Virus record (IMG/VR): IMGVR_UViG_3300045107_000078
Coordinates: 1 to 53,992 of that record
DNA length: 53,992 nt
Source of the DNA: a virus
Taxonomy: Duplodnaviria; Caudoviricetes
Reading direction: 5' to 3' (one strand)
The stretch's first letter is position 1. Every line of letters begins with the position of its first letter. Below are positions 1 through 53,992 of the stretch, in pieces. The notes beneath the pieces were generated by a model. It did not search any database and had not been told where the DNA came from. It saw only the letters and a program-made list of their open reading frames with translations. The translations under genes were made by a program, and so were the position numbers.

Positions 1-14
1 GTAACCTCCTATGC

Positions 15-257
15 CTATTCAACTGGCATGCGCCCGCCGCGTGACGGCAGGGCAGGCGTCTCCCTGTATTGCACTAAGATGATGGATTCCTGGCCGAAGG
101 CTGTGAGGGAGCCAGTCGGCCACCAACCGGCCTGCCAGAGCACGACCAGGCCATCGGCCCAATCACTGAAGCTGGCAATGAGGTTCTTGAGGTCGGGGGC
201 AACCGCGAAGGTCGCCCCGCCCAACTTGTCGATGGTGAGCAAGCCCATTGGCTTCAC
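15..257 (-). CDS. hypothetical protein
   Basis: Start overlaps the stop of the upstream gene (GTGA); followed by an AGGAGG RBS at the window edge. Confidence 0.5.
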   Translation of the reverse strand: MKPMGLLTIDKLGGATFAVAPDLKNLIASFSDWADGLVVLWQAGWWPTGSLTAFGQESIILVQYRETPALPSRGGRMPVE

Positions 258-607
258 TGCTGCACCTTCACCTGAACCGGTTCTGCGATGAGGCGCCGCA
301 GCGCCTCCATGACACAGTTCTCCAGTTCCTCGGCAACTGGCATGGCGATTTCCTGCTCGGTGGGGAAGAGGTGGAGTTCCATCGCCTCACCGAGAGGGGT
401 CCCCTGGTCGAAGCGGTGTACCACTGCGTCCAGCGTTGCCATAGCAGTATAGAAAGCGTCGTTGCCATCCTTCTTGACCCCGCGTTGCGCCAGATCGTCC
501 TCGACGTGGGCCAACTGATTGCCCACCTCATCGCTAATGACCTGCCGGAGCGAGAGGACCAGGGACTCGACAAATGCCACACGCTGACCTTCATTGAAGA
601 GTTTCAC
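254..607 (-). CDS. hypothetical protein
   Basis: Tightly packed minus-strand operon with AAGGAG upstream. Confidence 0.6.
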   Translation of the reverse strand: MKLFNEGQRVAFVESLVLSLRQVISDEVGNQLAHVEDDLAQRGVKKDGNDAFYTAMATLDAVVHRFDQGTPLGEAMELHLFPTEQEIAMPVAEELENCVMEALRRLIAEPVQVKVQQ

Positions 608-851
608 TTTCGTTCTCCTTCTGCACTAAAAGTTTGACCAGTCGCTCATCATTCTCCAAGAACAGGTTCTGGAGCATGGGGAGCATGCGTTCGCCATAGG
701 CTTTCCAGTCGGATTTCTTGCCACGCACATTGAGAGTGACGTTAGCAATCGCCTCACGACGCCGATGGTATTCCGGCCACCACTCACTCGATGGGATTCT
801 GTCCAGCAGATTGTCCAGGTCGAGGTAGTTGGTGGCCCACATGACTTTCAT
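591..851 (-). CDS. hypothetical protein
   Basis: ATG at 851 forms a TGATG overlap with the upstream stop. Confidence 0.55.
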   Translation of the reverse strand: MKVMWATNYLDLDNLLDRIPSSEWWPEYHRRREAIANVTLNVRGKKSDWKAYGERMLPMLQNLFLENDERLVKLLVQKENESETLQ

Positions 852-1654
852 CAGGGCTGTGATGTAGTCCAAGGGAATTCCTCGCGCCAGTTCTCAGCAG
901 CCCAAGGCAAGGAGCGCAGATTGCCCTTGAAGAAGACGGCTGCGCCCAGCTTGTCGGCAGTCTCCACCGTCCGGACCACATACTCGTGTTCTGGCGCGTA
1001 CTTCTGTGCGCCATTCGACGCCGCGCCAATCACAATCCAGTTCAGCGCGTTGGGGTAGGCGTTCATGTAGCTGTGCAGCGGAATGGTCAGTGGCTCGGCG
1101 CTCATCCACGTTGTCTTGGCGATACCACGCTCTTTGATTTCAGTGAGGGTGTTGAGGGCGGCAGTCAGCATTCGCTCCCGCTGGCCGTCCGTCAGCTTCT
1201 TGCCCCACATATAATCCGGCGGCGACGAGGCACCCACCCAGCAGTTATCCGGCAGCTGGAACTTCATCACGCGGCGCACGTTCTTCGTCAGGAAGATGAA
1301 CGTATGCCAGGACGCACGGCGGGCCACGTCGATAATCGCCTGCACCTGCTCCTCCGGCACCCAATGACCGAACACATCAGCCATTGAGCCGACGAAGATG
1401 CGGCTGGGCGCTTTGACGTTCAGCGGCTTCTCCAACTCCTTCGGCTCCCAATAGTGGTGCTCGAAGCCGTGCGGATAAGCTGCCTGCGCTACTTTCTCAG
1501 CCACGTTCTCGGCGTAGCAGTTGGCGATCTGGCCGTTGGGCATGGTCCACTGGCAACCATGCATACAACCCTTGATGGGGTTGTACGTGTAGTCGCACCA
1601 TTCGATTCCTCGACTGATGCTGCCGTCCTTGAGTTTCTTCTTCTGCTTATTCAT
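851..1654 (-). CDS. DUF5131 / phage Gp37Gp68 family protein (radical-SAM-like)
   Basis: IEWCDYTYNPIKGC..GC...NCYA, RIFVGSMADVF, HTFIFLTK, SAEPL, WIVIG and VFFKG motifs. Confidence 0.85.
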   Translation of the reverse strand: MNKQKKKLKDGSISRGIEWCDYTYNPIKGCMHGCQWTMPNGQIANCYAENVAEKVAQAAYPHGFEHHYWEPKELEKPLNVKAPSRIFVGSMADVFGHWVPEEQVQAIIDVARRASWHTFIFLTKNVRRVMKFQLPDNCWVGASSPPDYMWGKKLTDGQRERMLTAALNTLTEIKERGIAKTTWMSAEPLTIPLHSYMNAYPNALNWIVIGAASNGAQKYAPEHEYVVRTVETADKLGAAVFFKGNLRSLPWAAENWREEFPWTTSQP

Positions 1655-1983
1655 GCCACATCCTCAATGCCATTGAGGAGAACTTCCACGCACGTTGAGA
1701 GATATTCCGCCAGAGTGAAGTTCTCCATAACCTCCAGCGGAATCTCAGCCTTGAGGCACCAGTCGTAGGCCGCTTTCATGTAGCGGACGGTCTGCGCCCG
1801 CATCTTGTCAAAGTTCGCCAGCGCCTCGGCAGTGGCCTTCTCGTCGAACTCGCCGTCCTCGGTCTCAATGTCCGCTTCCTCAATGTCCTGGCGCATCGCG
1901 GCCATGCCGACAATCCGGACGTTGCCAGAGCCGCGCACGAGTTCCAGGTCAATCGGAGCGGGGTAGGGCTTGATGTCGCTCAT
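1651..1983 (-). CDS. hypothetical acidic protein
   Basis: ATGA overlaps at both ends. Confidence 0.6.
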   Translation of the reverse strand: MSDIKPYPAPIDLELVRGSGNVRIVGMAAMRQDIEEADIETEDGEFDEKATAEALANFDKMRAQTVRYMKAAYDWCLKAEIPLEVMENFTLAEYLSTCVEVLLNGIEDVA

Positions 1984-2261
1984 TCGAGTTTCCACACCTT
2001 GATGTCGCCCGCGCCATGAACCTTCGCGGCAGTGATGGCCTGGATGATGATGGCGTCAATCGCATCGAACGCTCCCTGAGACAGGAATTGTTCAATCTCA
2101 TCGCTGCCCAGGTCCAGCAGGATAAAGTCGTCTGCCTTCCTCTCGACGTAGCTGATGGTCTTCAACCGCTCCCATAGTTCAGCCGCCTGCTTCAGGCTGT
2201 CAATGTTCCAGTCCATGACTGGCTCGATGGTCACTTCCCCGATGCCGAACTCCAACTCCAT
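1980..2261 (-). CDS. hypothetical protein
   Basis: GGAGG RBS before ATG 2261; operon packing. Confidence 0.55.
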   Translation of the reverse strand: MELEFGIGEVTIEPVMDWNIDSLKQAAELWERLKTISYVERKADDFILLDLGSDEIEQFLSQGAFDAIDAIIIQAITAAKVHGAGDIKVWKLE

Positions 2262-2263
2262 GT

Positions 2264-2671
2264 TTAGTACCTCCACTGACGGCCATACTTCCACTGCACA
2301 TAGATTCCACGCTTGAAGCTGATGGAGTTCCAGTCCTCTCCAACAACCTCACAAATGCGCCGTACAATCTTGGCGCGGCCTATGCCCTTCGCTGTACGCA
2401 TCTTGATTGCCATTTTCCGGTAAAACTGCGTCACCTCGAATCCGGCAGCTTCCAGCGCATGAAGGCGCTGCACCAACAGACCGTCCCAATCCTCGTGCCA
2501 ATTCCATCGGCTACCGTCCCAGCCCTTGTCCCTGTAGGCATACTCAAGGTCGAGACGTGCGGCATAGGCACCCGCTCCTGGCCCAATGGCTTGAAGCTGC
2601 GGCAGTAACTCGGCGTACAGTTCGAACTGGCGCTTGTAGTTGGCGATCTGCTCCTCAAGCGGCGTTGCCAT
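2264..2671 (-). CDS. hypothetical protein
   Basis: GGAGG RBS; operon packing. Confidence 0.6.
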   Translation of the reverse strand: MATPLEEQIANYKRQFELYAELLPQLQAIGPGAGAYAARLDLEYAYRDKGWDGSRWNWHEDWDGLLVQRLHALEAAGFEVTQFYRKMAIKMRTAKGIGRAKIVRRICEVVGEDWNSISFKRGIYVQWKYGRQWRY

Positions 2672-2948
2672 GCGGTTCCTCCAGCTTTTTCAGGATGATG
2701 ACTTTGGCCTTTTCGTGTCGCGTCTTGGTCTGGTAGCCGAACCGTATGTAGCCCAGCTTCTCCAGACGGCGATACTGGAAGTACATTCCAGACTTGGTGG
2801 TGCCGAACCAGGCTGCGGCCTGGGCGTAGTAGGGCGGCTTGCCGTGAGCCGCCTCATAGTCCTGCACCCAGCGCATAATATCGGCCAGTCGCTTCGTCAT
2901 GCGTGGGCCACGCGGTCGCCGGTCGGTTGAATACCATCCGCTCGGCAT
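2655..2948 (-). CDS. LexA-type N-terminal winged-helix DNA-binding protein without a peptidase domain
   Basis: MTKRLADIMRWVQDY...HGKPP...AAWFG..KS......RRLEKLGYI matches the LexA DNA-binding domain pattern; GGAGG RBS before ATG 2948. Confidence 0.7.
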   Translation of the reverse strand: MPSGWYSTDRRPRGPRMTKRLADIMRWVQDYEAAHGKPPYYAQAAAWFGTTKSGMYFQYRRLEKLGYIRFGYQTKTRHEKAKVIILKKLEEPHGNAA

Positions 2949-2950
2949 GA

Positions 2951-3094
2951 TTACCTCCAGCTGAACAGGAAGATGAGCGTGATGCTCAGTTCCAGCACAC
3001 AAAACTTGTACCAGTTCAGCGGTCGGTGCTGCGGGCGATTCCGTAGCCACTGCTGGTGACGCTTCTGATAGTAGCGACGGTCTTTGCGGTTCAT
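2951..3094 (-). CDS. 47-aa basic protein with hydrophobic C-terminus (not in the ORF track)
   Basis: AAGGAGG-ATT-ATG start; translates MNRKDRRYYQKRHQQWLRNRPQHRPLNWYKFCVLELSITLIFLFSWR; fills the gap between neighbours. Confidence 0.5.
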   Translation of the reverse strand: MNRKDRRYYQKRHQQWLRNRPQHRPLNWYKFCVLELSITLIFLFSWR

Positions 3095-3627
3095 AATCCT
3101 CCTTGAGAACCGGTTCTGATAGCCCGAACTTGCTGACGGCGGCGATGCATCCGCGCCGTCAATTCCTCATAGGTCAGGGCGGTTGCGTGAAGCATCCCGC
3201 CCAGCGGCTTGGCCCAGGCCCACGACACCCAGCAGGGAATGTGGGTCCATCCTGCCCGCTGCGCAGCCAGCCAGCGGTGGTGGCCGTTGATAATCCCCAT
3301 CTCCGAGTAGTCCTGCATCTGCATGACAAGGATGGGCGGCGGCAGAGAGCCAGCCTGCATCCGCTCGGCGTACAGGACGATCTTCTTATGAAACTTCTCA
3401 TGGCTCGGTTCCAGCGGCGTCAGGCATTCGACCGGAAGCCAGCGGAACTGCTCCAGATGGTGGTGGTCAACCTGCTCCAGCGCCCGCACCGTGTAGGGCA
3501 GGACGTAGGCGATAACCCACTCACGGTCCTGCCACAGTGAGGTGTTGTCCAGTTCAGCGAGGGTCGGACGCGGGAACGCCTCAATGGGATACTTCCACAG
3601 CATGTTGCGCGGGCAAATGACAGGCAT
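3091..3627 (-). CDS. ParB/Srx-like N-terminal domain protein
   Basis: LPPPILV...IINGHHRWLAAQRAG..HIPCWV motif; GGAGGAG RBS. Confidence 0.75.
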   Translation of the reverse strand: MPVICPRNMLWKYPIEAFPRPTLAELDNTSLWQDREWVIAYVLPYTVRALEQVDHHHLEQFRWLPVECLTPLEPSHEKFHKKIVLYAERMQAGSLPPPILVMQMQDYSEMGIINGHHRWLAAQRAGWTHIPCWVSWAWAKPLGGMLHATALTYEELTARMHRRRQQVRAIRTGSQGGL

Positions 3628-3628
3628 G

Positions 3629-3835
3629 TTACTCCTCCAGTCGGGATGCCTGGGCAGCCAGCCAGGTCGCCAGCTGCCGAAATTCGGAATAGGTGAGAAC
3701 AATGGGTGTGCTGTCGCCGTCCTGATTCAGTTCCATCGAGACCACGCCATCCTCTGGATGGATGTACAGGTCGGCGCCGACGCCTGATTCGTCGTCATCG
3801 GGCGTATCACTGATGATGATGCTGATAATCTCCAT
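3629..3835 (-). CDS. hypothetical acidic protein
   Basis: TGATG overlap with the upstream gene. Confidence 0.5.
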   Translation of the reverse strand: MEIISIIISDTPDDDESGVGADLYIHPEDGVVSMELNQDGDSTPIVLTYSEFRQLATWLAAQASRLEE

Positions 3836-4302
3836 CAGAACGTCCTCATGACTTCGGACCGCAGCGCGGTCAGGTCGCCATTGAACAGCGCGGCACTGAT
3901 GGCGGTGGTCGCTTCCTGAACGGCATTGGCGCTGGCCGTCCGGCACATCTCCTTTTTGCTGGAGTAGGGCAGGATGTTGCATTTGCCAACCAGCCCGCTA
4001 ATCCAGACCAGCTTTTCGTCATGGACCACGTAGATGTCCAGATAGGTGAAGCTGTTGCCGTGCTTCTTCTGGAAGATGTAGAGGGTCGCGCCGCGCTCAA
4101 CGAGACGGTGCAGCCGCCCCCAATCGCCGGACTTGCCCTCGTGCTTGTCGTGCTCGATGTTGTACAGAGCCTCGTCAGCACTGCGGCGCATGGACTGAAT
4201 CCACATCCGCAGGCCGTCCTCGCGGTTGTTGAAGCGGGCGAGGTCTGGTTCGAAGTCGCGGATGTGCTTCAGTGCCTGAATCAGTTCTTGCAGCTTGCTC
4301 AT
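3835..4302 (-). CDS. hypothetical protein
   Basis: AAGGAG RBS; operon packing. Confidence 0.65.
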   Translation of the reverse strand: MSKLQELIQALKHIRDFEPDLARFNNREDGLRMWIQSMRRSADEALYNIEHDKHEGKSGDWGRLHRLVERGATLYIFQKKHGNSFTYLDIYVVHDEKLVWISGLVGKCNILPYSSKKEMCRTASANAVQEATTAISAALFNGDLTALRSEVMRTF

Positions 4303-4326
4303 GTCGGTCTCCTTGGTGAATGGGTC

Positions 4327-4350
4327 GAAAGAGGGGCGGCGAACCGCCCC
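4327..4350 (-). terminator. intergenic hairpin / putative intrinsic terminator
   Basis: GGGGCGG-TTCG-CCGCCCC followed by TCTTT on the minus strand. Confidence 0.55.
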
Positions 4351-4387
4351 AGGTTTGCTACACTGTCAGTGCGTCGGCTGCTGTGTT

Positions 4388-5092
4388 CTACTCGTCACCG
4401 GAGCGCAGGAACGTCTCGTTGGTGAAGAGTACAGGGCCAGCGACCGGCGCACCCCCCGCCAGACGGCTGGCAAGGTCGTTCCAGTCAGGCTCATTGGGCA
4501 GCAGCATCTCGTCGCCCACGATGAGCCGGTAATTCGCTTCGAGGTACATGAAGGCAATCCGGTCCTGCACCACGTCGCGCATCTCATTGAGGGTGAAGGT
4601 GCCACTGCGCGGCACAATGACCTCTGGCGCAGCGTCAGGGCGCAGGATGTAGGACTTGTCAGGGTCCATGCGCCAGGACGGTTCACTGTTCTCAAGCCGT
4701 TTCTGACCCTTCAGGGCACTCAGCCACATGCCTTCGCAGAACCCCGCCACGTCATGCTGGCTCAGGGCGAAGAAGGTCTTGGGCGTGTCGTCCGCAAAGG
4801 TAATCAGCTGCTCCGGATACCCGCCGTCTGCCAGCATTCGGCTGATGGCCGGATACCAGTTGCCGTTCTGCGGGTTTATCCAGAAGGTCACGATGGGGTC
4901 AGGCATGCTGTCGCCAGACGTGAGGTGGCCCACGTTGACGAAATGCTTGCCCACCTTCTCAATGATGAGCGGCTGGAAGCTGCCCATCTCCAGCCGCAGG
5001 TGAGCGTAAGGCACATCCAGTGGGAACTCATGCCGGTCGGCAATCTTCCGGATGTACTGCGAGAACTTCGGAACGGAACGCAATGCTGGCAT
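4388..5092 (-). CDS. two-domain protein, DUF6908-like N-terminus plus DUF3846-like C-terminus
   Basis: HLRLE...QPLIIE.VG...VGH...GD.MPDP, then TLNEM..VV...I...YL...LIV..E....P.WN..AS.L.G...VAGPVL. Confidence 0.55.
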   Translation of the reverse strand: MPALRSVPKFSQYIRKIADRHEFPLDVPYAHLRLEMGSFQPLIIEKVGKHFVNVGHLTSGDSMPDPIVTFWINPQNGNWYPAISRMLADGGYPEQLITFADDTPKTFFALSQHDVAGFCEGMWLSALKGQKRLENSEPSWRMDPDKSYILRPDAAPEVIVPRSGTFTLNEMRDVVQDRIAFMYLEANYRLIVGDEMLLPNEPDWNDLASRLAGGAPVAGPVLFTNETFLRSGDE

Positions 5093-5248
5093 TACTTGAC
5101 CTCGCTTTCTAAACGGTTTACTGTGCGATAGACAACGAGGCCGCGCCGGTCCAGCACGATCTCGTACATCCCATTGGGGTAAGAGGGCAGGGCAGAGATG
5201 TAACCGTTCTCGCCGCCGCCTTGCTGCCAGCGGTCTACCGGTGACGCG

Positions 5249-5668
5249 CTACCACAGTTCGAACGTCTGGCTGTCGCGTTTGCGGTAGCAGTCGAGGCAG
5301 ATGATTTCGCCCTTGCCATTCTCGAAGTAGCCGCCGTTCTTGGGAGCATGGCAGCAGACACAGCGCGGGGCTTCGCCCAGCACCTTTACAGCCGCCGTGC
5401 CGCGATGCAGGTGGGCAACCAGGTGCAGCGTGTCGATGTACAGCACGTTCCCATCGGGGTAGCGCGACAGGCGATTCCCGCTACCAGTCGCAATCGAGAC
5501 GTGACCGGCGGTTTCGATGGAAGTCACGACGCCAGAGACGGCGAACTGTTGCTCCCACCAGTGTTCGGACCAGTCGGCCACGCGGCAGACGCCATTGACC
5601 TCGATGGCAACCTTATGACCGACATGGAGAATGGCTTCGCCGTTGATGTTCAGGGTGTTCGTCTTCAT
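5249..5668 (-). CDS. hypothetical protein with C-terminal CxxC...CxxC zinc finger
   Basis: CVCC...CLDC; AAGGAGG RBS. Confidence 0.6.
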   Translation of the reverse strand: MKTNTLNINGEAILHVGHKVAIEVNGVCRVADWSEHWWEQQFAVSGVVTSIETAGHVSIATGSGNRLSRYPDGNVLYIDTLHLVAHLHRGTAAVKVLGEAPRCVCCHAPKNGGYFENGKGEIICLDCYRKRDSQTFELW

Positions 5669-5690
5669 TGGGTCCTCCTTAGAACCGGTT

Positions 5691-6308
5691 CTAGTAGCAT
5701 TCGGGTTGTTGGCGCAGGCTCAGGGCTTCGTTCACATCGTCATGATGGAACGGGTCTATACAGACCATCCGCCCATCCATCGAGAGCCAGTCGCCATTGC
5801 CGAAGTCATCCCAAATGTGCTGGCAGTCGTAATCATGAACGAATTCGACCGGCTCCCTCAGTTCGGGGTACTCCTCACTGAGTTTGTAGATGGCGTCCCA
5901 GCGCCGCATCTGAACCGGCACGTTATCAACCATCCGCATGGGTATAAGCAGGTTGCGGATGGCACGGCGGATTTGCTTGGAACGGCGCAGCTGCTCGTCG
6001 GTGAGCGGGTCGAGCCGACGCACGAGGCAGCGGTAAACCGGCAGCGTGACGTGCTTCCATTCAAGGCGGGTGCTATAGCGGTTGGGCAGGCCGAAGCCGT
6101 AGTAGTGAGCCTCGCCTTCCTCGGTGTAGTAGTCCAGGGTGATGTCCAGCCCACGCTGCCACCACTCCAGTTTCATCTGCTCGACCGTGTAGCATTCCAG
6201 CACGTTGGGGTCGGCGGTCTCGTAGATGATGGATGTGTTGCCCTTATTGATGCGTGGGGCATCGGGCAACTTCACACCGACAATTTTGTTGGGGGTCAGG
6301 CGCATCAT
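5691..6308 (-). CDS. hypothetical protein, possibly a degenerate protein-kinase-like fold
   Basis: GGAGG RBS; INKGNTSIIYE, DDFGNGDWL and VCIDPF loosely follow kinase subdomains I, VIb and VII. Confidence 0.55.
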   Translation of the reverse strand: MMRLTPNKIVGVKLPDAPRINKGNTSIIYETADPNVLECYTVEQMKLEWWQRGLDITLDYYTEEGEAHYYGFGLPNRYSTRLEWKHVTLPVYRCLVRRLDPLTDEQLRRSKQIRRAIRNLLIPMRMVDNVPVQMRRWDAIYKLSEEYPELREPVEFVHDYDCQHIWDDFGNGDWLSMDGRMVCIDPFHHDDVNEALSLRQQPECY

Positions 6309-6327
6309 GGCAGTAATCCTCCTGAGA

Positions 6328-7092
6328 TTAGCGGAACAGGGCAATGAGTTGGAGAAGGCTGAAAGCAGTATTGGCATCCCGCAGCCACAGATGGCCGTCA
6401 TCGGTGCCACGTTCCATCTCGTAACTGGCAGCGTCACCGAGGCGTTCGGCTACGGTCTTCGCCAGGTCGAGGAGTTCCTTGAGCGAGTGGCCGTCCGCCA
6501 CCAGCTTCTCAATGGCCTCGGTCGGGATGTCGCCAATGAGGTTGTCGGGGTCGTCTTCGGTGGGGTAGGGGTCGCCCCAGCCATCCTCTTCGAGGAACTG
6601 GATGTCGTCCTCGTCGATGTAGGGCCGCACGATGCGGTTGGGGTCTGGCGTCACCTCCGGCAGGCCCAGCGTCTGCTTTGCCGCGTCGTAAGCGTCCCAG
6701 CGCTGGGTGGCGTCGTTGGCGTCCGTGTACCACTTCACCAGTAGGGCCACCTTCTCATCACTGAGCGCAGCAACCTTCTCGGCCACCACCTTGGGGTCGT
6801 ACTCATTGAACTCGTTGATCGACCGTTCCAGTGTCTGGCGCGGGGTCTCCGGCTCAATGACCGTGTAATCCAAATCGCGCAGATAGCCGACGATGATACG
6901 GTTGAAGTCGGCCACAGGGATGCTGTAGAAGCCGCCGTTGAGTTCCTTACCCGCCTTGCCGACTGGCACCAGGTTGACGGTCTGGCTGGCGTCGAAGTGG
7001 TACAGGTGCAGCCGTTTCAGGGCGACCGTCCCGTTACGCCCTGTGGTGATCGCATCGCCGGTGACTGGCCCATTGTGCAGATTAGTGGACAT
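6328..7092 (-). CDS. hypothetical acidic protein
   Basis: GGAGG RBS before ATG 7092. Confidence 0.65.
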   Translation of the reverse strand: MSTNLHNGPVTGDAITTGRNGTVALKRLHLYHFDASQTVNLVPVGKAGKELNGGFYSIPVADFNRIIVGYLRDLDYTVIEPETPRQTLERSINEFNEYDPKVVAEKVAALSDEKVALLVKWYTDANDATQRWDAYDAAKQTLGLPEVTPDPNRIVRPYIDEDDIQFLEEDGWGDPYPTEDDPDNLIGDIPTEAIEKLVADGHSLKELLDLAKTVAERLGDAASYEMERGTDDGHLWLRDANTAFSLLQLIALFR

Positions 7093-7507
7093 TGACAACC
7101 TCCTGATACTCGCAGCGTTCGAAGACGCGGACACAGATGGGGTGGGTGAATGCTTCCTCGCCGTCCTTGACCCATTCCTGCGCCGCCGCCAGATCGCCAA
7201 ACTTCAGAATCTCGCGGTGGGCGTCGGGGTCCATCATGAACAGGCCATTGGCGTCGGCCAGCACGTAATACTCGTCCACCACGTATTCCTTGTTGGCGCC
7301 GTTGGCGGGCTTCTCGGTGGTGAGGAAATGCTCATGGACGAAGTAGGGCAATTTCGCGCCGGTAAAGCGCACGAAGTAACCGTACTTCTCGATGGAGATG
7401 AGCGTGGCCGGTGTTCCGGCGGGGAAAACGACAACGTTAGGGTCGCCGCTGCCCAGGTGGGCCTCAGTGATGTCCTGACTGGCGTACAGCGTAATCGTGA
7501 GGGGCAT
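7082..7507 (-). CDS. hypothetical protein
   Basis: Operon packing. Confidence 0.6.
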   Translation of the reverse strand: MPLTITLYASQDITEAHLGSGDPNVVVFPAGTPATLISIEKYGYFVRFTGAKLPYFVHEHFLTTEKPANGANKEYVVDEYYVLADANGLFMMDPDAHREILKFGDLAAAQEWVKDGEEAFTHPICVRVFERCEYQEVVNVH

Positions 7508-7509
7508 TG

Positions 7510-7716
7510 TTAACCTTCCTGAACAATTTGGATGTTGCGGATACCGTGCCGCACGATGCGGCCTTCTTCCTCAAGGGCCTTCAGCCAGCCCTGAGCCGTG
7601 TTGGGATTGACCGCGAAGTGCTTGGCGAGGTCAACGCCAGCAGGGGCGTAACCCCTGCACTGGCCGTGTTCTTCGATGTAGGCCAGCACTGCTGCCAGCC
7701 TCTCGGTATGCTTCAT
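7510..7716 (-). CDS. 68-aa LexA-type winged-helix DNA-binding protein
   Basis: TERLAAVLAYIEEH....GYAP...DLAKHF.V.......WLKALEEEGRIVR...R.IQIV matches the LexA DNA-binding domain. Confidence 0.75.
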   Translation of the reverse strand: MKHTERLAAVLAYIEEHGQCRGYAPAGVDLAKHFAVNPNTAQGWLKALEEEGRIVRHGIRNIQIVQEG

Positions 7717-8102
7717 CAGGCAGTCTCGTTGAGAACCGGTTCTGGCAGGATGGGAGCGGTCTTCGCGGCCTGATGGAGTTGCATGTGGACGGCCATCACG
7801 CAGAGGGTATGGCCCAGGTCGTAGGCCAGCTTGCGCTCACTGAAGAGGTGGGGCAGCAGCGTAAGCGGTTGGCCGTGAAACAGAATCTGGAAGCGGTCGC
7901 CCGACTGTTCCCAGCTGAAGGCGTTGGGGCCAGCTACCTCGCCATCCAGCGCAAAGGCGGTGTTGAGGTATGCCTGTCCCAGCTTGATAGCCAGGTCCAC
8001 ATCGTACAGGTGGCCGGCCAGCGGTTCGGGTTCGCCGCAGAAGGTGAGGGAGAGGTCCAGTTTGTGGTCGTCGGTGGGGGTAATCTTGGTCTCGTAGCAC
8101 AT
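7716..8102 (-). CDS. hypothetical protein
   Basis: AGGAGG RBS; TGATG overlap with the downstream gene. Confidence 0.6.
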   Translation of the reverse strand: MCYETKITPTDDHKLDLSLTFCGEPEPLAGHLYDVDLAIKLGQAYLNTAFALDGEVAGPNAFSWEQSGDRFQILFHGQPLTLLPHLFSERKLAYDLGHTLCVMAVHMQLHQAAKTAPILPEPVLNETA

Positions 8103-8115
8103 GGCAGTTGTCCTC

Positions 8116-8271
8116 CTATTCGGGCCGCACGGCGGTCTCGATCACATCGAACTTGTGGAGTATGCGGCGCATCCGCTCTTGGTTGGCTGCGGATGCCTCG
8201 ATAAGCGCCTGCTGGCCCTTGCCAATCATGAGGCTCAACAGGCGGTCCATCAGGAACGTGAGTAGGCTCAC
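8116..8271 (-). CDS. small hypothetical protein
   Basis: First ORF after a predicted promoter; stop abuts the next RBS; start uncertain. Confidence 0.4.
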   Translation of the reverse strand: MSLLTFLMDRLLSLMIGKGQQALIEASAANQERMRRILHKFDVIETAVRPE

Positions 8272-8306
8272 AGTGATACCTTTTCCAGAACCGGTTCTGG
8301 ATAGCA

Positions 8307-8320
8307 CTAATTATAGCAGA
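8307..8320 (-). promoter_or_regulatory. extended -10 promoter (TCTGCTATAATTAG) with palindrome just downstream at 8287
   Basis: TGnTATAAT; identical 14-mer at 11612-11625. Confidence 0.65.
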
Positions 8321-8332
8321 GTTTTGCGGGAA

Positions 8333-8596
8333 TTAAAACTGAAGATATTCCGAATATTCGGAATACGCAGGTTCTTCCCGCTCTTCGCCTTCGGGTTCGG
8401 CGGTCTCATCCTCACCCTCACTGGCCCATTCGGGGTCGAGCGGGATGTCCCGCATCTTCTGAACTATCTGCTGCCATGCGTGGGCCTCGTTCAGGCTCAT
8501 GGACATGGGGACGGGCATGTTGACGATTTCTTCCAGCGCTTTGCGATATTCGTTCACGGCAGTCTCCTTCGTGTGGCTAAGGTTGAGTGTTGTCAA
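8333..8596 (-). CDS. hypothetical protein with acidic tail
   Basis: Fills the gap; TTG start uncertain. Confidence 0.45.
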   Translation of the reverse strand: MTTLNLSHTKETAVNEYRKALEEIVNMPVPMSMSLNEAHAWQQIVQKMRDIPLDPEWASEGEDETAEPEGEEREEPAYSEYSEYLQF

Positions 8597-8647
8597 TTTC
8601 CGTAGAGGATATAAGAGTCTCCTCTACGGATTTTGGTAACGGGGTGG

Positions 8648-9877
8648 TTATTCCTCGTCTCTGTCGCCCAGCAGTCCCTTGTGACGCTTATAGAACGCGA
8701 GTTGGTCGGCGTAATCCCGCTTCGAGTCGAACAGCCATTCGTCGGGGTTTTCCTCGACATCAGCCTCGAACGGCAGCACGACATAGCGGGCGTCCAGCTT
8801 GATTTCGCTCATCTCCTTGAACATCCCGCGCACGGCGTCAATCTCCGCCTGATAGCGGCCCATGATTTCACTCATGTGGCGCTCGACGGCTTCGCGCAGC
8901 GCCCGCGCCTGGTCGTGGGCATAATCGCGGGCGTCCTCGCTGTAGTAGGGGCTGAGTGCATCGCGCACCATGTCAGCCAACACGCCGGGGTAGAGGGCTT
9001 CGAGTGCGTCCAGTTCGCACGCACCTGCGCCGAACGCAGCTTCGAACTTCCCGGCCCGCTTCTCCGTCTCCTTGATGGGGATGCGCGGCAGGTTGTAGCG
9101 CTCGATCTGCTCGGCATTCAGCGCCAGCGGGCGGATTTTGACATCCAGTTCGGGGTAGTCGCCCTCGGCGAGGATGAATTCGACCTTGCGGCTGGTCGCA
9201 ACGGGCATAGAGTTGCCTGCTGGGTCGAAGTCGCTGATATAGAAAACCCGCGTCGGCTTGCCACCGCGCTCCTGAATGCGCTTCACCAGCTTATTGCAGG
9301 CCGTGATGCTGGCCTCGCCCTCGAACGTCACCAGAGTCGCGCCGTACTCCCGCGCAATGGGGAGCAGGATGTCATTCATGGTGGATTTCTCGCACCAGAT
9401 TTCCATGTAGTAGGGCTGGGCATTCGCATCGCCTGGCCCGTACAGGTTGACCTCCGGCTCGTCCAGATTGGGTACTGGCACTTCAAAGGTGATGTTGGAG
9501 CGGTAGTTGTGAAAGGTCGTGGTCTGTGGTTCAGGGTTCTTGTTGTCCTGAATCTGGTCGATGCCGACATACCCCAGATACCGGGCCATCTTCGCCGCCT
9601 GGGTGAGGTATTTCCAGCACGCCTCAGTGTTCTCGTAGGTTTCGCCGTTGTGCATCCGGTAGTTGCCCTGCGACACTACCCAATAGTGCGCCCGGCGCAG
9701 GTGGACGCCGCTGGTGTAGCCCGCGTCATCCCATACGCCCCTGAACCATTCCGCCATCAGGACATCGGTGGGCTTGCCCGCATAGAACGGGTCGTTCTTC
9801 GGGCTGAGGGCCAGCAGGTGAACGACGCTGATCTTGGTATCAGCTGCGATTTGCTTCAGGCGCTTATAGCTCATCAT
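8648..9877 (-). CDS. Topoisomerase VI subunit A / Spo11-like (Mini-A-type) TOPRIM protein
   Basis: HLRRAHY (candidate catalytic Tyr), EIWCEK, YISDFDPAG, RPLALNAEQI..YNLP, ELDAL; AAGGAG RBS. Confidence 0.75.
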   Translation of the reverse strand: MMSYKRLKQIAADTKISVVHLLALSPKNDPFYAGKPTDVLMAEWFRGVWDDAGYTSGVHLRRAHYWVVSQGNYRMHNGETYENTEACWKYLTQAAKMARYLGYVGIDQIQDNKNPEPQTTTFHNYRSNITFEVPVPNLDEPEVNLYGPGDANAQPYYMEIWCEKSTMNDILLPIAREYGATLVTFEGEASITACNKLVKRIQERGGKPTRVFYISDFDPAGNSMPVATSRKVEFILAEGDYPELDVKIRPLALNAEQIERYNLPRIPIKETEKRAGKFEAAFGAGACELDALEALYPGVLADMVRDALSPYYSEDARDYAHDQARALREAVERHMSEIMGRYQAEIDAVRGMFKEMSEIKLDARYVVLPFEADVEENPDEWLFDSKRDYADQLAFYKRHKGLLGDRDEE

Positions 9878-10032
9878 GGTGGTTGTAGTCTCCTTCGGTC
9901 TGTGGCTATCGGGACAGTTCGGCCAGTTGTTTCCGCAGGCGGGCCAGTTCCTTGCGGTCGGTGTTTGACAGCCACCGCCCGCTAGATGTCCAGTCCGCGC
10001 GGGCGGCGTGCTGTGTCGGATTAGTTGGCGAT

Positions 10033-10863
10033 TCACGCCGGCGCGTCTGCGCACTCTGGTGTGGCCGTTTCCGCTGCATACACATACAGCACGCCGTCCA
10101 TGTCGCACAGCACGACGTAACCTTTCCGCCACACTTCCCAACGTCGCGTCGCGTGGTCGCGGTGTTTCTGGTCAATATTCAGGTCAGCACAGACAAACTC
10201 AACCTCGTTGTATAAGGCAGCGCCCCAGGCAGCGTTCCAGGCAGCGTCCCAGATAGTGTTCCAGGCAGCGGCCCTGGCAGCGGCCCTGGCAGCGTTCCAG
10301 GCAGCGTCCCTGGCAGCGTCCCTGGCAGCGTTCCAGGCAGCGGCCCCGGCAGCGCCCCTGGCCGCGCCCCAGGCAGCGTTCCTGGCAGCGTCCCAGGCAG
10401 TGTTCCAGGCAGCGGCCCTGGCAGCGGCCCCGGCAGCGCCCCTGGCCGCGCCCCAGGCAGCGGCCCAGGTCGGCGCGGTAAACAACTTCCACTCCGGCAG
10501 TGGCCTGCCGTCGGGTTTGAAGAATGGCACAGCCTTTAGGCTGGCGACAAAATTTTGCGACCGCTGCCACCAGTCTGGATGCGGCACTTCGCGCAGCAGC
10601 CGCGCTCGGCGGAAGGCGATCTTGTCTTCTTCGGCGTCGCAGTCGCCTTCGCCCTCCGCGACGAAGAGGCGGCAGCCCGTCCTGTACCATTTGCTGGGTT
10701 CGGTCGTCAGGTGCAGACCGTTGCTGCACACCACAATCTCTCCCTCGACTTCTGCCCATGCGCCCGGCGTCCACACACCGTTCTCCTCAGTCGGCAGCGA
10801 CCACGTTAAGTCGCCGCCATGCAGGCTTTCTCCATTTTTTCCAGTTACTTTGTAGTACGTCAT
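10033..10863 (-). CDS. phage protein with AAW/AAR tandem repeats
   Basis: YYKVT...CSNGLH N-terminal domain followed by AAW(N/D/G)AAR repeats, a type common in phages. Confidence 0.75.
   Translation of the reverse strand: MTYYKVTGKNGESLHGGDLTWSLPTEENGVWTPGAWAEVEGEIVVCSNGLHLTTEPSKWYRTGCRLFVAEGEGDCDAEEDKIAFRRARLLREVPHPDWWQRSQNFVASLKAVPFFKPDGRPLPEWKLFTAPTWAAAWGAARGAAGAAARAAAWNTAWDAARNAAWGAARGAAGAAAWNAARDAARDAAWNAARAAARAAAWNTIWDAAWNAAWGAALYNEVEFVCADLNIDQKHRDHATRRWEVWRKGYVVLCDMDGVLYVYAAETATPECADAPA
10216..10468. repeat. coding tandem repeat, about 12-bp unit (GGCAGCGNYCCN)
   Basis: Roughly 20 degenerate 12-bp units encoding AAW/AAR tetrapeptides. Confidence 0.85.
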
Positions 10864-10916
10864 GCGCTTCTCCTGTTGAATATTCGGTTGAGATTTTGCG
10901 AACGAGTTAGTGCTAA

Positions 10917-11039
10917 CTACCGGAACTGGATGCGAACGACGATACAGGGCAGGGGACAGGCATAGACCGTCCGGTTTTTCCGGTCGATGTAGACCCCCAC
11001 CCACAGGTCAAACCACTTAAAGAGCAGGTTCACGCGCAT
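10917..11039 (-). CDS. 40-aa hydrophobic phage protein
   Basis: MRVNLLFKWFDLWVGVYIDRKNRTVYACPLPCIVVRIQFR resembles a recurrent small phage protein; AAGGAG RBS. Confidence 0.6.
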   Translation of the reverse strand: MRVNLLFKWFDLWVGVYIDRKNRTVYACPLPCIVVRIQFR

Positions 11040-11238
11040 CGGCGGGTTGCTCCTTGACGTTGACCCTGTGCAGCAGCCGTGAGTGCCACCAGCGGGTCGG
11101 CCCGCCATCCTCACGGACTTCGAACTCCTGGCCGCGCTCGGTCTGTTCGAACGCGACCACTTCGCCCAGCACACGGCGATTGCGATTCCAGCGGTAAACC
11201 CGCTGGCCGATGGTGAATCTTGCCTTGGGACTCTTCAT
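11017..11238 (-). CDS. small SH3/KOW-like beta-barrel protein
   Basis: KARFTIGQRV...GEVV pattern; GGAGGAG RBS. Confidence 0.55.
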   Translation of the reverse strand: MKSPKARFTIGQRVYRWNRNRRVLGEVVAFEQTERGQEFEVREDGGPTRWWHSRLLHRVNVKEQPADAREPAL

Positions 11239-11591
11239 TCTCCTCCCTCTCTACAGAACCGGTTCTGAACTTCTTCGATGTTGATGCCCTGGCTGCGCAG
11301 GAACCGGCCCAGGTTGTGGTGGTTCTTGATGCGTCTCTCGTCGTTGCGAGTGCCACGAGCGGACCAAACGAGGTGGATGCGGATGCCTTGCTGAACGGCA
11401 GCGCGGGTGAAGCTGCTGCCGCGTCCGGCGCGATGGTGGTGGATGCGGGCGTCGAGGTACTTCGCCCAGCCGCAGTAAAATCGGGCTTGGTGCCGGTCAT
11501 TGCCCAGCGGGCGCTCCAGCATCAGGATGTACACGAAGCCTTGAGTGGTGGGGTCGGTTGTTGGGAGAACCGGTTCTCGATGTTTCGGCAC
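11235..11591 (-). CDS. GIY-YIG nuclease family protein
   Basis: FVYIL...FYCGWA..LDARI.HH..G.GS.FT...ERRIK. Confidence 0.8.
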   Translation of the reverse strand: MPKHREPVLPTTDPTTQGFVYILMLERPLGNDRHQARFYCGWAKYLDARIHHHRAGRGSSFTRAAVQQGIRIHLVWSARGTRNDERRIKNHHNLGRFLRSQGINIEEVQNRFCREGGE

Positions 11592-11611
11592 GGAATAACC
11601 TCCAGATAGAC

Positions 11612-11625
11612 CTAATTATAGCAGA
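11612..11625 (-). promoter_or_regulatory. extended -10 promoter (TCTGCTATAATTAG)
   Basis: TGnTATAAT upstream of the GGAGG RBS of the GIY-YIG gene; identical to 8307-8320. Confidence 0.65.
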
Positions 11626-11643
11626 ATTGCTGATTTCGTGCCA

Positions 11644-11766
11644 TTAGGATTTATGGGATTTGTAGTCCCTGTCCTGCTGGTCCTTAGCGGGGTCAGAGCC
11701 TTCGCCCTTACGGACGGAAGGCTTCTTGACGACAGTGGGCTGAGTGGTGGTCGAAGGGCGCTTCAT
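11644..11766 (-). CDS. 40-aa hydrophilic peptide (not in the ORF track)
   Basis: AAGGA-CTAATC-ATG directly after the upstream stop; MKRPSTTTQPTVVKKPSVRKGEGSDPAKDQQDRDYKSHKS. Confidence 0.35.
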   Translation of the reverse strand: MKRPSTTTQPTVVKKPSVRKGEGSDPAKDQQDRDYKSHKS

Positions 11767-11768
11767 GA

Positions 11769-12095
11769 TTAGTCCTTCTTGCGGATGATAACGCGGGTCT
11801 GGACGCGGTGGCGGATGACCACTTCCGTGATGGCGTCGAACTCGGCAGCGACATCCTCAATGGTCTTCTTCCAGGCGTCGAGTTCGTTATTGTGGATGAG
11901 GTCCGAGACGATGAGGTTGTGGCCGTCGAGTGTGAATTTGGCGAACTTGGTGAGGTCGCGGTTGACGAGTGAGCCCATGACTGTGATGCCATTCCAGCGA
12001 GAGTAGCCGCGCTCCATCTTGATCGTGGCCTCAATCTCAATGGGATGATCGGCATTGTCAGCAGGGCCAGCAGACGTAATGGTGAGTGTGGACAT
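11769..12095 (-). CDS. hypothetical protein
   Basis: AAGGAG RBS before ATG 12095. Confidence 0.65.
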   Translation of the reverse strand: MSTLTITSAGPADNADHPIEIEATIKMERGYSRWNGITVMGSLVNRDLTKFAKFTLDGHNLIVSDLIHNNELDAWKKTIEDVAAEFDAITEVVIRHRVQTRVIIRKKD

Positions 12096-12234
12096 AGAGA
12101 GAGAACTCCTTATAGATAGAGAGACAGAACGGATAGATGGAAAGGTGGGGTAGGTGCCCACCTGGTTGTTGACGGTCGAGACGTGCTCCCAATGCAGTGC
12201 TGGGGGTGTGTGACGTGGTACGGGGGTTAGAACC

Positions 12235-12498
12235 CTATGCCGACGGATCCACCTCCAGAATTTCCAGCGGCTGCGGATTGAGCCAGGTGTAGCGGGTGAC
12301 GTGCTGGTACTCATCCTTGAGCACAGCCGTCTCCATATAGGGCTTGTGGGCATTGAGGATGCGGTTGAGGGCTTCGATGCGGCCCACCGTGACGTTGTGA
12401 TAGGTATTGCTGCCGCCTGGACGGTAGACAGTGACATTGTGGATGGCGCCATCATAGAGGGAGGCGACGGTGAGTTCTGCATAGCGGTTGATGAGCAT
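12235..12498 (-). CDS. hypothetical protein
   Basis: GAAAGG RBS; same strand as neighbours. Confidence 0.55.
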   Translation of the reverse strand: MLINRYAELTVASLYDGAIHNVTVYRPGGSNTYHNVTVGRIEALNRILNAHKPYMETAVLKDEYQHVTRYTWLNPQPLEILEVDPSA

Positions 12499-12672
12499 GG
12501 TGCTGATACCTTTCTCAATGAGCCTGTATAGAGGGAGAGCCTGTCTTCGACTGGTGGCCGGCGGGTGTGCGGGGCCGGTGGATGTGCTTATGGCGACGGT
12601 ATACGTCTGCCGACGATGTGTACCAGTGAGGGTGGGTGGCCGCGTGGGGGTCCTTGCTCCCTCAGCGCGTGG

Positions 12673-13356
12673 TTACGCATGGCGGCTCCAATCGCAGGTG
12701 CTGTAGTAGTGCAACCAGGCACGATAGCTGCCGATGACGGTGCTGGAGATAAAGCGCTCATAGTTCTCGCTGCGCTTATCCAGCGGGATATAGGCACCGT
12801 CGCGCAGGCCCACCTCAATGGCAAGCATGACCGGATGCTCGACCTGCTGGGCGCGGATGTAGTCCTGGAAGCGGAAGGCGCCCGCATCCTTGGGGTTGTC
12901 GGCCATGTACTTCTTCATGTCCGGAGCGCTCATCACGCGCTGGATGGCAGCAGTGATGTTATCGTTATGCTCCTTCGCCAGTTCCGCCTGCACGTCCTGA
13001 TAGGGCTGGCCGATTTGCCCATCGACGTAGTAGAACAGCTTGCCATCCTTATAGATGAAGCCGGTCTCCTTCTGGTCGCGGTGCAGGATGTAGATGGTGC
13101 TGGGGTCGGCGGGGTCGTCCTCAATGCTGAAGAGTTCCGCGATGGCGAGTGCCCAGCCCGCACTCTTGAAGTTGATGAGGTGGCGGTTGATGCGGTGCAG
13201 TCCAGCGGCGTCAGCCTCATAGATGCGGCCACCACACTTCAGTGAGACGTTCCAACGCTGCCAATCGGGTTCAGCGTTGTCAATCCATGACAGGTCCAGG
13301 TCCTCAGTGGGCATCTGGCTCGGCAGAACGGGTGCATCTTCGACGATCATTGGCAT
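12673..13356 (-). CDS. hypothetical protein
   Basis: AAGGAG RBS; 227 aa. Confidence 0.7.
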   Translation of the reverse strand: MPMIVEDAPVLPSQMPTEDLDLSWIDNAEPDWQRWNVSLKCGGRIYEADAAGLHRINRHLINFKSAGWALAIAELFSIEDDPADPSTIYILHRDQKETGFIYKDGKLFYYVDGQIGQPYQDVQAELAKEHNDNITAAIQRVMSAPDMKKYMADNPKDAGAFRFQDYIRAQQVEHPVMLAIEVGLRDGAYIPLDKRSENYERFISSTVIGSYRAWLHYYSTCDWSRHA

Positions 13357-13385
13357 GGCAAAGTCTCCTTGTAGAAACGAAATAG

Positions 13386-13413
13386 GAGGCTCAGAGAACC
13401 GGTTCTGAGCCTC
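13386..13413 (-). promoter_or_regulatory. intergenic stem-loop containing the 12-bp palindrome
   Basis: GAGGCTCAGA...TCTGAGCCTC followed by a pyrimidine tract and RBS on the minus strand. Confidence 0.6.
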
Positions 13414-13425
13414 TAGGATAACAAA

Positions 13426-14121
13426 TTAGGCAGCAACCTGCCTGCGTTCCTTCTCGGCACCATAAGCCAGTGCCTTCAGGACGAATGACTTGTCCGCTGG
13501 CTTGTCACTGCCAGGGACCACGAAGCGGATGCTGCGGCCCATCGCCAGCAGCGCCAATACAACGTGCTTGGTGATGACTTCGCGCACGTCCATGTTGTTC
13601 CGGCGGGCCTTGTCGCGCAGCTGATTCAGCCGTTCGTGGCACAGGCCGGTGTCGATATTGCGCACGTCCCAATAGCCGTCCTTGCGGCGAATCTCGGAGA
13701 CGTGGCCGGTGTTGGTGGAGAGGCGCACAACCTTCTCATCCACCTCAATGATGTTCGCCGTGCCGCGATTCCACTGCACGAAGGCGCGGGCCACCTGCGC
13801 GATGTTGTCGAAGGTGGCAGCGATGGGGTAGGCGGCGGGGTCGTCGCTGAGGAACGACTGCGCCAGCGGGCGGGCGCCCTGCATCAGCAGGTTGGCCGTG
13901 TGGATGACCGCGTTCCCGAACTGTGCGCCCAGGTCGTCCTTAGCGTCGGCCAGCACGGTCTCAGCCACCTCAATGCAGGTTTCGAGTTCGGCATCGCGCA
14001 GCGCGGCGATACGCTCGGCCTGGATGGTGTCCCATTCGGCCTTGCCTGCTTCCATTGCGGCGAGAGCGACGTCAGCGATCTTGGTGGCGGCGGTCTTCTG
14101 TGAGCGGATAGTGGTAGCCAT
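13426..14121 (-). CDS. hypothetical protein
   Basis: AAGGAGG RBS; 231 aa. Confidence 0.7.
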   Translation of the reverse strand: MATTIRSQKTAATKIADVALAAMEAGKAEWDTIQAERIAALRDAELETCIEVAETVLADAKDDLGAQFGNAVIHTANLLMQGARPLAQSFLSDDPAAYPIAATFDNIAQVARAFVQWNRGTANIIEVDEKVVRLSTNTGHVSEIRRKDGYWDVRNIDTGLCHERLNQLRDKARRNNMDVREVITKHVVLALLAMGRSIRFVVPGSDKPADKSFVLKALAYGAEKERRQVAA

Positions 14122-14156
14122 AGTAACAGTGCCTCCTTAAGGCGAGTAAAAAGAAA

Positions 14157-14170
14157 GGGCGATAGTGCCC
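14157..14170 (-). promoter_or_regulatory. conserved-loop hairpin plus U-tract, 36 nt before an ATG
   Basis: GGGC-GATAGT-GCCC on the plus strand; same layout at 16278 and 16660. Confidence 0.55.
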
Positions 14171-14216
14171 ACTCTGCCCATGAACTCCAGAACTGGTTCT
14201 CATGGGCAGTAACGAA

Positions 14217-14576
14217 CTATCGCACGTACTGGCGGATGCGACCGGCAACGATACGGCTGTAGAAGTCGTCGGTCCGTTTGCGGGCAGCGATGATTTCGAC
14301 GCCGCCTCGGATGTAGCGGAAAACCATACGGATTTCGCAATCGCAAGTGTGGCGCATCTCCTTGCTGGGCTTCCAGCGGAAGTAACCTGGCATGGATTCG
14401 AGTTCCACAATGTCGTCGAACTTGATGTTACCCAGCGCAATACGCTTGGCCGCTTTCAGCACCTCAGTGGCCTGGGGGACCGTGAGGGTAGGGGTGTCCT
14501 GTTCGTCTACCACATTGAGGATGGACAGACGGCAGCTATTGTCGAGTTGGATGCTCTTGACCGAGAAGTTGGGCAT
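14217..14576 (-). CDS. RelE/ParE-like toxin-fold protein
   Basis: L...PGYFR.....IRMVFR......EIIAARKR.D.FY C-terminal pattern; GAGG RBS. Confidence 0.5.
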   Translation of the reverse strand: MPNFSVKSIQLDNSCRLSILNVVDEQDTPTLTVPQATEVLKAAKRIALGNIKFDDIVELESMPGYFRWKPSKEMRHTCDCEIRMVFRYIRGGVEIIAARKRTDDFYSRIVAGRIRQYVR

Positions 14577-14587
14577 GATAGACCTCG

Positions 14588-15028
14588 TTAGTTGGCCCAC
14601 GCTGGGGCGTCTTCGTCGCGGTAGAAAGTGGCGGGTGGCGGTTCCTGGCTGACAATACGGCGAACCGGTTCTGGCTGGCGCTGGGGGACCTGTTCGGTCC
14701 CCAGCGAAGGATATGCTGGCAGCAGTTCGCCGTTCTCGACGTAATGGGTCACGCCAAACAGCTTGCCGATGTACTTGCCAGCCACGATGTTGCCATCGAC
14801 GACCATCACCTCCAGGCCCAGGCGATGCGCTTCGTTGCACACCTTGACGGTGTTGAGCACAACGCGGTCCTCTGAGGCCATGGCCTCGTCGATGCTGATG
14901 TAGCCATCGGGAATCTGGTTCGCCTTCTTGCGATACTGCGGGCGCACCTTCTTCTCAATGACGATGGGGTTGAAGCGATGCCAGAGCACCGCCGCGACGA
15001 AAAGAACGAAGAACAGTCCGGTAAGCAC
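14588..15028 (-). CDS. membrane-anchored hypothetical protein
   Basis: N-terminal hydrophobic helix LFFVLFVAAVLW; GGAGG RBS. Confidence 0.6.
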   Translation of the reverse strand: MLTGLFFVLFVAAVLWHRFNPIVIEKKVRPQYRKKANQIPDGYISIDEAMASEDRVVLNTVKVCNEAHRLGLEVMVVDGNIVAGKYIGKLFGVTHYVENGELLPAYPSLGTEQVPQRQPEPVRRIVSQEPPPATFYRDEDAPAWAN

Positions 15029-15056
15029 GATTGACCTCCGTGCAAGCTAAAAAGGA

Positions 15057-15088
15057 CAAATAAAAACCCCTCTTTCCAGAGGGGCTTT
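15057..15088 (-). terminator. intrinsic terminator-like hairpin
   Basis: CCCCTCT-GGAA-AGAGGGG followed by TTTTTATTT on the minus strand. Confidence 0.7.
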
Positions 15089-15110
15089 GATTTGCACTAT
15101 TTAGTTGTGA

Positions 15111-15398
15111 TTACTGGAGCACGGGCTGGGGCATGAACATCTCATTGAAGGCGAAGAGACCAGCTTCTGCGGTTGCGAACAGGGCCTTGCTGGTGGATAG
15201 GCCATGATGCTTGGCATAGGCCATCGCACCTTCCCGTATCAACCTGCTGATTTCCCTCACATCCCCATCCTGTGCTATAAGCACATGCGCTGCTTGTACC
15301 TCAGTGCTACCAGGCATATCCCTGTGCAGTAGGTCTGTCAGTGGTACACCATCTGGTAGTGTGGTGTATTCAAGCAATGCCCTTTTGAAAGACAACAT
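15111..15398 (-). CDS. hypothetical early protein
   Basis: AAGGAGG RBS before ATG 15398; hairpin at 15418-15441 upstream. Confidence 0.6.
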   Translation of the reverse strand: MLSFKRALLEYTTLPDGVPLTDLLHRDMPGSTEVQAAHVLIAQDGDVREISRLIREGAMAYAKHHGLSTSKALFATAEAGLFAFNEMFMPQPVLQ

Positions 15399-15450
15399 AT
15401 TCCTCCTTGATAGTGTAGGGTAGGGTGATTGCACCCTACCCACACAAGGA

Positions 15451-15774
15451 TTATATGTCTCTTTTCAGTTGCAGAGCTACGTTGTAGGATACAGTGAGTT
15501 CTTCCAGCACAGTCTGACGTAGCAGCGTCATTTCTGCCCAATCATGCGAGAGAGCAGCCTTCTGTGCCTTGGACGTAGCCTGCTGTGCAGCAATGCGCAG
15601 TTCTTCCTCTTCCTCAGTGGGTGAGGACAGAATAGCCTTCATGTCCTGCACCCACTCGATGTACAGTGCAATGCGACCCTGCTTCTCAGCAAAGCCAATC
15701 GAACTGTCCTTAGCGAGGATGTAAAACTGAGCAATGTTCCTGCGAACTGAAATGAGATAGGTAATTTGAGGCAC
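15451..15774 (-). CDS. hypothetical early protein
   Basis: AAAGGAG RBS; GTG start. Confidence 0.6.
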   Translation of the reverse strand: MPQITYLISVRRNIAQFYILAKDSSIGFAEKQGRIALYIEWVQDMKAILSSPTEEEEELRIAAQQATSKAQKAALSHDWAEMTLLRQTVLEELTVSYNVALQLKRDI

Positions 15775-15870
15775 GGTATTCTCCTTTCTGTGCCTACGGG
15801 CTGCTTATTCAGCCCACAGAGAGAGCAAGCACAGGGCTTGCTACCTCTAAGGGATAATAAGAACCGGTTC

Positions 15871-16242
15871 TCAGCGAAGACCTACACTGGCAGCAACACG
15901 GTCATTGCGCTGTGCAGTACGTAGCTGACCACGACCATGCACACCAACCCAAGCGTAGATAGCAGCTTCAATGTCACGCTGCTGATTGGTCTTGAGACCC
16001 ATCCGCTTGGCAACAGGCAGAGCCAATTTCGCTGCATCAGCGACGGTATGCACCTTGTCGATGTTGTGGTGGATAATGGCGATCATCCAGCCGTTCTCAG
16101 CCTCAATGCCACAATCGTTGAACACATCAGCGATGATGTCCCGAATCATTGCAGCCTTGAGGTTCGGTGCTTCGTACTCCTCGGACAGTGAGCGGATGGT
16201 GCTGGTAGCGTACTCATTGGACAGCAGTTTGTAGGTAGCCAT
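15871..16242 (-). CDS. hypothetical early protein
   Basis: AGGAG RBS before ATG 16242. Confidence 0.65.
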   Translation of the reverse strand: MATYKLLSNEYATSTIRSLSEEYEAPNLKAAMIRDIIADVFNDCGIEAENGWMIAIIHHNIDKVHTVADAAKLALPVAKRMGLKTNQQRDIEAAIYAWVGVHGRGQLRTAQRNDRVAASVGLR

Positions 16243-16277
16243 GTTGAGAAATCTCCTGTGAGTGAAAAGAAAATAAA

Positions 16278-16293
16278 GAAGCGAAATTGCTTC
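16278..16293 (-). promoter_or_regulatory. conserved-loop hairpin plus U-tract, 36 nt before an ATG
   Basis: GAAGC-GAAATT-GCTTC on the plus strand. Confidence 0.55.
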
Positions 16294-16338
16294 CATTCCT
16301 GCCAGAACAAGAACCCGTTCTGGCAAGTAGCAAGCAAA

Positions 16339-16623
16339 TTAACCCTTGTAAGCACGAATGAATTCCAGCGCGTAGCTTTTATCTGCGCACCCTGCCAATT
16401 CCATCGCTGCAATATGAGCCTGATTGCGCTCACAGCAGTTGTTCATGACATACATGGTCTTGGCGCTGGCCTTCTCGTCGTTGGCCTTGAAGCAGGACGA
16501 AACGGTGTTGTACGCCAGGAACAGTTCGTGCATGCTGTTGCCGGTATAGGCAGCAATGTTCTCCAGGCAGGCGTACACTTCGGCGGCGAACTCGACGTTG
16601 CTGTTGTTGGTGGTTGCGAACAT
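16339..16623 (-). CDS. hypothetical protein, first gene of the leftward arm
   Basis: GAGGAG RBS before ATG 16623. Confidence 0.65.
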   Translation of the reverse strand: MFATTNNSNVEFAAEVYACLENIAAYTGNSMHELFLAYNTVSSCFKANDEKASAKTMYVMNNCCERNQAHIAAMELAGCADKSYALEFIRAYKG

Positions 16624-16659
16624 GATTAAGGTCTCCTCGTGAGAAAATAGAATCAAAAA

Positions 16660-16677
16660 GCCCGCGAAATTGCGGGC
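16660..16677 (-). promoter_or_regulatory. conserved-loop hairpin plus U-tract, 37 nt before an ATG
   Basis: GCCCGC-GAAATT-GCGGGC on the plus strand; TTTTT follows on the minus strand. Confidence 0.6.
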
Positions 16678-16823
16678 CTGAGAGAGAGGGGGCAGGTTCA
16701 CTTTCCACACTCTCAAATCTCACTATAGAAGGGGTCTCTCACGAGAGGGGGTCTAAAAGTCGCCGGAACTGCACTTCTGAATTAGTTATGAATAAACAAA
16801 CCATCAACAAAGCGTAAGAACTC

Positions 16824-16836
16824 TATGCTATAATGT
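16824..16836 (+). promoter_or_regulatory. extended -10 promoter of the rightward (late) arm
   Basis: TATGCTATAATGT; related to 29266 and 39444. Confidence 0.65.
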
Positions 16837-16857
16837 GAGGGACACAAGGAGCGTCCA

Positions 16858-17049
16858 ATGGGTCCATTGATATGGGTAGCAGTCATTGGCGGTCTGGCGG
16901 GGTGGTTTGTACTCACCGTCGCAATCAGCTTTGTGGCGGAACGGGTGCTGCGCATCCCGCATGAGCGGAACTGGCGACCATCGCAACTCTTATCCGCTGC
17001 TGCCGTCTTCGTCTGGCTGGCCTACCAACTCATCACCCGTAAGCCATAA
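16858..17049 (+). CDS. small two-TM membrane protein
   Basis: Two hydrophobic helices; AAGGAG RBS. Confidence 0.6.
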   Translation: MGPLIWVAVIGGLAGWFVLTVAISFVAERVLRIPHERNWRPSQLLSAAAVFVWLAYQLITRKP

Positions 17050-17132
17050 CGCCCTGGCACTGAGGTTCTGGTGCCGGTGTCAAAGACAATCTCCATCGTA
17101 TAAGAACCGGTTCTCTCAAAAAGGGGCCAATC

Positions 17133-18269
17133 TTGCCTTCCGATGCAGAATTACTTGCAGCCTACCGCGAGGGGAAAGCCAGGGGGCTGACCCGCCGCCA
17201 ACTGGCCGATCAACTCGGCCTCTCTCCGAAGTCTGTGAATGGTCGTATCAACCGCGCCGCCCGCATTGAGGCAGAGCACCTGCGCACCGAGAATGAAGAA
17301 CTCCGGTCGCTCCTGGCGCAGATGGATGCGGATATGTACGAACCATCCGCGAAAGACATCAACGACTGGCAGAAGTGGGAAGACTTCATCAACCACAAAG
17401 CCAACACCGATGGCACACTCACCATCCTCCAGTGGCCGGACATGCACAAGCCGGACGAGGATATGCAGGTGGAAGAACTCGGCCTCCAGATGGCTGACGT
17501 GCTCCAGCCGGATATGCACCTCTGGAACGGCGATCTGTTCGACTTCGACATCCTCTCGCTCAAGTTCCCGCGCTCCCACAACCGTCGCCGGCGGGACGCC
17601 TTCCGCGAAGTACGCCGTCCCTGGATGCGGCTGCTCGACCGCCTCGACGACATCACACCCGACAGTAAAAAGGTCGTCACCGGCGGGAATCACTGCCGGA
17701 TTCGGGTGCAGACGTTGGCGAATGCCAATCCCATGAACGGGGACAGCCTCATTGAGGACTTCCTCGACGTGGTACGTCAGGATGGCAGGGTCTGGTGGCC
17801 TGGTTGGTTCGACGAACTGTTCATCGGGCCGCTCCACATCCAGCATGGCGACCGGACTGGCAAGAACGCGGCCAAACTCAGCATCACAGACGTGGGTGGC
17901 ACCATGTCCAACGCGGCCTCGCATACCCATTTCCCCAGCTGGTACATCAACACCGCCTATGCCAAGAATGACGACAACCTGCTGGTGCCGGACCGGTACT
18001 ACGTCGAAAGCGTCATCACGCCCTGCATGTGCCACATCTATCCGCACTACGCCCAGGACAAGCAAAAATCGAAGTGGGTCAACGGCATGACCGTTATCCA
18101 CATCAACCTGCGCGACCGCGACGTGCATTTCCAGAATCGCATTTTCCATAAGCGCAAGGACGGCTCCCTGGCAGTGTCGTTCGGTGAGCACTTCCTGGTG
18201 CAGCCGCCACTGTCCAAAAGCGTCTACATCCCATACAATCAGAGAACCGGTTCTCGACTGGCCGGATAA
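17133..18269 (+). CDS. HTH-fused calcineurin-like metallophosphoesterase
   Basis: TRRQLADQLGLS HTH and coiled coil, then DMH, GDLFD, GNH, HG and HTH phosphoesterase motifs. Confidence 0.85.
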   Translation: MPSDAELLAAYREGKARGLTRRQLADQLGLSPKSVNGRINRAARIEAEHLRTENEELRSLLAQMDADMYEPSAKDINDWQKWEDFINHKANTDGTLTILQWPDMHKPDEDMQVEELGLQMADVLQPDMHLWNGDLFDFDILSLKFPRSHNRRRRDAFREVRRPWMRLLDRLDDITPDSKKVVTGGNHCRIRVQTLANANPMNGDSLIEDFLDVVRQDGRVWWPGWFDELFIGPLHIQHGDRTGKNAAKLSITDVGGTMSNAASHTHFPSWYINTAYAKNDDNLLVPDRYYVESVITPCMCHIYPHYAQDKQKSKWVNGMTVIHINLRDRDVHFQNRIFHKRKDGSLAVSFGEHFLVQPPLSKSVYIPYNQRTGSRLAG

Positions 18270-18343
18270 GGGCCAAAAAGAGACCAGTCGGTGATAAACT
18301 GTATTATCACAAGTAATTTCTCAGTAAGAAGAGGAGACAGAAA

Positions 18344-18544
18344 ATGCCCGATGAAGTGGCCGTTGTGAAGCCTGAGAACCCCAATTATGAGCGGTTCCGG
18401 AGCAAATGGCAGAAGGAACAGGGGTCGTTCGAGATTGACGGCTCTCTGTGGCAGGCGGTTGCGGATGGCGACCACTACAACTTTGTTCGCATTGGGGGTT
18501 CGTCGCTGGGTGACACCTACACCAATCATTCGTTCGGCGGGTAA
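18344..18544 (+). CDS. hypothetical protein in the small-terminase position
   Basis: GAGGAG RBS; directly precedes TerL; no family recognised. Confidence 0.55.
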   Translation: MPDEVAVVKPENPNYERFRSKWQKEQGSFEIDGSLWQAVADGDHYNFVRIGGSSLGDTYTNHSFGG

Positions 18545-18546
18545 TC

Positions 18547-20274
18547 ATGGCCCCGCGCATCGGACGTTATAAACTCACCAAAGGCGACCGCGAGTTATTC
18601 GCCCTGGCTGAGACAGACCCCAACGCTTTCACGGACTGGTATTTCCGAGGGGACAATACCGGTACGTGGGCGCTGCCCGATGCCAAAGACAGTCGTGTTC
18701 AGGCGCTGTACAAGCAGCTGTATAAGGTATGGGAGACGGACGGCGAACCGGACGTGTTCCAATACGAGTGGCGGCATGGAGAGCATCAGTGCCGCGTCGT
18801 CTGGAAGCCTGGGAGTGATGAACCGGCCTTCCACATTCATCATGGCTGGCTGTTTCAGGGATGGCAGCTGGATTTCCGTCTGGCGCCGCAGAAGACCAAA
18901 ATTCTCATCGGTGGCTTCGGCGGGGGTAAGACCATCACTGGCATTGTCGATGTGCTGATCGACGCGGCCACGCTTCCTGGCTACCGTGCGCTGTGTCTGG
19001 CCCCCTACTCCGAGCAGGCCAAGGAGATGTGGGTAAAGGCGAAGGACCTGATGGAGGGGACGCTCTACAAGGACCGGTTCCTCATCAGCATCCGTGAACG
19101 GCCTTACCCGCAGATCGTGATTGGCAACGACTACGTGGGCGAGAACATCATCAACTTCTACTCCATCCTCGATGATGTGCAGAAGATTCTGACGCTGGAA
19201 GCAGACTGCGCACTCATCGACCAGACGGAGCGGCTGACCGATATTCCGGACGCCCGCCGTGTCATTTCCAGCCGTCTGCGCGGCAGCTATCGCGGTCGTG
19301 AGCGCAAGGGTCAGGTGGTCTGGATTGGCAACCCGTATGACAACCCCGATATGTGGGACATGGCGGACCAGGCCGAAGAAGAACCGGAGCATATCTACTT
19401 CCATCGGGTCTCCAGCTACGACAATGAGGCATTGAGCGAGGAGCAGCTGGAACGGTACAAACGCGACGTGGGCAACGATAAGGCCAGCGAGGACACGTTC
19501 CTCAAGGGCTTCCGGCCCATCGGCAATGGCGAACACTTCCCCGCTTCCAGCGTGGAGAAGTGCCACTCACTGCTTCTCGATGATCTGATGAAGTCCCACC
19601 TGCTGAACGAGACCCCTGGCTACCGCGTCATTGAGGCGCCGCGCATCGGGATTGTGAAGTGGGAGATGCCGCCGCAGCCGGACAACAAGTACCTGGTCAT
19701 TGCCGACCCTGGCTGGGGCAACCCGCCGAAGCGTAACGCAGCGGTCATTGGCGTGTGGGACATCAGCTATTTCCCGCAGCAACCCGCGCAGCTTACCGCT
19801 TTTAGCTGGGTCTTCGGCAACAACAGTCCGGACCCCTGGATGCAGCAGTTCTACGACTATGTGCAGTTGTACAAGGCGCAGGGCCGCGCTGCGTATGACG
19901 CAACCGGTTTGCAATCGGGGTATGAACGGTGGGTCGAAATTTTCCAGCGCATCCTCAGCGAGGGGCTGAAGATGGGTGGCGCGAACAAGTACATGCATCT
20001 GAACGCCACCAAAATCCTGATGAGCAGAGGTCTGGTCAATTTCCCGACCATCCCAGGCTGGATTTCGCAGATGGCGAAGTACCAGCTGCCGGATGACAAC
20101 CTCGATACCGACATCGTTTCGATGCTGATGATGACCTGCGGCTGGTTGGAGCGCGTCTTCTACTACTCCATCCATGAGAATAAGACCAAGCGGAAGCAGC
20201 ACAGCAAGCATCATGTTCATGAAGGCAGAGCCGTAGCGCGAGGAGCAGATCGACATGGCGGACATCGGCGTTAA
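18547..20274 (+). CDS. terL: terminase large subunit
   Basis: Walker A GGFGGGKT, Walker B-like ALIDQTE, WIGNP coupling motif, RNase H-like VIADPG / AYDATG / DTDIV. Confidence 0.9.
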   Translation: MAPRIGRYKLTKGDRELFALAETDPNAFTDWYFRGDNTGTWALPDAKDSRVQALYKQLYKVWETDGEPDVFQYEWRHGEHQCRVVWKPGSDEPAFHIHHGWLFQGWQLDFRLAPQKTKILIGGFGGGKTITGIVDVLIDAATLPGYRALCLAPYSEQAKEMWVKAKDLMEGTLYKDRFLISIRERPYPQIVIGNDYVGENIINFYSILDDVQKILTLEADCALIDQTERLTDIPDARRVISSRLRGSYRGRERKGQVVWIGNPYDNPDMWDMADQAEEEPEHIYFHRVSSYDNEALSEEQLERYKRDVGNDKASEDTFLKGFRPIGNGEHFPASSVEKCHSLLLDDLMKSHLLNETPGYRVIEAPRIGIVKWEMPPQPDNKYLVIADPGWGNPPKRNAAVIGVWDISYFPQQPAQLTAFSWVFGNNSPDPWMQQFYDYVQLYKAQGRAAYDATGLQSGYERWVEIFQRILSEGLKMGGANKYMHLNATKILMSRGLVNFPTIPGWISQMAKYQLPDDNLDTDIVSMLMMTCGWLERVFYYSIHENKTKRKQHSKHHVHEGRAVARGADRHGGHRR

Positions 20275-20491
20275 GGTCAAAATGGCCCGCATTCGGGTCC
20301 GTTTGTGGCTGCATGAACGGTCTTTTGCATTGAGAAAGTGGCTGGGCAAGGTGTTGACCAAAGTGGGACTGCACCTGATTCGGCTGGCCGGCAGGGTCAG
20401 TCCGGAGCCTGAGCCGGTGCCGCAGAGTCGGCACGCCTATCGTCCGGCCAGTCGTCACGGCTGGCATGGTTCTTCAAGGAGAGGTAGATGA
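20255..20491 (+). CDS. small basic hypothetical protein
   Basis: GAGGAG RBS; overlaps both neighbours. Confidence 0.4.
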   Translation: MADIGVKVKMARIRVRLWLHERSFALRKWLGKVLTKVGLHLIRLAGRVSPEPEPVPQSRHAYRPASRHGWHGSSRRGR

Positions 20492-21987
20492 AAAAGGTTC
20501 TCATTCAGGGGTATAACTGCCGCGAGGCAGGCAATTTCGACGAGAAAACCGTCTTCGCACATGCCATGCGCCTGGGCGTATCCGGCATGATGTTTGTCGA
20601 TCTGGACACTGCATGGCGCTTCAAACAGCAGTTTCCAGTGGCGCGGGTTCACTATCGCTGCATGGGCGAGGAAGGTCACGTTCCGACCTCGATTGCGCCA
20701 GCGGACTGGCTCAAAATTCAGCTGCGAAAGCTGGATGAGCGCGGGATTCCACACGATGCACTGATACTGCATCCGACCAATGAACCGCTGCTGTCTGCCC
20801 CGCTCATTGCGTGGTATGAGGGTCTGACAGCACTCACACTGGCGATGCCGGAAAGCACACGGCCAATCATCGGCATGTTCGACTTCGCCGTTGGCAACCC
20901 GCATCAGGATGATTGGGTGAAGCTGCATAACCTTCTGGACATCGCCACCAAGCACCCAAAATGGTTCTCGATCAGCCTGCACGAATACTGCGCAGGCGTC
21001 TGGACCAGCGGCGTCAATGATGCCCAGCCTGGGAATTACATCACCGACCCGACCAAGTGGGCAACCATGAAGGCCAATGGCAACTGCTGGCACATGGGCC
21101 GCTGGCGCTGGGGCGCAGCCTACTGCGACCGCACCTTCCAGGCCATGCCGGTCTTTGACATCACCGAATGCGGGTTCGACGACATCCCTGATGTGCATGC
21201 CTGGGAACAGGCGCTGCTGAAGGTGGGCGATACGGTTATCAGCGGCTGGCGCACCCTCGCCAATCAGTGGGCGCAGTGGTCATTGAAGGGCTGGAGCACA
21301 GAGCGGATGCTGCTGGAGCAGACCATCGCCTACAATGATGTGCTGTATGCCGATGATTACGTGGCTCCATCGGGTCGCGTCTATGTTTCACCGGTCGCGT
21401 CCACCTGTGGCTTCTCAATGGGCAGCTTTGGCGGCACGAAGCAGGAAAATAACTACCAACGCTGGCTCAATTACGACTACACCGGCGCTGGTGAATATCA
21501 GTCCGGATATGAAAGTTACGCTCAGGCAAGGAGAAATACGAACGTGGCTGTGGTTGTACCGCCCAACAAGGGCAAATCTATCTCGGTCTCCATCACTGGC
21601 AGCAGCTTCAATCTGCGAGTGGCAGAAGGTGTCAATGCGACCCGCATTGGTCTGGTTGGGCAAGGTGAAACTGTCACGCTCTATCCGGACACGCTGCGCA
21701 CGTCTGGTGGCTACAGCTGGTACTTCATTGAGCGCCCAGCGGCGCCATTAGGACAACCGACGCAGGGCTGGATTGCCTACGACCTGCCGATTGTTCCCCC
21801 TCCCCCACCACCTCCTGCGCCAGAGCCGCCCAAACCAACGTGGCGCGATAGTCTGGATAACCGCGAACTCAAGGAAGTCGAGTTCGCCACCCTGTACGCA
21901 TACCAGTTTGCGCACGGAACGTCAGGACATATCGAATACATGCTTATCGCAAAGTTGGCGAAGATGCTGGATAACCTTGCATCTTAA
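20488..21987 (+). CDS. clan GH-A-like glycoside hydrolase with SH3b domain and Pro-rich linker (candidate endolysin)
   Basis: PTNEP (acid/base), SLHEY, ITECG (nucleophile); FNLRVAEG.....IG....GE.V...GYSWY...GWIA SH3b; poly-Pro linker. Confidence 0.7.
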   Translation: MKKVLIQGYNCREAGNFDEKTVFAHAMRLGVSGMMFVDLDTAWRFKQQFPVARVHYRCMGEEGHVPTSIAPADWLKIQLRKLDERGIPHDALILHPTNEPLLSAPLIAWYEGLTALTLAMPESTRPIIGMFDFAVGNPHQDDWVKLHNLLDIATKHPKWFSISLHEYCAGVWTSGVNDAQPGNYITDPTKWATMKANGNCWHMGRWRWGAAYCDRTFQAMPVFDITECGFDDIPDVHAWEQALLKVGDTVISGWRTLANQWAQWSLKGWSTERMLLEQTIAYNDVLYADDYVAPSGRVYVSPVASTCGFSMGSFGGTKQENNYQRWLNYDYTGAGEYQSGYESYAQARRNTNVAVVVPPNKGKSISVSITGSSFNLRVAEGVNATRIGLVGQGETVTLYPDTLRTSGGYSWYFIERPAAPLGQPTQGWIAYDLPIVPPPPPPPAPEPPKPTWRDSLDNRELKEVEFATLYAYQFAHGTSGHIEYMLIAKLAKMLDNLAS

Positions 21988-22036
21988 TGCTACCTTGTGA
22001 TATGCTGTAACGAGAACCGGTTCTCGGAGTTGTGGC

Positions 22037-23707
22037 ATGGTTGGCAATGTTGGTCGAGGAGTTACTGCCACACAAGACGACCGGAGCGCATCTACTCAAA
22101 TCCCCTTCGATAAGGGCCAAGTACCAGCAGACTTCCCCATTGCTGCATGGACCGAACAGAGTGAGCGTTACCAAGAATACCTGCGTTGGCACAGCGGCGC
22201 CGCTCTTGCTGAGAGCAAGTTCACGGACGAGAACGGCGACCCGTTGCTGAAGTACCCACTGCATGTCAATTCAGTGCGCAATTTTGCGCGTAAGCTAGGT
22301 GGCCTGCTGATGGGTGAGGCTTCGGATAGCCCGACGCCCCTGGTCAAATGCCTTGCCAAGCCCAAACAGCCATTGACCGGTGACACGCTCAGCGAGGATG
22401 ACCAGAAGCTGGCAAAGCTGGTCGAGAACGTGGTCAATGAGGTATGGAACGCTAGTTCAGGCCGCGCAATCCAGATGGAAAGCGCCATCATGTCGCAGCC
22501 ACTCGGCGGTTCTGTCTTCAAGGTTGAGTACGTCCCAAAGGACCTCGACCTGGTTATCCCGATTCGCATACGTTACATCCGGCCTGATTATTTCCTGCCG
22601 GTATGGGGCACAGACGATTGGGACCTCGAAGGCGCGTGGCTGATTTACAACATCTCGGCACAGACAGCCGCATCGGATTTCGGCGTCGATACGAAGGGCA
22701 ACAATACCGGAATCTACCTGTACGTGGAGCACTGGACGAAGAAAAGCTACACGGTCACGGTGAATGGCAAGCCGGTCATTGAGAGGATTAGGGACATCAA
22801 CCCTCTCACTGGCACAGAGCAAGTCATTGAGGTTGAGATGAAGGATGTGCCCAACATCTTCGGGTTCGTGCCTTTCGTCTACGTCCCTCGCTACCGTGAA
22901 GGGACGCGGCTGGGGCCGTCTGTCGTCGATGACATCACTGGCCTGCTGACGGAATACAACAGCCGTCTGGCAGACACCGGCGATGCGATGCTCAAGGCAG
23001 TGGACCGTCACCGGTTCATGTCCAATGTGTATATAGACCCCCAGGAGCGAGAAATCGCCCCTGGCTTAAATGTCATTGACCTGGGCCAGACCCCGCCAAT
23101 GAGCAAGGACGCACCGGCCATCAAGACCGAGGAAGCCCCTGCCCTATCGGACGCGCTGGTGAACTGGCCCAATAACATCTGGAATCAGCTGCTGCGCGAA
23201 GCCAGCCTTGGCCCCATCGCTTTCGGTGAGGATGAAGGTTCGCAGCGCAGCGCCCTGACACTCGCTTTCCGCATGTGGCCTGCCACCGTTAACACGCGCA
23301 TGCAGCGCACGTTTTGGGGCGAGGGATTCAACCGCGTGAACTGGATGATTTTGAGAATGCTCATCAAACGTCCAGTCGAGGGAATCAACATCCCTCCGGA
23401 TGTCAAGAAGCGGCTGGAGTTGGCCCCCGATTGGGCGCCTCAAATCCCGCGTGACCGTGAGCAATTGGTCAATGAGGTCACGCTGCGGCTTCAGTCCGGC
23501 TCAATGTCCTTGGAAACGGCGTTGGAACAATACGGCGACGTGCGCAATACGGACGAGGAGATCAAGCGTATCAAGGACTTTATGGAGTTCAAAGCAAGTT
23601 TACAGTCTGCTGGTCAGACTGACAAACCTGGCACCACCCTCGGCAGTGGCGCACCAACCAAAATTCAGGCCCCTGTTGCCGACAGCGGCCTCAGCGAAAA
23701 GCAGTAG
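22037..23707 (+). CDS. portal protein (SPP1 gp6-like)
   Basis: NIFGFVPFVYVP..R....G.S.VDDI..L..EYN..L, SALTL...P, SLETALE; position after TerL. Confidence 0.9.
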   Translation: MVGNVGRGVTATQDDRSASTQIPFDKGQVPADFPIAAWTEQSERYQEYLRWHSGAALAESKFTDENGDPLLKYPLHVNSVRNFARKLGGLLMGEASDSPTPLVKCLAKPKQPLTGDTLSEDDQKLAKLVENVVNEVWNASSGRAIQMESAIMSQPLGGSVFKVEYVPKDLDLVIPIRIRYIRPDYFLPVWGTDDWDLEGAWLIYNISAQTAASDFGVDTKGNNTGIYLYVEHWTKKSYTVTVNGKPVIERIRDINPLTGTEQVIEVEMKDVPNIFGFVPFVYVPRYREGTRLGPSVVDDITGLLTEYNSRLADTGDAMLKAVDRHRFMSNVYIDPQEREIAPGLNVIDLGQTPPMSKDAPAIKTEEAPALSDALVNWPNNIWNQLLREASLGPIAFGEDEGSQRSALTLAFRMWPATVNTRMQRTFWGEGFNRVNWMILRMLIKRPVEGINIPPDVKKRLELAPDWAPQIPRDREQLVNEVTLRLQSGSMSLETALEQYGDVRNTDEEIKRIKDFMEFKASLQSAGQTDKPGTTLGSGAPTKIQAPVADSGLSEKQ

Positions 23708-23719
23708 GAGTAAAAACAA

Positions 23720-24394
23720 ATGGACCCCGTACAGCAAGCGGCAGGCAGTCAGACAGCAGGTGGCAACACCCCTGTTACGACCCCTTCCACTCCTGGACAA
23801 CTGGTGGACCTCAATGCACTGTTGGCCGAACGCGACCAATGGAAGCAGAAGGCAGAGCAGCTGGAAAGCCGTTACAACGGCCAGCAGAGCGCCCTGACCA
23901 CCGCCACCAACGAGAAGAAGGCGGCTCAACTGAAGGCTGCGGAATTGCAGTCGCAGTATGAACTCTTCCAGGCCGAAGCGACCAACAACAAAACTTCGTG
24001 GGAGCAGGAGAGAGCAACCCTCACCCAGCAGGTTCAGCAGCTGACCGGTCAGGTGGAGAAGTTCCAGAAGCAGACGGCGGTTCGCACTGCCATCGGCCAG
24101 ACTTCCCCCGAACTGGTGAAGCTGTACGACGATGGGCTGATGCCTGGAGTCGAGACGCTGGAAGGCGATGCCCTCACTGGCTATCTCACCAAGTTCAAGT
24201 CAACGCTGGACGCCATGCGTGGCAATGCCGTTGTCCAGCAGGTTCAGGGCACTACGCCCACTCAACCGCCTGCCCAGCAGGGTGCCGCCATGACGGTTGA
24301 AGAGATGGCGAAGAAGTTGCTGACGATGGACCCGTACTCGAAGGAGTACGCGAACCTACAGGCGGCGATGTTCGAGGCGGCGGCTAAGAAATAA
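23720..24394 (+). CDS. capsid scaffolding protein
   Basis: Gln/Ala-rich coiled coil directly before the MCP. Confidence 0.75.
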   Translation: MDPVQQAAGSQTAGGNTPVTTPSTPGQLVDLNALLAERDQWKQKAEQLESRYNGQQSALTTATNEKKAAQLKAAELQSQYELFQAEATNNKTSWEQERATLTQQVQQLTGQVEKFQKQTAVRTAIGQTSPELVKLYDDGLMPGVETLEGDALTGYLTKFKSTLDAMRGNAVVQQVQGTTPTQPPAQQGAAMTVEEMAKKLLTMDPYSKEYANLQAAMFEAAAKK

Positions 24395-24474
24395 CGAGAA
24401 CCGGTTCTGTGTTGTGCTGACAGCCTGGGGAATTCGCCCCACCACAGAGGCCGGACTAACAACGGAGGAACAAC

Positions 24475-25839
24475 ATGGCTGTTGGCGATTTCGACAATTT
24501 CTACCCCATTAACCCTTGGGCTAATGTGGCGACAAACCAGCGCGACCTCTTCAATGCGGTCCTGCTGAGCGACTTCTACCGGAAGCACGTCATCTACAAC
24601 CGGTTCGTCACGACCCAAATCAATTTGGGCGACGTGCGGGCCAAGAACATGACGCTGACGAAACTCATCGCGCCGCATGCCAACTTTAACCAGACTGGCC
24701 TGCGCCAAATCTGGTTGCCGTCGAGCTACATCGACAGCGCGGCCCGCGATGTGACGTTCGCCCGTTACAGCGGCAAACTCTCGCTCAACGAGTACGACGA
24801 CATGGTGACGTACTGGCAGTCCAATGGCGCCTTCGGCCTCAAGCCGATCATCAATGGCGCAACTGGCCCGCAGATGGTCGCGGTCTTCGAGCGCGTGGCC
24901 CGCAACACCTTCCTCTCGAACTCGTTCAAGATGATGGGCGCTGGCGGCACGGCCACTGGCTTCAACCAGATCACCTCGCTGGATACCATGTCTTCGGACC
25001 TCATTGAGGACATCCACCTGGGCATGGCGGAACGCGGCGTCCCGTATGCGGACAACCTGGACGGACGGCATGGGAACATCCCCTGCATCACCACCCCAGG
25101 TATCGTCCAGACCATCCGGAAGCAGGCTGGCCCTGGCGACTGGATTGACGCCCACCGGTATGCCGACCAAGGCGCTCTCATCAATGGTCTCGTTGGCAGC
25201 TGGCGCGGTGTGGACTTCTACCAGACCAATGACGCCTGCCTGTACAACTGCGGCACGATCTACAAGCAGGTGAACATCACCGGCCAGATTCACCAGGGCG
25301 ACGGTTCGCCGGACCCGACCGTGACGCTGGTTGACAGTGTGTTCAAGGTGGGTCAGACCAGCGGCGTGACCCACTACGTCCAGACCGCAGGCTTCAGCGT
25401 GGGCGACTTCAAGGTGAACGACTACGTGACCATTCACGTTGGCCGCACCAACGCCAACGGCGTCACGAACGGTGTGGACTACACCGATGGTAAGGCGCAC
25501 AACCGCCGCATCGTCGCTGTGGACCAGCCGAACGGTCGCATTGCGCTCGACCAGCCGATTCTCGAAGACTTCACGACCGACCTGGGCAGCGGCGTCTACG
25601 GCTACGTCACCAAGGGTCGCCACATCCACACGGCCACCTTCGTTGGCGGCAGTGACGGCGTGGTGCAGGGTGTCGGTCGCCCGCCGCGTGTTCACACGCC
25701 CAAGCCGATTGACGACACCGAGAGCATCTACCGCGTGGCGTGGGATGCCTACCTGGGCTACAACCTGTTTGAGCCGGCGGTGTTCGAAGTCTTCATTGGT
25801 GCTGGCCCGAACCGCATGAAGGGGCCGACGGTCCGATAA
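24475..25839 (+). CDS. major capsid protein (N4-gp56-like HK97 fold with an inserted domain)
   Basis: Position, strong codon bias, CITTPG...IR...DW....YA..GAL.NG.VG.W.GV.F, DD......V.W..Y.G motifs. Confidence 0.88.
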   Translation: MAVGDFDNFYPINPWANVATNQRDLFNAVLLSDFYRKHVIYNRFVTTQINLGDVRAKNMTLTKLIAPHANFNQTGLRQIWLPSSYIDSAARDVTFARYSGKLSLNEYDDMVTYWQSNGAFGLKPIINGATGPQMVAVFERVARNTFLSNSFKMMGAGGTATGFNQITSLDTMSSDLIEDIHLGMAERGVPYADNLDGRHGNIPCITTPGIVQTIRKQAGPGDWIDAHRYADQGALINGLVGSWRGVDFYQTNDACLYNCGTIYKQVNITGQIHQGDGSPDPTVTLVDSVFKVGQTSGVTHYVQTAGFSVGDFKVNDYVTIHVGRTNANGVTNGVDYTDGKAHNRRIVAVDQPNGRIALDQPILEDFTTDLGSGVYGYVTKGRHIHTATFVGGSDGVVQGVGRPPRVHTPKPIDDTESIYRVAWDAYLGYNLFEPAVFEVFIGAGPNRMKGPTVR

Positions 25840-25850
25840 GGGGTGCTGCG

Positions 25851-26522
25851 ATGGCGATTACTTGGGGTGAGTTCAGGACACAGATACGGCGGTCCATCCT
25901 ACGGGATGATGACACCAAGCAGAAGTGGAGCAATGACCTGCTGCGGGACTGCGTGGGGTTCGCTCTCGATGCCTTTTGCGCTCATACGGCGCAGGCGACG
26001 GCGACCTCGTACACGCCCGCTGATGGGACGGATGCCTTCACGCTTCCGGATAACGTGTATGCGTCTCTGGAGGATTCTGCGCTGGTTTTCATTGAGGGGG
26101 CGACCTCTCAGCCGCAGTACCTGTTGCCAGTCTTCCTCACCCCAGGCGTCTCCACCAAGACGGTGGGCGGGTTCTACGTGTGGCCGCGCCAGGCACTCAA
26201 TCTGACGCAGCCGCTGTCGAACGGGGAGGTTCTGAAGGTCTTCTACTACGCCTACTACAACCATCCGGTGGCCGACAGTGACCTGATCGACCTGCCCTCC
26301 TGGGGCTACACGGCAGTGGCTTATCTCACTGCTTCCTACGCGCTGTCCAATCGGGCCTCGCAGGAAGCCATGCTCTCGCAGTATGACACCAAGAAGGACA
26401 GTGGGACGCCCGACACACTCGCTGTGAAAACCATTCAGGAGTGGTATCTGAAGACATACGAGACGGAACTGTCGCGCCACCCGCGCCAGCAGCGCGTGGG
26501 ACCGAATCGAGGCAAGAAGTAA
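25851..26522 (+). CDS. head-tail adaptor / neck protein
   Basis: IR..I.R......WS.D.L....., F.LP, L.V.YYA, D.IDLP pattern; position after MCP. Confidence 0.65.
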   Translation: MAITWGEFRTQIRRSILRDDDTKQKWSNDLLRDCVGFALDAFCAHTAQATATSYTPADGTDAFTLPDNVYASLEDSALVFIEGATSQPQYLLPVFLTPGVSTKTVGGFYVWPRQALNLTQPLSNGEVLKVFYYAYYNHPVADSDLIDLPSWGYTAVAYLTASYALSNRASQEAMLSQYDTKKDSGTPDTLAVKTIQEWYLKTYETELSRHPRQQRVGPNRGKK

Positions 26523-27032
26523 ATGGATACCAGCATCCTCAACCTCCTGGCTGAACTCCAGCGCTCGACGCTGGAGACAGCCCTGCTGACCAATATCAGT
26601 GACGAGACCAAATTGGGTATCGTCACCATCGGCCTCTGGCAGGATGACCCGCTGATGCGCGTCACTGTCAGAACCGGTAATGAGGAATGGCGGCATGAGC
26701 GGAATACAGGGGAGAACGACCTCTACCCTACCCCTGTCGGTGAGATTGGCAGTCCCTATGGGACAGGCTGGTGGCGGCGGCGGTTTGTCGTCGAGATCGT
26801 CCTCTTTCTGCCGGAAGGCACGGAGCAGGACGCGGCGCGGCAGGTTGCCAATGTCATTCTCTCAAGGGCGGAGAGGACGCTGGAGACCATCGACGTTTCG
26901 ACCATGACAGATGACTTCGGAGAGACAGCGCACAAGCTGATGGTTGCCGACAGCTTCCTCGAAGAGAGCGGCGGCGAGAGTCAGCGTATCTGGCGCGGGC
27001 AAATCCGCACTGAAGCAGTGACATTGAGGTGA
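26523..27032 (+). CDS. putative tail completion/terminator protein
   Basis: Position, size and acidic composition. Confidence 0.5.
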   Translation: MDTSILNLLAELQRSTLETALLTNISDETKLGIVTIGLWQDDPLMRVTVRTGNEEWRHERNTGENDLYPTPVGEIGSPYGTGWWRRRFVVEIVLFLPEGTEQDAARQVANVILSRAERTLETIDVSTMTDDFGETAHKLMVADSFLEESGGESQRIWRGQIRTEAVTLR

Positions 27033-27033
27033 T

Positions 27034-28125
27034 ATGCCAAACGTAGCAGTTCTATACAGCGGGAAGCCTCGCACACCTGGGGCCTGTGAAATCTACAGGG
27101 GGAACATGCCCCTGCACTTCCTGGGCAAGGCGAAGGGCTGGGGAACGCATTGGGGCTTTCTGGCCGATGCAGTAGCGATGTTCCTGGAGAACGAAGACGC
27201 GCTCGACCAGTTCTTGCACTCAACTGACCTTCTCGTGCTGCCTCGGTTCTATGTGCTCAATGAGCATCGCAAGGCAGCAGAAGGGTTTATCAACTCCATT
27301 CGGGCTTTCGGAATCCATGTCGTTTACGAGGTGGACGACGATTACACGAATGAGCATAAGAAGGTCATTGAGGGTGATGCAATCTCAGTGGCGGGATTAG
27401 CCGACGCGGTGACAGTGACGACGCCGTATCTGGCGGAGACCATGCACAAGCGTACTGGCCTGCCAACCTATGTGCTGCCCAACATGCTGGACCCACAGCT
27501 GTGGCGAAATGGCACCATCACCAGAAAAGCTGGGCCGGACATGACCATCATTGGTCTGACCGGTTCCTTTACGCACTATGAAGACTGGAAGGTTCTCAAG
27601 GACGTTCTCCCAGCGGTGCTGGAGAAGCACCCGAACTCCCGCCTGGTGGTCGCAGGCTTCACGCCAGACTACCTCGAAGGACTGCCGCAGACCGAGTATT
27701 TCGCAGGGTTCGCCTACCCCGCGTACTCACAGTTCATCCGCCAGTGCGACATCATCCTGGCGCCGGTTGACCCCGCCGATGGCTTCAATATGGGGAAGTC
27801 CCCTATCAAGGCCGTCGAGGGAATGGGCGCTACGCGCTTGGTCGAGAACCGGTTCGCTGGCGCTGCGGTTGTGGCGACTGACAACCCCATTTACAGGCTG
27901 GCGGTCCGCAATGAGCAGAATGGGCTGCTGGTGGAATACACGCCAGACGCTTGGTTCAATGCTCTGGACCGGCTGCTGACCGACCATGAGTACCGACATC
28001 GGTTGCAGTTCGCGGCCCATCGGTCAGCCTGGAAGGATTGGGACATCAGCCGCCACTGGACAAAGTGGGCGAAAGCCTATCGTGACATTTTGAAATTGCC
28101 CATTCGGACTAAGGAGATAGCATAA
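27034..28125 (+). CDS. GT-B (GT4-like) glycosyltransferase
   Basis: VVYEVDDD, ADAVTVTTPYLA, VLPN, IG.TGS.TH..D, DI.LAP, FN.GKS.IK..E, NGLLV. Confidence 0.88.
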   Translation: MPNVAVLYSGKPRTPGACEIYRGNMPLHFLGKAKGWGTHWGFLADAVAMFLENEDALDQFLHSTDLLVLPRFYVLNEHRKAAEGFINSIRAFGIHVVYEVDDDYTNEHKKVIEGDAISVAGLADAVTVTTPYLAETMHKRTGLPTYVLPNMLDPQLWRNGTITRKAGPDMTIIGLTGSFTHYEDWKVLKDVLPAVLEKHPNSRLVVAGFTPDYLEGLPQTEYFAGFAYPAYSQFIRQCDIILAPVDPADGFNMGKSPIKAVEGMGATRLVENRFAGAAVVATDNPIYRLAVRNEQNGLLVEYTPDAWFNALDRLLTDHEYRHRLQFAAHRSAWKDWDISRHWTKWAKAYRDILKLPIRTKEIA

Positions 28126-28126
28126 C

Positions 28127-29224
28127 ATGACAGTTTCCGCGATGGGGGGTAGTGTTGGTATCTCCCCGCAGGGTTCTGGCAAAATCGGTTCTGGCGCGTT
28201 CAACCCCGCCAGTTTCAGCAATTGGCAGCGTTTTCTGGCGACGGACATTGACATCAGCCCGCGTGAGCAGATGCAGCCGCTCCCGCCGGAGGTGGGCAGT
28301 GACCTGACGCCACGCGACATGTACAAGACCATCGTGTTCGCCGCCGGCCAGGTGGACTTTATGCCTCGTGCGGACGGCATGTTCGGTCTGCTGGCCTACG
28401 CGCTGATGGGCCAGGTGTCGTCTGTGACCGGCAAGGACATGGACGGCAACACGGTCGCGGGTGTGAACACCCATCTGTTCTCGTTCAATCAGGGAGAGCG
28501 GCTGCCCTGGTTCTCGATGCGCAAGTACGTCCCTGGCGCGAATCCGCTGGCGGAATACGCGGGCGACTGCATCATGCAGAATCTGCGCATCGTCGTGCCG
28601 GCCACCGGCAAAATGCAGATGACGGCCAGCTTCCTGGGGCGTCTGCCGCTGGAAGACCCGACCGTTCCGAATCCGGACAATCTGGCGTGGGCGAACACCT
28701 ACAACCCCAGCGGCACCATTCCGGAATCGTGCTCGGCCACCATCTCGCTCGGTGCCGACGCGCCCAAAGTGCTGTCATGCACCATGAACATCTCGAATGG
28801 CACGACCCAGGCCGCGCAGGAAGCCATCGTTGGTTCCTACTACCTCGATGACATCATCGCGCTCCAGCGCTCGGTCTCCATCCAGGTGGTGGTGAAGTGG
28901 GAATCGCCCGACCTGTACCTCAAGGCTTTCGGCGGCGCGTCCAATGCGACCTCGTGGACGCCGAACCCGTACAAGACCAGCGGCGTTGGCCCGAATTGGG
29001 GCTTCAAGCTGATCGGCAAGGCGCCCTCGGTCATTGCCTCTGGTCGCAACTACGCCTTCGGTCTGCGGGCGCAGGATGTGGTCTGGTCTGCTGATGGCGG
29101 GCCGCAGCTTCAGGCTGGTAACATCGTGACCCAGCGCTTCAATGGCCTGGTCATCACCCCAGCGAGTGGCGTTTACGCCCAACTGCTGCTTCAGAACGCG
29201 ACTGCTGCCTACGCCTGGGCGTAA
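28127..29224 (+). CDS. major tail tube protein
   Basis: Beta-rich, strong codon bias, precedes chaperones and TMP; G.LAYALMG, THLF, MNISNG patterns. Confidence 0.8.
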   Translation: MTVSAMGGSVGISPQGSGKIGSGAFNPASFSNWQRFLATDIDISPREQMQPLPPEVGSDLTPRDMYKTIVFAAGQVDFMPRADGMFGLLAYALMGQVSSVTGKDMDGNTVAGVNTHLFSFNQGERLPWFSMRKYVPGANPLAEYAGDCIMQNLRIVVPATGKMQMTASFLGRLPLEDPTVPNPDNLAWANTYNPSGTIPESCSATISLGADAPKVLSCTMNISNGTTQAAQEAIVGSYYLDDIIALQRSVSIQVVVKWESPDLYLKAFGGASNATSWTPNPYKTSGVGPNWGFKLIGKAPSVIASGRNYAFGLRAQDVVWSADGGPQLQAGNIVTQRFNGLVITPASGVYAQLLLQNATAAYAWA

Positions 29225-29265
29225 GTGGTTAAAAACTGAATTAATGTGCAGAACCGGTTCTGACT

Positions 29266-29278
29266 TATGGTACAATGT
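29266..29278 (+). promoter_or_regulatory. extended -10 promoter with palindrome in its -35/spacer region
   Basis: TATGGTACAATGT; palindrome at 29250-29261. Confidence 0.6.
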
Positions 29279-29322
29279 AGGTCAGGACCGGTTTGCATTT
29301 GTCTATATAGGAGACACACAGA

Positions 29323-29751
29323 ATGAAGGTAACTTCCAAGCCCACCATGCAGGAATTCGAACTGACGACCGACCCTGATGGTGTGGCGAAAGTCGTGATT
29401 AAGCAGGCTACGTTCGCGCAGACTCGCTTTCGCAATGAACTGCTGTCCAAGCGCCGGTACATCACCGAGGACGAGATTGGCGGCAGGAGCGCGATGGAGC
29501 AGGACTGGAACGCCAGCGATGTGATGGCCCGCGACATCTTCCTTACCCTGGCTGATGCCAGCGGCTTCCCTGTCGATGACGGCGAAGAATTGTTCAAGTT
29601 CCGTGAAGGCAAAAACGGCTTGGGCGTACTGGACATGAATGAAATCACGTTCGGCGTAAAGCTGGGCCTGCTGCCCGATGAAGTCGTGGAAGAAATCCAC
29701 GATTGCGTCCTGCGCGTCAACCCTCAATGGGGCGCCGCTAAGGGGGAATAG
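29323..29751 (+). CDS. tail assembly chaperone (gpG-like)
   Basis: Between tail tube and TMP; ends in a slippery sequence. Confidence 0.8.
   Translation: MKVTSKPTMQEFELTTDPDGVAKVVIKQATFAQTRFRNELLSKRRYITEDEIGGRSAMEQDWNASDVMARDIFLTLADASGFPVDDGEELFKFREGKNGLGVLDMNEITFGVKLGLLPDEVVEEIHDCVLRVNPQWGAAKGE
29742..29748 (+). other. programmed -1 frameshift site G GGG GAA
   Basis: AAG GGG GAA TAG; the -1 frame is open from 29742 into ORF 29781..30089. Confidence 0.8.
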
Positions 29752-30089
29752 ACAGCCACCTCACCAACCTCAGAAACCATGTGGTGTGGTGGCTTGAGTT
29801 CGAGGCAGCAAGGGGCGGGAACGAACTGGAACATGAGGCGTTCCTTGCCCTCGCCATCGAAGCGGGATTCTATGAGCAACCGCCGCAACCCGAACCCCTC
29901 AGTCTATTGTACGAGTTGCGGCGCTTCGGCCTGACGTATTGGGAGGGAGCTTATGTAGACCAGCCAGAAATACTCATGTGGGAACTCAATACCTGCATTG
30001 ATGCGGAAGTCGAGGTTCGTAATCGACAGGTCGCTCAACTGAAAGCGCAGGAGGAGTTCCTACAGTCCTTGAAGAAGGGGGACGGATGA
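29742..30089 (+). CDS. tail chaperone frameshift extension (gpGT-like)
   Basis: In the -1 frame of the chaperone, no clear RBS of its own; EGAYVDQP resembles the G..DQP motif of gpT-like segments. Confidence 0.75.
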   Translation, partial: GGIDSHLTNLRNHVVWWLEFEAARGGNELEHEAFLALAIEAGFYEQPPQPEPLSLLYELRRFGLTYWEGAYVDQPEILMWELNTCIDAEVEVRNRQVAQLKAQEEFLQSLKKGDG

Positions 30090-30316
30090 ACGAGATACAG
30101 CGGGCGCGACGGAATGCGCATCTGGCCGCGAACGCAAACAATCCCAAGGCCCTGGCCGAACTCTACGAGGCGGAAAAGCGACACAGCGATGCAAGCTGGG
30201 CGCGAACCAGGGCACAGAATGAAGAGAAGAACCGCTTACCGTCCCCCGACCCTTCCTGTGTAGGGCGCGGGATTGTTGCATTACAGGCCCTGAAGGAGTT
30301 TGATTATGGCGAATAG
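30086..30316 (+). CDS. small hypothetical protein
   Basis: ATGA coupling upstream; overlaps the TMP start. Confidence 0.5.
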   Translation: MNEIQRARRNAHLAANANNPKALAELYEAEKRHSDASWARTRAQNEEKNRLPSPDPSCVGRGIVALQALKEFDYGE

Positions 30317-33300
30317 CTATGACTTCTCCTCCTTCAAGGGCGTTGGTGTCAAGCGGAATGCGCAACTCAATGAGGCATTCCAGCAGGCAGGTATCGACCC
30401 GACCGATCTGCACGGCATCGCCCCCACTGATTCGGCCTTTCAGCAAGTCGCCCAGCGTCTCGACAACCCCCAGCTGCGCAGCCTGTACTGGAACAACGTA
30501 GTCCCGAACCTGAGCCGCAACATTCCAATGGGTGGCACAGAGTACGTGGCGAAAGTCATGCCGCAGGTGCAGCCGCCGATGGGGACGCCGAACCTCCCCT
30601 CTCCGACCGGTGATGACCGGTTCCGGCCACTGGTCGCACATCCGCTCAATCGCCTGAACATGCCAGATGCGGAATCGCCCCTGCTAGGCACATGGGAGCG
30701 GCACAACCAGCGGCTGTTCAATAACGTGCCGGTCATGCAGCGCGACCGGTTCCTCAACCCCTCACTGCAAACGCCCGTGGATGCGCCAGTACAGCAGAAG
30801 GATGCGACGTGGCGCAATCAGTTTCAGGATACGCTGGGAAGCGTTGAGGGCCTGACCTACAAGCACGAGGGCGATGGCGTCTTCCGTGTGCAGGCCAACG
30901 GGCGCGAGGCGCTGGTACGGGCGTCTTCGGGGACCGGTATGATTGGCGTCAGCAACACCGATTCGCGTGGCGGCTGGGCGGTCATTCCTCACGTCTTCGA
31001 CCCTGAGAAGCGCGGCATTACGTCCAATATGGACACGCTGCGCAGCACCCTCTCCTCGTGGGCCAGTCAGGATGAAGGTGAACGCGGGCGCTCCCTCTTC
31101 AACATGGCAACCAAGCGCGGCGGCTTCTATATGTCGAATGACGATCTGCGCAGCATCGTCAATGAGACCCAGGCCGCGACCAGCGTATACCTCGGCAAGG
31201 TGCCGCAGGGCCAGATGTCGTCGAAGGTGTATGAGGAACGCCTGGCGGCAGTCCGCCAGCTGCCTGGTTACGAAGACGCTGATAAGTTCGGCGGGGGCAA
31301 TTACGCTTTCTCGCAGAACGCGGTGTACGGCGCGGCTTACATGACCAATGAGCAAGGCGCATACGCCACTGAGAAGGCGAAGATGCTCCGTGCGTCGGGG
31401 CGCGGCCACCTCGGAACACCGATGATGGGCATTGGCCTGCCGATGCAGGAAATCTCGGCGCCGTTCGCCACTGAGCGACAGGCGCGAGGTCTCACTGGCT
31501 ACGTCGCTATGAAGACGGCGGACGTGCTGGGCGACCTCCCGCAGACAACCGGCATTGCCTACACCAGCATTCCGATGGTGGGCAAATCGCATGAATACGA
31601 GATTACGGCAGAACAGGCCAAAGGCTTGTCTGTCGGTGACATCTTCATGCGCAAGGATGCCAACATCCCAGCGGTCGCTGAGGGGTATGGCAACCGGCGC
31701 GGGACGGGCGAGTTCAAGGACATCTTCGGCAAGCTGCCGTCTGGCGCTGCGCACAGCATTGAGGACATCCAGCAGCTGGAGAACGGCAATTACCGTGTCA
31801 GTGTCATGTCCTACCAGAATCAGTTCTCGCTGAAGCACTACACCAAGACCAGTGCGGTCCAGATGGATTCGGCAGATATGCCCGCCGGTTCGCAGGTCTG
31901 GTCTGTGATGGAATCGCCTGCCCGCGTTGCTGCTGAAGCACAGGCGATGATTGCGGCCACCTACCCTACCCGCGCATCGTTCCAAAGTTGGCTGATGGCG
32001 AATGCCACTGCCTCAATGGGTGGCGATGCTGCCCAGCAGTTCGTCCAGCAGAACTACGTGGATGGTCGTCTGACGCCGGCGCTGGAGCCGATGGTGACGC
32101 AGTGGGCGACACAGGAATTCTATGACGGGATGCAGCTGGCCGAACGTCAGAACCGGCCAGTCTCCACTGAGCACATGAACGCGCTCATGGGGCTGGCGCG
32201 GGAAGGCCAGTCCGGACTGTCGTTTGAAGGCGACGAGACGCCAGAGAATCTGCGCCTCAGCTTCAAGGGCCAGACGGTGCCGTTGTTCGAGGGACTGCGC
32301 CAGAACGAAGGTGGCGACGGTTACATGGCGGATGTGTTCCGCACCCCATCGCGTACCTACCAGACACTCATCAACCCACGCCCGGAGGGACGCCGCGACA
32401 CGATGAACGTCTCGGCTGAGAAGCTGGACCTCATCCGGACAGCGAACCCTGGCCTGTATCAGGCGCTCACTGCCCAGGATGCGGCTGGTCTGCTGTCGCC
32501 CAATCCGGCGCGTCACGCGATGCTGTCGTATCTGGCGAACAGTTCGGACGAATCCCGCGCCAAGCTGGAAGCCTCCAACGGCATTGCCCGCTTCAGTGGC
32601 GAAGACCTCGCTGCGGCTCGGCAGGCGGTGACAGAAGCTGGCGTTGACCCTGAGAACAAGGCCGCGTTCAACAAAGCGGTCATGCAGCATCTCGGCAAAC
32701 AGTACATGCAGGATGGGAAGCGGCAGGCGCTGGAAGTGCAGATTGGCGACCAGTCGTATGTGCTGCCCAATCCGGCCACCTTCGCCAACACCATACAGGC
32801 CACCAAGAATGGCGGTATGTCCGGCGGTCCAGGCGGCGCGATGCTCAATCTCCTCAATGCAGCCAGCGATTATCAGCTGGAAGGCACTGAGAAGGCGGCA
32901 GAGAACGCGCAGAAAATCGCTGGCCGTGCGATGGAGAAGTTTGGCGATTACATGAATAAGCCCGGCGTCAAGCAGGCGGCGAAGGGCATGATACTGCCGA
33001 AGTATGGTGGCCTGACGCAGACGGTCGAAGGTTTCGGTCTCAATGAGGCCATCGCCTCCATCAAGGACCTCACCCGCCAGACTGGTATGAGCGAGGACGA
33101 AATCCGCGAACTCCAGAAGCAAGGCAAGCTGGCCGTCGCGTTCTCGCACGAACCGACCATCAACAGTGAGTGGCAGAACAACCTCAATCTGCGCGTCGGC
33201 TCCTTCGTCGAGGACTTGGTGAAGGCCAATGACCCTCGCGCCGCAGCATTGAAGAACCTGCGCGGCGGGATTGCGGTATCCACTGAGGCGAATCAGCTCA

Positions 33301-36300
33301 TGGTGTCCGACACGGACGCTGACCAGTACAATGCGTTCATCAACTACCGGAAGGACAAGAAGACCGGTCAACTGGTGGGTGCCGATCTGGACATCACCTC
33401 GCCTGACGAGATTCTGCGGCGGGCGCGACTGCAACCTGGCTCGGAAATGCTCAAGTTGCAGGGCGACATCGGCAAACGCGCTGCGGTTCTCCCTGCCCTG
33501 GCCGGTGAGCAGATGGATTCTGAGGCCATCAACAAGACCATCAAGTACCTCAGTGGGGCTGACATCTCGGCGCAGAACGAGGCGGAGCGGCTTGGCAAGG
33601 CGTCGGCGGGTCCGGCTTACAACCAGCTGAACCGCTACCTCGGCAACATCGCACGGCGCGTGTCGGGCAGTCTATTCGGTGAAGCCTCGCCGCAGCAGAA
33701 GATGGTCTCCGAAGCTGCGCAGTTGGTGGCCGGCACCGGCTATCAGGCGGGCGTAGACTACGAGAATGCCGACCCGCATCTCCAGAACCTCATCAAGGCC
33801 AGTCAGTCGTTCGTCATGTCGTCGAAGTACGGCGACAAGCCGTTTACTTTCGGCGTGGATGAGAATGGCAATGACGTAAAGCGGAAGTTCGAGAGCCGCG
33901 ACGACGCGCTGGGCTATCTGCACAATGAACTGGTGAACGTGCAGGGCATTGATACGGAAGGGAATTGGGGCGAGAAGTTCGGGCGGTTTGCCACACGTCT
34001 GATGATGCCCTATAACGCGCTGGGGAATCAGGAACTCGAAGACAAGGCACTCGATGTCGTTCAACGCGCACACACGGCGGGCGGGTTCGACAAGGACACT
34101 GCCGCAGAGTTCCAAGGTCTGTTCGGGGCGAAGTCGTGGACGGACATTGCGCGTGGTGCAGCCGCCGGAGAGCAGGAAGGCGACCTCTCGAAAACCAGTG
34201 CGTTCATGTCCATGATGATGGGCGCTTCTGGCCTGACACAGGAGAAGCAGGGAACGGCGGCGACGTGGGGCTTACAGGGAAAGCTCAGTGGCTTTGCGCG
34301 GCAGTCGAAGGAGTTCTTTAACAGCTTCGCCAGCAAGCGCAACAGAGACCAGACGATGGGCGCGGCATTGAGAGCAGCGGAAACGCACAATCTCGGCGGC
34401 TCGGCCCAGCGCCTGCTGGATATGTACGGCTCTCAGGCACTGCCACCCAGCCCAGCAGAACAGCTTACATCGAGGGTGCAGGAACTCGAAAGCCGACCGC
34501 TGGAGCAGTTATCTGACAACGAACGGCAGGAACTGTTCAGCGCCTACGAGAACCTGTCCGAGGCTGGTCGAAACAATATGCAGTCTGCGGACGCCGGCGG
34601 CGCTGGCATGGGCGGCGGCGATCTGCCTCCAGCGGCACCTGGCATGATGCCGGTTGACGATGGCGGCGAAGGTTCGGGCGGTGGTCAGGGCAATTCCAGA
34701 ACCGGTTCTGAAGGTGGCGGGACAGTTCACAACCATTTCTCCAAGTTCCCGCTCGGTGAACTCACCAGCGATGACGTGCGCTCGGCCAAGCAGTACCAGA
34801 ATCTGCTGTCGCGGTACGCTGCGGCCAGTCCGGATGAGCGCAAGCTGTTCAATTCGCGGGAGATTATCCGTGCTCACCGAACCCTTGAGGGCGTGGTGGG
34901 CAAAGGACAGCGCTGGATGCGCGAACTCGGCAAGGGCACTGATATGGTCGCGCCGAAGGGCTTTGGCGACTTCATGGAGACGTTCGGCAAGGACGGCGGC
35001 GCGGGTGTTGACTCCCTGCTGGAGCAGACCAAAGGCGACGTGGGCGCACTACGCGATGAGCAAATCATGGCGCGGGCGACCGGCACTGGCAGCACGAAGA
35101 ACCGCACTGTCACCAGCCGCGAGGCAGACCAGGCCATTGGGACGCTCAATTCCTTCATGGAGAAGATTGGCAGCGGCGCCGAAGACCTGCAAAAGTGGGT
35201 CGATGGGCTGGGCGACCTGAGCAAGCTGACCGACGAACACACCAAGCAGGTGAAGCAGCTGGTCACTGAGTACCCGAAGATGATCTCGACCTTCGATAAG
35301 GCGCTCAAAATCGCTGAGGCGCAGGGTGAGGCTAACGTCGATGTCAATACGGGCCGTGTTCTGGCGAAGCAGCCGGAACTGGAGCAGATGAAGGGCTGGA
35401 CCGGCTCCGAAGGTTTCCAGAAGCTGGTTCAGGCTCTCGATGCGAACGTCCGGAACAGCAGCGTTGAGGGCGCGTTCGACACCGGCGGGAAGTATGACCT
35501 GTCTGGCATGTCGAAGATGGGCATTCTCACGGCGATGGGCAAGCAGGGCCGCGAGATGCGCGAACAGGCGCGGGGCGAGGGTGTTCTCAGTGATGGTTTG
35601 ATGGGTAAGGCTGAGGGCGCGGCGGGCTTTGCAGGCCGTCTCACGCAGTCCTTCTTTGACCCAGGAACGCTGTGGGGTCTTCGTGCGCTACAGGGGCAAT
35701 TTATCAGCCCTGTGGTCCGCGCAGCGAAGGAGTACCAGAATCAGGCCGCGACCATTGACCTGATGGGCTTGCAGTCGGGACAAATCAGCTACGACAGCCT
35801 CATGAATGGTCAGTACGGCCAGATTATGCGCCGCGAGAATGGACTGCGCAGCGCCCGCATTGCGATGGGCCAGCAGGCAGATTCCGCGTGGGGCGGCATT
35901 CTCGATGCTACGCTGGGTCGTGAAGCTGGACAGGGCATTGGCGGCACGCTGGCGGCAGTCGGTATGCCAGCCGTTGGCATTGGTCTCGCTGCCTCTCGCC
36001 TGCTGAAGAATGCAGACGTGGCGAACTCTGGTTCGTGGGGCGCGGGTATTGGTCTCGGCGTGGCGGCGGCGGGGATGCTCGGCTACTCCCTGAGCAACGC
36101 CAACAACTACCAGGCCATCGGTGACTTTATGGGCCAGGGCGCGGGTCTGAACCGGTTGCTCTCCAATCCGGCGGGCGCGTTCGGTCTGTACGGCGCGGGC
36201 CTGAAGGCAATGTTCGGTCAATACTCGGCTGAAGACACGGCCAAGCTGCAAGGTGGCACGTTCTTTAACGCTGCTGTCGCGGCAGCTGCCAACGGCGAGA

Positions 36301-39300
36301 ACATGACCGACCTGTACCAGAACATGCAGTACACCGGCGACGTGACGATGGGGCCGATCAAGACCGGCCAGATTAGTGGCACGGTCGCCAGCTTCGGCTT
36401 CTCGCCAGATGAGTTCCGTTCGGCTGTCACCTCTCAATGGATTAAGAACCAATCCTCGGCACTGGCAATCAGTGAGGAGCAGGCCAGCCAACTCTTCGGC
36501 ACACTGGCACAGTATGGTGGGCAGTTCGACCAGAACGGCTTTATGCAGATGCCGTCTGCGCAGCGGGCGCGGCAGCTGATGGAAGCGCAACTCAAGGGCG
36601 CCGATGTGGGCGGCATGGTTCAGAACTACATCCGTGCCAACGGCCAGAATCAGATGGACCGGTCTGCCACCGGCTTCGCGCTGGGGCAAATCCTCGACCA
36701 GACAACCGGCATGAACCCTGAGCAGTTGGGTCGTGCGGGCTGGGGTTTGGGCGCGGCAGCGGACCTCAACACAGTCCGGAGCCGATTCAACATGAGCAGG
36801 CTGGGGACGGACTACACGGATAAGTTCTTCCAGACCCCACAGACGATGGACTACATCACAAATGAGTACACACCTTGGGTAGGCCAGCGCATGACCAGTT
36901 CGCCACTCGCCAGCGAGGACGATCTGCTAAACACCTACGTGAAGCAGGCAGGCGAGGCTGGGCAGTTCGTGATCGCGGACCAGCTGAAGAACTCGAAGGA
37001 CGCCTCCTACTCTCTCGCTGGCCGTCTGGTCGCGCAGTACGGTGCTGGCAATGTAAACACCAAGCGCGTGGTAAGCCAGCTGCAATCCATCGTGCCCAGC
37101 ATGGTTCTCAGTGGCGCGGGCGATTATGTCACGCCGGTGCAGGACTTCCTCTCGCAGGGGACAACGCTGGGCGATAAGAGCATCGGGCAGTTGAACATGC
37201 TCTCGTCGAACGCGACCCAGCTGTATTCACGTGGTGTGGACCTGAGCCAACTGGCCCAGCAGAACGTCGCAGCCAGTGGGCAGGCGCAGACCTTCGACAA
37301 CTTCGTGAAGGCGGTTGATAAGTTGACTGGCGCTCTCGGCAAAGAAGGCGCGGTACAGGACATCGAGTACCAGTCACTGGCTGCACCCATGCGCGAGAGC
37401 CTGAACCTGTCCCGCATGATGGTGGGGCGTCAGGGCGTCAGTGAGGACGATCTCGGCACCAACAAGCTGCTGGCCGACCCCATCAAGGGGCGTCAGTACC
37501 TGGCGGTCGATGCAACCCGTAATAGCATCCAGTTCAACCCGATCAGCGCCTATACCGGCAACTTCTTCAATGGCCTGCAATCTCTCATTGAGAATGGTCA
37601 GGGTGGCGAAGCGGTGAGGCAGTCGCAGGCGTTCGACCAGTTCTCTGGCATGACGACCAACTACATGGCCTACGGCATGTCCGCTCCACAGGCAGCGATG
37701 GCCGCGACCCAGGCAGCAGCCCTACCCCAGGTCCAGCAGATTCAGCTGCAAAAGGCCGCGTCGGGCGACCGGATGATGCTGTCCTATCTGGCCTCTCAGG
37801 GCAAGATCGACTCGAAGTACCAGACCATCGACATGAACACTGGCATGCCGATGGGCTACGACAACATGAGCCGTGCGCAGTACAACCAGATTGCTGACAA
37901 CCTCAAGGGCACGTCCTTTGAGAAGTACATGCCTTCTTACGAGACGGCACAGAACGGTATCTACGGCATACAGGACCAGATTTATCAGGTCCAGCAGCAG
38001 GCCGCAGCCGCCAGCTACTACTACGGGCACATGGGGCGCGAACTCGGAATGGCCTCGCAGTTGGGCGGCGGGACGCTCGACGAACACGGCTTCGTGCAAG
38101 GCGGGGACAATCTCGCTGGATGGGCAAGCTGGGCGAAGAAGGCTGGCATCAAGAATCCGAATGTCGGCAACGGCATGAGCTACTGGCAAATTCAGGACGC
38201 TCAGGACAAGATGCAGATTGAGCAGCAGAATTTCAACATCCAGCAGGGCAACCAGAACATGGCCCTGCAATGGGAGCAGTTCAACCTCAACAACCAGCAG
38301 TGGAACGAGAACTACGACCTCAGTAAAAGGCAGTTCGCGTTCAACACCAGCAATGCCCGCTGGCAGATGGGATTCCAGCGGCAGGAGCAAGTTACCCAAC
38401 AGCAGTGGCAGCGAGAGGACTTCGCGTTCAACCGGAGCCAGAGCCAGCTGCACTTTGGCTGGCAGATGGAAGACTTCGACCGGAACGCGGCCTTTGCGCG
38501 TGGTCGTGAACGGCTCGACCTCGAACGGCAGCGTGAACGGGCAACCATTGACTACTCGATGCAGCAGTCGCGCCAAGACACGCAGGAGAAGCGGTTCGAA
38601 CAACAGGTGAAGTGGGCGGACGAACTGTACAAGAAGAATAAGGACAAGTTCGAACAGGAGACGAAGTTCCAGCAGGAAAGCCTCGATCTGCAAAAGAAGC
38701 ATCACGACGAGGATATGGCATTGCAGGCAAAGCGGCTGGGCATGTCCGAAGAGGCGCACCAGAAGCAGGTTCAGTGGATACAGGAGGAGCAGAAGCTCAA
38801 TGAGCAGAAGCGAATCCTCGACCGGCAGGGCGCGATTGCCAATAACAACATTTCTGAACGTGCAGCAGCGGCGGCAGCGGCAGCAGCGAAGAAGGTGGCG
38901 GAACTCGGCAAGAACGTGGACGCGCTCCAGCAGGGCGTTGACCGGACCAATAAGAGCATTGATCTCAATGTGGCGAAGGGTCGCGTGTTCGAGGATGTCA
39001 TTAATGGCATGGGCGGGTCGTTCGATAAGGTGGGCGGCGCATTCAAGACGATGGGCGAGAGCCTGGGGCCAGTTGCTACCAACACCTCAGTGCTCAATTC
39101 CCAAATCCCGATCTACAGCAATAACCTGCTGACACTGAGCCAGAGTTTGCAGCGGTTCTTTACTAACCTGCAAAACTACGTGAATAGTCTCAAGCCGCCT
39201 GGTTCGAATGGCACCACATCTGGCGGCACGTCTTCTCCAACGCAGGGCATCAAGACCAGCGGCGACAGCGCGATTGGCTACAGTGCCTCTCGACTCGATG

Positions 39301-39464
39301 TTCGGAATGACGGTTACTCGCAGCAGTTCGCGCAGATGATTGACCTGCTGCAACTGATTGCCGACCGCGTGAAGACGCCATCGAACGTGACGGTTATAAC
39401 AAATCAACCTGTCGGTGGGATATTGTCTGACGTGGATAAATCTTATGGTATAATGTCAACGTAA
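30306..39464 (+). CDS. tape measure protein fused to an N-terminal putative two-barrel (DPBB) virion RNA polymerase
   Basis: TMP position; C-terminal half has Gly/Ala TM-like segments and a Gln-rich coiled coil; N-terminal part has K-x3-K...DMP, HEPTI, SDTDADQ, GK..G..YN and Q.GVD motifs; AAGGAG RBS before ATG 30306. Confidence 0.8.
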   Translation: MANSYDFSSFKGVGVKRNAQLNEAFQQAGIDPTDLHGIAPTDSAFQQVAQRLDNPQLRSLYWNNVVPNLSRNIPMGGTEYVAKVMPQVQPPMGTPNLPSPTGDDRFRPLVAHPLNRLNMPDAESPLLGTWERHNQRLFNNVPVMQRDRFLNPSLQTPVDAPVQQKDATWRNQFQDTLGSVEGLTYKHEGDGVFRVQANGREALVRASSGTGMIGVSNTDSRGGWAVIPHVFDPEKRGITSNMDTLRSTLSSWASQDEGERGRSLFNMATKRGGFYMSNDDLRSIVNETQAATSVYLGKVPQGQMSSKVYEERLAAVRQLPGYEDADKFGGGNYAFSQNAVYGAAYMTNEQGAYATEKAKMLRASGRGHLGTPMMGIGLPMQEISAPFATERQARGLTGYVAMKTADVLGDLPQTTGIAYTSIPMVGKSHEYEITAEQAKGLSVGDIFMRKDANIPAVAEGYGNRRGTGEFKDIFGKLPSGAAHSIEDIQQLENGNYRVSVMSYQNQFSLKHYTKTSAVQMDSADMPAGSQVWSVMESPARVAAEAQAMIAATYPTRASFQSWLMANATASMGGDAAQQFVQQNYVDGRLTPALEPMVTQWATQEFYDGMQLAERQNRPVSTEHMNALMGLAREGQSGLSFEGDETPENLRLSFKGQTVPLFEGLRQNEGGDGYMADVFRTPSRTYQTLINPRPEGRRDTMNVSAEKLDLIRTANPGLYQALTAQDAAGLLSPNPARHAMLSYLANSSDESRAKLEASNGIARFSGEDLAAARQAVTEAGVDPENKAAFNKAVMQHLGKQYMQDGKRQALEVQIGDQSYVLPNPATFANTIQATKNGGMSGGPGGAMLNLLNAASDYQLEGTEKAAENAQKIAGRAMEKFGDYMNKPGVKQAAKGMILPKYGGLTQTVEGFGLNEAIASIKDLTRQTGMSEDEIRELQKQGKLAVAFSHEPTINSEWQNNLNLRVGSFVEDLVKANDPRAAALKNLRGGIAVSTEANQLMVSDTDADQYNAFINYRKDKKTGQLVGADLDITSPDEILRRARLQPGSEMLKLQGDIGKRAAVLPALAGEQMDSEAINKTIKYLSGADISAQNEAERLGKASAGPAYNQLNRYLGNIARRVSGSLFGEASPQQKMVSEAAQLVAGTGYQAGVDYENADPHLQNLIKASQSFVMSSKYGDKPFTFGVDENGNDVKRKFESRDDALGYLHNELVNVQGIDTEGNWGEKFGRFATRLMMPYNALGNQELEDKALDVVQRAHTAGGFDKDTAAEFQGLFGAKSWTDIARGAAAGEQEGDLSKTSAFMSMMMGASGLTQEKQGTAATWGLQGKLSGFARQSKEFFNSFASKRNRDQTMGAALRAAETHNLGGSAQRLLDMYGSQALPPSPAEQLTSRVQELESRPLEQLSDNERQELFSAYENLSEAGRNNMQSADAGGAGMGGGDLPPAAPGMMPVDDGGEGSGGGQGNSRTGSEGGGTVHNHFSKFPLGELTSDDVRSAKQYQNLLSRYAAASPDERKLFNSREIIRAHRTLEGVVGKGQRWMRELGKGTDMVAPKGFGDFMETFGKDGGAGVDSLLEQTKGDVGALRDEQIMARATGTGSTKNRTVTSREADQAIGTLNSFMEKIGSGAEDLQKWVDGLGDLSKLTDEHTKQVKQLVTEYPKMISTFDKALKIAEAQGEANVDVNTGRVLAKQPELEQMKGWTGSEGFQKLVQALDANVRNSSVEGAFDTGGKYDLSGMSKMGILTAMGKQGREMREQARGEGVLSDGLMGKAEGAAGFAGRLTQSFFDPGTLWGLRALQGQFISPVVRAAKEYQNQAATIDLMGLQSGQISYDSLMNGQYGQIMRRENGLRSARIAMGQQADSAWGGILDATLGREAGQGIGGTLAAVGMPAVGIGLAASRLLKNADVANSGSWGAGIGLGVAAAGMLGYSLSNANNYQAIGDFMGQGAGLNRLLSNPAGAFGLYGAGLKAMFGQYSAEDTAKLQGGTFFNAAVAAAANGENMTDLYQNMQYTGDVTMGPIKTGQISGTVASFGFSPDEFRSAVTSQWIKNQSSALAISEEQASQLFGTLAQYGGQFDQNGFMQMPSAQRARQLMEAQLKGADVGGMVQNYIRANGQNQMDRSATGFALGQILDQTTGMNPEQLGRAGWGLGAAADLNTVRSRFNMSRLGTDYTDKFFQTPQTMDYITNEYTPWVGQRMTSSPLASEDDLLNTYVKQAGEAGQFVIADQLKNSKDASYSLAGRLVAQYGAGNVNTKRVVSQLQSIVPSMVLSGAGDYVTPVQDFLSQGTTLGDKSIGQLNMLSSNATQLYSRGVDLSQLAQQNVAASGQAQTFDNFVKAVDKLTGALGKEGAVQDIEYQSLAAPMRESLNLSRMMVGRQGVSEDDLGTNKLLADPIKGRQYLAVDATRNSIQFNPISAYTGNFFNGLQSLIENGQGGEAVRQSQAFDQFSGMTTNYMAYGMSAPQAAMAATQAAALPQVQQIQLQKAASGDRMMLSYLASQGKIDSKYQTIDMNTGMPMGYDNMSRAQYNQIADNLKGTSFEKYMPSYETAQNGIYGIQDQIYQVQQQAAAASYYYGHMGRELGMASQLGGGTLDEHGFVQGGDNLAGWASWAKKAGIKNPNVGNGMSYWQIQDAQDKMQIEQQNFNIQQGNQNMALQWEQFNLNNQQWNENYDLSKRQFAFNTSNARWQMGFQRQEQVTQQQWQREDFAFNRSQSQLHFGWQMEDFDRNAAFARGRERLDLERQRERATIDYSMQQSRQDTQEKRFEQQVKWADELYKKNKDKFEQETKFQQESLDLQKKHHDEDMALQAKRLGMSEEAHQKQVQWIQEEQKLNEQKRILDRQGAIANNNISERAAAAAAAAAKKVAELGKNVDALQQGVDRTNKSIDLNVAKGRVFEDVINGMGGSFDKVGGAFKTMGESLGPVATNTSVLNSQIPIYSNNLLTLSQSLQRFFTNLQNYVNSLKPPGSNGTTSGGTSSPTQGIKTSGDSAIGYSASRLDVRNDGYSQQFAQMIDLLQLIADRVKTPSNVTVITNQPVGGILSDVDKSYGIMST

Positions 39465-39478
39465 GGAGAACCGGTTCT
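39444..39478 (+). promoter_or_regulatory. extended -10 promoter inside the TMP 3' end, with palindrome between RBS and start codon
   Basis: TATGGTATAATGT, then AAGGAGAACCGGTTCTCGTG. Confidence 0.65.
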
Positions 39479-39479
39479 C

Positions 39480-39920
39480 GTGGCAACTCAAAACCACATT
39501 CACTTGAGCACAACCATCGGAGGGGCGCCTGAGAACGCCCCTTCCCTTAAATGGACCACTGTTGACCGTGACAAGATCAATAGTGTAATCATTTCCCCGA
39601 AACGCTCCCTCAGTGGCAAGCTGTATACCCATGTCCTAGAGTCTGCTGGCAACCCCATCGTATTCAAGGACATGGCCTATATTCTGGTCGTGAAAGCGGA
39701 GCAGTCCTACACACTCGACCAGCGCGAGGCGCAGCTGTTAGCGATGCTGGGCCGCACGGTCTACCTCGTCGATCACAACCATCCGGCAGACAACGCTGAC
39801 CACACGGCCTACCGCCGGACCATGCTGTTCGACCAGATGGGCGAGATGAAGAAGTTTGACCCCGCCCTATCCCGTTATTACGTGTCCATCCATCTGACGG
39901 ATAACGACACCGTACCCTAA
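39480..39920 (+). CDS. putative distal tail (Dit-like) protein
   Basis: First gene after TMP; 146 aa; RSLSGKL motif. Confidence 0.55.
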   Translation: MATQNHIHLSTTIGGAPENAPSLKWTTVDRDKINSVIISPKRSLSGKLYTHVLESAGNPIVFKDMAYILVVKAEQSYTLDQREAQLLAMLGRTVYLVDHNHPADNADHTAYRRTMLFDQMGEMKKFDPALSRYYVSIHLTDNDTVP

Positions 39921-39930
39921 AGGAGAACTG

Positions 39931-42900
39931 ATGATTTCCCAAGCTGAATGCGGCCTGAGCCTGACTGACTATAACAATCTCAAAGCCGCTGTCACCAATC
40001 CTGTATGGAATGTTGTTGCCCACCGCACCAATCCCGATTTTGCCTTATGGCTTACCTCCCCCAATACAGCCGACAACGACACGGCGACCGATTGGGATGT
40101 TGTGCAGCTGTCAGGCTATCTTTTCCGTGCTCCAACGCCTTCAGCATTAGAGCGCATTGATCTTGCAGCAGGAACAATCACTACGCTGGCCGGTTATTCA
40201 GCCCTCGCAAACGCCTATAAAGTTCGGCTTGGCGTATCCGGCAGCACGTTGTATGTATTTGCCCAAAAGTCAACAGATGAAACAATCTGGACGTGCAATA
40301 GTGCCGATAATGGCGCCAGCTTCTCAGCATGGACAAACACTGGCAATGGCGGTACGACCAGTGCGTTTTCGCAGATAACTCCATCGGGTGGTACAGCACT
40401 AGCCTCTAGTGCAGCCAGTGGATTCCCAGCGTCCAACGCTTTCGATACGGACACGGCAAGCGGATGGAAGCCAACTGCTGCATCGCCGCAATATGTTCAA
40501 TACACCTTCGCGGCTGACGTGCTAATTCAATATGCCTATATCCTGGCGGACAATCTTCGCGCCGGCGGCACCATCACTGTGATTGGCCTCACGGCTGCCA
40601 ATGTTGCCACTACGCTTCTGACTTACACAGTCGCCAATGATAACTATGGCAATGGGAAGTGGTCGCCTTTTATTGATTTCTCGTCGAACACCAACCTCTA
40701 TCGCTCTTACCGTTTCCAGTTTGCGGGTTACAGCACCGGTCTGAATGTTTCACTGATTCAGCTGTATTCAAACAAGACGGTAAAAGCGGTCAATGACTTT
40801 GTTGCCAATGGCAGCAGCTTAATCCGCGCCACGCCAACCGTGCTCGATGGCGCCAGTGTCAATCTCCAGAATGAGGGCCTAAATCCGCACTACCCTGTCG
40901 TATCAATTGCCTTTGTCCCTCTATCCAATGGCAACCTCTATGTTGTGGAGGGCGAACAACCAGGCAACTCAACCGTTGTGGTGGATGGGACAACAACCAC
41001 ACAAAAAACCTACGTGGCTTCTGGAATCTACTCTTACCTGGGACCAGGCCGTAGGCACAGCATTGACCACGTTGAGCCTATTGATATGGTTGACCACTCA
41101 GACAGCTTTTTATTCAGGAAAAATGTCAGAACATCGGTGGTGAACAGCAAGGTTTATGTAACAGCCTACACATCCGATGGTTCTACCGATTATCCTGTCA
41201 CTGGATACAAGGTTTATACCTATGAGCAGAACCAGTTCTGGAGCGCAGGAACATTCCTGCCGCTGCCTTCTGGTTACGGCACTTCTGGTGTGAGGCTTTT
41301 CCAGACAGGTGAGTATGTGTATGCAGTCCAGAGAGGGCTCGTTTATCGCTCCCCATCAACGCGCTTCTTTGGTTATTCTGCTGCCGCCTATCAGACTGAC
41401 ATTAGCAGTTATATTGACGGCATGGAGATGAACCATGACCAGAACTATCAGATTGGCCTTATCCTCCACAATGCCGATGGCACTTTCAATAACCACAGCA
41501 TCCTCAATAAGGCTAACACAGTGTCGCTGGTCCTCCAGCATGGCTATAACATTGGCGGAGTGCCGGTGCTAATTCAGACAGGCATTGCCGAAGTAGATAG
41601 CTACGATTGGCAATATGACCTTCCTACCCAAATGCTGCGGCTGACTGCTCAGGGATATATGGTGAAGGTGGCAGATCGGTTCCGCAGCGAAGATGCTATT
41701 GTTCGGAATACCATGATGGTAGGAATGGACGATTTCGCTGGCGGCTCATCGCAGTACGGGGGGCTGGGCCATGTCGAAATTCTGTCTGGCACATGGGTAA
41801 CAGCCAGCAATCTTCTCACTGCCACGACTGTCAAAAATGGAACAACACTGGCCTTCAATACCTGGCTCAATAACTGTGCAAATGGCGTGGTCGAGTGGAC
41901 CATGACACCTAGTTCAGCATTTCCGACTGCGCAGTTTTCCCAAGGCGCCGGTATTGTGTTCCGTGCTATAGACGATAAGAACTACTACTATGTTCTGATT
42001 GTGCGGAACGCTGGCGCATACTACTGTTCTGTTTGGCGCGTCATCAATGGGGTGCAAACGCTTCTCACTTTCTCATCGTCGTTCCCAGGTGGTGCAACAC
42101 AGACGGACAGTTTCCGTTTAATCTTCTCTGGCAACAACATCCAGATTATCACTCAGCCCGCCAGCGGAACCGCTGCTATCATCTTTAGTTATCAAGAGCC
42201 GCTTGCTGTGTCAGCTGTGCCTCCATACAAGCGTGAGTTCTCGTTGCTGCCACCGCAGCGGGGTTTTGTTGGGTACATCACACGTCTGACAACTGCAAGC
42301 GTGGCCTCGGTCAGCTTCTCCAACGTGCGTTGCTACAATCTCGATTCGATACCAGAGAGCATTGAGAGCGTGAGTAATCGGCTCTTTGGATTGGCGCAAG
42401 TTAAGGCTGAGATTGACGATTTCGGGTTCCTCAGTGGCAGCTGGGCTGATACCAACCTCGCCAGCAAATCCATTGTTGGTTCATCAATCACGGTTACAGG
42501 AAGCGGTTCTCTGTTCGGAAAAACTATCCGGACTGACTTCACGCCGCCGTCAGGGTCTTGGCGACTGGATTTCGAAAGCACTGGTTATCCTGCTTTCGTG
42601 ATGAACCTCAATGGCGGCGGACGACTGGATATTCGCCCATCCGGATGGTCATACGCCCCAGGGGACGTAATTTCCAACAGTTCATACTCCATGTACGACA
42701 CTATCTCGAACACGAATGCGAACAAACGCTATTCAGTTGTCTTCATGGAGGTGCCAGTTGGTAGCAGTGATGCGGGGTCTGATAACTGGTATGTACTAGC
42801 ATTTTTCGCGCAGAATATCTTAACTGGATTCTACGCTGAACGAAAAAGCGCCAACATGCTATTGACATCACAAATTGGCTTTGGTGTCTACGGCGCCGCC

Positions 42901-43473
42901 AATTCCTACACGCTCAATAATGTTCGCATGTCCGCTTTGCCAGACATCGTAAATGCTTACACGGTAGACCCCAGCGAGGCGCCGCTGAATGCCCTCAATC
43001 GCATTCTCGATGGCCGCAACATCAAGTTGTGGACCCGTTGGAACGGGAATATCAAGTTGTCGCGTGTGGATAACACAGCAGTGCAGAGCACGATTAGCTA
43101 TATTGAAACGAAGGCGCGGTCTTTCGAGCCGCGCACTATTCGCACTTTCGTCCGGCTCTTAGGCGCTTACGCGACAGCTGAATTCATTGACCCTTCTCTC
43201 GTCGCTAGTTATGGCACCATTTTCGAAGAGGTAAACAATCCATACCTGATGTCCTCGGCTGAATGCTATACCTTTGCCAAGCAGTACATTCGTCTTACGC
43301 AGCAACAGGCGGAACAAATCGTTATCACGACCTCCTACTCCCCACTGCTGGAGCCGGAAGATCATATATCGGTCAACGGTGAGGAATGGCTTATCAATAG
43401 CATCAGCACATCAGTCAACCCGACACAGATGGTCTCCACCATATCGGCACGTAAGTATGTAGCGAGGACATGA
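39931..43473 (+). CDS. tail tip/hub protein with discoidin-like and lectin-like insertions
   Basis: ASS....ASNAFD.D...W....PQY...F...YR.YR discoidin/CBM32-like segment; beta-sandwich region; hub-like C-terminus (YG...EE...P.L.S, PLLEPED.I). Confidence 0.7.
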   Translation: MISQAECGLSLTDYNNLKAAVTNPVWNVVAHRTNPDFALWLTSPNTADNDTATDWDVVQLSGYLFRAPTPSALERIDLAAGTITTLAGYSALANAYKVRLGVSGSTLYVFAQKSTDETIWTCNSADNGASFSAWTNTGNGGTTSAFSQITPSGGTALASSAASGFPASNAFDTDTASGWKPTAASPQYVQYTFAADVLIQYAYILADNLRAGGTITVIGLTAANVATTLLTYTVANDNYGNGKWSPFIDFSSNTNLYRSYRFQFAGYSTGLNVSLIQLYSNKTVKAVNDFVANGSSLIRATPTVLDGASVNLQNEGLNPHYPVVSIAFVPLSNGNLYVVEGEQPGNSTVVVDGTTTTQKTYVASGIYSYLGPGRRHSIDHVEPIDMVDHSDSFLFRKNVRTSVVNSKVYVTAYTSDGSTDYPVTGYKVYTYEQNQFWSAGTFLPLPSGYGTSGVRLFQTGEYVYAVQRGLVYRSPSTRFFGYSAAAYQTDISSYIDGMEMNHDQNYQIGLILHNADGTFNNHSILNKANTVSLVLQHGYNIGGVPVLIQTGIAEVDSYDWQYDLPTQMLRLTAQGYMVKVADRFRSEDAIVRNTMMVGMDDFAGGSSQYGGLGHVEILSGTWVTASNLLTATTVKNGTTLAFNTWLNNCANGVVEWTMTPSSAFPTAQFSQGAGIVFRAIDDKNYYYVLIVRNAGAYYCSVWRVINGVQTLLTFSSSFPGGATQTDSFRLIFSGNNIQIITQPASGTAAIIFSYQEPLAVSAVPPYKREFSLLPPQRGFVGYITRLTTASVASVSFSNVRCYNLDSIPESIESVSNRLFGLAQVKAEIDDFGFLSGSWADTNLASKSIVGSSITVTGSGSLFGKTIRTDFTPPSGSWRLDFESTGYPAFVMNLNGGGRLDIRPSGWSYAPGDVISNSSYSMYDTISNTNANKRYSVVFMEVPVGSSDAGSDNWYVLAFFAQNILTGFYAERKSANMLLTSQIGFGVYGAANSYTLNNVRMSALPDIVNAYTVDPSEAPLNALNRILDGRNIKLWTRWNGNIKLSRVDNTAVQSTISYIETKARSFEPRTIRTFVRLLGAYATAEFIDPSLVASYGTIFEEVNNPYLMSSAECYTFAKQYIRLTQQQAEQIVITTSYSPLLEPEDHISVNGEEWLINSISTSVNPTQMVSTISARKYVART

Positions 43474-44261
43474 TGGATTTTAATGCGCTCAAAAACTTCA
43501 ACCGGCGGCTACAACCTTCCCAGCAAAAAACTGGCACAGTTATTTCTGTAGGCAGTCAAATTGCGATTGTTGAAGTGAAGGGGACTGGACAGATTCCGGT
43601 CATGATTTCACCCAGCAATCCGCCGACTGTTGGCAGTCAAGTAACCACTTACCGCCAGAGTATCAATGGCCCTTGGGTGCTTGGCAATGACTATAGCACT
43701 CCCCTGTTGGGCGAGGCAGCTTCGCGCCCATACCAATCTGGCCTGTTCTTTCCAACGGTCATCCTGTCTGCTGCGCAGCCGGATTATGTAATTAATCTCC
43801 CGAATTGGGCTGATCGTGTACGACTGGAAGTGACATTGAGGACGGACGCTGCCGCAACGAATGACGCACTTATATTGCGCTTCAATAATGACGCAACGGC
43901 AGCAAATTACGTCAGTGAAGCATTTCTCGTCCGCGGTGCGGGTCTCACAGCCGCTGACCAGACTGCCCTAGCGGGTATCTATCTATACAATGCATGGCCT
44001 GGAGGCACTGCCCCAGCTGCCAGCTACGGCACGGCCACAATCTGGCTGGAGAATCTGAGACGGCTTGACCTCTACCGCAGTGTCAAATGGACCCATTGGG
44101 GACCACGCAACCTTGTTGCCAGTGCCTTCTTCTATGGTGCGGGCGCGGGCGTGTGGAAGAACCAGACCGACCCGATTGCGAGTGTCACCATTCTGTCTAA
44201 CACTGGCGCTAATCTAGTGGCCGGCTGTTCCTTCGTGGCCTACGGCTATGAGGAGAATTAA
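43470..44261 (+). CDS. minor tail / receptor-binding protein
   Basis: OB-like N-terminus (GTV...P.VG..V); LRTD.......LRFNND....Y and W....PI.S.TI......AG..F..YG tail-fibre-type C-terminus. Confidence 0.65.
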   Translation: MMDFNALKNFNRRLQPSQQKTGTVISVGSQIAIVEVKGTGQIPVMISPSNPPTVGSQVTTYRQSINGPWVLGNDYSTPLLGEAASRPYQSGLFFPTVILSAAQPDYVINLPNWADRVRLEVTLRTDAAATNDALILRFNNDATAANYVSEAFLVRGAGLTAADQTALAGIYLYNAWPGGTAPAASYGTATIWLENLRRLDLYRSVKWTHWGPRNLVASAFFYGAGAGVWKNQTDPIASVTILSNTGANLVAGCSFVAYGYEEN

Positions 44262-44272
44262 CCAATCTACTG

Positions 44273-44302
44273 GTGACATGCAAGGCTGTTTGGCCTTATA
44301 AT
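44273..44302 (+). promoter_or_regulatory. sigma70-like promoter upstream of holin
   Basis: GTGACA-N18-TATAAT; near-palindrome AGAACCGGTTAT overlaps the holin ATG. Confidence 0.55.
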
Positions 44303-44334
44303 GTTGGTATCGTATCACAAACGGAGAACCGGTT

Positions 44335-44754
44335 ATGCAACCAATCAGCCCTGAAGTTCAGAATTTCGTTTTCCTGGTCCTGTCGGGCCTCATTACCTTC
44401 TTCACGCCCATTGTGCTGGACGAAGTACGCAGGTTCATCGCTGTGCAGCGGGCGAACGCGAAAGCCAAACTCACCCAGGCTCAGTGGGACCAAGTGACGG
44501 CGTGGACCGATTTTCTGGTCAAAGCCGCCGAACAGTCCGACCTGACCGGCGCCATTGTTCGCACCGGCCAAGAGAAGAAGCAGTATGTCCTCGGTGAACT
44601 CCAGAAGCTTATCTCTGGCGCAGGCTTTAACCTGGTGGATGTCTCCAAACTCGGAGACCTGACTGAGAGCCGCCTGCTGGACAAGGTTCACGAACCGCTG
44701 CCCGTTATTCTGGCAAGCGCAGAGACATTGAAGACAGGAGGTTCCGGCTCGTAA
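44335..44754 (+). CDS. holin, LL-H family-like
   Basis: Single N-terminal TM; LVKAAEQ....GQEKKQYV motif. Confidence 0.75.
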   Translation: MQPISPEVQNFVFLVLSGLITFFTPIVLDEVRRFIAVQRANAKAKLTQAQWDQVTAWTDFLVKAAEQSDLTGAIVRTGQEKKQYVLGELQKLISGAGFNLVDVSKLGDLTESRLLDKVHEPLPVILASAETLKTGGSGS

Positions 44755-44778
44755 TCGAGAACCGGTTCTGAACACACC

Positions 44779-45414
44779 ATGAGCTATCCTTTCCTGGCGC
44801 AAATTTCCGGAGAATTGACCCAGCAGGTATATAAGGACAACGGCCTGATGGGTCTGGCAGTTCTTGTCCTGATCGGCGTGTGTGTCACGCTGCTGTGGCT
44901 GCTGAAATCGCAGGCGCGGCAGAACAAGGACCAGATTGCTGCATTCACTGAGCAGTTGAAACAGGCCGATAAGCGGGCAACGGATGTCGAAGACCGCCTC
45001 ATGACGCGGATGGACGCTTCCGACCGGCAGAAGGACACTGAACTGGCGGAAAAGCGCCAGGAGATTGCTCAACTCAAAGAGCAGGTAAAAGGTCTCGAAG
45101 ACCGTCAGCGGCAGAACGCACAGGAGCGGGCCACCATCGAAGGCCGCTTCGAGGAATACAAGCTGGCGACCGATAAGCGCATCTCAGAACTCACACAGAA
45201 GCTGGATGACACCAAGCAGCTGCATCTGGCCGAAGTGCGTGAGAACGTGCGCCTTGGCAATGCCAACGTCGCCCTGCAAGAAGTCAACAAGACGCTGACG
45301 GAAGACAACAAACGCCTTCTCGCTGAGAACTCGCAGCTGAAGCAGGAAGTTCAAGCCCTGCGCCAGCGCGTCGAGCGACTGGAATCCATCACCTCACTGG
45401 AGAAAAATACGTGA
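44779..45414 (+). CDS. membrane-anchored long coiled-coil protein (possible lysis accessory)
   Basis: GLMGLAVLVLIGVCVTLLWLL TM then heptad repeats; adjacent to holin. Confidence 0.65.
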   Translation: MSYPFLAQISGELTQQVYKDNGLMGLAVLVLIGVCVTLLWLLKSQARQNKDQIAAFTEQLKQADKRATDVEDRLMTRMDASDRQKDTELAEKRQEIAQLKEQVKGLEDRQRQNAQERATIEGRFEEYKLATDKRISELTQKLDDTKQLHLAEVRENVRLGNANVALQEVNKTLTEDNKRLLAENSQLKQEVQALRQRVERLESITSLEKNT

Positions 45415-46145
45415 ACATTGTTTCCGCAACGATTGTATGTGACAGAAAAGCATACAGTCTCCTGCCCTGCATCGAAGCCCTCAATGCCGTCCCTGAGTTG
45501 GACTATATGTACCTCAACATTGAGACGAACGCACCGGAACGTTACACCGATGTGCGTTCGTTCCTTTTCAACCACGCGCTGCGCCCCTTCGACTTTGACT
45601 ACTGGAACGTCACCAGTTCCTGGCGCCCACGTCAGAAGTACGATCAGGACAACGGAGTGCGGTTGTATCCCATCATCACGGCCCGCAACATGGCAATCGA
45701 CTACGCCCTGCACCGGCAGGCCGACTGGCTGTTCTTCGTGGACAGCGACGTGATTGTGCCGCCGGACAGCCTGACGAAGCTGCTGGCGCTGGGGCGTCCT
45801 CTCGTTGGGGGTCTCGTGCCTGGGCGCGGCGCTCACAGCCACGTCAACTACGTCTTCGGGCAGTGGGACGCGACCGACGAAGTACTCATCACGAAGCACG
45901 GCACGATGGGCTGCTGCCTGATTCACAAGGACCTGTTTCAGTTCATCCGCTTCCGTCAGGGGCCACATCCAATCCGGAAAGAGGTCTGGCTGTCCGAGGA
46001 CCCCTGCTACGCTGCTGATGCGGAATATGCGGGTCGCGCCAATGCATGGTACATCCACACCGGCGTGGTCTGCGGCCACATCGACAACCCCGACCATCCC
46101 CTCACTGGCGACGGCGCCATCAATGATTACGAGGTTACGCAATGA
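45411..46145 (+). CDS. GT-A (GT2-like) glycosyltransferase
   Basis: ARN, WLFFVDSD, GCCLIH, SED..Y, V.CGH. Confidence 0.85.
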   Translation: MNIVSATIVCDRKAYSLLPCIEALNAVPELDYMYLNIETNAPERYTDVRSFLFNHALRPFDFDYWNVTSSWRPRQKYDQDNGVRLYPIITARNMAIDYALHRQADWLFFVDSDVIVPPDSLTKLLALGRPLVGGLVPGRGAHSHVNYVFGQWDATDEVLITKHGTMGCCLIHKDLFQFIRFRQGPHPIRKEVWLSEDPCYAADAEYAGRANAWYIHTGVVCGHIDNPDHPLTGDGAINDYEVTQ

Positions 46146-46531
46146 CTGACACGCAGAAGTCCTGGCTGGAAGAGGCTCAGGATGTGACGCTCAATTCGCG
46201 CCAGCAGGATTACGGGCACCCCCTCATCAACTTCGCCCGCGTTGCTGGCCTGTGGACGCCCTACCTGCGCTCACGCGGGAAGCTGGCGGACGGCGAGTAC
46301 ATCACCCCCATTGAGGTGGCGTGGCTGATGGTGCTGTTCAAGGTGGCCCGCGAGGTCAACATCCCCAAGCGGGACAACGGCGTGGACGCCATCGGATACA
46401 TCTCGTGTCTCGACCGGATGAACGAGTACATGAAGCAGCTGGGCTATGAAAAGGGCATGGCTGCGTTCGACGATATGTGTGAAGCAGAGGCTATCCGCCT
46501 CTATGAGCGGCTGGAGTTGGAACTGTCATGA
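46142..46531 (+). CDS. DUF6378-type protein (nucleotide-metabolism associated)
   Basis: R..DYG.P..NF.R.A.LW...M.L.K.AR......D..VD..GY. Confidence 0.8.
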   Translation: MTDTQKSWLEEAQDVTLNSRQQDYGHPLINFARVAGLWTPYLRSRGKLADGEYITPIEVAWLMVLFKVAREVNIPKRDNGVDAIGYISCLDRMNEYMKQLGYEKGMAAFDDMCEAEAIRLYERLELELS

Positions 46532-46983
46532 GCGACCACTACCCACTGAGCAGCAATGGTATTTTTGCGAAACGGCTGCTGGATGCGCTGGGCATTTTCA
46601 GAGACCGGCGCATCGCCAAAATCGAGATCACTGTCACCGCGCCCAACAAGGCTTGCGTGAAGGTCACAGAACTAGTGTCTGATGATGTGGGAATGGCCTT
46701 CAAACCCATCGTGCATACCTATGAGAAGGACGTGCCGCTGGAGTTTTGCAAGGCTCTCAATGAGGCAATTGGGATGACGTCAGACGTTGGCGCCCAGCAG
46801 GTCTCCGTTGTCGTCGAGGCAAATCAGCCGCTCATGGTTTCAATGACACGAGTGGCCGACGACCGACTGGAGGACGTGAATTGGCAGGAATTGGCACTGC
46901 TCACCAAGCCGCCAGACGATGATTTCGACGCCGCTCTCAGGGCGGCTTTTCGAGGTATACAGAGAGGTATGAACAATGAGTGA
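46528..46983 (+). CDS. hypothetical protein
   Basis: ATGA coupling. Confidence 0.6.
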   Translation: MSDHYPLSSNGIFAKRLLDALGIFRDRRIAKIEITVTAPNKACVKVTELVSDDVGMAFKPIVHTYEKDVPLEFCKALNEAIGMTSDVGAQQVSVVVEANQPLMVSMTRVADDRLEDVNWQELALLTKPPDDDFDAALRAAFRGIQRGMNNE

Positions 46984-47593
46984 GAACACCCTTCCGGAAC
47001 AGTATTGGATTGACCGTGATGGCCTGGCCGGCGTGAATGACGGCCCTACCCCGCAGGCGCGGGTGTACGAGGAGATTGCCAAGCGCGTCGTCGAGTTGGG
47101 CGCCACAAAGGTGCTCGACCTCGGATGCAATATCGGCGCTCTCTTCTTCTATCTCGTGAAGGCGGGCTACACCGCCAAGTACGAGGGTATCGACAGCAAC
47201 CCAAAGGCCATCGACTTCGCCAAGGGCTATCATCCGGCTCAGGCTTCGTTTAAGGTGGGCAACCTGCGGGACACTGGCCTGCGCGGGAAGTCTCAGGACG
47301 TGGTGGTGATTAAAGATGTCATTGAGCATCTGGAATCGGCGGCGCTGCTGCAAGATGCGTTCCAGATCGCCAAGCGGTACGTCATCATCTCGACCAACAT
47401 TCCCTTCACCAATGAGGTGTCCGACCACATTGAGAGGACGGCGGCGGGCTACTACCTCAATGCCTACACGCAGGGCACCGTCAAGGCTATTGCGCTGGAG
47501 AACGAATTCTGGCCCAAGGGCGTGACCGTCATCAGCGATGACCTCAACCGCGAGAACCAGGTGTGGGTCTTCGAACGGGTGGCCGCGAAATGA
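46976..47593 (+). CDS. class I SAM-dependent methyltransferase
   Basis: VLDLGCNIG, GID, DVV...DVIEHL; small-molecule/sugar type rather than DNA type. Confidence 0.85.
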   Translation: MSENTLPEQYWIDRDGLAGVNDGPTPQARVYEEIAKRVVELGATKVLDLGCNIGALFFYLVKAGYTAKYEGIDSNPKAIDFAKGYHPAQASFKVGNLRDTGLRGKSQDVVVIKDVIEHLESAALLQDAFQIAKRYVIISTNIPFTNEVSDHIERTAAGYYLNAYTQGTVKAIALENEFWPKGVTVISDDLNRENQVWVFERVAAK

Positions 47594-48108
47594 CTGCCGG
47601 TATTCTCGCCCGCATCATCGGCTCGGCAATCCGCTTCCATGCGTATTGGGACACACGCAACTGTCCCGACCCCAAGCAGGCCCGCGTCCGCTCTGTCACC
47701 AGTGAGGTGGCAGAGTTGCAGGACGCTTTCTACACCAAGTCTGATGAGGAAGTGGCGAAGGAATATGTGGATGTGGTGTACTCGGCGGCTGGCCTGCTGG
47801 AGTTCCGGAACATCCCCTTCCATCTCGTGCTCCAGGCGGCTGAGGCGATCATCGCCAAGAACGACGCCAAGAACCATCAGACGCACTGGAAGGATGCCAA
47901 TGGCGTCGTGGTGAAGCGCCCGCCGGAAGCCACCCACAAACCTTCAGACGATATTCCGATGCCGGAGACGGTGGAGGAATTGAAGCGGTTCGCTGCCAAC
48001 TGGATAGACACCGCCAACATGTACGCCCGCAATGCAGACTACTGGCGCGACCTATGGTGGGGAACCAACAAGCGCCTCATCGAAAAGTCCATCGGAGGTG
48101 ATAAATGA
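47590..48108 (+). CDS. MazG-like all-alpha NTP pyrophosphohydrolase domain protein
   Basis: SEVAEL..A......KEYVDV.Y, KN. Confidence 0.6.
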   Translation: MTAGILARIIGSAIRFHAYWDTRNCPDPKQARVRSVTSEVAELQDAFYTKSDEEVAKEYVDVVYSAAGLLEFRNIPFHLVLQAAEAIIAKNDAKNHQTHWKDANGVVVKRPPEATHKPSDDIPMPETVEELKRFAANWIDTANMYARNADYWRDLWWGTNKRLIEKSIGGDK

Positions 48109-48608
48109 GACGCCATCTGGCCTATCTCAAGTACGTGCTGCGGCACAAGTGGTTTGTGTTCCTGGCCTGCTTCCGGATGCGTGTGCCGATCTGGATTGCC
48201 ATTCTCCACGATTGGGATAAGTTCCTGCCCGACGAATGGTTTCCCTATACCACGACCTTCTACAACAAGGATGGTTCCAAGCGTTATATCGAGTTCCCTG
48301 AATTCGCAGACGCCTGGAACGCTCACCAGAAGCGCAATAAGCATCACTGGCAGTATTGGATGCTGACATGGGACAGAGGCGAAACGGAATGTTTGCCCAT
48401 GCCGGATGTCTACCGTCGGGAGATGATTGCCGACTGGATTGGTGCAGGTCGAGCACTTGGTAAGCCGAACACCTGGGAGTGGTACGCAGAAAATCGGGAC
48501 AAGATGAAGCTGCACCCTGATACCCGCGCATGGGTAGATGAACAGATTGTCCAACTAAAAGCGGACCATGACCTCTACGAGAAGGTGAAAGGCATGGGGA
48601 TAATCTAA
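48105..48608 (+). CDS. DUF5662-type HD-like protein
   Basis: HK..V, HDWDK..P.E, AW..H..RN.HH.QYW, MP.....EM.ADW. Confidence 0.8.
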   Translation: MRRHLAYLKYVLRHKWFVFLACFRMRVPIWIAILHDWDKFLPDEWFPYTTTFYNKDGSKRYIEFPEFADAWNAHQKRNKHHWQYWMLTWDRGETECLPMPDVYRREMIADWIGAGRALGKPNTWEWYAENRDKMKLHPDTRAWVDEQIVQLKADHDLYEKVKGMGII

Positions 48609-48817
48609 TGAAGGTCATGATATGTCCGGAGTGTGGGGAACGGATGGACTACCAGAAACCATCTGAGACCGATCATGGGAACGGTCTGACAGAACGGTTT
48701 TTTGGTGGATTTATCTGTTCGAACTGTCACCATCAAGTGACCAATAAACTTCCTCCTATCAAACACCATCGCAGCGAAAATCCCCGATGGATAGTGAGCG
48801 AGGTCTACATCGAATGA
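48608..48817 (+). CDS. zinc-ribbon protein
   Basis: CPECG...CSNC. Confidence 0.6.
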   Translation: MKVMICPECGERMDYQKPSETDHGNGLTERFFGGFICSNCHHQVTNKLPPIKHHRSENPRWIVSEVYIE

Positions 48818-49605
48818 TCTACGACTGCTTCACCCTCAACAACGAACTGGACTTGCTTGAGGTCCGGCTCAACACTCTCAATGAGGTGGTGGATAAGTTC
48901 GTCATCGTCGAAAGCGATATGACGTTCTCCGGCCACCCGAAGACGCCCTACTACTCCATCAGCCAGCACCGGTTCTCGCAGTGGCGCGACAAAATCATCC
49001 ATGTGCTGGTGAAGGACATGCCGCAGGAGACGGCCAACCGCTGGGACCGCGAATTCTACCAGCGCAACGCCATTTCGCGGGGACTGGTGGGCGTCCATCC
49101 GCTGGACCTCATCATCGTCTCCGATGTCGATGAGATTCCCAAGCCAGAGGCCATCCGTTGGGCGCGTGTGCTGGATGCGCCGACCGCCATCTCCATGAAG
49201 ACGTACTACTACAATCTGGAGAGCGTCAGCGACCAGTTCCTCATTGGCCCCTGCTGTATGCGGCCCCATCACAACCTGTCTCCCCAGCAACTGCGCGACC
49301 GGCGCTGGGAGTGGGAACGGTACAACGAGGGAGCGTGGCACTTCTCGTTCTTCCCTGTGCTGGACTGGTCGCCGGTGGAATCCGTCCAGATGAAGATACG
49401 CTCCTTCGCGCACGGCGAGTTCGACAATGAGACCTACCTCGATGCCAAACGGCTGGAGAAGGTCATCGCCGGCACCGTAGACCCGTTTGAGCGTTCCGAG
49501 TTCCCGATGCATCGGGAGCCGGTCAATCCCTCCCTGCCTCCGTATATCCTGAGCAATTTGGAGAAGTACAACAAATGGCTACCAGCGCCCTTGCCGCGTT
49601 CCTAG
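48814..49605 (+). CDS. GT17-like beta-1,4-N-acetylglucosaminyltransferase
   Basis: IYDCF..NNELDLL..RL..L..VVD.FVIVES..TFSG, RE..QRN, SDVDEIP, WHFS, K..SFAH.E. Confidence 0.88.
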   Translation: MIYDCFTLNNELDLLEVRLNTLNEVVDKFVIVESDMTFSGHPKTPYYSISQHRFSQWRDKIIHVLVKDMPQETANRWDREFYQRNAISRGLVGVHPLDLIIVSDVDEIPKPEAIRWARVLDAPTAISMKTYYYNLESVSDQFLIGPCCMRPHHNLSPQQLRDRRWEWERYNEGAWHFSFFPVLDWSPVESVQMKIRSFAHGEFDNETYLDAKRLEKVIAGTVDPFERSEFPMHREPVNPSLPPYILSNLEKYNKWLPAPLPRS

Positions 49606-50231
49606 TCTACAACACGCCCGAACTGATGCACTCAATGGTGGACCAGCTGGGCTACAGCTGCTGCATCATCGACAACGGTTCTAAGCCGCCAGTCCCCTTC
49701 CGCGAGACGATGATGCGGATTACCTTTGGTGAGAATGAAGGCTTCACCGCCGGATGGAACAAGGCGATGCGCCTGTTTCAGGGGCTGGAATACAAGTACG
49801 TCTGGATGCTCAACAGCGACGTGCAGGGCGTCAGTCCGGATATGATGGCGAAGCTGGTGCAAATCATGGAGTGGTCGCACGATGGCCTGCTGGCCGTCTC
49901 GCCCGCCTACAACAGCCCGCACCAGCACATGCATGCCTACGGCGATACCGTCAAACCGGTTGACTGGCTGGATTGGGCTGGCCCGCTGGTGAATGTGAAC
50001 CTGTTCCTCGAACTCGGTGGGTTCGACGAAGACTTTACTGGCTACGGCTGCGACCTCGATCTGTGCAAACGGGCGCAGGCGCGGGGGCTGCACCTCGCCG
50101 TAGACCAGTCGCTACAGTTCACCCACCTGGGGGGTCTCAGTGAGGATACGAACGGCCACCGCAGTGTCGAGAAGATGAATCAGCTACTCGCCAAGAAGTA
50201 CGGCGTCAAGGACTGGACGGAGATGTTTTGA
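49575..50231 (+). CDS. GT2-like glycosyltransferase
   Basis: IIDNGS, N.GF..GWN, WMLNSD, GGFDE.F..YG.D.D. Confidence 0.85.
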   Translation: MATSALAAFLVYNTPELMHSMVDQLGYSCCIIDNGSKPPVPFRETMMRITFGENEGFTAGWNKAMRLFQGLEYKYVWMLNSDVQGVSPDMMAKLVQIMEWSHDGLLAVSPAYNSPHQHMHAYGDTVKPVDWLDWAGPLVNVNLFLELGGFDEDFTGYGCDLDLCKRAQARGLHLAVDQSLQFTHLGGLSEDTNGHRSVEKMNQLLAKKYGVKDWTEMF

Positions 50232-50566
50232 TGATTAAACGAGTGGTCGTGGGGAATAACACCTATACGGTTGAGGAGTGGAAAGAGGACCGGCGAAATG
50301 ACTCCAATACGGGGCTTCTGCTGGGGGAAATTGACCACTTAGCACTGACCATAGGTGTTTTGGGGAGGATGGATGAGCGTGTCAAGAGAGTGATACTCAT
50401 CCATGAGATGCTGCATGCCATTTCATGGCAGACTGGCCTGTATCTGGACGATGAGACTGAGGAGCGCGTCGTGATTGCATTCTCGAACGCTCTGCTGCAA
50501 GTCATTGAAGAGAACCCCGCGCTTATCCGGTATCTGCGGCAGGGGGAAAAGAAAAACAGCCCCTAA
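50228..50566 (+). CDS. small HEXXH zinc metallopeptidase (ImmA/IrrE-like)
   Basis: LIHEMLHAI......EE.VV. Confidence 0.7.
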   Translation: MMIKRVVVGNNTYTVEEWKEDRRNDSNTGLLLGEIDHLALTIGVLGRMDERVKRVILIHEMLHAISWQTGLYLDDETEERVVIAFSNALLQVIEENPALIRYLRQGEKKNSP

Positions 50567-50615
50567 AGGCTGTTCCTGGAGGTGAGGCCGCAGGAGTACC
50601 GGACTGCGGCCATTT
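50546..50615. terminator. paired hairpins at the convergence of the two transcription units
   Basis: AACAGCC..GGCTGTT with U-tract on the minus strand; GGCCGCAG..CTGCGGCC-ATTT on the plus strand. Confidence 0.55.
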
Positions 50616-50648
50616 CCCCATTCTATCCATAACTGGTTCTCAATGCAA

Positions 50649-51017
50649 CTACTTCCGTGTTAGAACCGCGTCAATATCGTTCGGCCCTACTGGAACCAGC
50701 ACGGTCCCCAGGAACGGCGGCGGCTGCTGGCCCATCTGCTGGTACACTTCCAGCAGCGCCGGCGGCAGCGGAATGTGGTACGGTGACAGGTCGAACTGGA
50801 CTGTGATGGGATAATTGGTCTCGCCATCCCGCTTGATCTCAGTGATAACCCCCTGAGCATTGACAGGAATGCCCTGCTTAATCGGTCGAATCAGACTCAC
50901 CACCTGGTTGACCTCGAAGCGATGCTCCCAGCCCGCCGGAAAGCCCTCGAACAGGCGACCGAAGAAGTTGTAGTCCTGCGGCCCTGCACCAAACATATCC
51001 TCATAGTAGTTGTTCAT
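50649..51017 (-). CDS. hypothetical protein with SH3-like barrel
   Basis: F.VNQVV.L......P....G.I......YPI.V.F; GAGG RBS preceded by a palindrome. Confidence 0.6.
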   Translation of the reverse strand: MNNYYEDMFGAGPQDYNFFGRLFEGFPAGWEHRFEVNQVVSLIRPIKQGIPVNAQGVITEIKRDGETNYPITVQFDLSPYHIPLPPALLEVYQQMGQQPPPFLGTVLVPVGPNDIDAVLTRK

Positions 51018-51060
51018 GTTTACCTCAGAACCGGTTCTCAAGCCGGTATGTTAGGGACGA

Positions 51061-51492
51061 TTACTCATCGTCCTCGCTTTTGAATATCTTGCTCAGGTTG
51101 CCCAGGTAGCCCTTGTCCAGGCCGCTCTCCTTCTTCTTCTGGCGACTGGCCTTGCCTACCGTCAGACCAGACTCGATCAACTTCTCAGCCACCAGCTGGG
51201 CCACCATGTCAGCGTTGGCCGTGAATATCTCACTCAATGCATCCTTCGACAGGGTGCTGCTACTGCTGGGCAGCTGCACCCCCAGGTGCTGGCTGATGAC
51301 ACCCACAATAACCTGCCGCAGCGAGTACAGCCGCCCCTGCTCGTCTCGCTGCTTCAGCCAGTGTTCGAGGAAGTCGTATACGGGCTTCTCTTCCTGCTTT
51401 GACGGATTGAGTTTGAAGCTGTACCCGACATCCTCAGCCGCCCGCTCGACCCGCTTGGTGCCCTTGTCGCTGCGGGGTTTGCGCGGTCTCAT
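51061..51492 (-). CDS. putative DNA-binding partition adaptor (ParR position)
   Basis: TAATG-coupled downstream of the ParM-like gene; basic RKPRSDKG N-terminus; short amphipathic C-terminus. Confidence 0.6.
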   Translation of the reverse strand: MRPRKPRSDKGTKRVERAAEDVGYSFKLNPSKQEEKPVYDFLEHWLKQRDEQGRLYSLRQVIVGVISQHLGVQLPSSSSTLSKDALSEIFTANADMVAQLVAEKLIESGLTVGKASRQKKKESGLDKGYLGNLSKIFKSEDDE

Positions 51493-52550
51493 TATCCACC
51501 CTCACTGAGAACTGCATCGAACACCTGGGCGCCGCGCACGTTCGCCATGTGAATGTACTTCGGGTCTGTCACCAGATGCACGTTGCCGTGATTGAGGATG
51601 GCCTGAACCTTGTTGTACAGGATGCCGTTGCCGCCGCCGGTCAGGGCGATCAGGTCGTAGTCGGCGCCACCACCCAGGCTGGTCGTGTACAGGTTGAACA
51701 CATCATTGAGCACCGGATTGAGCGCCCGCTCCACCTCGCGTTCGCAGGGAATTTCGTATCCGCCGCCACGATAAACGTTGGTTTGGAGCGCCTGCTGGAG
51801 CCGATTCTCTGACGGTGCACCAGTCTTGAACCGGTCGCGGTAGACATGCTGGAGTTCCACCTTCAGTGCTTCAATGGCACTATTGATGCCATGCTCACCG
51901 CTGGCCGCGACGTTGTACCGGATGGTACCGTCCGCCGACACACCCAGGCACCCGCACGTCCCGCCGCCGATGTCCAGAATGCCAACCGCCAGACCGTTCA
52001 ATGGAGTTTCCCATCCCCGCTTGGTCTTGTTGAAGGCCATCATCGCGTAGCCGCCGAAGGGTTCTTCGAACGTCTGCACAGACAGGACAGGGAACTTGAA
52101 CTTGACGCCGCCGCATTCGAAGTTCCAGTTGCGCTTGATGCTGGCCCGCAGTTCGGCGCGGAACTCATAATCGGCGCTGGCATGGCTGGCGATCACGTCC
52201 AGGCCGCTCTCCAGTGATTCAGGGTTATTGAAGAACATGCGGGCGACCGCGCTGGCGAACAGGACGCCATAGTAGTCCACTGTGTATTTCGCACGGCGCT
52301 GGCGGCGGATGACCTCATAACTCTGCGCTGTCTCACCCACGACGAAGTAGCGGCCATCAATGGCGATAAAATCGAGAGGGGCGGTTTTGCCGTACCGGTC
52401 CATCGCGTTGGCGTAGGCGGCGGGGGTCAGTTCGGCAATCTTGTGGACGAACAGACACTCATATTCGCCGCAGACAATCTTGACGGCCCAGTTACCGCCA
52501 TCCATGATGAACTTGGGCAGACGTGAGATTTTGGGAATCGCTTTCGGCAT
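51492..52550 (-). CDS. parM: ParM/StbA-family actin-like ATPase
   Basis: DGGN..VK phosphate-1, VGE.A, EEP.G, ILDIGGGT phosphate-2, LTGGG adenosine motif, AN.RG. Confidence 0.85.
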   Translation of the reverse strand: MPKAIPKISRLPKFIMDGGNWAVKIVCGEYECLFVHKIAELTPAAYANAMDRYGKTAPLDFIAIDGRYFVVGETAQSYEVIRRQRRAKYTVDYYGVLFASAVARMFFNNPESLESGLDVIASHASADYEFRAELRASIKRNWNFECGGVKFKFPVLSVQTFEEPFGGYAMMAFNKTKRGWETPLNGLAVGILDIGGGTCGCLGVSADGTIRYNVAASGEHGINSAIEALKVELQHVYRDRFKTGAPSENRLQQALQTNVYRGGGYEIPCEREVERALNPVLNDVFNLYTTSLGGGADYDLIALTGGGNGILYNKVQAILNHGNVHLVTDPKYIHMANVRGAQVFDAVLSEGG

Positions 52551-52598
52551 GATATTGTGGTTTACCTCAGTATATCTCGATTGACCGATGTTTACTGA

Positions 52599-52627
52599 AT
52601 TGTATAACGGTTTCTGAGGTGTGGCAA
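52599..52627 (-). promoter_or_regulatory. sigma70-type promoter of the partition operon
   Basis: TTGCCA-N17-TACAAT on the minus strand. Confidence 0.7.
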
Positions 52628-52694
52628 CACGCCAGAAGCGACACCCGCGTTTCATTCACTTAATTCCTCTGCCCTTTGCAGAAGAATCTACCAC

Positions 52695-52721
52695 AAAAAC
52701 AAAAGCGGCCCGAAGGCCGCT
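52695..52721 (-). terminator. intrinsic terminator after the RNA ligase gene
   Basis: AGCGGCC-TTCG-GGCCGCT followed by TTTGTTTTT. Confidence 0.8.
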
Positions 52722-52739
52722 CTCAACATTGAGGGATGG

Positions 52740-53992
52740 CTACCAGTCAGGCCGTTTGGTCATGAAGGCCACGCCAGTGCCAACCTCTTTGGTCGCCAGC
52801 ATCAGTGAGGGCCATAGGGTCTCTGGCAGCGTGTCGAACACAGCCTTTGCTGCCTCGAAGCTGAGGTATGGGCCGTAGTTCGCGTTGGCCGTGTTGATGT
52901 ACCAGACGTTCTCGTTCCCACTGATGATGTGGGCCATCAGGATTACCCTGAGAATGGGCGCGTCCTGAATGTCATTGAAGGCATGCTTGTAGATGAGTGG
53001 GGTGATGTCCTTGCCGGCTTTGAGGGCATAGACATAGGCGTGAAGCCGCTTGGCGTTCTCCTGCTGCACCCACAGGGCGAATTCTTTCTGACTACCGCTC
53101 GGTGCGAAGCGCAGGCGCGTCTGGCATTCCAGCTGGACATTGCGCACGGTCGTGTCGATGTACGCCTTCCACTGCCGAATCTGGCTCAGGAACTCGTCAG
53201 GCACACCCTCAATCATGGCGTCGAACTGTCCGGCCTGAACGGACTGTAGGACGCGGCTGAAAGTAACCTGCGTCATGATGCGATGCGCCAGCCGGTAGGC
53301 TTCGCCCTTGATCTTGAACCGCTGGCCGTCCGCGAACCGCAGCACCCATCCCTCCTCATTGGCCGTCAGCTTGGCTGCGGCTCGCAGTACGTCCTCCACT
53401 GAGGTGAAGTCGTACCACAGCGGCACCTGTATGCCATAAGCAGCTGCGAAGTCATGCACCACGCGCAGCGGGTAGTCCTCGCCGGTGAACCGGTTCCGGA
53501 TGCCCAGCAGGAACAGGCCCTGGCGCCCCTTGTAATCGACGACGATGCGGTTCTCAGGATAGATGATCTCGAAGAGCATGGTGAACGAGTGTGGCAGACC
53601 AGCGAGGTCCATGTACTGGAGCCGCTCGGTCGCCCACAGCGCCTGCTCACTGGTGAAGCTGCCGCGTGTGGCAATCTTCAGCTTGCCCTGATGCCGGTAC
53701 AGGATGCCTAGCGACCCATCCATCTTCTCAGTGGCCTCGACGATAGGGCCAGAACTGGTTCTCCCGCGTTCTCCCCAATTGAAGAACTTAGGGAAGGGCA
53801 GCGCGACCACCTCGCCACTCTCTGCGTCCAGAATCAGCCCTCGGCTGTGGGTCTCGAACCAGTTCCAGCGGTTCTGGAACTGTGCCAGTGCCGTGTAGTT
53901 GAACAGCACCAAACCCTCGTGGTAGGTGGCGTTGACCTCACCGAACTGTTTCCAGTCGGTGCAGCCCTGTTGAACCAGATGGCTCAGGCTGT
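52740..53992 (-). CDS. T4 Rnl1-like RNA ligase (5' end runs off the window)
   Basis: RGLI, PFPKFFN, EKMDGS, ATRGSF, FEII, EGWV and KIK motifs; frame open to the window edge. Confidence 0.88.
   Translation of the reverse strand, partial: SLSHLVQQGCTDWKQFGEVNATYHEGLVLFNYTALAQFQNRWNWFETHSRGLILDAESGEVVALPFPKFFNWGERGRTSSGPIVEATEKMDGSLGILYRHQGKLKIATRGSFTSEQALWATERLQYMDLAGLPHSFTMLFEIIYPENRIVVDYKGRQGLFLLGIRNRFTGEDYPLRVVHDFAAAYGIQVPLWYDFTSVEDVLRAAAKLTANEEGWVLRFADGQRFKIKGEAYRLAHRIMTQVTFSRVLQSVQAGQFDAMIEGVPDEFLSQIRQWKAYIDTTVRNVQLECQTRLRFAPSGSQKEFALWVQQENAKRLHAYVYALKAGKDITPLIYKHAFNDIQDAPILRVILMAHIISGNENVWYINTANANYGPYLSFEAAKAVFDTLPETLWPSLMLATKEVGTGVAFMTKRPDW

Follow-up and report, generated by a model that had tools for sequence, protein, structure and literature searches.

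Few phage systems of dispersed short palindromes are known, and they are poorly understood. Systems of this kind include the Cluster O palindromes, the stoperators and KorA/KorB. Here we analyze AGAACCGGTTCT, a 12-bp palindrome found in 17 exact copies in a 53,992-bp window that constitutes a whole IMG/VR phage record, with an estimated completeness of 66%.

Copy number and placement of the palindrome

An earlier note on this DNA had claimed at least 17 perfect and about 10 one-mismatch copies, and our recount gave 17 and 10. The 10 one-mismatch copies, the first at 273 and the last at 53751, bring the total with at most one mismatch to 27 (Table 1). In 100 dinucleotide-preserving shuffles, no exact copy appeared in any, and copies with at most one mismatch averaged 0.12 (largest count, 1). 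Codon-preserving shuffles (n = 100), the comparison proposed in the note, also left the 17 perfect copies far in excess, with means of 0.1 perfect (maximum, 1) and 1.66 one-mismatch copies (maximum, 4). All 12 positions are kept, including the central CCGG, and the flanks prolong the palindrome by at least 1 bp in 9 of the 17 perfect copies; the extended 18-bp and 16-bp forms described earlier (8284-8301 and 22011-22026) were both found. None of the nine two-mismatch variants is a compensatory palindrome. Copies are spaced more evenly than random (coefficient of variation [CV], 0.60 versus 0.92; p ~0.03) and, as had been claimed, are found on both arms of transcription (minus strand at 1-16.7 kb, plus at 16.9-50.6 kb, and minus again at 50.6-54 kb). 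As a separate observation, 23 of the 64 six-base palindromes are missing from the phage DNA.

The placement of the copies relative to genes is far from random. Eleven of the 17 perfect copies are noncoding (at least 6 noncoding bases), compared to 5.4% of positions (p 1e-10), and 10 of 17 end at most 20 nt ahead of a start codon, compared to 3.1% (p 1e-11). About 12 of the approximately 22 true intergenic regions, counted by eye, contain a copy with zero to two mismatches. The divergent inter-arm region at 16624-16857, the expected site of early promoters, contains no copy. The adjacency to a ribosome binding site (RBS) or start codon that the earlier note had claimed for 3106, 5681, 11255, 39467, 44325, 44758, and 51027 was confirmed from sequence context in every case. 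The coding copies lie in C termini or a Gly-rich linker and encode the peptides it had named: RTGS (3106, 18243, and 34698), NRF (7732), and EPVL (11255 and 11566). RTGS was seen directly at 3106 and 34698, and the peptides of the other coding copies were derived from coordinates. Because 11 of the 17 perfect copies are noncoding and the six coding ones are spread over all three reading frames, the motif is selected as nucleic acid and not as peptide, in agreement with the note, which had it selected as DNA.

The copy at 34698 falls in the Gly-rich stretch DDGGEGSGGGQGNSRTGSEGGGT. The note had labeled the flanking domains of this protein as RNA polymerase and tape; these labels found no support, as the protein matched no Pfam or PHROG family and no D-x-D-x-D motif was found in it.

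Table 1. Copies of the palindrome and candidate binding proteins in the window
Feature	Coordinates	Strand	Context
One-mismatch copy	273..284		15 nt upstream of GTG 257(-)
One-mismatch copy (center)	659..670		Coding
P0002 core, weaker LexA-DBD-like; alternative candidate binder	2655..2948	-	PF01726, 19.1 bits, below cutoff
Perfect copy	3106..3117		Last codons (RTGS) of gene 3091-3627(-); SD AAGGAGG and ATG of 47-aa ORF 2951-3094(-) 11 nt downstream
Perfect copy	5681..5692		Overlaps TAG stop of gene 5691-6308(-); AAGGAGG directly after; ATG of gene 5249-5668(-) 12 nt beyond
P0001, 68 aa, stand-alone LexA-type winged-helix domain	7510..7716	-	PF01726, 28.5 bits versus cutoff of 23.7
Perfect copy	7732..7743		3' end of gene 7716-8102(-), reads NRF; 15 nt upstream of P0001 ATG
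Longest palindrome, 18 bp (TCC + core + GGA)	8284..8301		Core copy 8287, 3 bp added per side; starts 11 nt downstream of minus-strand tgcTATAAT, ends 15 nt upstream of GTG 8271; heads operon containing P0001
Perfect copy	11255..11266		3' end (EPVL) of 11235-11591(-); 16 nt upstream of ATG of 11017-11238(-)
Perfect copy	11566..11577		14 nt inside 11235-11591(-), weak GIY-YIG match; 37 nt downstream of tgcTATAAT, promoter-like hit 11644-11615
Perfect copy	13395..13406		Center of 28-nt terminator-like hairpin 13386..13413, between 13426-14121(-) and 12673-13356(-)
One-mismatch copy (center)	14189..14200		Intergenic 14122-14216, in loop of 10-bp inverted repeat
One-mismatch copy (position 1)	14661..14672		Coding
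Perfect copy	15860..15871		Abuts stop of 15871-16242(-); opens 96-nt intergenic region
One-mismatch copy (center)	16310..16321		Intergenic 16243-16338
Perfect copy	17103..17114		Intergenic 17050-17132; overlaps TATAAG; 18 nt upstream of TTG start of gene 17133-18269(+), which bears an N-terminal HTH
Perfect copy	18243..18254		Last codons (RTGS) of gene 17133-18269(+)
16-bp palindrome	22011..22026		49-nt gap before portal gene; core copy 22013, 2 bp added per side; TGaTATGCT ends 6 nt upstream; GGAG and ATG 22037 after
Perfect copy	24397..24408		2 nt past stop of 23720-24394(+); 66 nt before major capsid gene
One-mismatch copy (position 12)	27845..27856		Coding
Perfect copy and 3-mismatch copy	29250..29261 and 29284..29295		Bracket tggTACAAT (29271-29276); together (29250..29295) a 19-pair inverted repeat; junction common to G002, G004, and G005
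Perfect copy	34698..34709		Gly-rich linker (NSRTGSEGGG), residue 1465 of ~3053-3054-aa ORF
Perfect copy	39467..39478		12 nt downstream of tggTATAAT, promoter-like hit 39427-39454; between SD AGGAG and GTG of 39480-39920(+)
One-mismatch copy (center)	41228..41239		Within 1180-aa ORF
One-mismatch copy	44325..44336		Overlaps ATG of holin-like gene; 22 nt downstream of TATAAT, promoter-like hit 44273-44302 (11/12)
Perfect copy	44758..44769		3 nt past stop of holin-like 44335-44754(+); 9 nt before ATG 44779
One-mismatch copy (position 3)	48965..48976		Coding
Perfect copy	51027..51038		22 nt past stop of 51061-51492(-), gene downstream of ParM-like gene; GAGG directly after; ATG 51017 9 nt further
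One-mismatch copy (center)	53751..53762		Coding, RNA-ligase gene

Association with promoter-like sites and a candidate binding protein

The copies also associate with -10-like boxes, which strengthens an operator/roadblock reading. A TATAAT-like hexamer (at least 5/6) lies no more than 45 nt upstream of 5 of the 27 copies, compared to 3.1% (p 0.0014), and just downstream of a further 2. Three of the five promoter hits scoring 10 to 11 out of 12 have a copy 12 to 40 nt after them, and a copy follows each of the transcribed-strand hits at 11644-11615, 39427-39454, and 44273-44302 (10-11/12). The promoter adjacency claimed in the note was found at 8287, 11566, and 29250; at 22013 it depends on TTGCAT-18-TGaTATGCT, read by eye and unflagged by the scanner.

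According to our model, AGAACCGGTTCT would be a double-stranded DNA operator read by a two-fold symmetric protein, either dimeric or tandem-domain. At host-type promoter sites, where copies lie at about -33 to +42 from the inferred start and mostly at +1 to +20, the bound protein would block promoter escape or early elongation. At the other copies, which occupy intra-operon junctions, one linker of the 9-kb gene, and two terminator-like hairpins, it would serve as a roadblock to elongation or as an insulator, in the manner of a stoperator. We give roughly even chances to such a genome-wide network, served by a dimeric DNA-binding protein probably encoded by the phage. The earlier note had raised an operator/roadblock network as one option, which the association with -10 boxes favors. 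Copy number, placement, the lack of an RNA fold, and the domain types of the candidate proteins are seen directly, whereas protein binding, the identity of the binder, and repression as its effect are what we infer.

Judged from position and domain type, P0001 is the best candidate and the most likely binder. Its operon opens with the 18-bp palindrome just past a TATAAT box, and because a further copy precedes its start codon by 15 nt, autoregulation would result. All nine PDB matches of P0001 (E up to 10) are to the N-terminal domain of LexA (best, 1.9e-4). Among 1.84 billion representatives, 21 distant relatives were found, and in some of these (P0005, P0010, and P0021-23) the domain is doubled in one chain, which fits a paired use of the LexA-type domain. 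Counting against the operator reading, only about 7 to 8 bp separate the half-site centers, a tighter spacing than winged-helix dimers typically have. The binders named in the note were DNA-binding-like overall, as illustrated by the PF01726 match of P0001; the exception was 51061-51492, which has no DNA-binding match. Profile searches found no integrase or CI-type repressor in the 54 kb of this ~66%-complete record.

Distant relatives carry repeats of their own

No close relatives were found. Distant relatives with capsids 40 to 48% identical have capsid, portal, terminase, and a 3000-3600-aa ORF in common with the phage, and at the tblastn level no early gene. PF01726 was detected in none of the five relatives' records, all incomplete, nor was a counterpart of P0001; with no shared early gene either, the link between protein and site is one of position and domain type alone. 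Dispersed 12-13-bp repeats of their own are present in G001 (7 copies), G002 (8), G003 (9), and G005 (4), while G004 carries a G002-type pattern (5 copies). The note had taken lack of conserved positions in relatives as evidence against a bound site. The sequence AGAACCGGTTCT itself is absent from the relatives, but in four of six records a genome's own repeat sits at one syntenic junction, between a tube-like gene and the next gene, which answers that point partly in the note's favor. There, G000 and G005 each have a -10-like box with TTATG between the two members of an inverted pair. If repressors and operators evolved together, one would expect such a pattern, with sites that differ between genomes but occupy the same conserved regulatory junction.

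DNA site or RNA element

Alternatively, the motif could act in mRNA as a translation-initiation-associated element just 5' of the RBS or overlapping it. Translation would then be tuned or coupled by a protein that binds the RNA or by local base pairing with the Shine-Dalgarno (SD) sequence. Such an element would be akin to the Start Associated Sequences of Cluster K mycobacteriophages. We consider this unlikely, although several observations speak for it, beginning with the 10 of 17 perfect copies that end no more than 20 nt before a start codon. An SD-like purine run follows after 0 to 1 nt at 3106, 5681, 22013, 51027, 8287, and the one-mismatch copy 14189; in all, six to seven copies have this arrangement, which also fits a translation-level role. 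At 39467 and 44325 the motif sits between SD and start, and predicted folds at 3106 and 5681 pair its 3' half with the SD. The 3' arm of the G002 repeat, GTGGAGG, is an SD with an ATG 6 to 7 nt later in three of eight copies; that of G001 is likewise an SD, with an ATG 6 to 8 nt on in three of seven. In both genomes, copies of the same variant class all have the repeat's asymmetric center facing the same way with respect to transcription (4/4 in G001; 8/8 in three classes in G002, with a post hoc p of ~0.03 for G002). A symmetric dimer does not require this, which counts against the operator reading.

However, the distance to the start codon is not fixed, ranging from 9 to 85 nt in intergenic regions of at least 40 nt, and copies occur in mid-gene (34698), at a 3' end remote from starts (18243), and just past a start (11566). 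The 12-nt RNA core has a predicted structure of 0.0 kcal/mol; only 2 of 17 contexts (8287 and 13395) fold better than flank shuffles, the remaining 15 being no stabler, and the window matched no Rfam family. A hairpin loop needs no self-complementary center, yet the center is conserved, and compensatory variants are absent among the nine with two mismatches. The link to -10 boxes is unexplained at the RNA level, save for an element at the 5' end. Because all 12 positions are kept, the RNA core is unfolded, and compensatory variants are lacking, the motif is best explained, on sequence grounds, as a site in double-stranded DNA that a symmetric dimer would bind.

Host-derived, centromere, and linker explanations

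Less probable still is a link to the host: the copies could be bound by one of its proteins (for example, a nucleoid protein or global regulator), or they could derive from a repeat of the host chromosome through which the phage taps into host control. The half-sites GAAC/GTTC resemble those of Gram-positive-type LexA boxes, but the LexA box has an N4 spacing, which differs from GAAC-N2-GTTC here. Each relative has a different repeat, and their very different G+C contents (37-55%) suggest different hosts; the phage also seems strongly adapted to host DNA-recognition systems, given the 23 of 64 absent six-base palindromes. Conversely, G002 and G004 (55% versus 42% G+C) carry one repeat type, which points to a trait of the phage lineage rather than of the host. 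No genome had more than 2 copies among 653 bacterial genomes (401 + 151 + 101) from three phyla, a sample seeded by Chloroflexi, Obscuribacterales, and Trueperaceae metagenome-assembled genomes (MAGs). The HIP-like host repeat raised in the note was thus not found in this sample, outside which the actual host may lie. Moreover, none of 120 genomic stretches with the 14-mer GAGAACCGGTTCTC (894 kb) contained a second 12-mer.

We judge very improbable a dispersed centromere or genome-organizing system, in which the copies would be loading or binding sites for a partition apparatus; N15, with its dispersed centromere sites, and RK2, with the OB sites of KorB, are parallels. The binder would be the ParM-like ATPase 51492-52655 (phrog_691, 3.5e-20) with the adaptor 51061-51492, or the ParB_N-matching protein 3091-3627. 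The ParM-like gene lacks a conventional, parC-like iteron array nearby, a perfect copy lies 22 nt past the stop of the adaptor-position gene, and the spacing is rather even. Nevertheless, no ParR, RHH, or other DNA-binding match was obtained for the protein in the adaptor position, the ParB_N hit falls short of its cutoff (23.6 versus 26.3 bits), and a profile search found no HTH in that protein. Type II centromeres are clustered repeats, and the model would leave the association with -10 boxes and start codons unexplained. The centromere suggested in the note is therefore a weak rival.

Least probable of all, the copies could be junction linkers that spread or persist by promoting modular recombination between genomes (gene gain, loss, or shuffling) or promoters for a phage-encoded RNA polymerase. 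In G002, an identical stretch occurs at 1422 and 33601, ahead of two different small ORFs; it consists of repeat + GGATACT + ATG (23 nt) and two further bases. In Cluster O phages, copies of the 17-bp repeat lie on either side of a gene (PMC4351075). Against linkers, 12 bp is very short for homologous exchange. As for promoters, the copy number and junction placement resemble those of T7-type promoters, but a perfect palindrome has no direction to impart to transcription, none of the products searched showed an RNA polymerase domain, and host-type -10 boxes lie upstream of several copies.

Returning to the operator/roadblock network, the analogy with stoperators presumes a lysogenic lifestyle, which is a putative trait here: the searches found neither an integrase nor a CI-type repressor, in a record estimated to be 66% complete.

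Abundance of the palindrome

We counted the 12-bp palindrome AGAACCGGTTCT across the window. The copy numbers reported in the earlier note were reproduced, with 17 exact and 10 one-mismatch copies in 54 kb, on all arms, and the excess over chance that it had claimed held against a codon-preserving shuffle, in which the means were 0.1 exact and 1.66 one-mismatch copies. Dinucleotide shuffles gave 0 exact and 0.12 one-mismatch copies. Two-mismatch copies were also overrepresented (9, compared to about 1.6 in shuffles). Among the 10 one-mismatch copies, the change falls at one of the two central positions in five and at an outermost position in three. The enrichment is real and strongly non-random.

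This enrichment stands out all the more in a genome that in other respects avoids palindromes. Of the 64 six-base palindromes, 23 are absent from the window, compared to 78 of the 4,032 other hexamers, and 12 more occur only once each. TGGCCA, GCGCGC, and CTGCAG have no copies (40.8, 27.9, and 25.4 expected, respectively), and the window is depleted in GATC (68 versus 224 expected) and CTAG (17 versus 64). Such avoidance of 6-bp palindromes suggests heavy restriction pressure from the host. It was also detected in the distant relatives G001 (25 absent), G005 (21), and G003 (16) but not in G002 (6).

Copies mark gene junctions

To place the copies relative to genes, start codons were refined by a Shine-Dalgarno (SD) rule blind to the motif. 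For 11 of the 17 perfect copies, half or more of the site is non-coding, compared to 5.4% of positions, and 10 end no more than 20 nt upstream of a start codon, compared to 3.1% of positions; four of these 10 sit in the last codons of the upstream gene. Within long intergenic gaps, the distance from copy to start varies from 9 to 85 nt, and the distance to the preceding stop is also not fixed. Over all junction copies, the distance to the start codon ranges from -2 to 85 nt. What the copies have in common is their place at gene junctions rather than at ribosome-binding sites. About 12 of the approximately 22 true intergenic regions carry a copy with zero to two mismatches, and the spacing of copies along the genome is more even than random (coefficient of variation, 0.60 versus 0.92; p of about 0.03). 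The remaining six perfect copies are wholly coding and use all three frames (RTGS, NRF, and EPVL peptides); therefore, selection acts on the nucleic acid and not on the peptide. The sole copy deep within a coding region (34698) lies in a Gly-rich linker midway along a 9-kb gene.

Some copies adjoin promoter-like boxes

For 5 of the 27 copies, a hexamer matching TATAAT at 5 or more of its 6 positions ends 3 to 37 nt upstream on the transcribed strand, compared to 3.1% of positions (p = 0.0014). Two further copies have such a hexamer immediately downstream, so that five to seven copies adjoin -10-like boxes. A generic promoter scanner detected no overall promoter excess in the window; all three of its transcribed-strand matches at 10 to 11 of 12 (11644-11615, 39427-39454, and 44273-44302) are followed by a copy. 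The divergent inter-arm region holds no copy. Positions of individual copies relative to predicted starts, which assume that transcription begins about 7 nt after the -10 box, are compiled in the table.

Promoter-like words recur in the window. The word GCTATAATTAG..CTATC is present twice on the minus arm (8311-8316 and 11615-11620), and TTATGGTAYAATGT / TTATAATGT are present three times on the plus arm (29262-29278, 39440-39456, and 44290-44304). These words suggest two putative promoter classes.

Features of the window and repeats of its relatives. Copies are named by their first coordinate; G001 to G005 are records of distant relatives.
Feature	Position	Strand	Observation
P0002	2655-2948	-	Weaker match to LexA DNA-binding domain
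gp3091-3627	3091-3627		ParB_N, 23.6 bits (3091-3702), below 26.3 cut-off; no HTH match
P0001, 68 aa	7510-7716	-	LexA DNA-binding domain match above Pfam cut-off
gp17133-18269	17133-18269		Weak N-terminal HTH
Large terminase	18547-20274		Family match
Portal	22037-23707		Family match
Major capsid protein	24475-25839		Family match
Giant ORF, 3054 aa	30300-39464	+	No Pfam or PHROG match
ParM-like gene pair	51061-52655	-	ParM-like, phrog_691, 3.5e-20
Motif copy	8287		+5 to +16 from predicted start
Motif copy	11566		About +31 to +42 from predicted start
Motif copy	22013		About -1 to +11 from predicted start; TGaTATGCT box read by eye
Motif pair	29250		Perfect copy about -33 to -22 and three-mismatch copy about +1 to +12 from predicted start; bracket tggTACAAT
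Motif copy	39467		+6 to +17 from predicted start
Motif copy	44325		About +16 to +27 from predicted start
G001 repeat			TCCAAC(0-1 nt)GTTGGA; 7 copies; shuffle mean, 0
G002 repeat			TCCAC-NNN-GTGGA; 8 copies; shuffle mean, 0.07
G003 repeat			CTAKCGMTAG; 9 copies; shuffle mean, 0.19 (maximum, 4)
G004 repeat			G002 type, despite 42% (G004) versus 55% (G002) G+C; 5 copies
G005 repeat			Asymmetric 12-mer; 4 copies

A small LexA-type protein is the leading candidate binder

We propose that the copies serve as operators or roadblocks in a network that spans the genome, and that a putative symmetric, phage-encoded binder for which P0001 is the leading candidate would recognise them in duplex DNA; we consider this reading about evenly balanced between right and wrong. 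All nine PDB matches of P0001 are LexA N-terminal domains (best, 1.9e-4), and the protein lacks the LexA cleavage and dimerisation domain. Its start codon lies 15 nt after copy 7732, and its operon begins with the longest palindrome, shortly downstream of a TATAAT box. LexA-type domains recognise half-sites of the GAAC type, which are 4 bp apart in the LexA (SOS) box consensus. The motif contains GAAC/GTTC half-sites, but with a spacing of 2 bp. Moreover, the SOS box is bound by full-length LexA, whereas P0001 corresponds to the DNA-binding domain alone.

P0001 is a near-orphan, with 21 distant matches (E values up to 1e-3) among 1.84 billion representatives; some of these hold the domain twice per chain, in tandem forms. 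No relatives were found among viral contigs, a word-index search returned P0001 alone, and PF01726 matched none of the five related records. With P0002, this one phage encodes two separate small proteins of the LexA DNA-binding type, both without a cleavage domain, in a family that is very rare.

DNA- versus RNA-level recognition

A translation-linked RNA element would also place copies close to start codons. In agreement with this alternative, the SD begins 0 to 1 nt after the motif in six or seven copies, and in G001 and G002 the SD is itself formed by the 3' arm of the relative's own repeat. On the other side, the 12-nt RNA is predicted to form no structure (0.0 kcal/mol), and the local RNA fold was no better than with shuffled flanks in 15 of the 17 contexts, the other two being the 18-bp palindrome at 8284 and a terminator-like 28-nt hairpin around 13395. 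A compensatory change that keeps the palindrome is absent from all nine two-mismatch variants, and no Rfam family matched the window. An invariant self-complementary centre would be required by a two-fold symmetric protein on duplex DNA, not by a hairpin loop. Because a hairpin loop has no need of such a centre, we find recognition at the RNA level less probable than recognition at the DNA level and consider it unlikely.

The motif as a host feature

Alternatively, the copies could represent a host repeat or be read by a host factor. No host repeat of this sequence was detected in 653 sampled genomes from three phyla, in which the maximum was two copies of the 12-mer per genome. The 12-mer was present in 36 of 401 genomes from the phylum of a Chloroflexi MAG, 19 of 151 from that of an Obscuribacterales MAG, and 7 of 101 from that of a Trueperaceae MAG. 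Its 14-mer extension had at least 120 single matches in genome contigs of many phyla; among the matches listed, none of 120 genomic stretches holding the 14-mer contained a second 12-mer copy. We regard a host repeat or host factor as quite improbable.

Gene content of the phage and a possible role in partition

The record is classed as linear, with a CheckV completeness estimate of 66%. Its genes are arranged in a minus block (1 to 16.7 kb), a plus block (16.9 to 50.6 kb), and a second minus block (50.6 to 54 kb). Besides the products listed in the table, the window encodes an SU10-type adaptor, a tube-like protein, a holin-like protein, several glycosyltransferases, a SAM methyltransferase, an RNA ligase, and a ParM-like "partition protein." The gene at 8648-10141 matches phrog_6247, "DNA topoisomerase." No integrase, CI-type repressor, or RNA polymerase domain was detected among the approximately 70 window products searched, and no tRNA genes were found in the window. 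Four contig sets contain the full sequence, all marked as possible sources and labelled as hot springs or microbial mat metagenome; no RNA data set was listed as containing it.

The earlier note had assigned "RNAP" and "tape" domains to the giant ORF. These labels are unsupported, since the ORF contains no DxDxD motif and matched no family. Only residues 2626 to 2841 (the last ~200) are similar to the ORFs of 3,000 to 3,600 aa at the same position in relatives. The SU10-type adaptor upstream of the giant ORF hints that the virion may be podovirus-like, with a giant protein that is internal or ejected.

A partition or organising site is a further alternative, which the ParM-like protein and the ParB_N match might favor. 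A type II (ParMRC) centromere consists of clustered iterons by parM, bound by a ribbon-helix-helix ParR, and neither was found here: no iteron array near the ParM-like gene was present within 50400-53992, and the gene that follows it (51061-51492) had no family or PDB match. We consider this role improbable. The product of the latter gene is a basic protein of 143 aa, and a terminator-like hairpin (52725-52700) lies between the ParM-like pair and the RNA-ligase gene. The phage may live as a plasmid-prophage, but the window, a 66%-complete record, yielded no identifiable integrase, protelomerase, or repressor.

That the copies are recombination linkers or promoters for a phage polymerase is very improbable. 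An N4-like hairpin promoter of a virion RNA polymerase was rejected, as the products searched showed no polymerase domain and the copies spread beyond an early region. A general terminator role was likewise rejected, as only copies 13395 and 29250 are terminator-like, and a restriction/methylation target, nick site, or pac site does not fit a 12-bp junction-tied site.

Relatives carry repeats of their own

Capsid searches matched 17 loci in IMG/VR and 26 in JGI metagenomes, with a best identity of 48%. Species genomes gave no capsid match, and neither megablast of 30000-42000 nor capsid tblastn against phage and plasmid collections returned anything; the window has no close relative in the collections searched. 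Only the structural genes (capsid, portal, and terminase) and the ORF of 3,000 to 3,600 aa are common to the window and its relatives. The earlier note had called for a search of related phages for the motif, and none of the relatives' 17 loci matched it. The positional conservation that it had also raised was found in another form. By k-mer counting on the five full records, a post hoc procedure, we detected the repeats listed in the table, and in four of the six records (the window, G002, G004, and G005) the phage's own repeat occupies one syntenic junction, which separates the tube-like gene from the gene after it. At this junction in the window and G005, a -10-like box containing TTATG is flanked by an inverted pair. 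Moreover, at least one repeat copy lies inside the giant ORF in five of the six records, at non-homologous positions.

Asymmetric centres keep their orientation in G001 (4 of 4) and within three variant classes of G002 (8 of 8; p of about 0.03), a consistency that is suggestive only. Repeats with an orientation relative to transcription were seen only in G001, G002, and G005. None of nine small ORFs after the relatives' repeats was DNA binding by Pfam; one is an ABC-transporter permease. An apparent repeat of loci L034 and L027, TATCTNAAAGG, was rejected as a coding (protein) repeat.

Two further observations concern individual relatives. At 1422 and 33601 of G002 (L050:1402-1434 and L051:13601-13625), the sequence is identical over 23 nt, composed of the repeat, GGATACT, and ATG, and over the two bases that follow; it stands in front of two different ORFs of 75 to 76 aa on opposite arms and looks like a copied gene-start cassette. 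The 50.6- to 54.7-kb stretch of G003 (L055:10584-14650) holds, between phage genes, a sugar-ABC-type periplasmic binding protein, a permease (PF02653, 3.5e-37), a glycosyl-hydrolase-like gene, and a class I tRNA-synthetase-like catalytic domain; a UvrD-type helicase lies beyond them. The stretch represents auxiliary metabolic genes or, alternatively, host DNA. The permease start lies 17 nt downstream of one copy of the G003 repeat.

A broader model, which we put forward tentatively and consider rather doubtful, extends the network to the lineage, defined by the shared capsid, portal, terminase, and ORF of 3,000 to 3,600 aa and found in part in hot-spring mats. Each genome would bear its own 12- to 13-bp signature at promoters, junctions, and the giant gene, to be read by fast-evolving orphan single-domain binders (in the window, a LexA-type winged helix without a cleavage domain). 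Together they would form a stoperator-like silencing or timing network of independent origin, with a symmetric site and perhaps without a detectable lysogeny module. Since relatives carry different repeats at the same junction, specificity swaps are a natural test. The plausible candidate binder is small and easily expressed, and the promoter-proximal copies are measurable in vitro.

Comparison with known systems

Dispersed short repeats are known from few phage groups only, and a mechanism is established for stoperators alone; the window adds a clean, statistically overwhelming case from an unrelated uncultivated lineage. It matches none of the closest known systems (Cluster O repeats, stoperators, Start Associated Sequences [SAS], or KorA/KorB) on every defining feature. 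A text search of the PMC Creative Commons set and bioRxiv found the sequence of the motif in no paper. Plasmid-prophage P1 has more than a dozen scattered C1 repressor sites, which are asymmetric 17-mers. HIP1 of cyanobacteria is an overrepresented short palindrome, but it is a host feature with thousands of copies, mostly unrelated to junctions, whereas no searched genome contained more than two copies of the window motif.

As described in PMC4351075, Cluster O mycobacteriophages carry a 17-bp palindromic repeat, TGTTCGGNNNCCGAACA, with 34 copies in Corndog. The likeness is close: one short inverted repeat in tens of copies genome-wide, with invariant arms, mostly intergenic or at gene ends and about one-third coding (PMC4351075). 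The same paper gives no known binder or function, and palindromic Cluster O repeats are still unexplained. The Cluster O repeat has 7-bp arms (TGTTCGG/CCGAACA) and a free 3-bp centre, whereas the window motif has 12 fixed positions, no spacer, and another sequence; the repeats of G002 and G004, with 5-bp arms and a free 3-bp centre, share the Cluster O type of spacer. The authors saw no tie to translation starts (PMC4351075), whereas 10 of the 17 copies here lie no more than 20 nt from a start. The lineage, host, and habitat of Cluster O are unrelated to those of the window phage.

According to PMC3203893, the SAS of Cluster K is a repeated 13-bp element of no known function that lies just upstream of starts, sometimes overlapping the upstream stop, and that the host genome lacks. 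SAS is asymmetric, contains the SD, lies 3 to 7 bp from the start, and is restricted to the non-structural half (PMC3203893). The window motif, in contrast to SAS as described there, is palindromic, has no GGAG inside, lies up to 85 nt from the start, and occurs on all arms and also by -10 boxes.

The IncP-1 plasmid RK2/RP4, according to PMC11790492 and PMC2665229, has short symmetric operators over a replicon of about 60 kb, both near and far from promoters, for the small dimeric repressors KorA and KorB, one of which doubles as a partition protein. RK2 is a plasmid, however, and KorB is a ParB-family CTPase clamp by the same sources, whereas the window is a phage whose ParB-like match is subthreshold and without an HTH.

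Cluster A stoperators (L5 gp71 type) are sites at which the bound repressor stops elongating RNA polymerase, and a site is also present at the early promoter, according to PMC9283540 and PMC4351075. As in the window, 12- to 13-bp sites are distributed genome-wide in many copies, and related phages differ in their site sequences; the stoperators lie in short gaps between genes (PMC9283540, PMC4351075). In these accounts, stoperators lack symmetry, follow the direction of transcription, and are recognised by a repressor that is a two-domain monomer, whereas the window site is a perfect palindrome; stoperator phages are temperate and their immunity repressor binds, whereas no integrase or immunity cassette was found in the 66%-complete window. 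If the network model is true, genome-wide operator/roadblock control would be recurrent in phages rather than an actinobacteriophage oddity, and such motifs could group metagenomic phages by regulatory (immunity-like) specificity.

Follow-up and report, generated by a model that had tools for sequence, protein, structure and literature searches.

The closest described counterpart of the protein considered in this work is gp96 of Thermus phage P23-45, an active virion RNA polymerase (RNAP) that is fused to the tail tape measure and transcribes the pre-early genes (PMC10770324). According to the same source, polymerases of the gp96 type (PDB 8H2M/8H2N) also occur in phages P74-26, G20c, and TSP4; as described there, P23-45 and close relatives of it among the Thermus phages are the only ones for which such a fusion is shown, and the authors speak of a "previously unsuspected association" of the polymerase with the tape measure (PMC10770324). 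Our literature search retrieved no later paper with further tape-measure-fused RNAPs, and Supplementary Data 3/4 of PMC10770324 may list some. Another relevant enzyme is gp66 from crAss-like phage phi14:2 (PDB 6VR4), which is reported to be active with a DFDID motif, in which the fourth residue is not Gly, and to need each Asp (bioRxiv 10.1101/2020.03.07.982082). As far as gp66 is described, it shares with the present protein the giant size, the two-barrel core (putative in our case), and the non-Gly fourth residue; unlike the present protein, it is a podovirus-type ejection protein and not a tape measure. Neither YonO of SPbeta nor QDE-1 was matched in any search made. Both are single chains with a beta-like part ahead of the beta'-like part; unlike them, the present protein is fused to a tail protein.

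The window analyzed here is the whole stretch of 53,992 nucleotides of the IMG/VR record IMGVR_UViG_3300045107_000078, which is 66% complete. Its plus strand contains a giant ORF (30306..39464; 3052 aa and stop) with a polymerase-like N-terminal half, a Gly-rich linker, and a tape-measure C-terminal half. Start codons are present at 30300 (TTG) and 30306 (ATG), the 3052 aa being counted from the ATG, and the translation equals the database protein P0002. We consider it likely that this protein is a tape-measure-fused virion RNAP of a new variety, unrelated in sequence to those known, for which we infer both activity and injection. A preliminary description of the locus had proposed a two-barrel RNAP fused to the tape measure. 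The fusion, the Asp triad, and the beta'-like fold of that proposal stand, while the beta-like barrel and the kinship with gp96 found no confirmation; the motif strings that it quoted are all present in the sequence, at the coordinates given below. Like gp96, as far as that protein is described, the present one has a polymerase-like module at the N-terminus of the tape measure within a single ORF, membrane segments after it, a single DxDxD, and no sequence similarity to known polymerases beyond the motif. Unlike gp96, it has 3052 aa and not 5002 aa, DTDAD at 1002 and not DFDGD at 779, and about 370 confidently modelled residues that separate the catalytic barrel from the Lys loop, a place for which the description of gp96 gives a short disordered connector and no clamp. 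It also differs in that a Pfam search found no metallopeptidase domain, and unlike in P23-45, the 66%-complete record yielded no second polymerase resembling gp64.

No match was obtained by megablast and tblastn of both protein halves and the terminase against 50,697 phage records, or by a single-protein scan of viral contigs, and a word-indexed protein search with residues 1-1450 returned the self-match only. When 1.84 billion representatives were scanned in full with HMMER, five relatives were retrieved, all of 2583-4304 aa; a profile search added two and viral contigs one more, so that with the present protein the rare family of giant proteins has nine members. At the aligned site all nine carry D-x-D-x-D, in the form of DTDAD, DFDAD (n=5), DFDVD, DFDFD, or DNDGD. 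The DTDAD of the present protein (Asp1002, Asp1004, and Asp1006; 33309..33323, plus strand) is the presumed Mg-binding triad. DxDxD occurs once in the 3052 aa, with 0.53 occurrences expected from composition, and among the large real ORFs of the window it is found only in the giant ORF. By itself the motif is within chance; its conservation lifts it above that level: all alignments keep the three Asp invariant (6/6 full-length relatives, 7/7, and 24/24 alignment rows). The conservation of the three Asp, on which the preliminary description had made its reading depend, is a direct observation for all homologues found. Pro950 of the HEP motif is invariant in the same alignments (6/6, 7/7, and 24/24), and no column of the 24-row alignment is invariant apart from those of Pro950 and the three Asp; Ser992 is kept in at least 90% of its rows. 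This alignment (A6) takes in 16 distant giant tape-measure proteins, includes P0004, and leaves out L048 and P0008. The position of His948 is Arg in 18 of the 25 rows of a local alignment, which leaves out P0004 and includes the doubtful L048. Another alignment (A2), of a part of the query with full-length relatives, was discarded because both query ends were stretched. The NRxP motif of the multisubunit beta' carries Arg, and the pattern of the beta' barrel is R/H-x-P, about 50 residues, and then S...G-D-x-D-x-D. The HEP and DTDAD motifs had earlier been called unusual; within the family they turn out to be ordinary variation, as relatives have RYP, GYP, or MWP in the one place and DFDAD, DFDVD, DFDFD, or DNDGD in the other. 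The position two residues before the first Asp, occupied by Asn in cellular enzymes, is variable within the family, which weakens any prediction of the sugar used; in the family's PEGQ motif, the present protein has Gln in place of Glu.

The tape-measure position of the giant ORF is directly observed. Upstream lies the tail tube gene (28127-29224; Phage_tube_2 in Pfam, 2.2e-6, and phrog_290, 8.8e-15), followed by two small ORFs in the position of chaperones (29323-29751 and 29781-30089), and downstream a 146-aa ORF and an 1180-aa tail protein (39480..43473), all on the plus strand; the match of the downstream tail protein to phrog_17517 is weak (E 0.0064). The syntenic phage L004 has the same gene arrangement, with the capsid protein 36% and the tube protein 34% identical. 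Pfam and PHROG searches of the 3052-aa protein itself gave 0 matches, the tape-measure PHROGs included. When relatives were compared with PHROGs, one of six matched the tape-measure phrog_1506 (1.3e-6) and one of six phrog_21845 (7.7e-6). In addition to its position between the tube and chaperone genes and the distal tail genes, the protein has the membrane hairpin of a tape measure, which consists of two Gly/Ala-rich hydrophobic segments in a hydropathy scan (residues 1876-1901 and 1911-1930; 35931..36095, plus strand), and this hairpin segment is conserved in the relatives. The most conserved motif of the tape-measure half is FGWQMEDFDRNAAFARGRE (38454..38510, plus strand), after which a Gln/Glu/Lys/Arg-rich stretch follows; the motif's invariant columns extend from Phe2717 to Gly2733.

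Both halves are in a single frame, which is likewise observed directly, and are joined by a Gly/Pro-rich linker (residues 1431-1472; 34596..34721, plus strand). The linker contains one perfect copy of the palindrome AGAACCGGTTCT (34698-34709, plus strand), which elsewhere in the phage is mostly intergenic, and in L002 and L010 the C-terminal module stands alone as a shorter protein, in ORFs of 1287 and 1445 aa. Both observations would fit an assembly or frameshift artefact that fused a separate polymerase gene and a separate tape measure gene. Such an artefact is extremely improbable, because the same fused architecture of polymerase-like and tape-measure parts is present in all nine family members, which come from separate records and have 2583-4304 aa, and because the GC3 of the giant ORF (0.75, like that of other real genes) is uniform along its length. 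Moreover, searches with the C-terminal motif FGWQMEDFDRNAAFARGRE led to 18 viral loci, 44 metagenome loci, and 5 genome loci, and 27 distinct giant ORFs with the C-terminal FGWQMED...ARG motif were collected from viral and metagenome contigs. A single [G/R/K]DxDxD is found 1254-2256 residues upstream of the C-terminal motif and in the same frame in 20 of these 27 giant ORFs, which also argues against an artefact, and at least one [G/R/K]DxDxD is found in 22 of the 27, the total expected being 2.0 occurrences.

The beta'-like catalytic barrel is assigned to residues ~895-1025 (32988..33380, plus strand) from model pLDDT, PDB matches, and conservation. KPGVKQAAKG (32958, plus strand) lies just ahead of this segment, and within it lie YGG...GLNEA (33003-33050, plus strand) and VAFSHEPTI (33135-33161, plus strand), in which His948 is encoded at 33147 and His948-Glu-Pro950 at 33147-33155. 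Model 2, an AlphaFold prediction on the 24-row alignment, has a pLDDT of 80-94 over residues 528-1048 and of 80-93 in the catalytic barrel outside loops; it is a predicted structure from only 24 sequences, with a pTM of 0.54 and an unreliable domain arrangement. The comparison of a structure model with known folds, as the preliminary description had proposed, returned only RNAP large-subunit structures among the 50 PDB matches listed; like the conservation of the Asp residues, this outcome favours the reading of that description. In this Foldseek search of model 2, three matches had E <= 1e-3 (best 4.5e-4), RNAP entries made up 50 of the 50 matches listed (E 4.5e-4 to 8e-3, rmsd 7.5-30 A), and the TM-scores were 0.10-0.13 on the query and 0.23-0.27 on short targets. 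Among the best matches listed were the AR9 non-virion RNAP (7s00_d, i.e., 7S00 chain d; E 4.5e-4, probability 1.00), the PhiKZ nvRNAP (7OGP chain A), and bacterial RNAP chains of 1140-1497 residues, the matched chains being called beta' from chain length and naming convention; gp96, QDE-1, and gp66 were not among the 50 matches listed. Since the PDB matches listed are RNAPs only and the pLDDT is good, the beta'-like catalytic barrel is supported, and the predicted RNA-polymerase-like fold of the catalytic region provides moderate evidence for a polymerase. As in the multisubunit beta', the Asp triad loop of model 2 is preceded by a short helix and followed by a strand. Unlike the multisubunit beta', the protein combines the putative polymerase and a tail protein in one chain, the Pfam beta' and beta models score nothing on it, the fourth motif residue is Ala and not Gly, and His takes the place of the Arg of NRxP.

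Model 1, built from seven sequences, had no match in the PDB at E <= 1e-3; it was too poor for PDB matching and was used for the viral structure library only. In that library its best matches were ORF65 of Microcystis phage MaMV-DC (1677 aa; second half matched, E 1.1e-8, 668 columns) and A0A172Q021 of Acinetobacter phage vB_AbaM_ME3 (E 4.5e-6, 616 columns). Both are annotated as uncharacterised, and they differ from the present protein in being stand-alone proteins of contractile-tailed phages with about half its length. ORF65 carries IQRTPMG and NEGDADGDQ, and our search of the literature on ME3 and Ma-LMM01 polymerases found no paper that calls ORF65 or A0A172Q021 a polymerase.

Sequence searches for kinship with polymerases were negative. 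PDB searches by phmmer and with profiles A1 and A6 gave either no matches or low-complexity and designed-protein matches above E 1e-3, and the record had no match at E <= 10 to Pfam RNA_pol_Rpb1_2 (PF00623) or Rpb2_6 (PF00562). Kinship with P23-45 gp96, which had been suggested earlier, is undetectable by sequence: no match appeared when the N-terminal half was compared by tblastn with 50,697 phage records, and hhalign of the family profiles against residues 1-1200 of gp96 gave none either (probabilities 0.1-0.3%). The same profiles did not match MaMV-DC ORF65 in hhalign, and gp96 used as a query matched only 10 Thermus phage records. Divergent viral RNAPs, gp96 included, are described as likewise having no matches to curated models (PMC10770324). 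The negative searches are what one would expect if the region were not a polymerase, the Asp loop being a metal binder in a structural or ejection domain and the fold matches stemming from a shallow-alignment model. The low TM-scores and the lack of a significant PDB match for model 1 would agree with this, as would the fact that DxDxD-type loops bind calcium in unrelated folds too. We nevertheless regard a non-polymerase as quite improbable: a spurious model would not be expected to give 50 RNAP entries out of 50 listed matches, the pLDDT of the matched region is 80-94, the order of the motifs is collinear with the beta' barrel pattern, and the best viral match, ORF65, has the canonical NEGDADGDQ.

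The candidate beta-like barrel comprises residues ~380-532 (31443..31900, plus strand), with GLTGYVAM (31488-31511, plus strand) and a loop (31833-31847, plus strand) within RVSVMSYQNQFSLKHYTKTS that contains Lys510 (31833) and Lys514 (31845). Lys510 is invariant (7/7), and Lys514 is aligned with a Lys that is one residue off in part of the family. This barrel is unconfirmed because the region is modelled mostly below pLDDT 50 in both models, with ~31-33 at the stretch of the Lys pair in model 2. Its beta-like matches are weak and none is significant, namely 6rid_B (E 0.09; model 1, PDB), which is the best beta-subunit match, and sheeppox Rpo132 (E 0.14; viral library), and an ESM Atlas look-up of residues 380-600 returned nothing usable. 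With such a pLDDT and no significant beta-subunit match, the earlier equation of these motifs with those of the beta subunit is conjecture. Between the two candidate barrels lies a helical and beta-hairpin region (residues ~528-894; 31887..32987, plus strand) with a pLDDT of ~77-94 in model 2. The region may connect the barrels in the manner of a clamp, or it may be inserted in the first of them. Pro693, Glu694, Asn714, Ala744, and Asn745 are invariant there (6/6). The region also contains the family motif NPRPEGRRDTMNV (32373-32411, plus strand), which might be read as the NP...PSRMN motif of the beta subunit. After the catalytic barrel, the conserved helical motifs GKASAGPAYN (33594) and YQAGVDYE (33741) occupy 33594..33764 on the plus strand. 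Lys1098, Gly1102, Gln1147, and Asp1151 are invariant in 6/6 full-length relatives, and in the 25-row alignment Gly1102 is kept in 20 rows, Asn1106 in 19, and Asp1151 in 19. This stretch would be a candidate for the bridge-helix and trigger-loop region. Long helices are predicted in model 2 at model residues 776-816 and 821-843, with a pLDDT of only 40-76.

We hypothesize that one polypeptide does two jobs, as a polymerase and as the tail tape measure. Residues ~380-1200 would form a very diverged single-chain, two-barrel polymerase of the cellular type, in which the beta'-like barrel would bear the metal-binding Asp1002/1004/1006 and the beta-like part would probably supply Lys510 and Lys514 for a second barrel. 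Residues ~1470-3052 would form the tape measure with its membrane hairpin and conserved C-terminal module. By analogy with P23-45 gp96, we infer that the protein is packaged as a component of the tail, from which it exits when the phage infects. Its tape-measure half would then help to form a channel through the envelope, and the polymerase half, at the cytoplasmic end, could synthesize RNA from the genes that enter first, with no need of the host polymerase. A two-barrel fold with an active metal site might also serve a job other than early-gene transcription, for example as a transcription motor that pulls in the genome, as a polymerase that makes primers or uses RNA templates, or as a PolD-like DNA polymerase. 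Fold and triad are described as common to the RNA-dependent QDE-1 and the DNA-synthesising PolD (PMC10770324), the family varies at the residue two positions ahead of the first Asp, and neither a phage promoter nor a second polymerase was found in the 66%-complete record. On the other hand, all 50 of the PDB matches listed are DNA-dependent RNAPs, and the only studied tape-measure fusion, as described, transcribes pre-early genes (PMC10770324), so we consider such another job unlikely. If early-gene transcription by a tape-measure-fused RNAP is the correct reading, a second, sequence-unrelated family has the same layout, and the design would be recurrent or ancient. The phage that bears the fusion here is an uncultured but ordinary 54-kb siphovirus from a lineage that does not look thermophilic. 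Its smaller protein could be used to study how a polymerase passes through the tail tube and begins work on incoming DNA, and whether entry is coupled to transcription. Moreover, many giant tail proteins annotated as "hypothetical", together with MaMV-DC ORF65, would be flagged as likely polymerases.

By comparing the 7-row profile with the first 1600 residues of 13 distant giant ORFs in hhalign, probabilities of 63-87% were obtained in 8 rows, which represent 5 distinct sequences, and of 0.1-9% for the other 5 of the 13. This sequence comparison is suggestive of kinship between the distant giant ORFs and the family. Among the 44 metagenome loci, the family polymerase HMM matched only the L004 contig again. 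From the 27 giant ORFs with the C-terminal motif, the chances appear about even that the present protein belongs to a large and old superfamily, so far undescribed, whose members have a DxDxD polymerase module ahead of one particular tape-measure module. Within such a superfamily, the present branch would be marked by a folded clamp-like insert and by the lack of a second polymerase. Such a superfamily would mean that polymerase injection from the tail is common in environmental siphoviruses and not an oddity of Thermus phages, and that transcription is possibly coupled to DNA entry. Four of the five loci from the genome scan lie in Chloroflexota MAGs, and the hosts may be Chloroflexota; the giant fused ORF is absent at all five loci, so this assignment is taken as a host hint only. 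Relatives that have the C-terminal module only also exist.

In this work, the giant frame of 3052 codons (30306-39464, +) was found at the tape-measure position of a gene series that runs rightward in the usual order from 18.5 kb to ~50 kb, and we consider its product likely to be a tape-measure-fused virion RNA polymerase. The series includes the large terminase (18547-20274), SPP1-type portal (22037-23707), major head protein (24475-25839), tail tube (28127-29224), two small ORFs before the giant frame, and a 146-aa ORF and a 1180-aa tail protein on its 3' side. The same gene order is kept in the viral contig L004, whose capsid and tube proteins are 36 and 34% identical, respectively. A rightward gene for a GT4-type glycosyltransferase (27034-28125; Pfam Glyco_trans_1_4, 4.7e-12) separates the head/neck genes from the tail tube gene, and a 360-aa ORF takes this slot in L004. 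The codon-position GC of the giant frame follows the pattern of the other real genes, and the product is identical to a database protein present on two contigs. Each peptide string cited in the preliminary description was recovered at its coordinate, and the fusion of a polymerase-like half to a tape measure, also proposed there, is borne out by the single frame and its position.

The 3052-aa protein contains exactly one DxDxD (DTDAD, residues 1002-1006), which alone proves nothing because 0.53 are expected by composition. The giant protein matched no Pfam or PHROGs family, phmmer returned no match in the PDB, and tblastn with either half returned none in 50,697 phage records. On the other hand, when residues 250-1449 were run with HMMER against the complete set of 1.84 billion representative proteins, five relatives of 2583-4304 aa each emerged (E 5.6e-47 to 5.4e-19, identity 25-30%), and the addition of L004 (2785-aa frame) and of two proteins from a profile search (P0008, P0009) brought the family to nine. 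The D-x-D-x-D is present at the aligned site in all nine (DTDAD, DFDAD in five, DFDVD, DFDFD, and DNDGD), and the three Asp residues, on whose conservation in homologues the preliminary description had made its reading depend, are thus kept throughout. Six members have Ala as the fourth motif residue, and Val, Phe, and Gly occur in one each; the DFDID of gp66, a crAss-like virion polymerase (bioRxiv 10.1101/2020.03.07.982082), gives a precedent for a non-Gly residue there. HEP is replaced by RYP, GYP, or MWP in the relatives, and since His948, Thr1003, and Ala1005 are family-variable positions, HEP and DTDAD no longer appear as unusual as had been thought. In the full-length alignment of six, Asp1002, Asp1004, Asp1006, Pro950 of HEP, Gly901, and Gly902 are invariant, as are Lys510, Lys1098, Gly1102, Gln1147, and Asp1151.

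Conservation across the entire protein peaks at the C-terminal motif FGWQMEDFDRNAAFARGRE (38454-38510), and scans with this motif retrieved 18 viral, 44 metagenome, and 5 genome loci. Of the genome loci (L067-L071), four are carried by Chloroflexota MAGs (Anaerolineales twice, Chloroflexia, and Anaerolinea), two of them on contigs of 286-325 kb, which hints at Chloroflexota as the host phylum of the phage group. Within all these loci, 27 distinct open frames reach 1800 aa or more; L005 and L007 resemble one protein, and L004 already belongs to the family of nine. The [G/R/K]DxDxD motif is found at least once in 22 of these frames, where 2.0 occurrences in total are expected (300 shuffles per protein), although this count gauges conservation and not independent events because the frames are related; in 20 of 27 it precedes the C-terminal motif by 1254-2256 residues. 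Over the polymerase region, an alignment of 24 rows (8 from the family and 16 distant) leaves just four columns invariant, Pro950 and the three Asp, while Ser992, Gly416, and Gly927 are found in at least 90% of rows. In a separate local alignment lacking the relative P0004, 18 of 25 rows have Arg in place of His948. The beta' subunit of RNA polymerase has the pattern NRxP...NADFDGD. At the level of sequence, R/H-x-P, ~50 residues, S, and then G-D-x-D-x-D are collinear with it. Profile-to-sequence hhalign against 13 distant rows gave 63-87% probability in eight and <10% in the other five.

The AlphaFold model from seven sequences (mean pLDDT 57.9) matched nothing in the PDB at E <= 1e-3; among its PDB rows, poxvirus Rpo132 (E 0.09) and human RPB1 (E 0.3) stand first and third. 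Its matches in the viral structure library were two uncharacterised phage proteins (E 1.1e-8 and 4.5e-6, >600 columns). One of these is MaMV-DC ORF65, in which Pfam found nothing and which has IQRTPMG and NPLLWQAANEGDADGDQ, the latter reading as a near-canonical beta' motif. This 1677-aa "hypothetical protein" of a cultured Microcystis cyanophage (L022:2225-7258, -; KF356199 49224-54257) also has an HExxH-like HELVHH near its N-terminus, besides IQRTPMG and NEGDADGDQ, and it resembles a single-chain RNA polymerase that has escaped annotation. The model from 24 sequences reached mean pLDDT 67.4 and pTM 0.54, with pLDDT 80-94 over residues 528-1048, and gave 569 PDB matches at E <= 10, 3 of them at E <= 1e-3. 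All of the best 50 of the 569 are RNA polymerase entries, and gp96 (the tape-measure-fused virion polymerase of Thermus phage P23-45), QDE-1, and gp66 are absent among these 50. Matches include chain d of the phage AR9 non-virion RNAP (E 4.5e-4, probability 1.00), bacterial polymerase chains of 1140-1497 residues, and the PhiKZ non-virion RNAP; the TM-scores, 0.10-0.13 for the query and at most 0.27 for short targets, are low, as a domain-level match within large proteins would lead one to expect. The predicted structure thus shows an RNAP-like fold in the catalytic part and supports a beta'-like catalytic barrel. By contrast, the beta-like barrel of the two-barrel polymerase first described found no support, since pLDDT remains <50 in both models for the Lys510/Lys514 loop and for most of residues 410-520, and neither model gave a significant beta-subunit structure match.

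A tape-measure-fused virion RNAP is already known in gp96; what would be new is this layout without detectable sequence kinship to it. A search with gp96 residues 1-1200 found only 10 Thermus phage records, and profile comparison with the giant-ORF family gave probabilities of just 0.1-0.3%, so gp96 is likened here in a putative mode of action and not as a detectable family relative. The giant protein is also shorter (3052 against 5002 aa), lacks a recognisable metallopeptidase, and has a confidently modelled region of ~370 residues separating the two candidate barrels, a place at which gp96 has no clamp (PMC10770324). Tape-measure-fused polymerases outside Thermus phages were not found in the literature searched, although Supplementary Data 3 and 4 of PMC10770324 could list some. 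We hypothesize, on the template of the P23-45 model (PMC10770324), that the fusion protein would be assembled into the phage tail, would exit it at infection and help form an envelope channel, and that its polymerase end would transcribe the first genes of the entering DNA. We infer likewise a second barrel, RNA synthesis, packaging and injection, and template signals. The window contains no second large ORF with DxDxD, and thus no counterpart of gp64, the second P23-45 polymerase, within the recovered genome part (53,992 bp, class linear, CheckV completeness 66% in the IMG/VR record), so later genes would rely on the host enzyme or on the giant-ORF polymerase. The window ORFs scanned revealed neither a DNA polymerase nor an integrase. 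A topoisomerase-like protein is encoded at 8648-10141 (phrog_6247, 8.4e-33), and the right arm (50649-53912, -) holds a ParM-like partition protein (51492-52655, -; phrog_691, 3.5e-20) and an RNA ligase / tail-fibre attachment catalyst (52740-53912, -; phrog_562, 1.4e-60).

Beyond the Gly/Pro linker (residues 1431-1472), the tape-measure half comprises two Gly/Ala hydrophobic segments (1876-1930), a long Gln-rich region, and a charged C-terminal part that is probably coiled. The PHROG tape-measure family phrog_1506 and phrog_21845 were each matched by one of six relatives. In the loci L002 and L010, the same C-terminal module stands alone, in ORFs of no more than 1287 and 1445 aa that lack the N-terminal part, and the polymerase half therefore behaves like an add-on to a complete tape measure. 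Additional enzymatic inserts seem to be present in relatives, within or close to the linker: P0007 has an insert of ~190 residues between the two candidate barrels with HEFSH (HExxH-like; seen by eye), and one of six full-length relatives matched phrog_1706, "CRISPR/Cas system associated" (1.8e-4). Moreover, the palindrome AGAACCGGTTCT has 27 matches in the window at <=1 mismatch, 17 of them perfect (0.12 expected), spanning 273-53762, and zero copies in 65 other loci compared. Some copies stand directly before gene starts (e.g., 39467, 29250, 24397, and 22013), and a perfect one at 34698-34709, read as Arg-Thr-Gly-Ser inside the Gly-rich linker between the halves, could be an old gene-boundary relic or an internal regulatory site.
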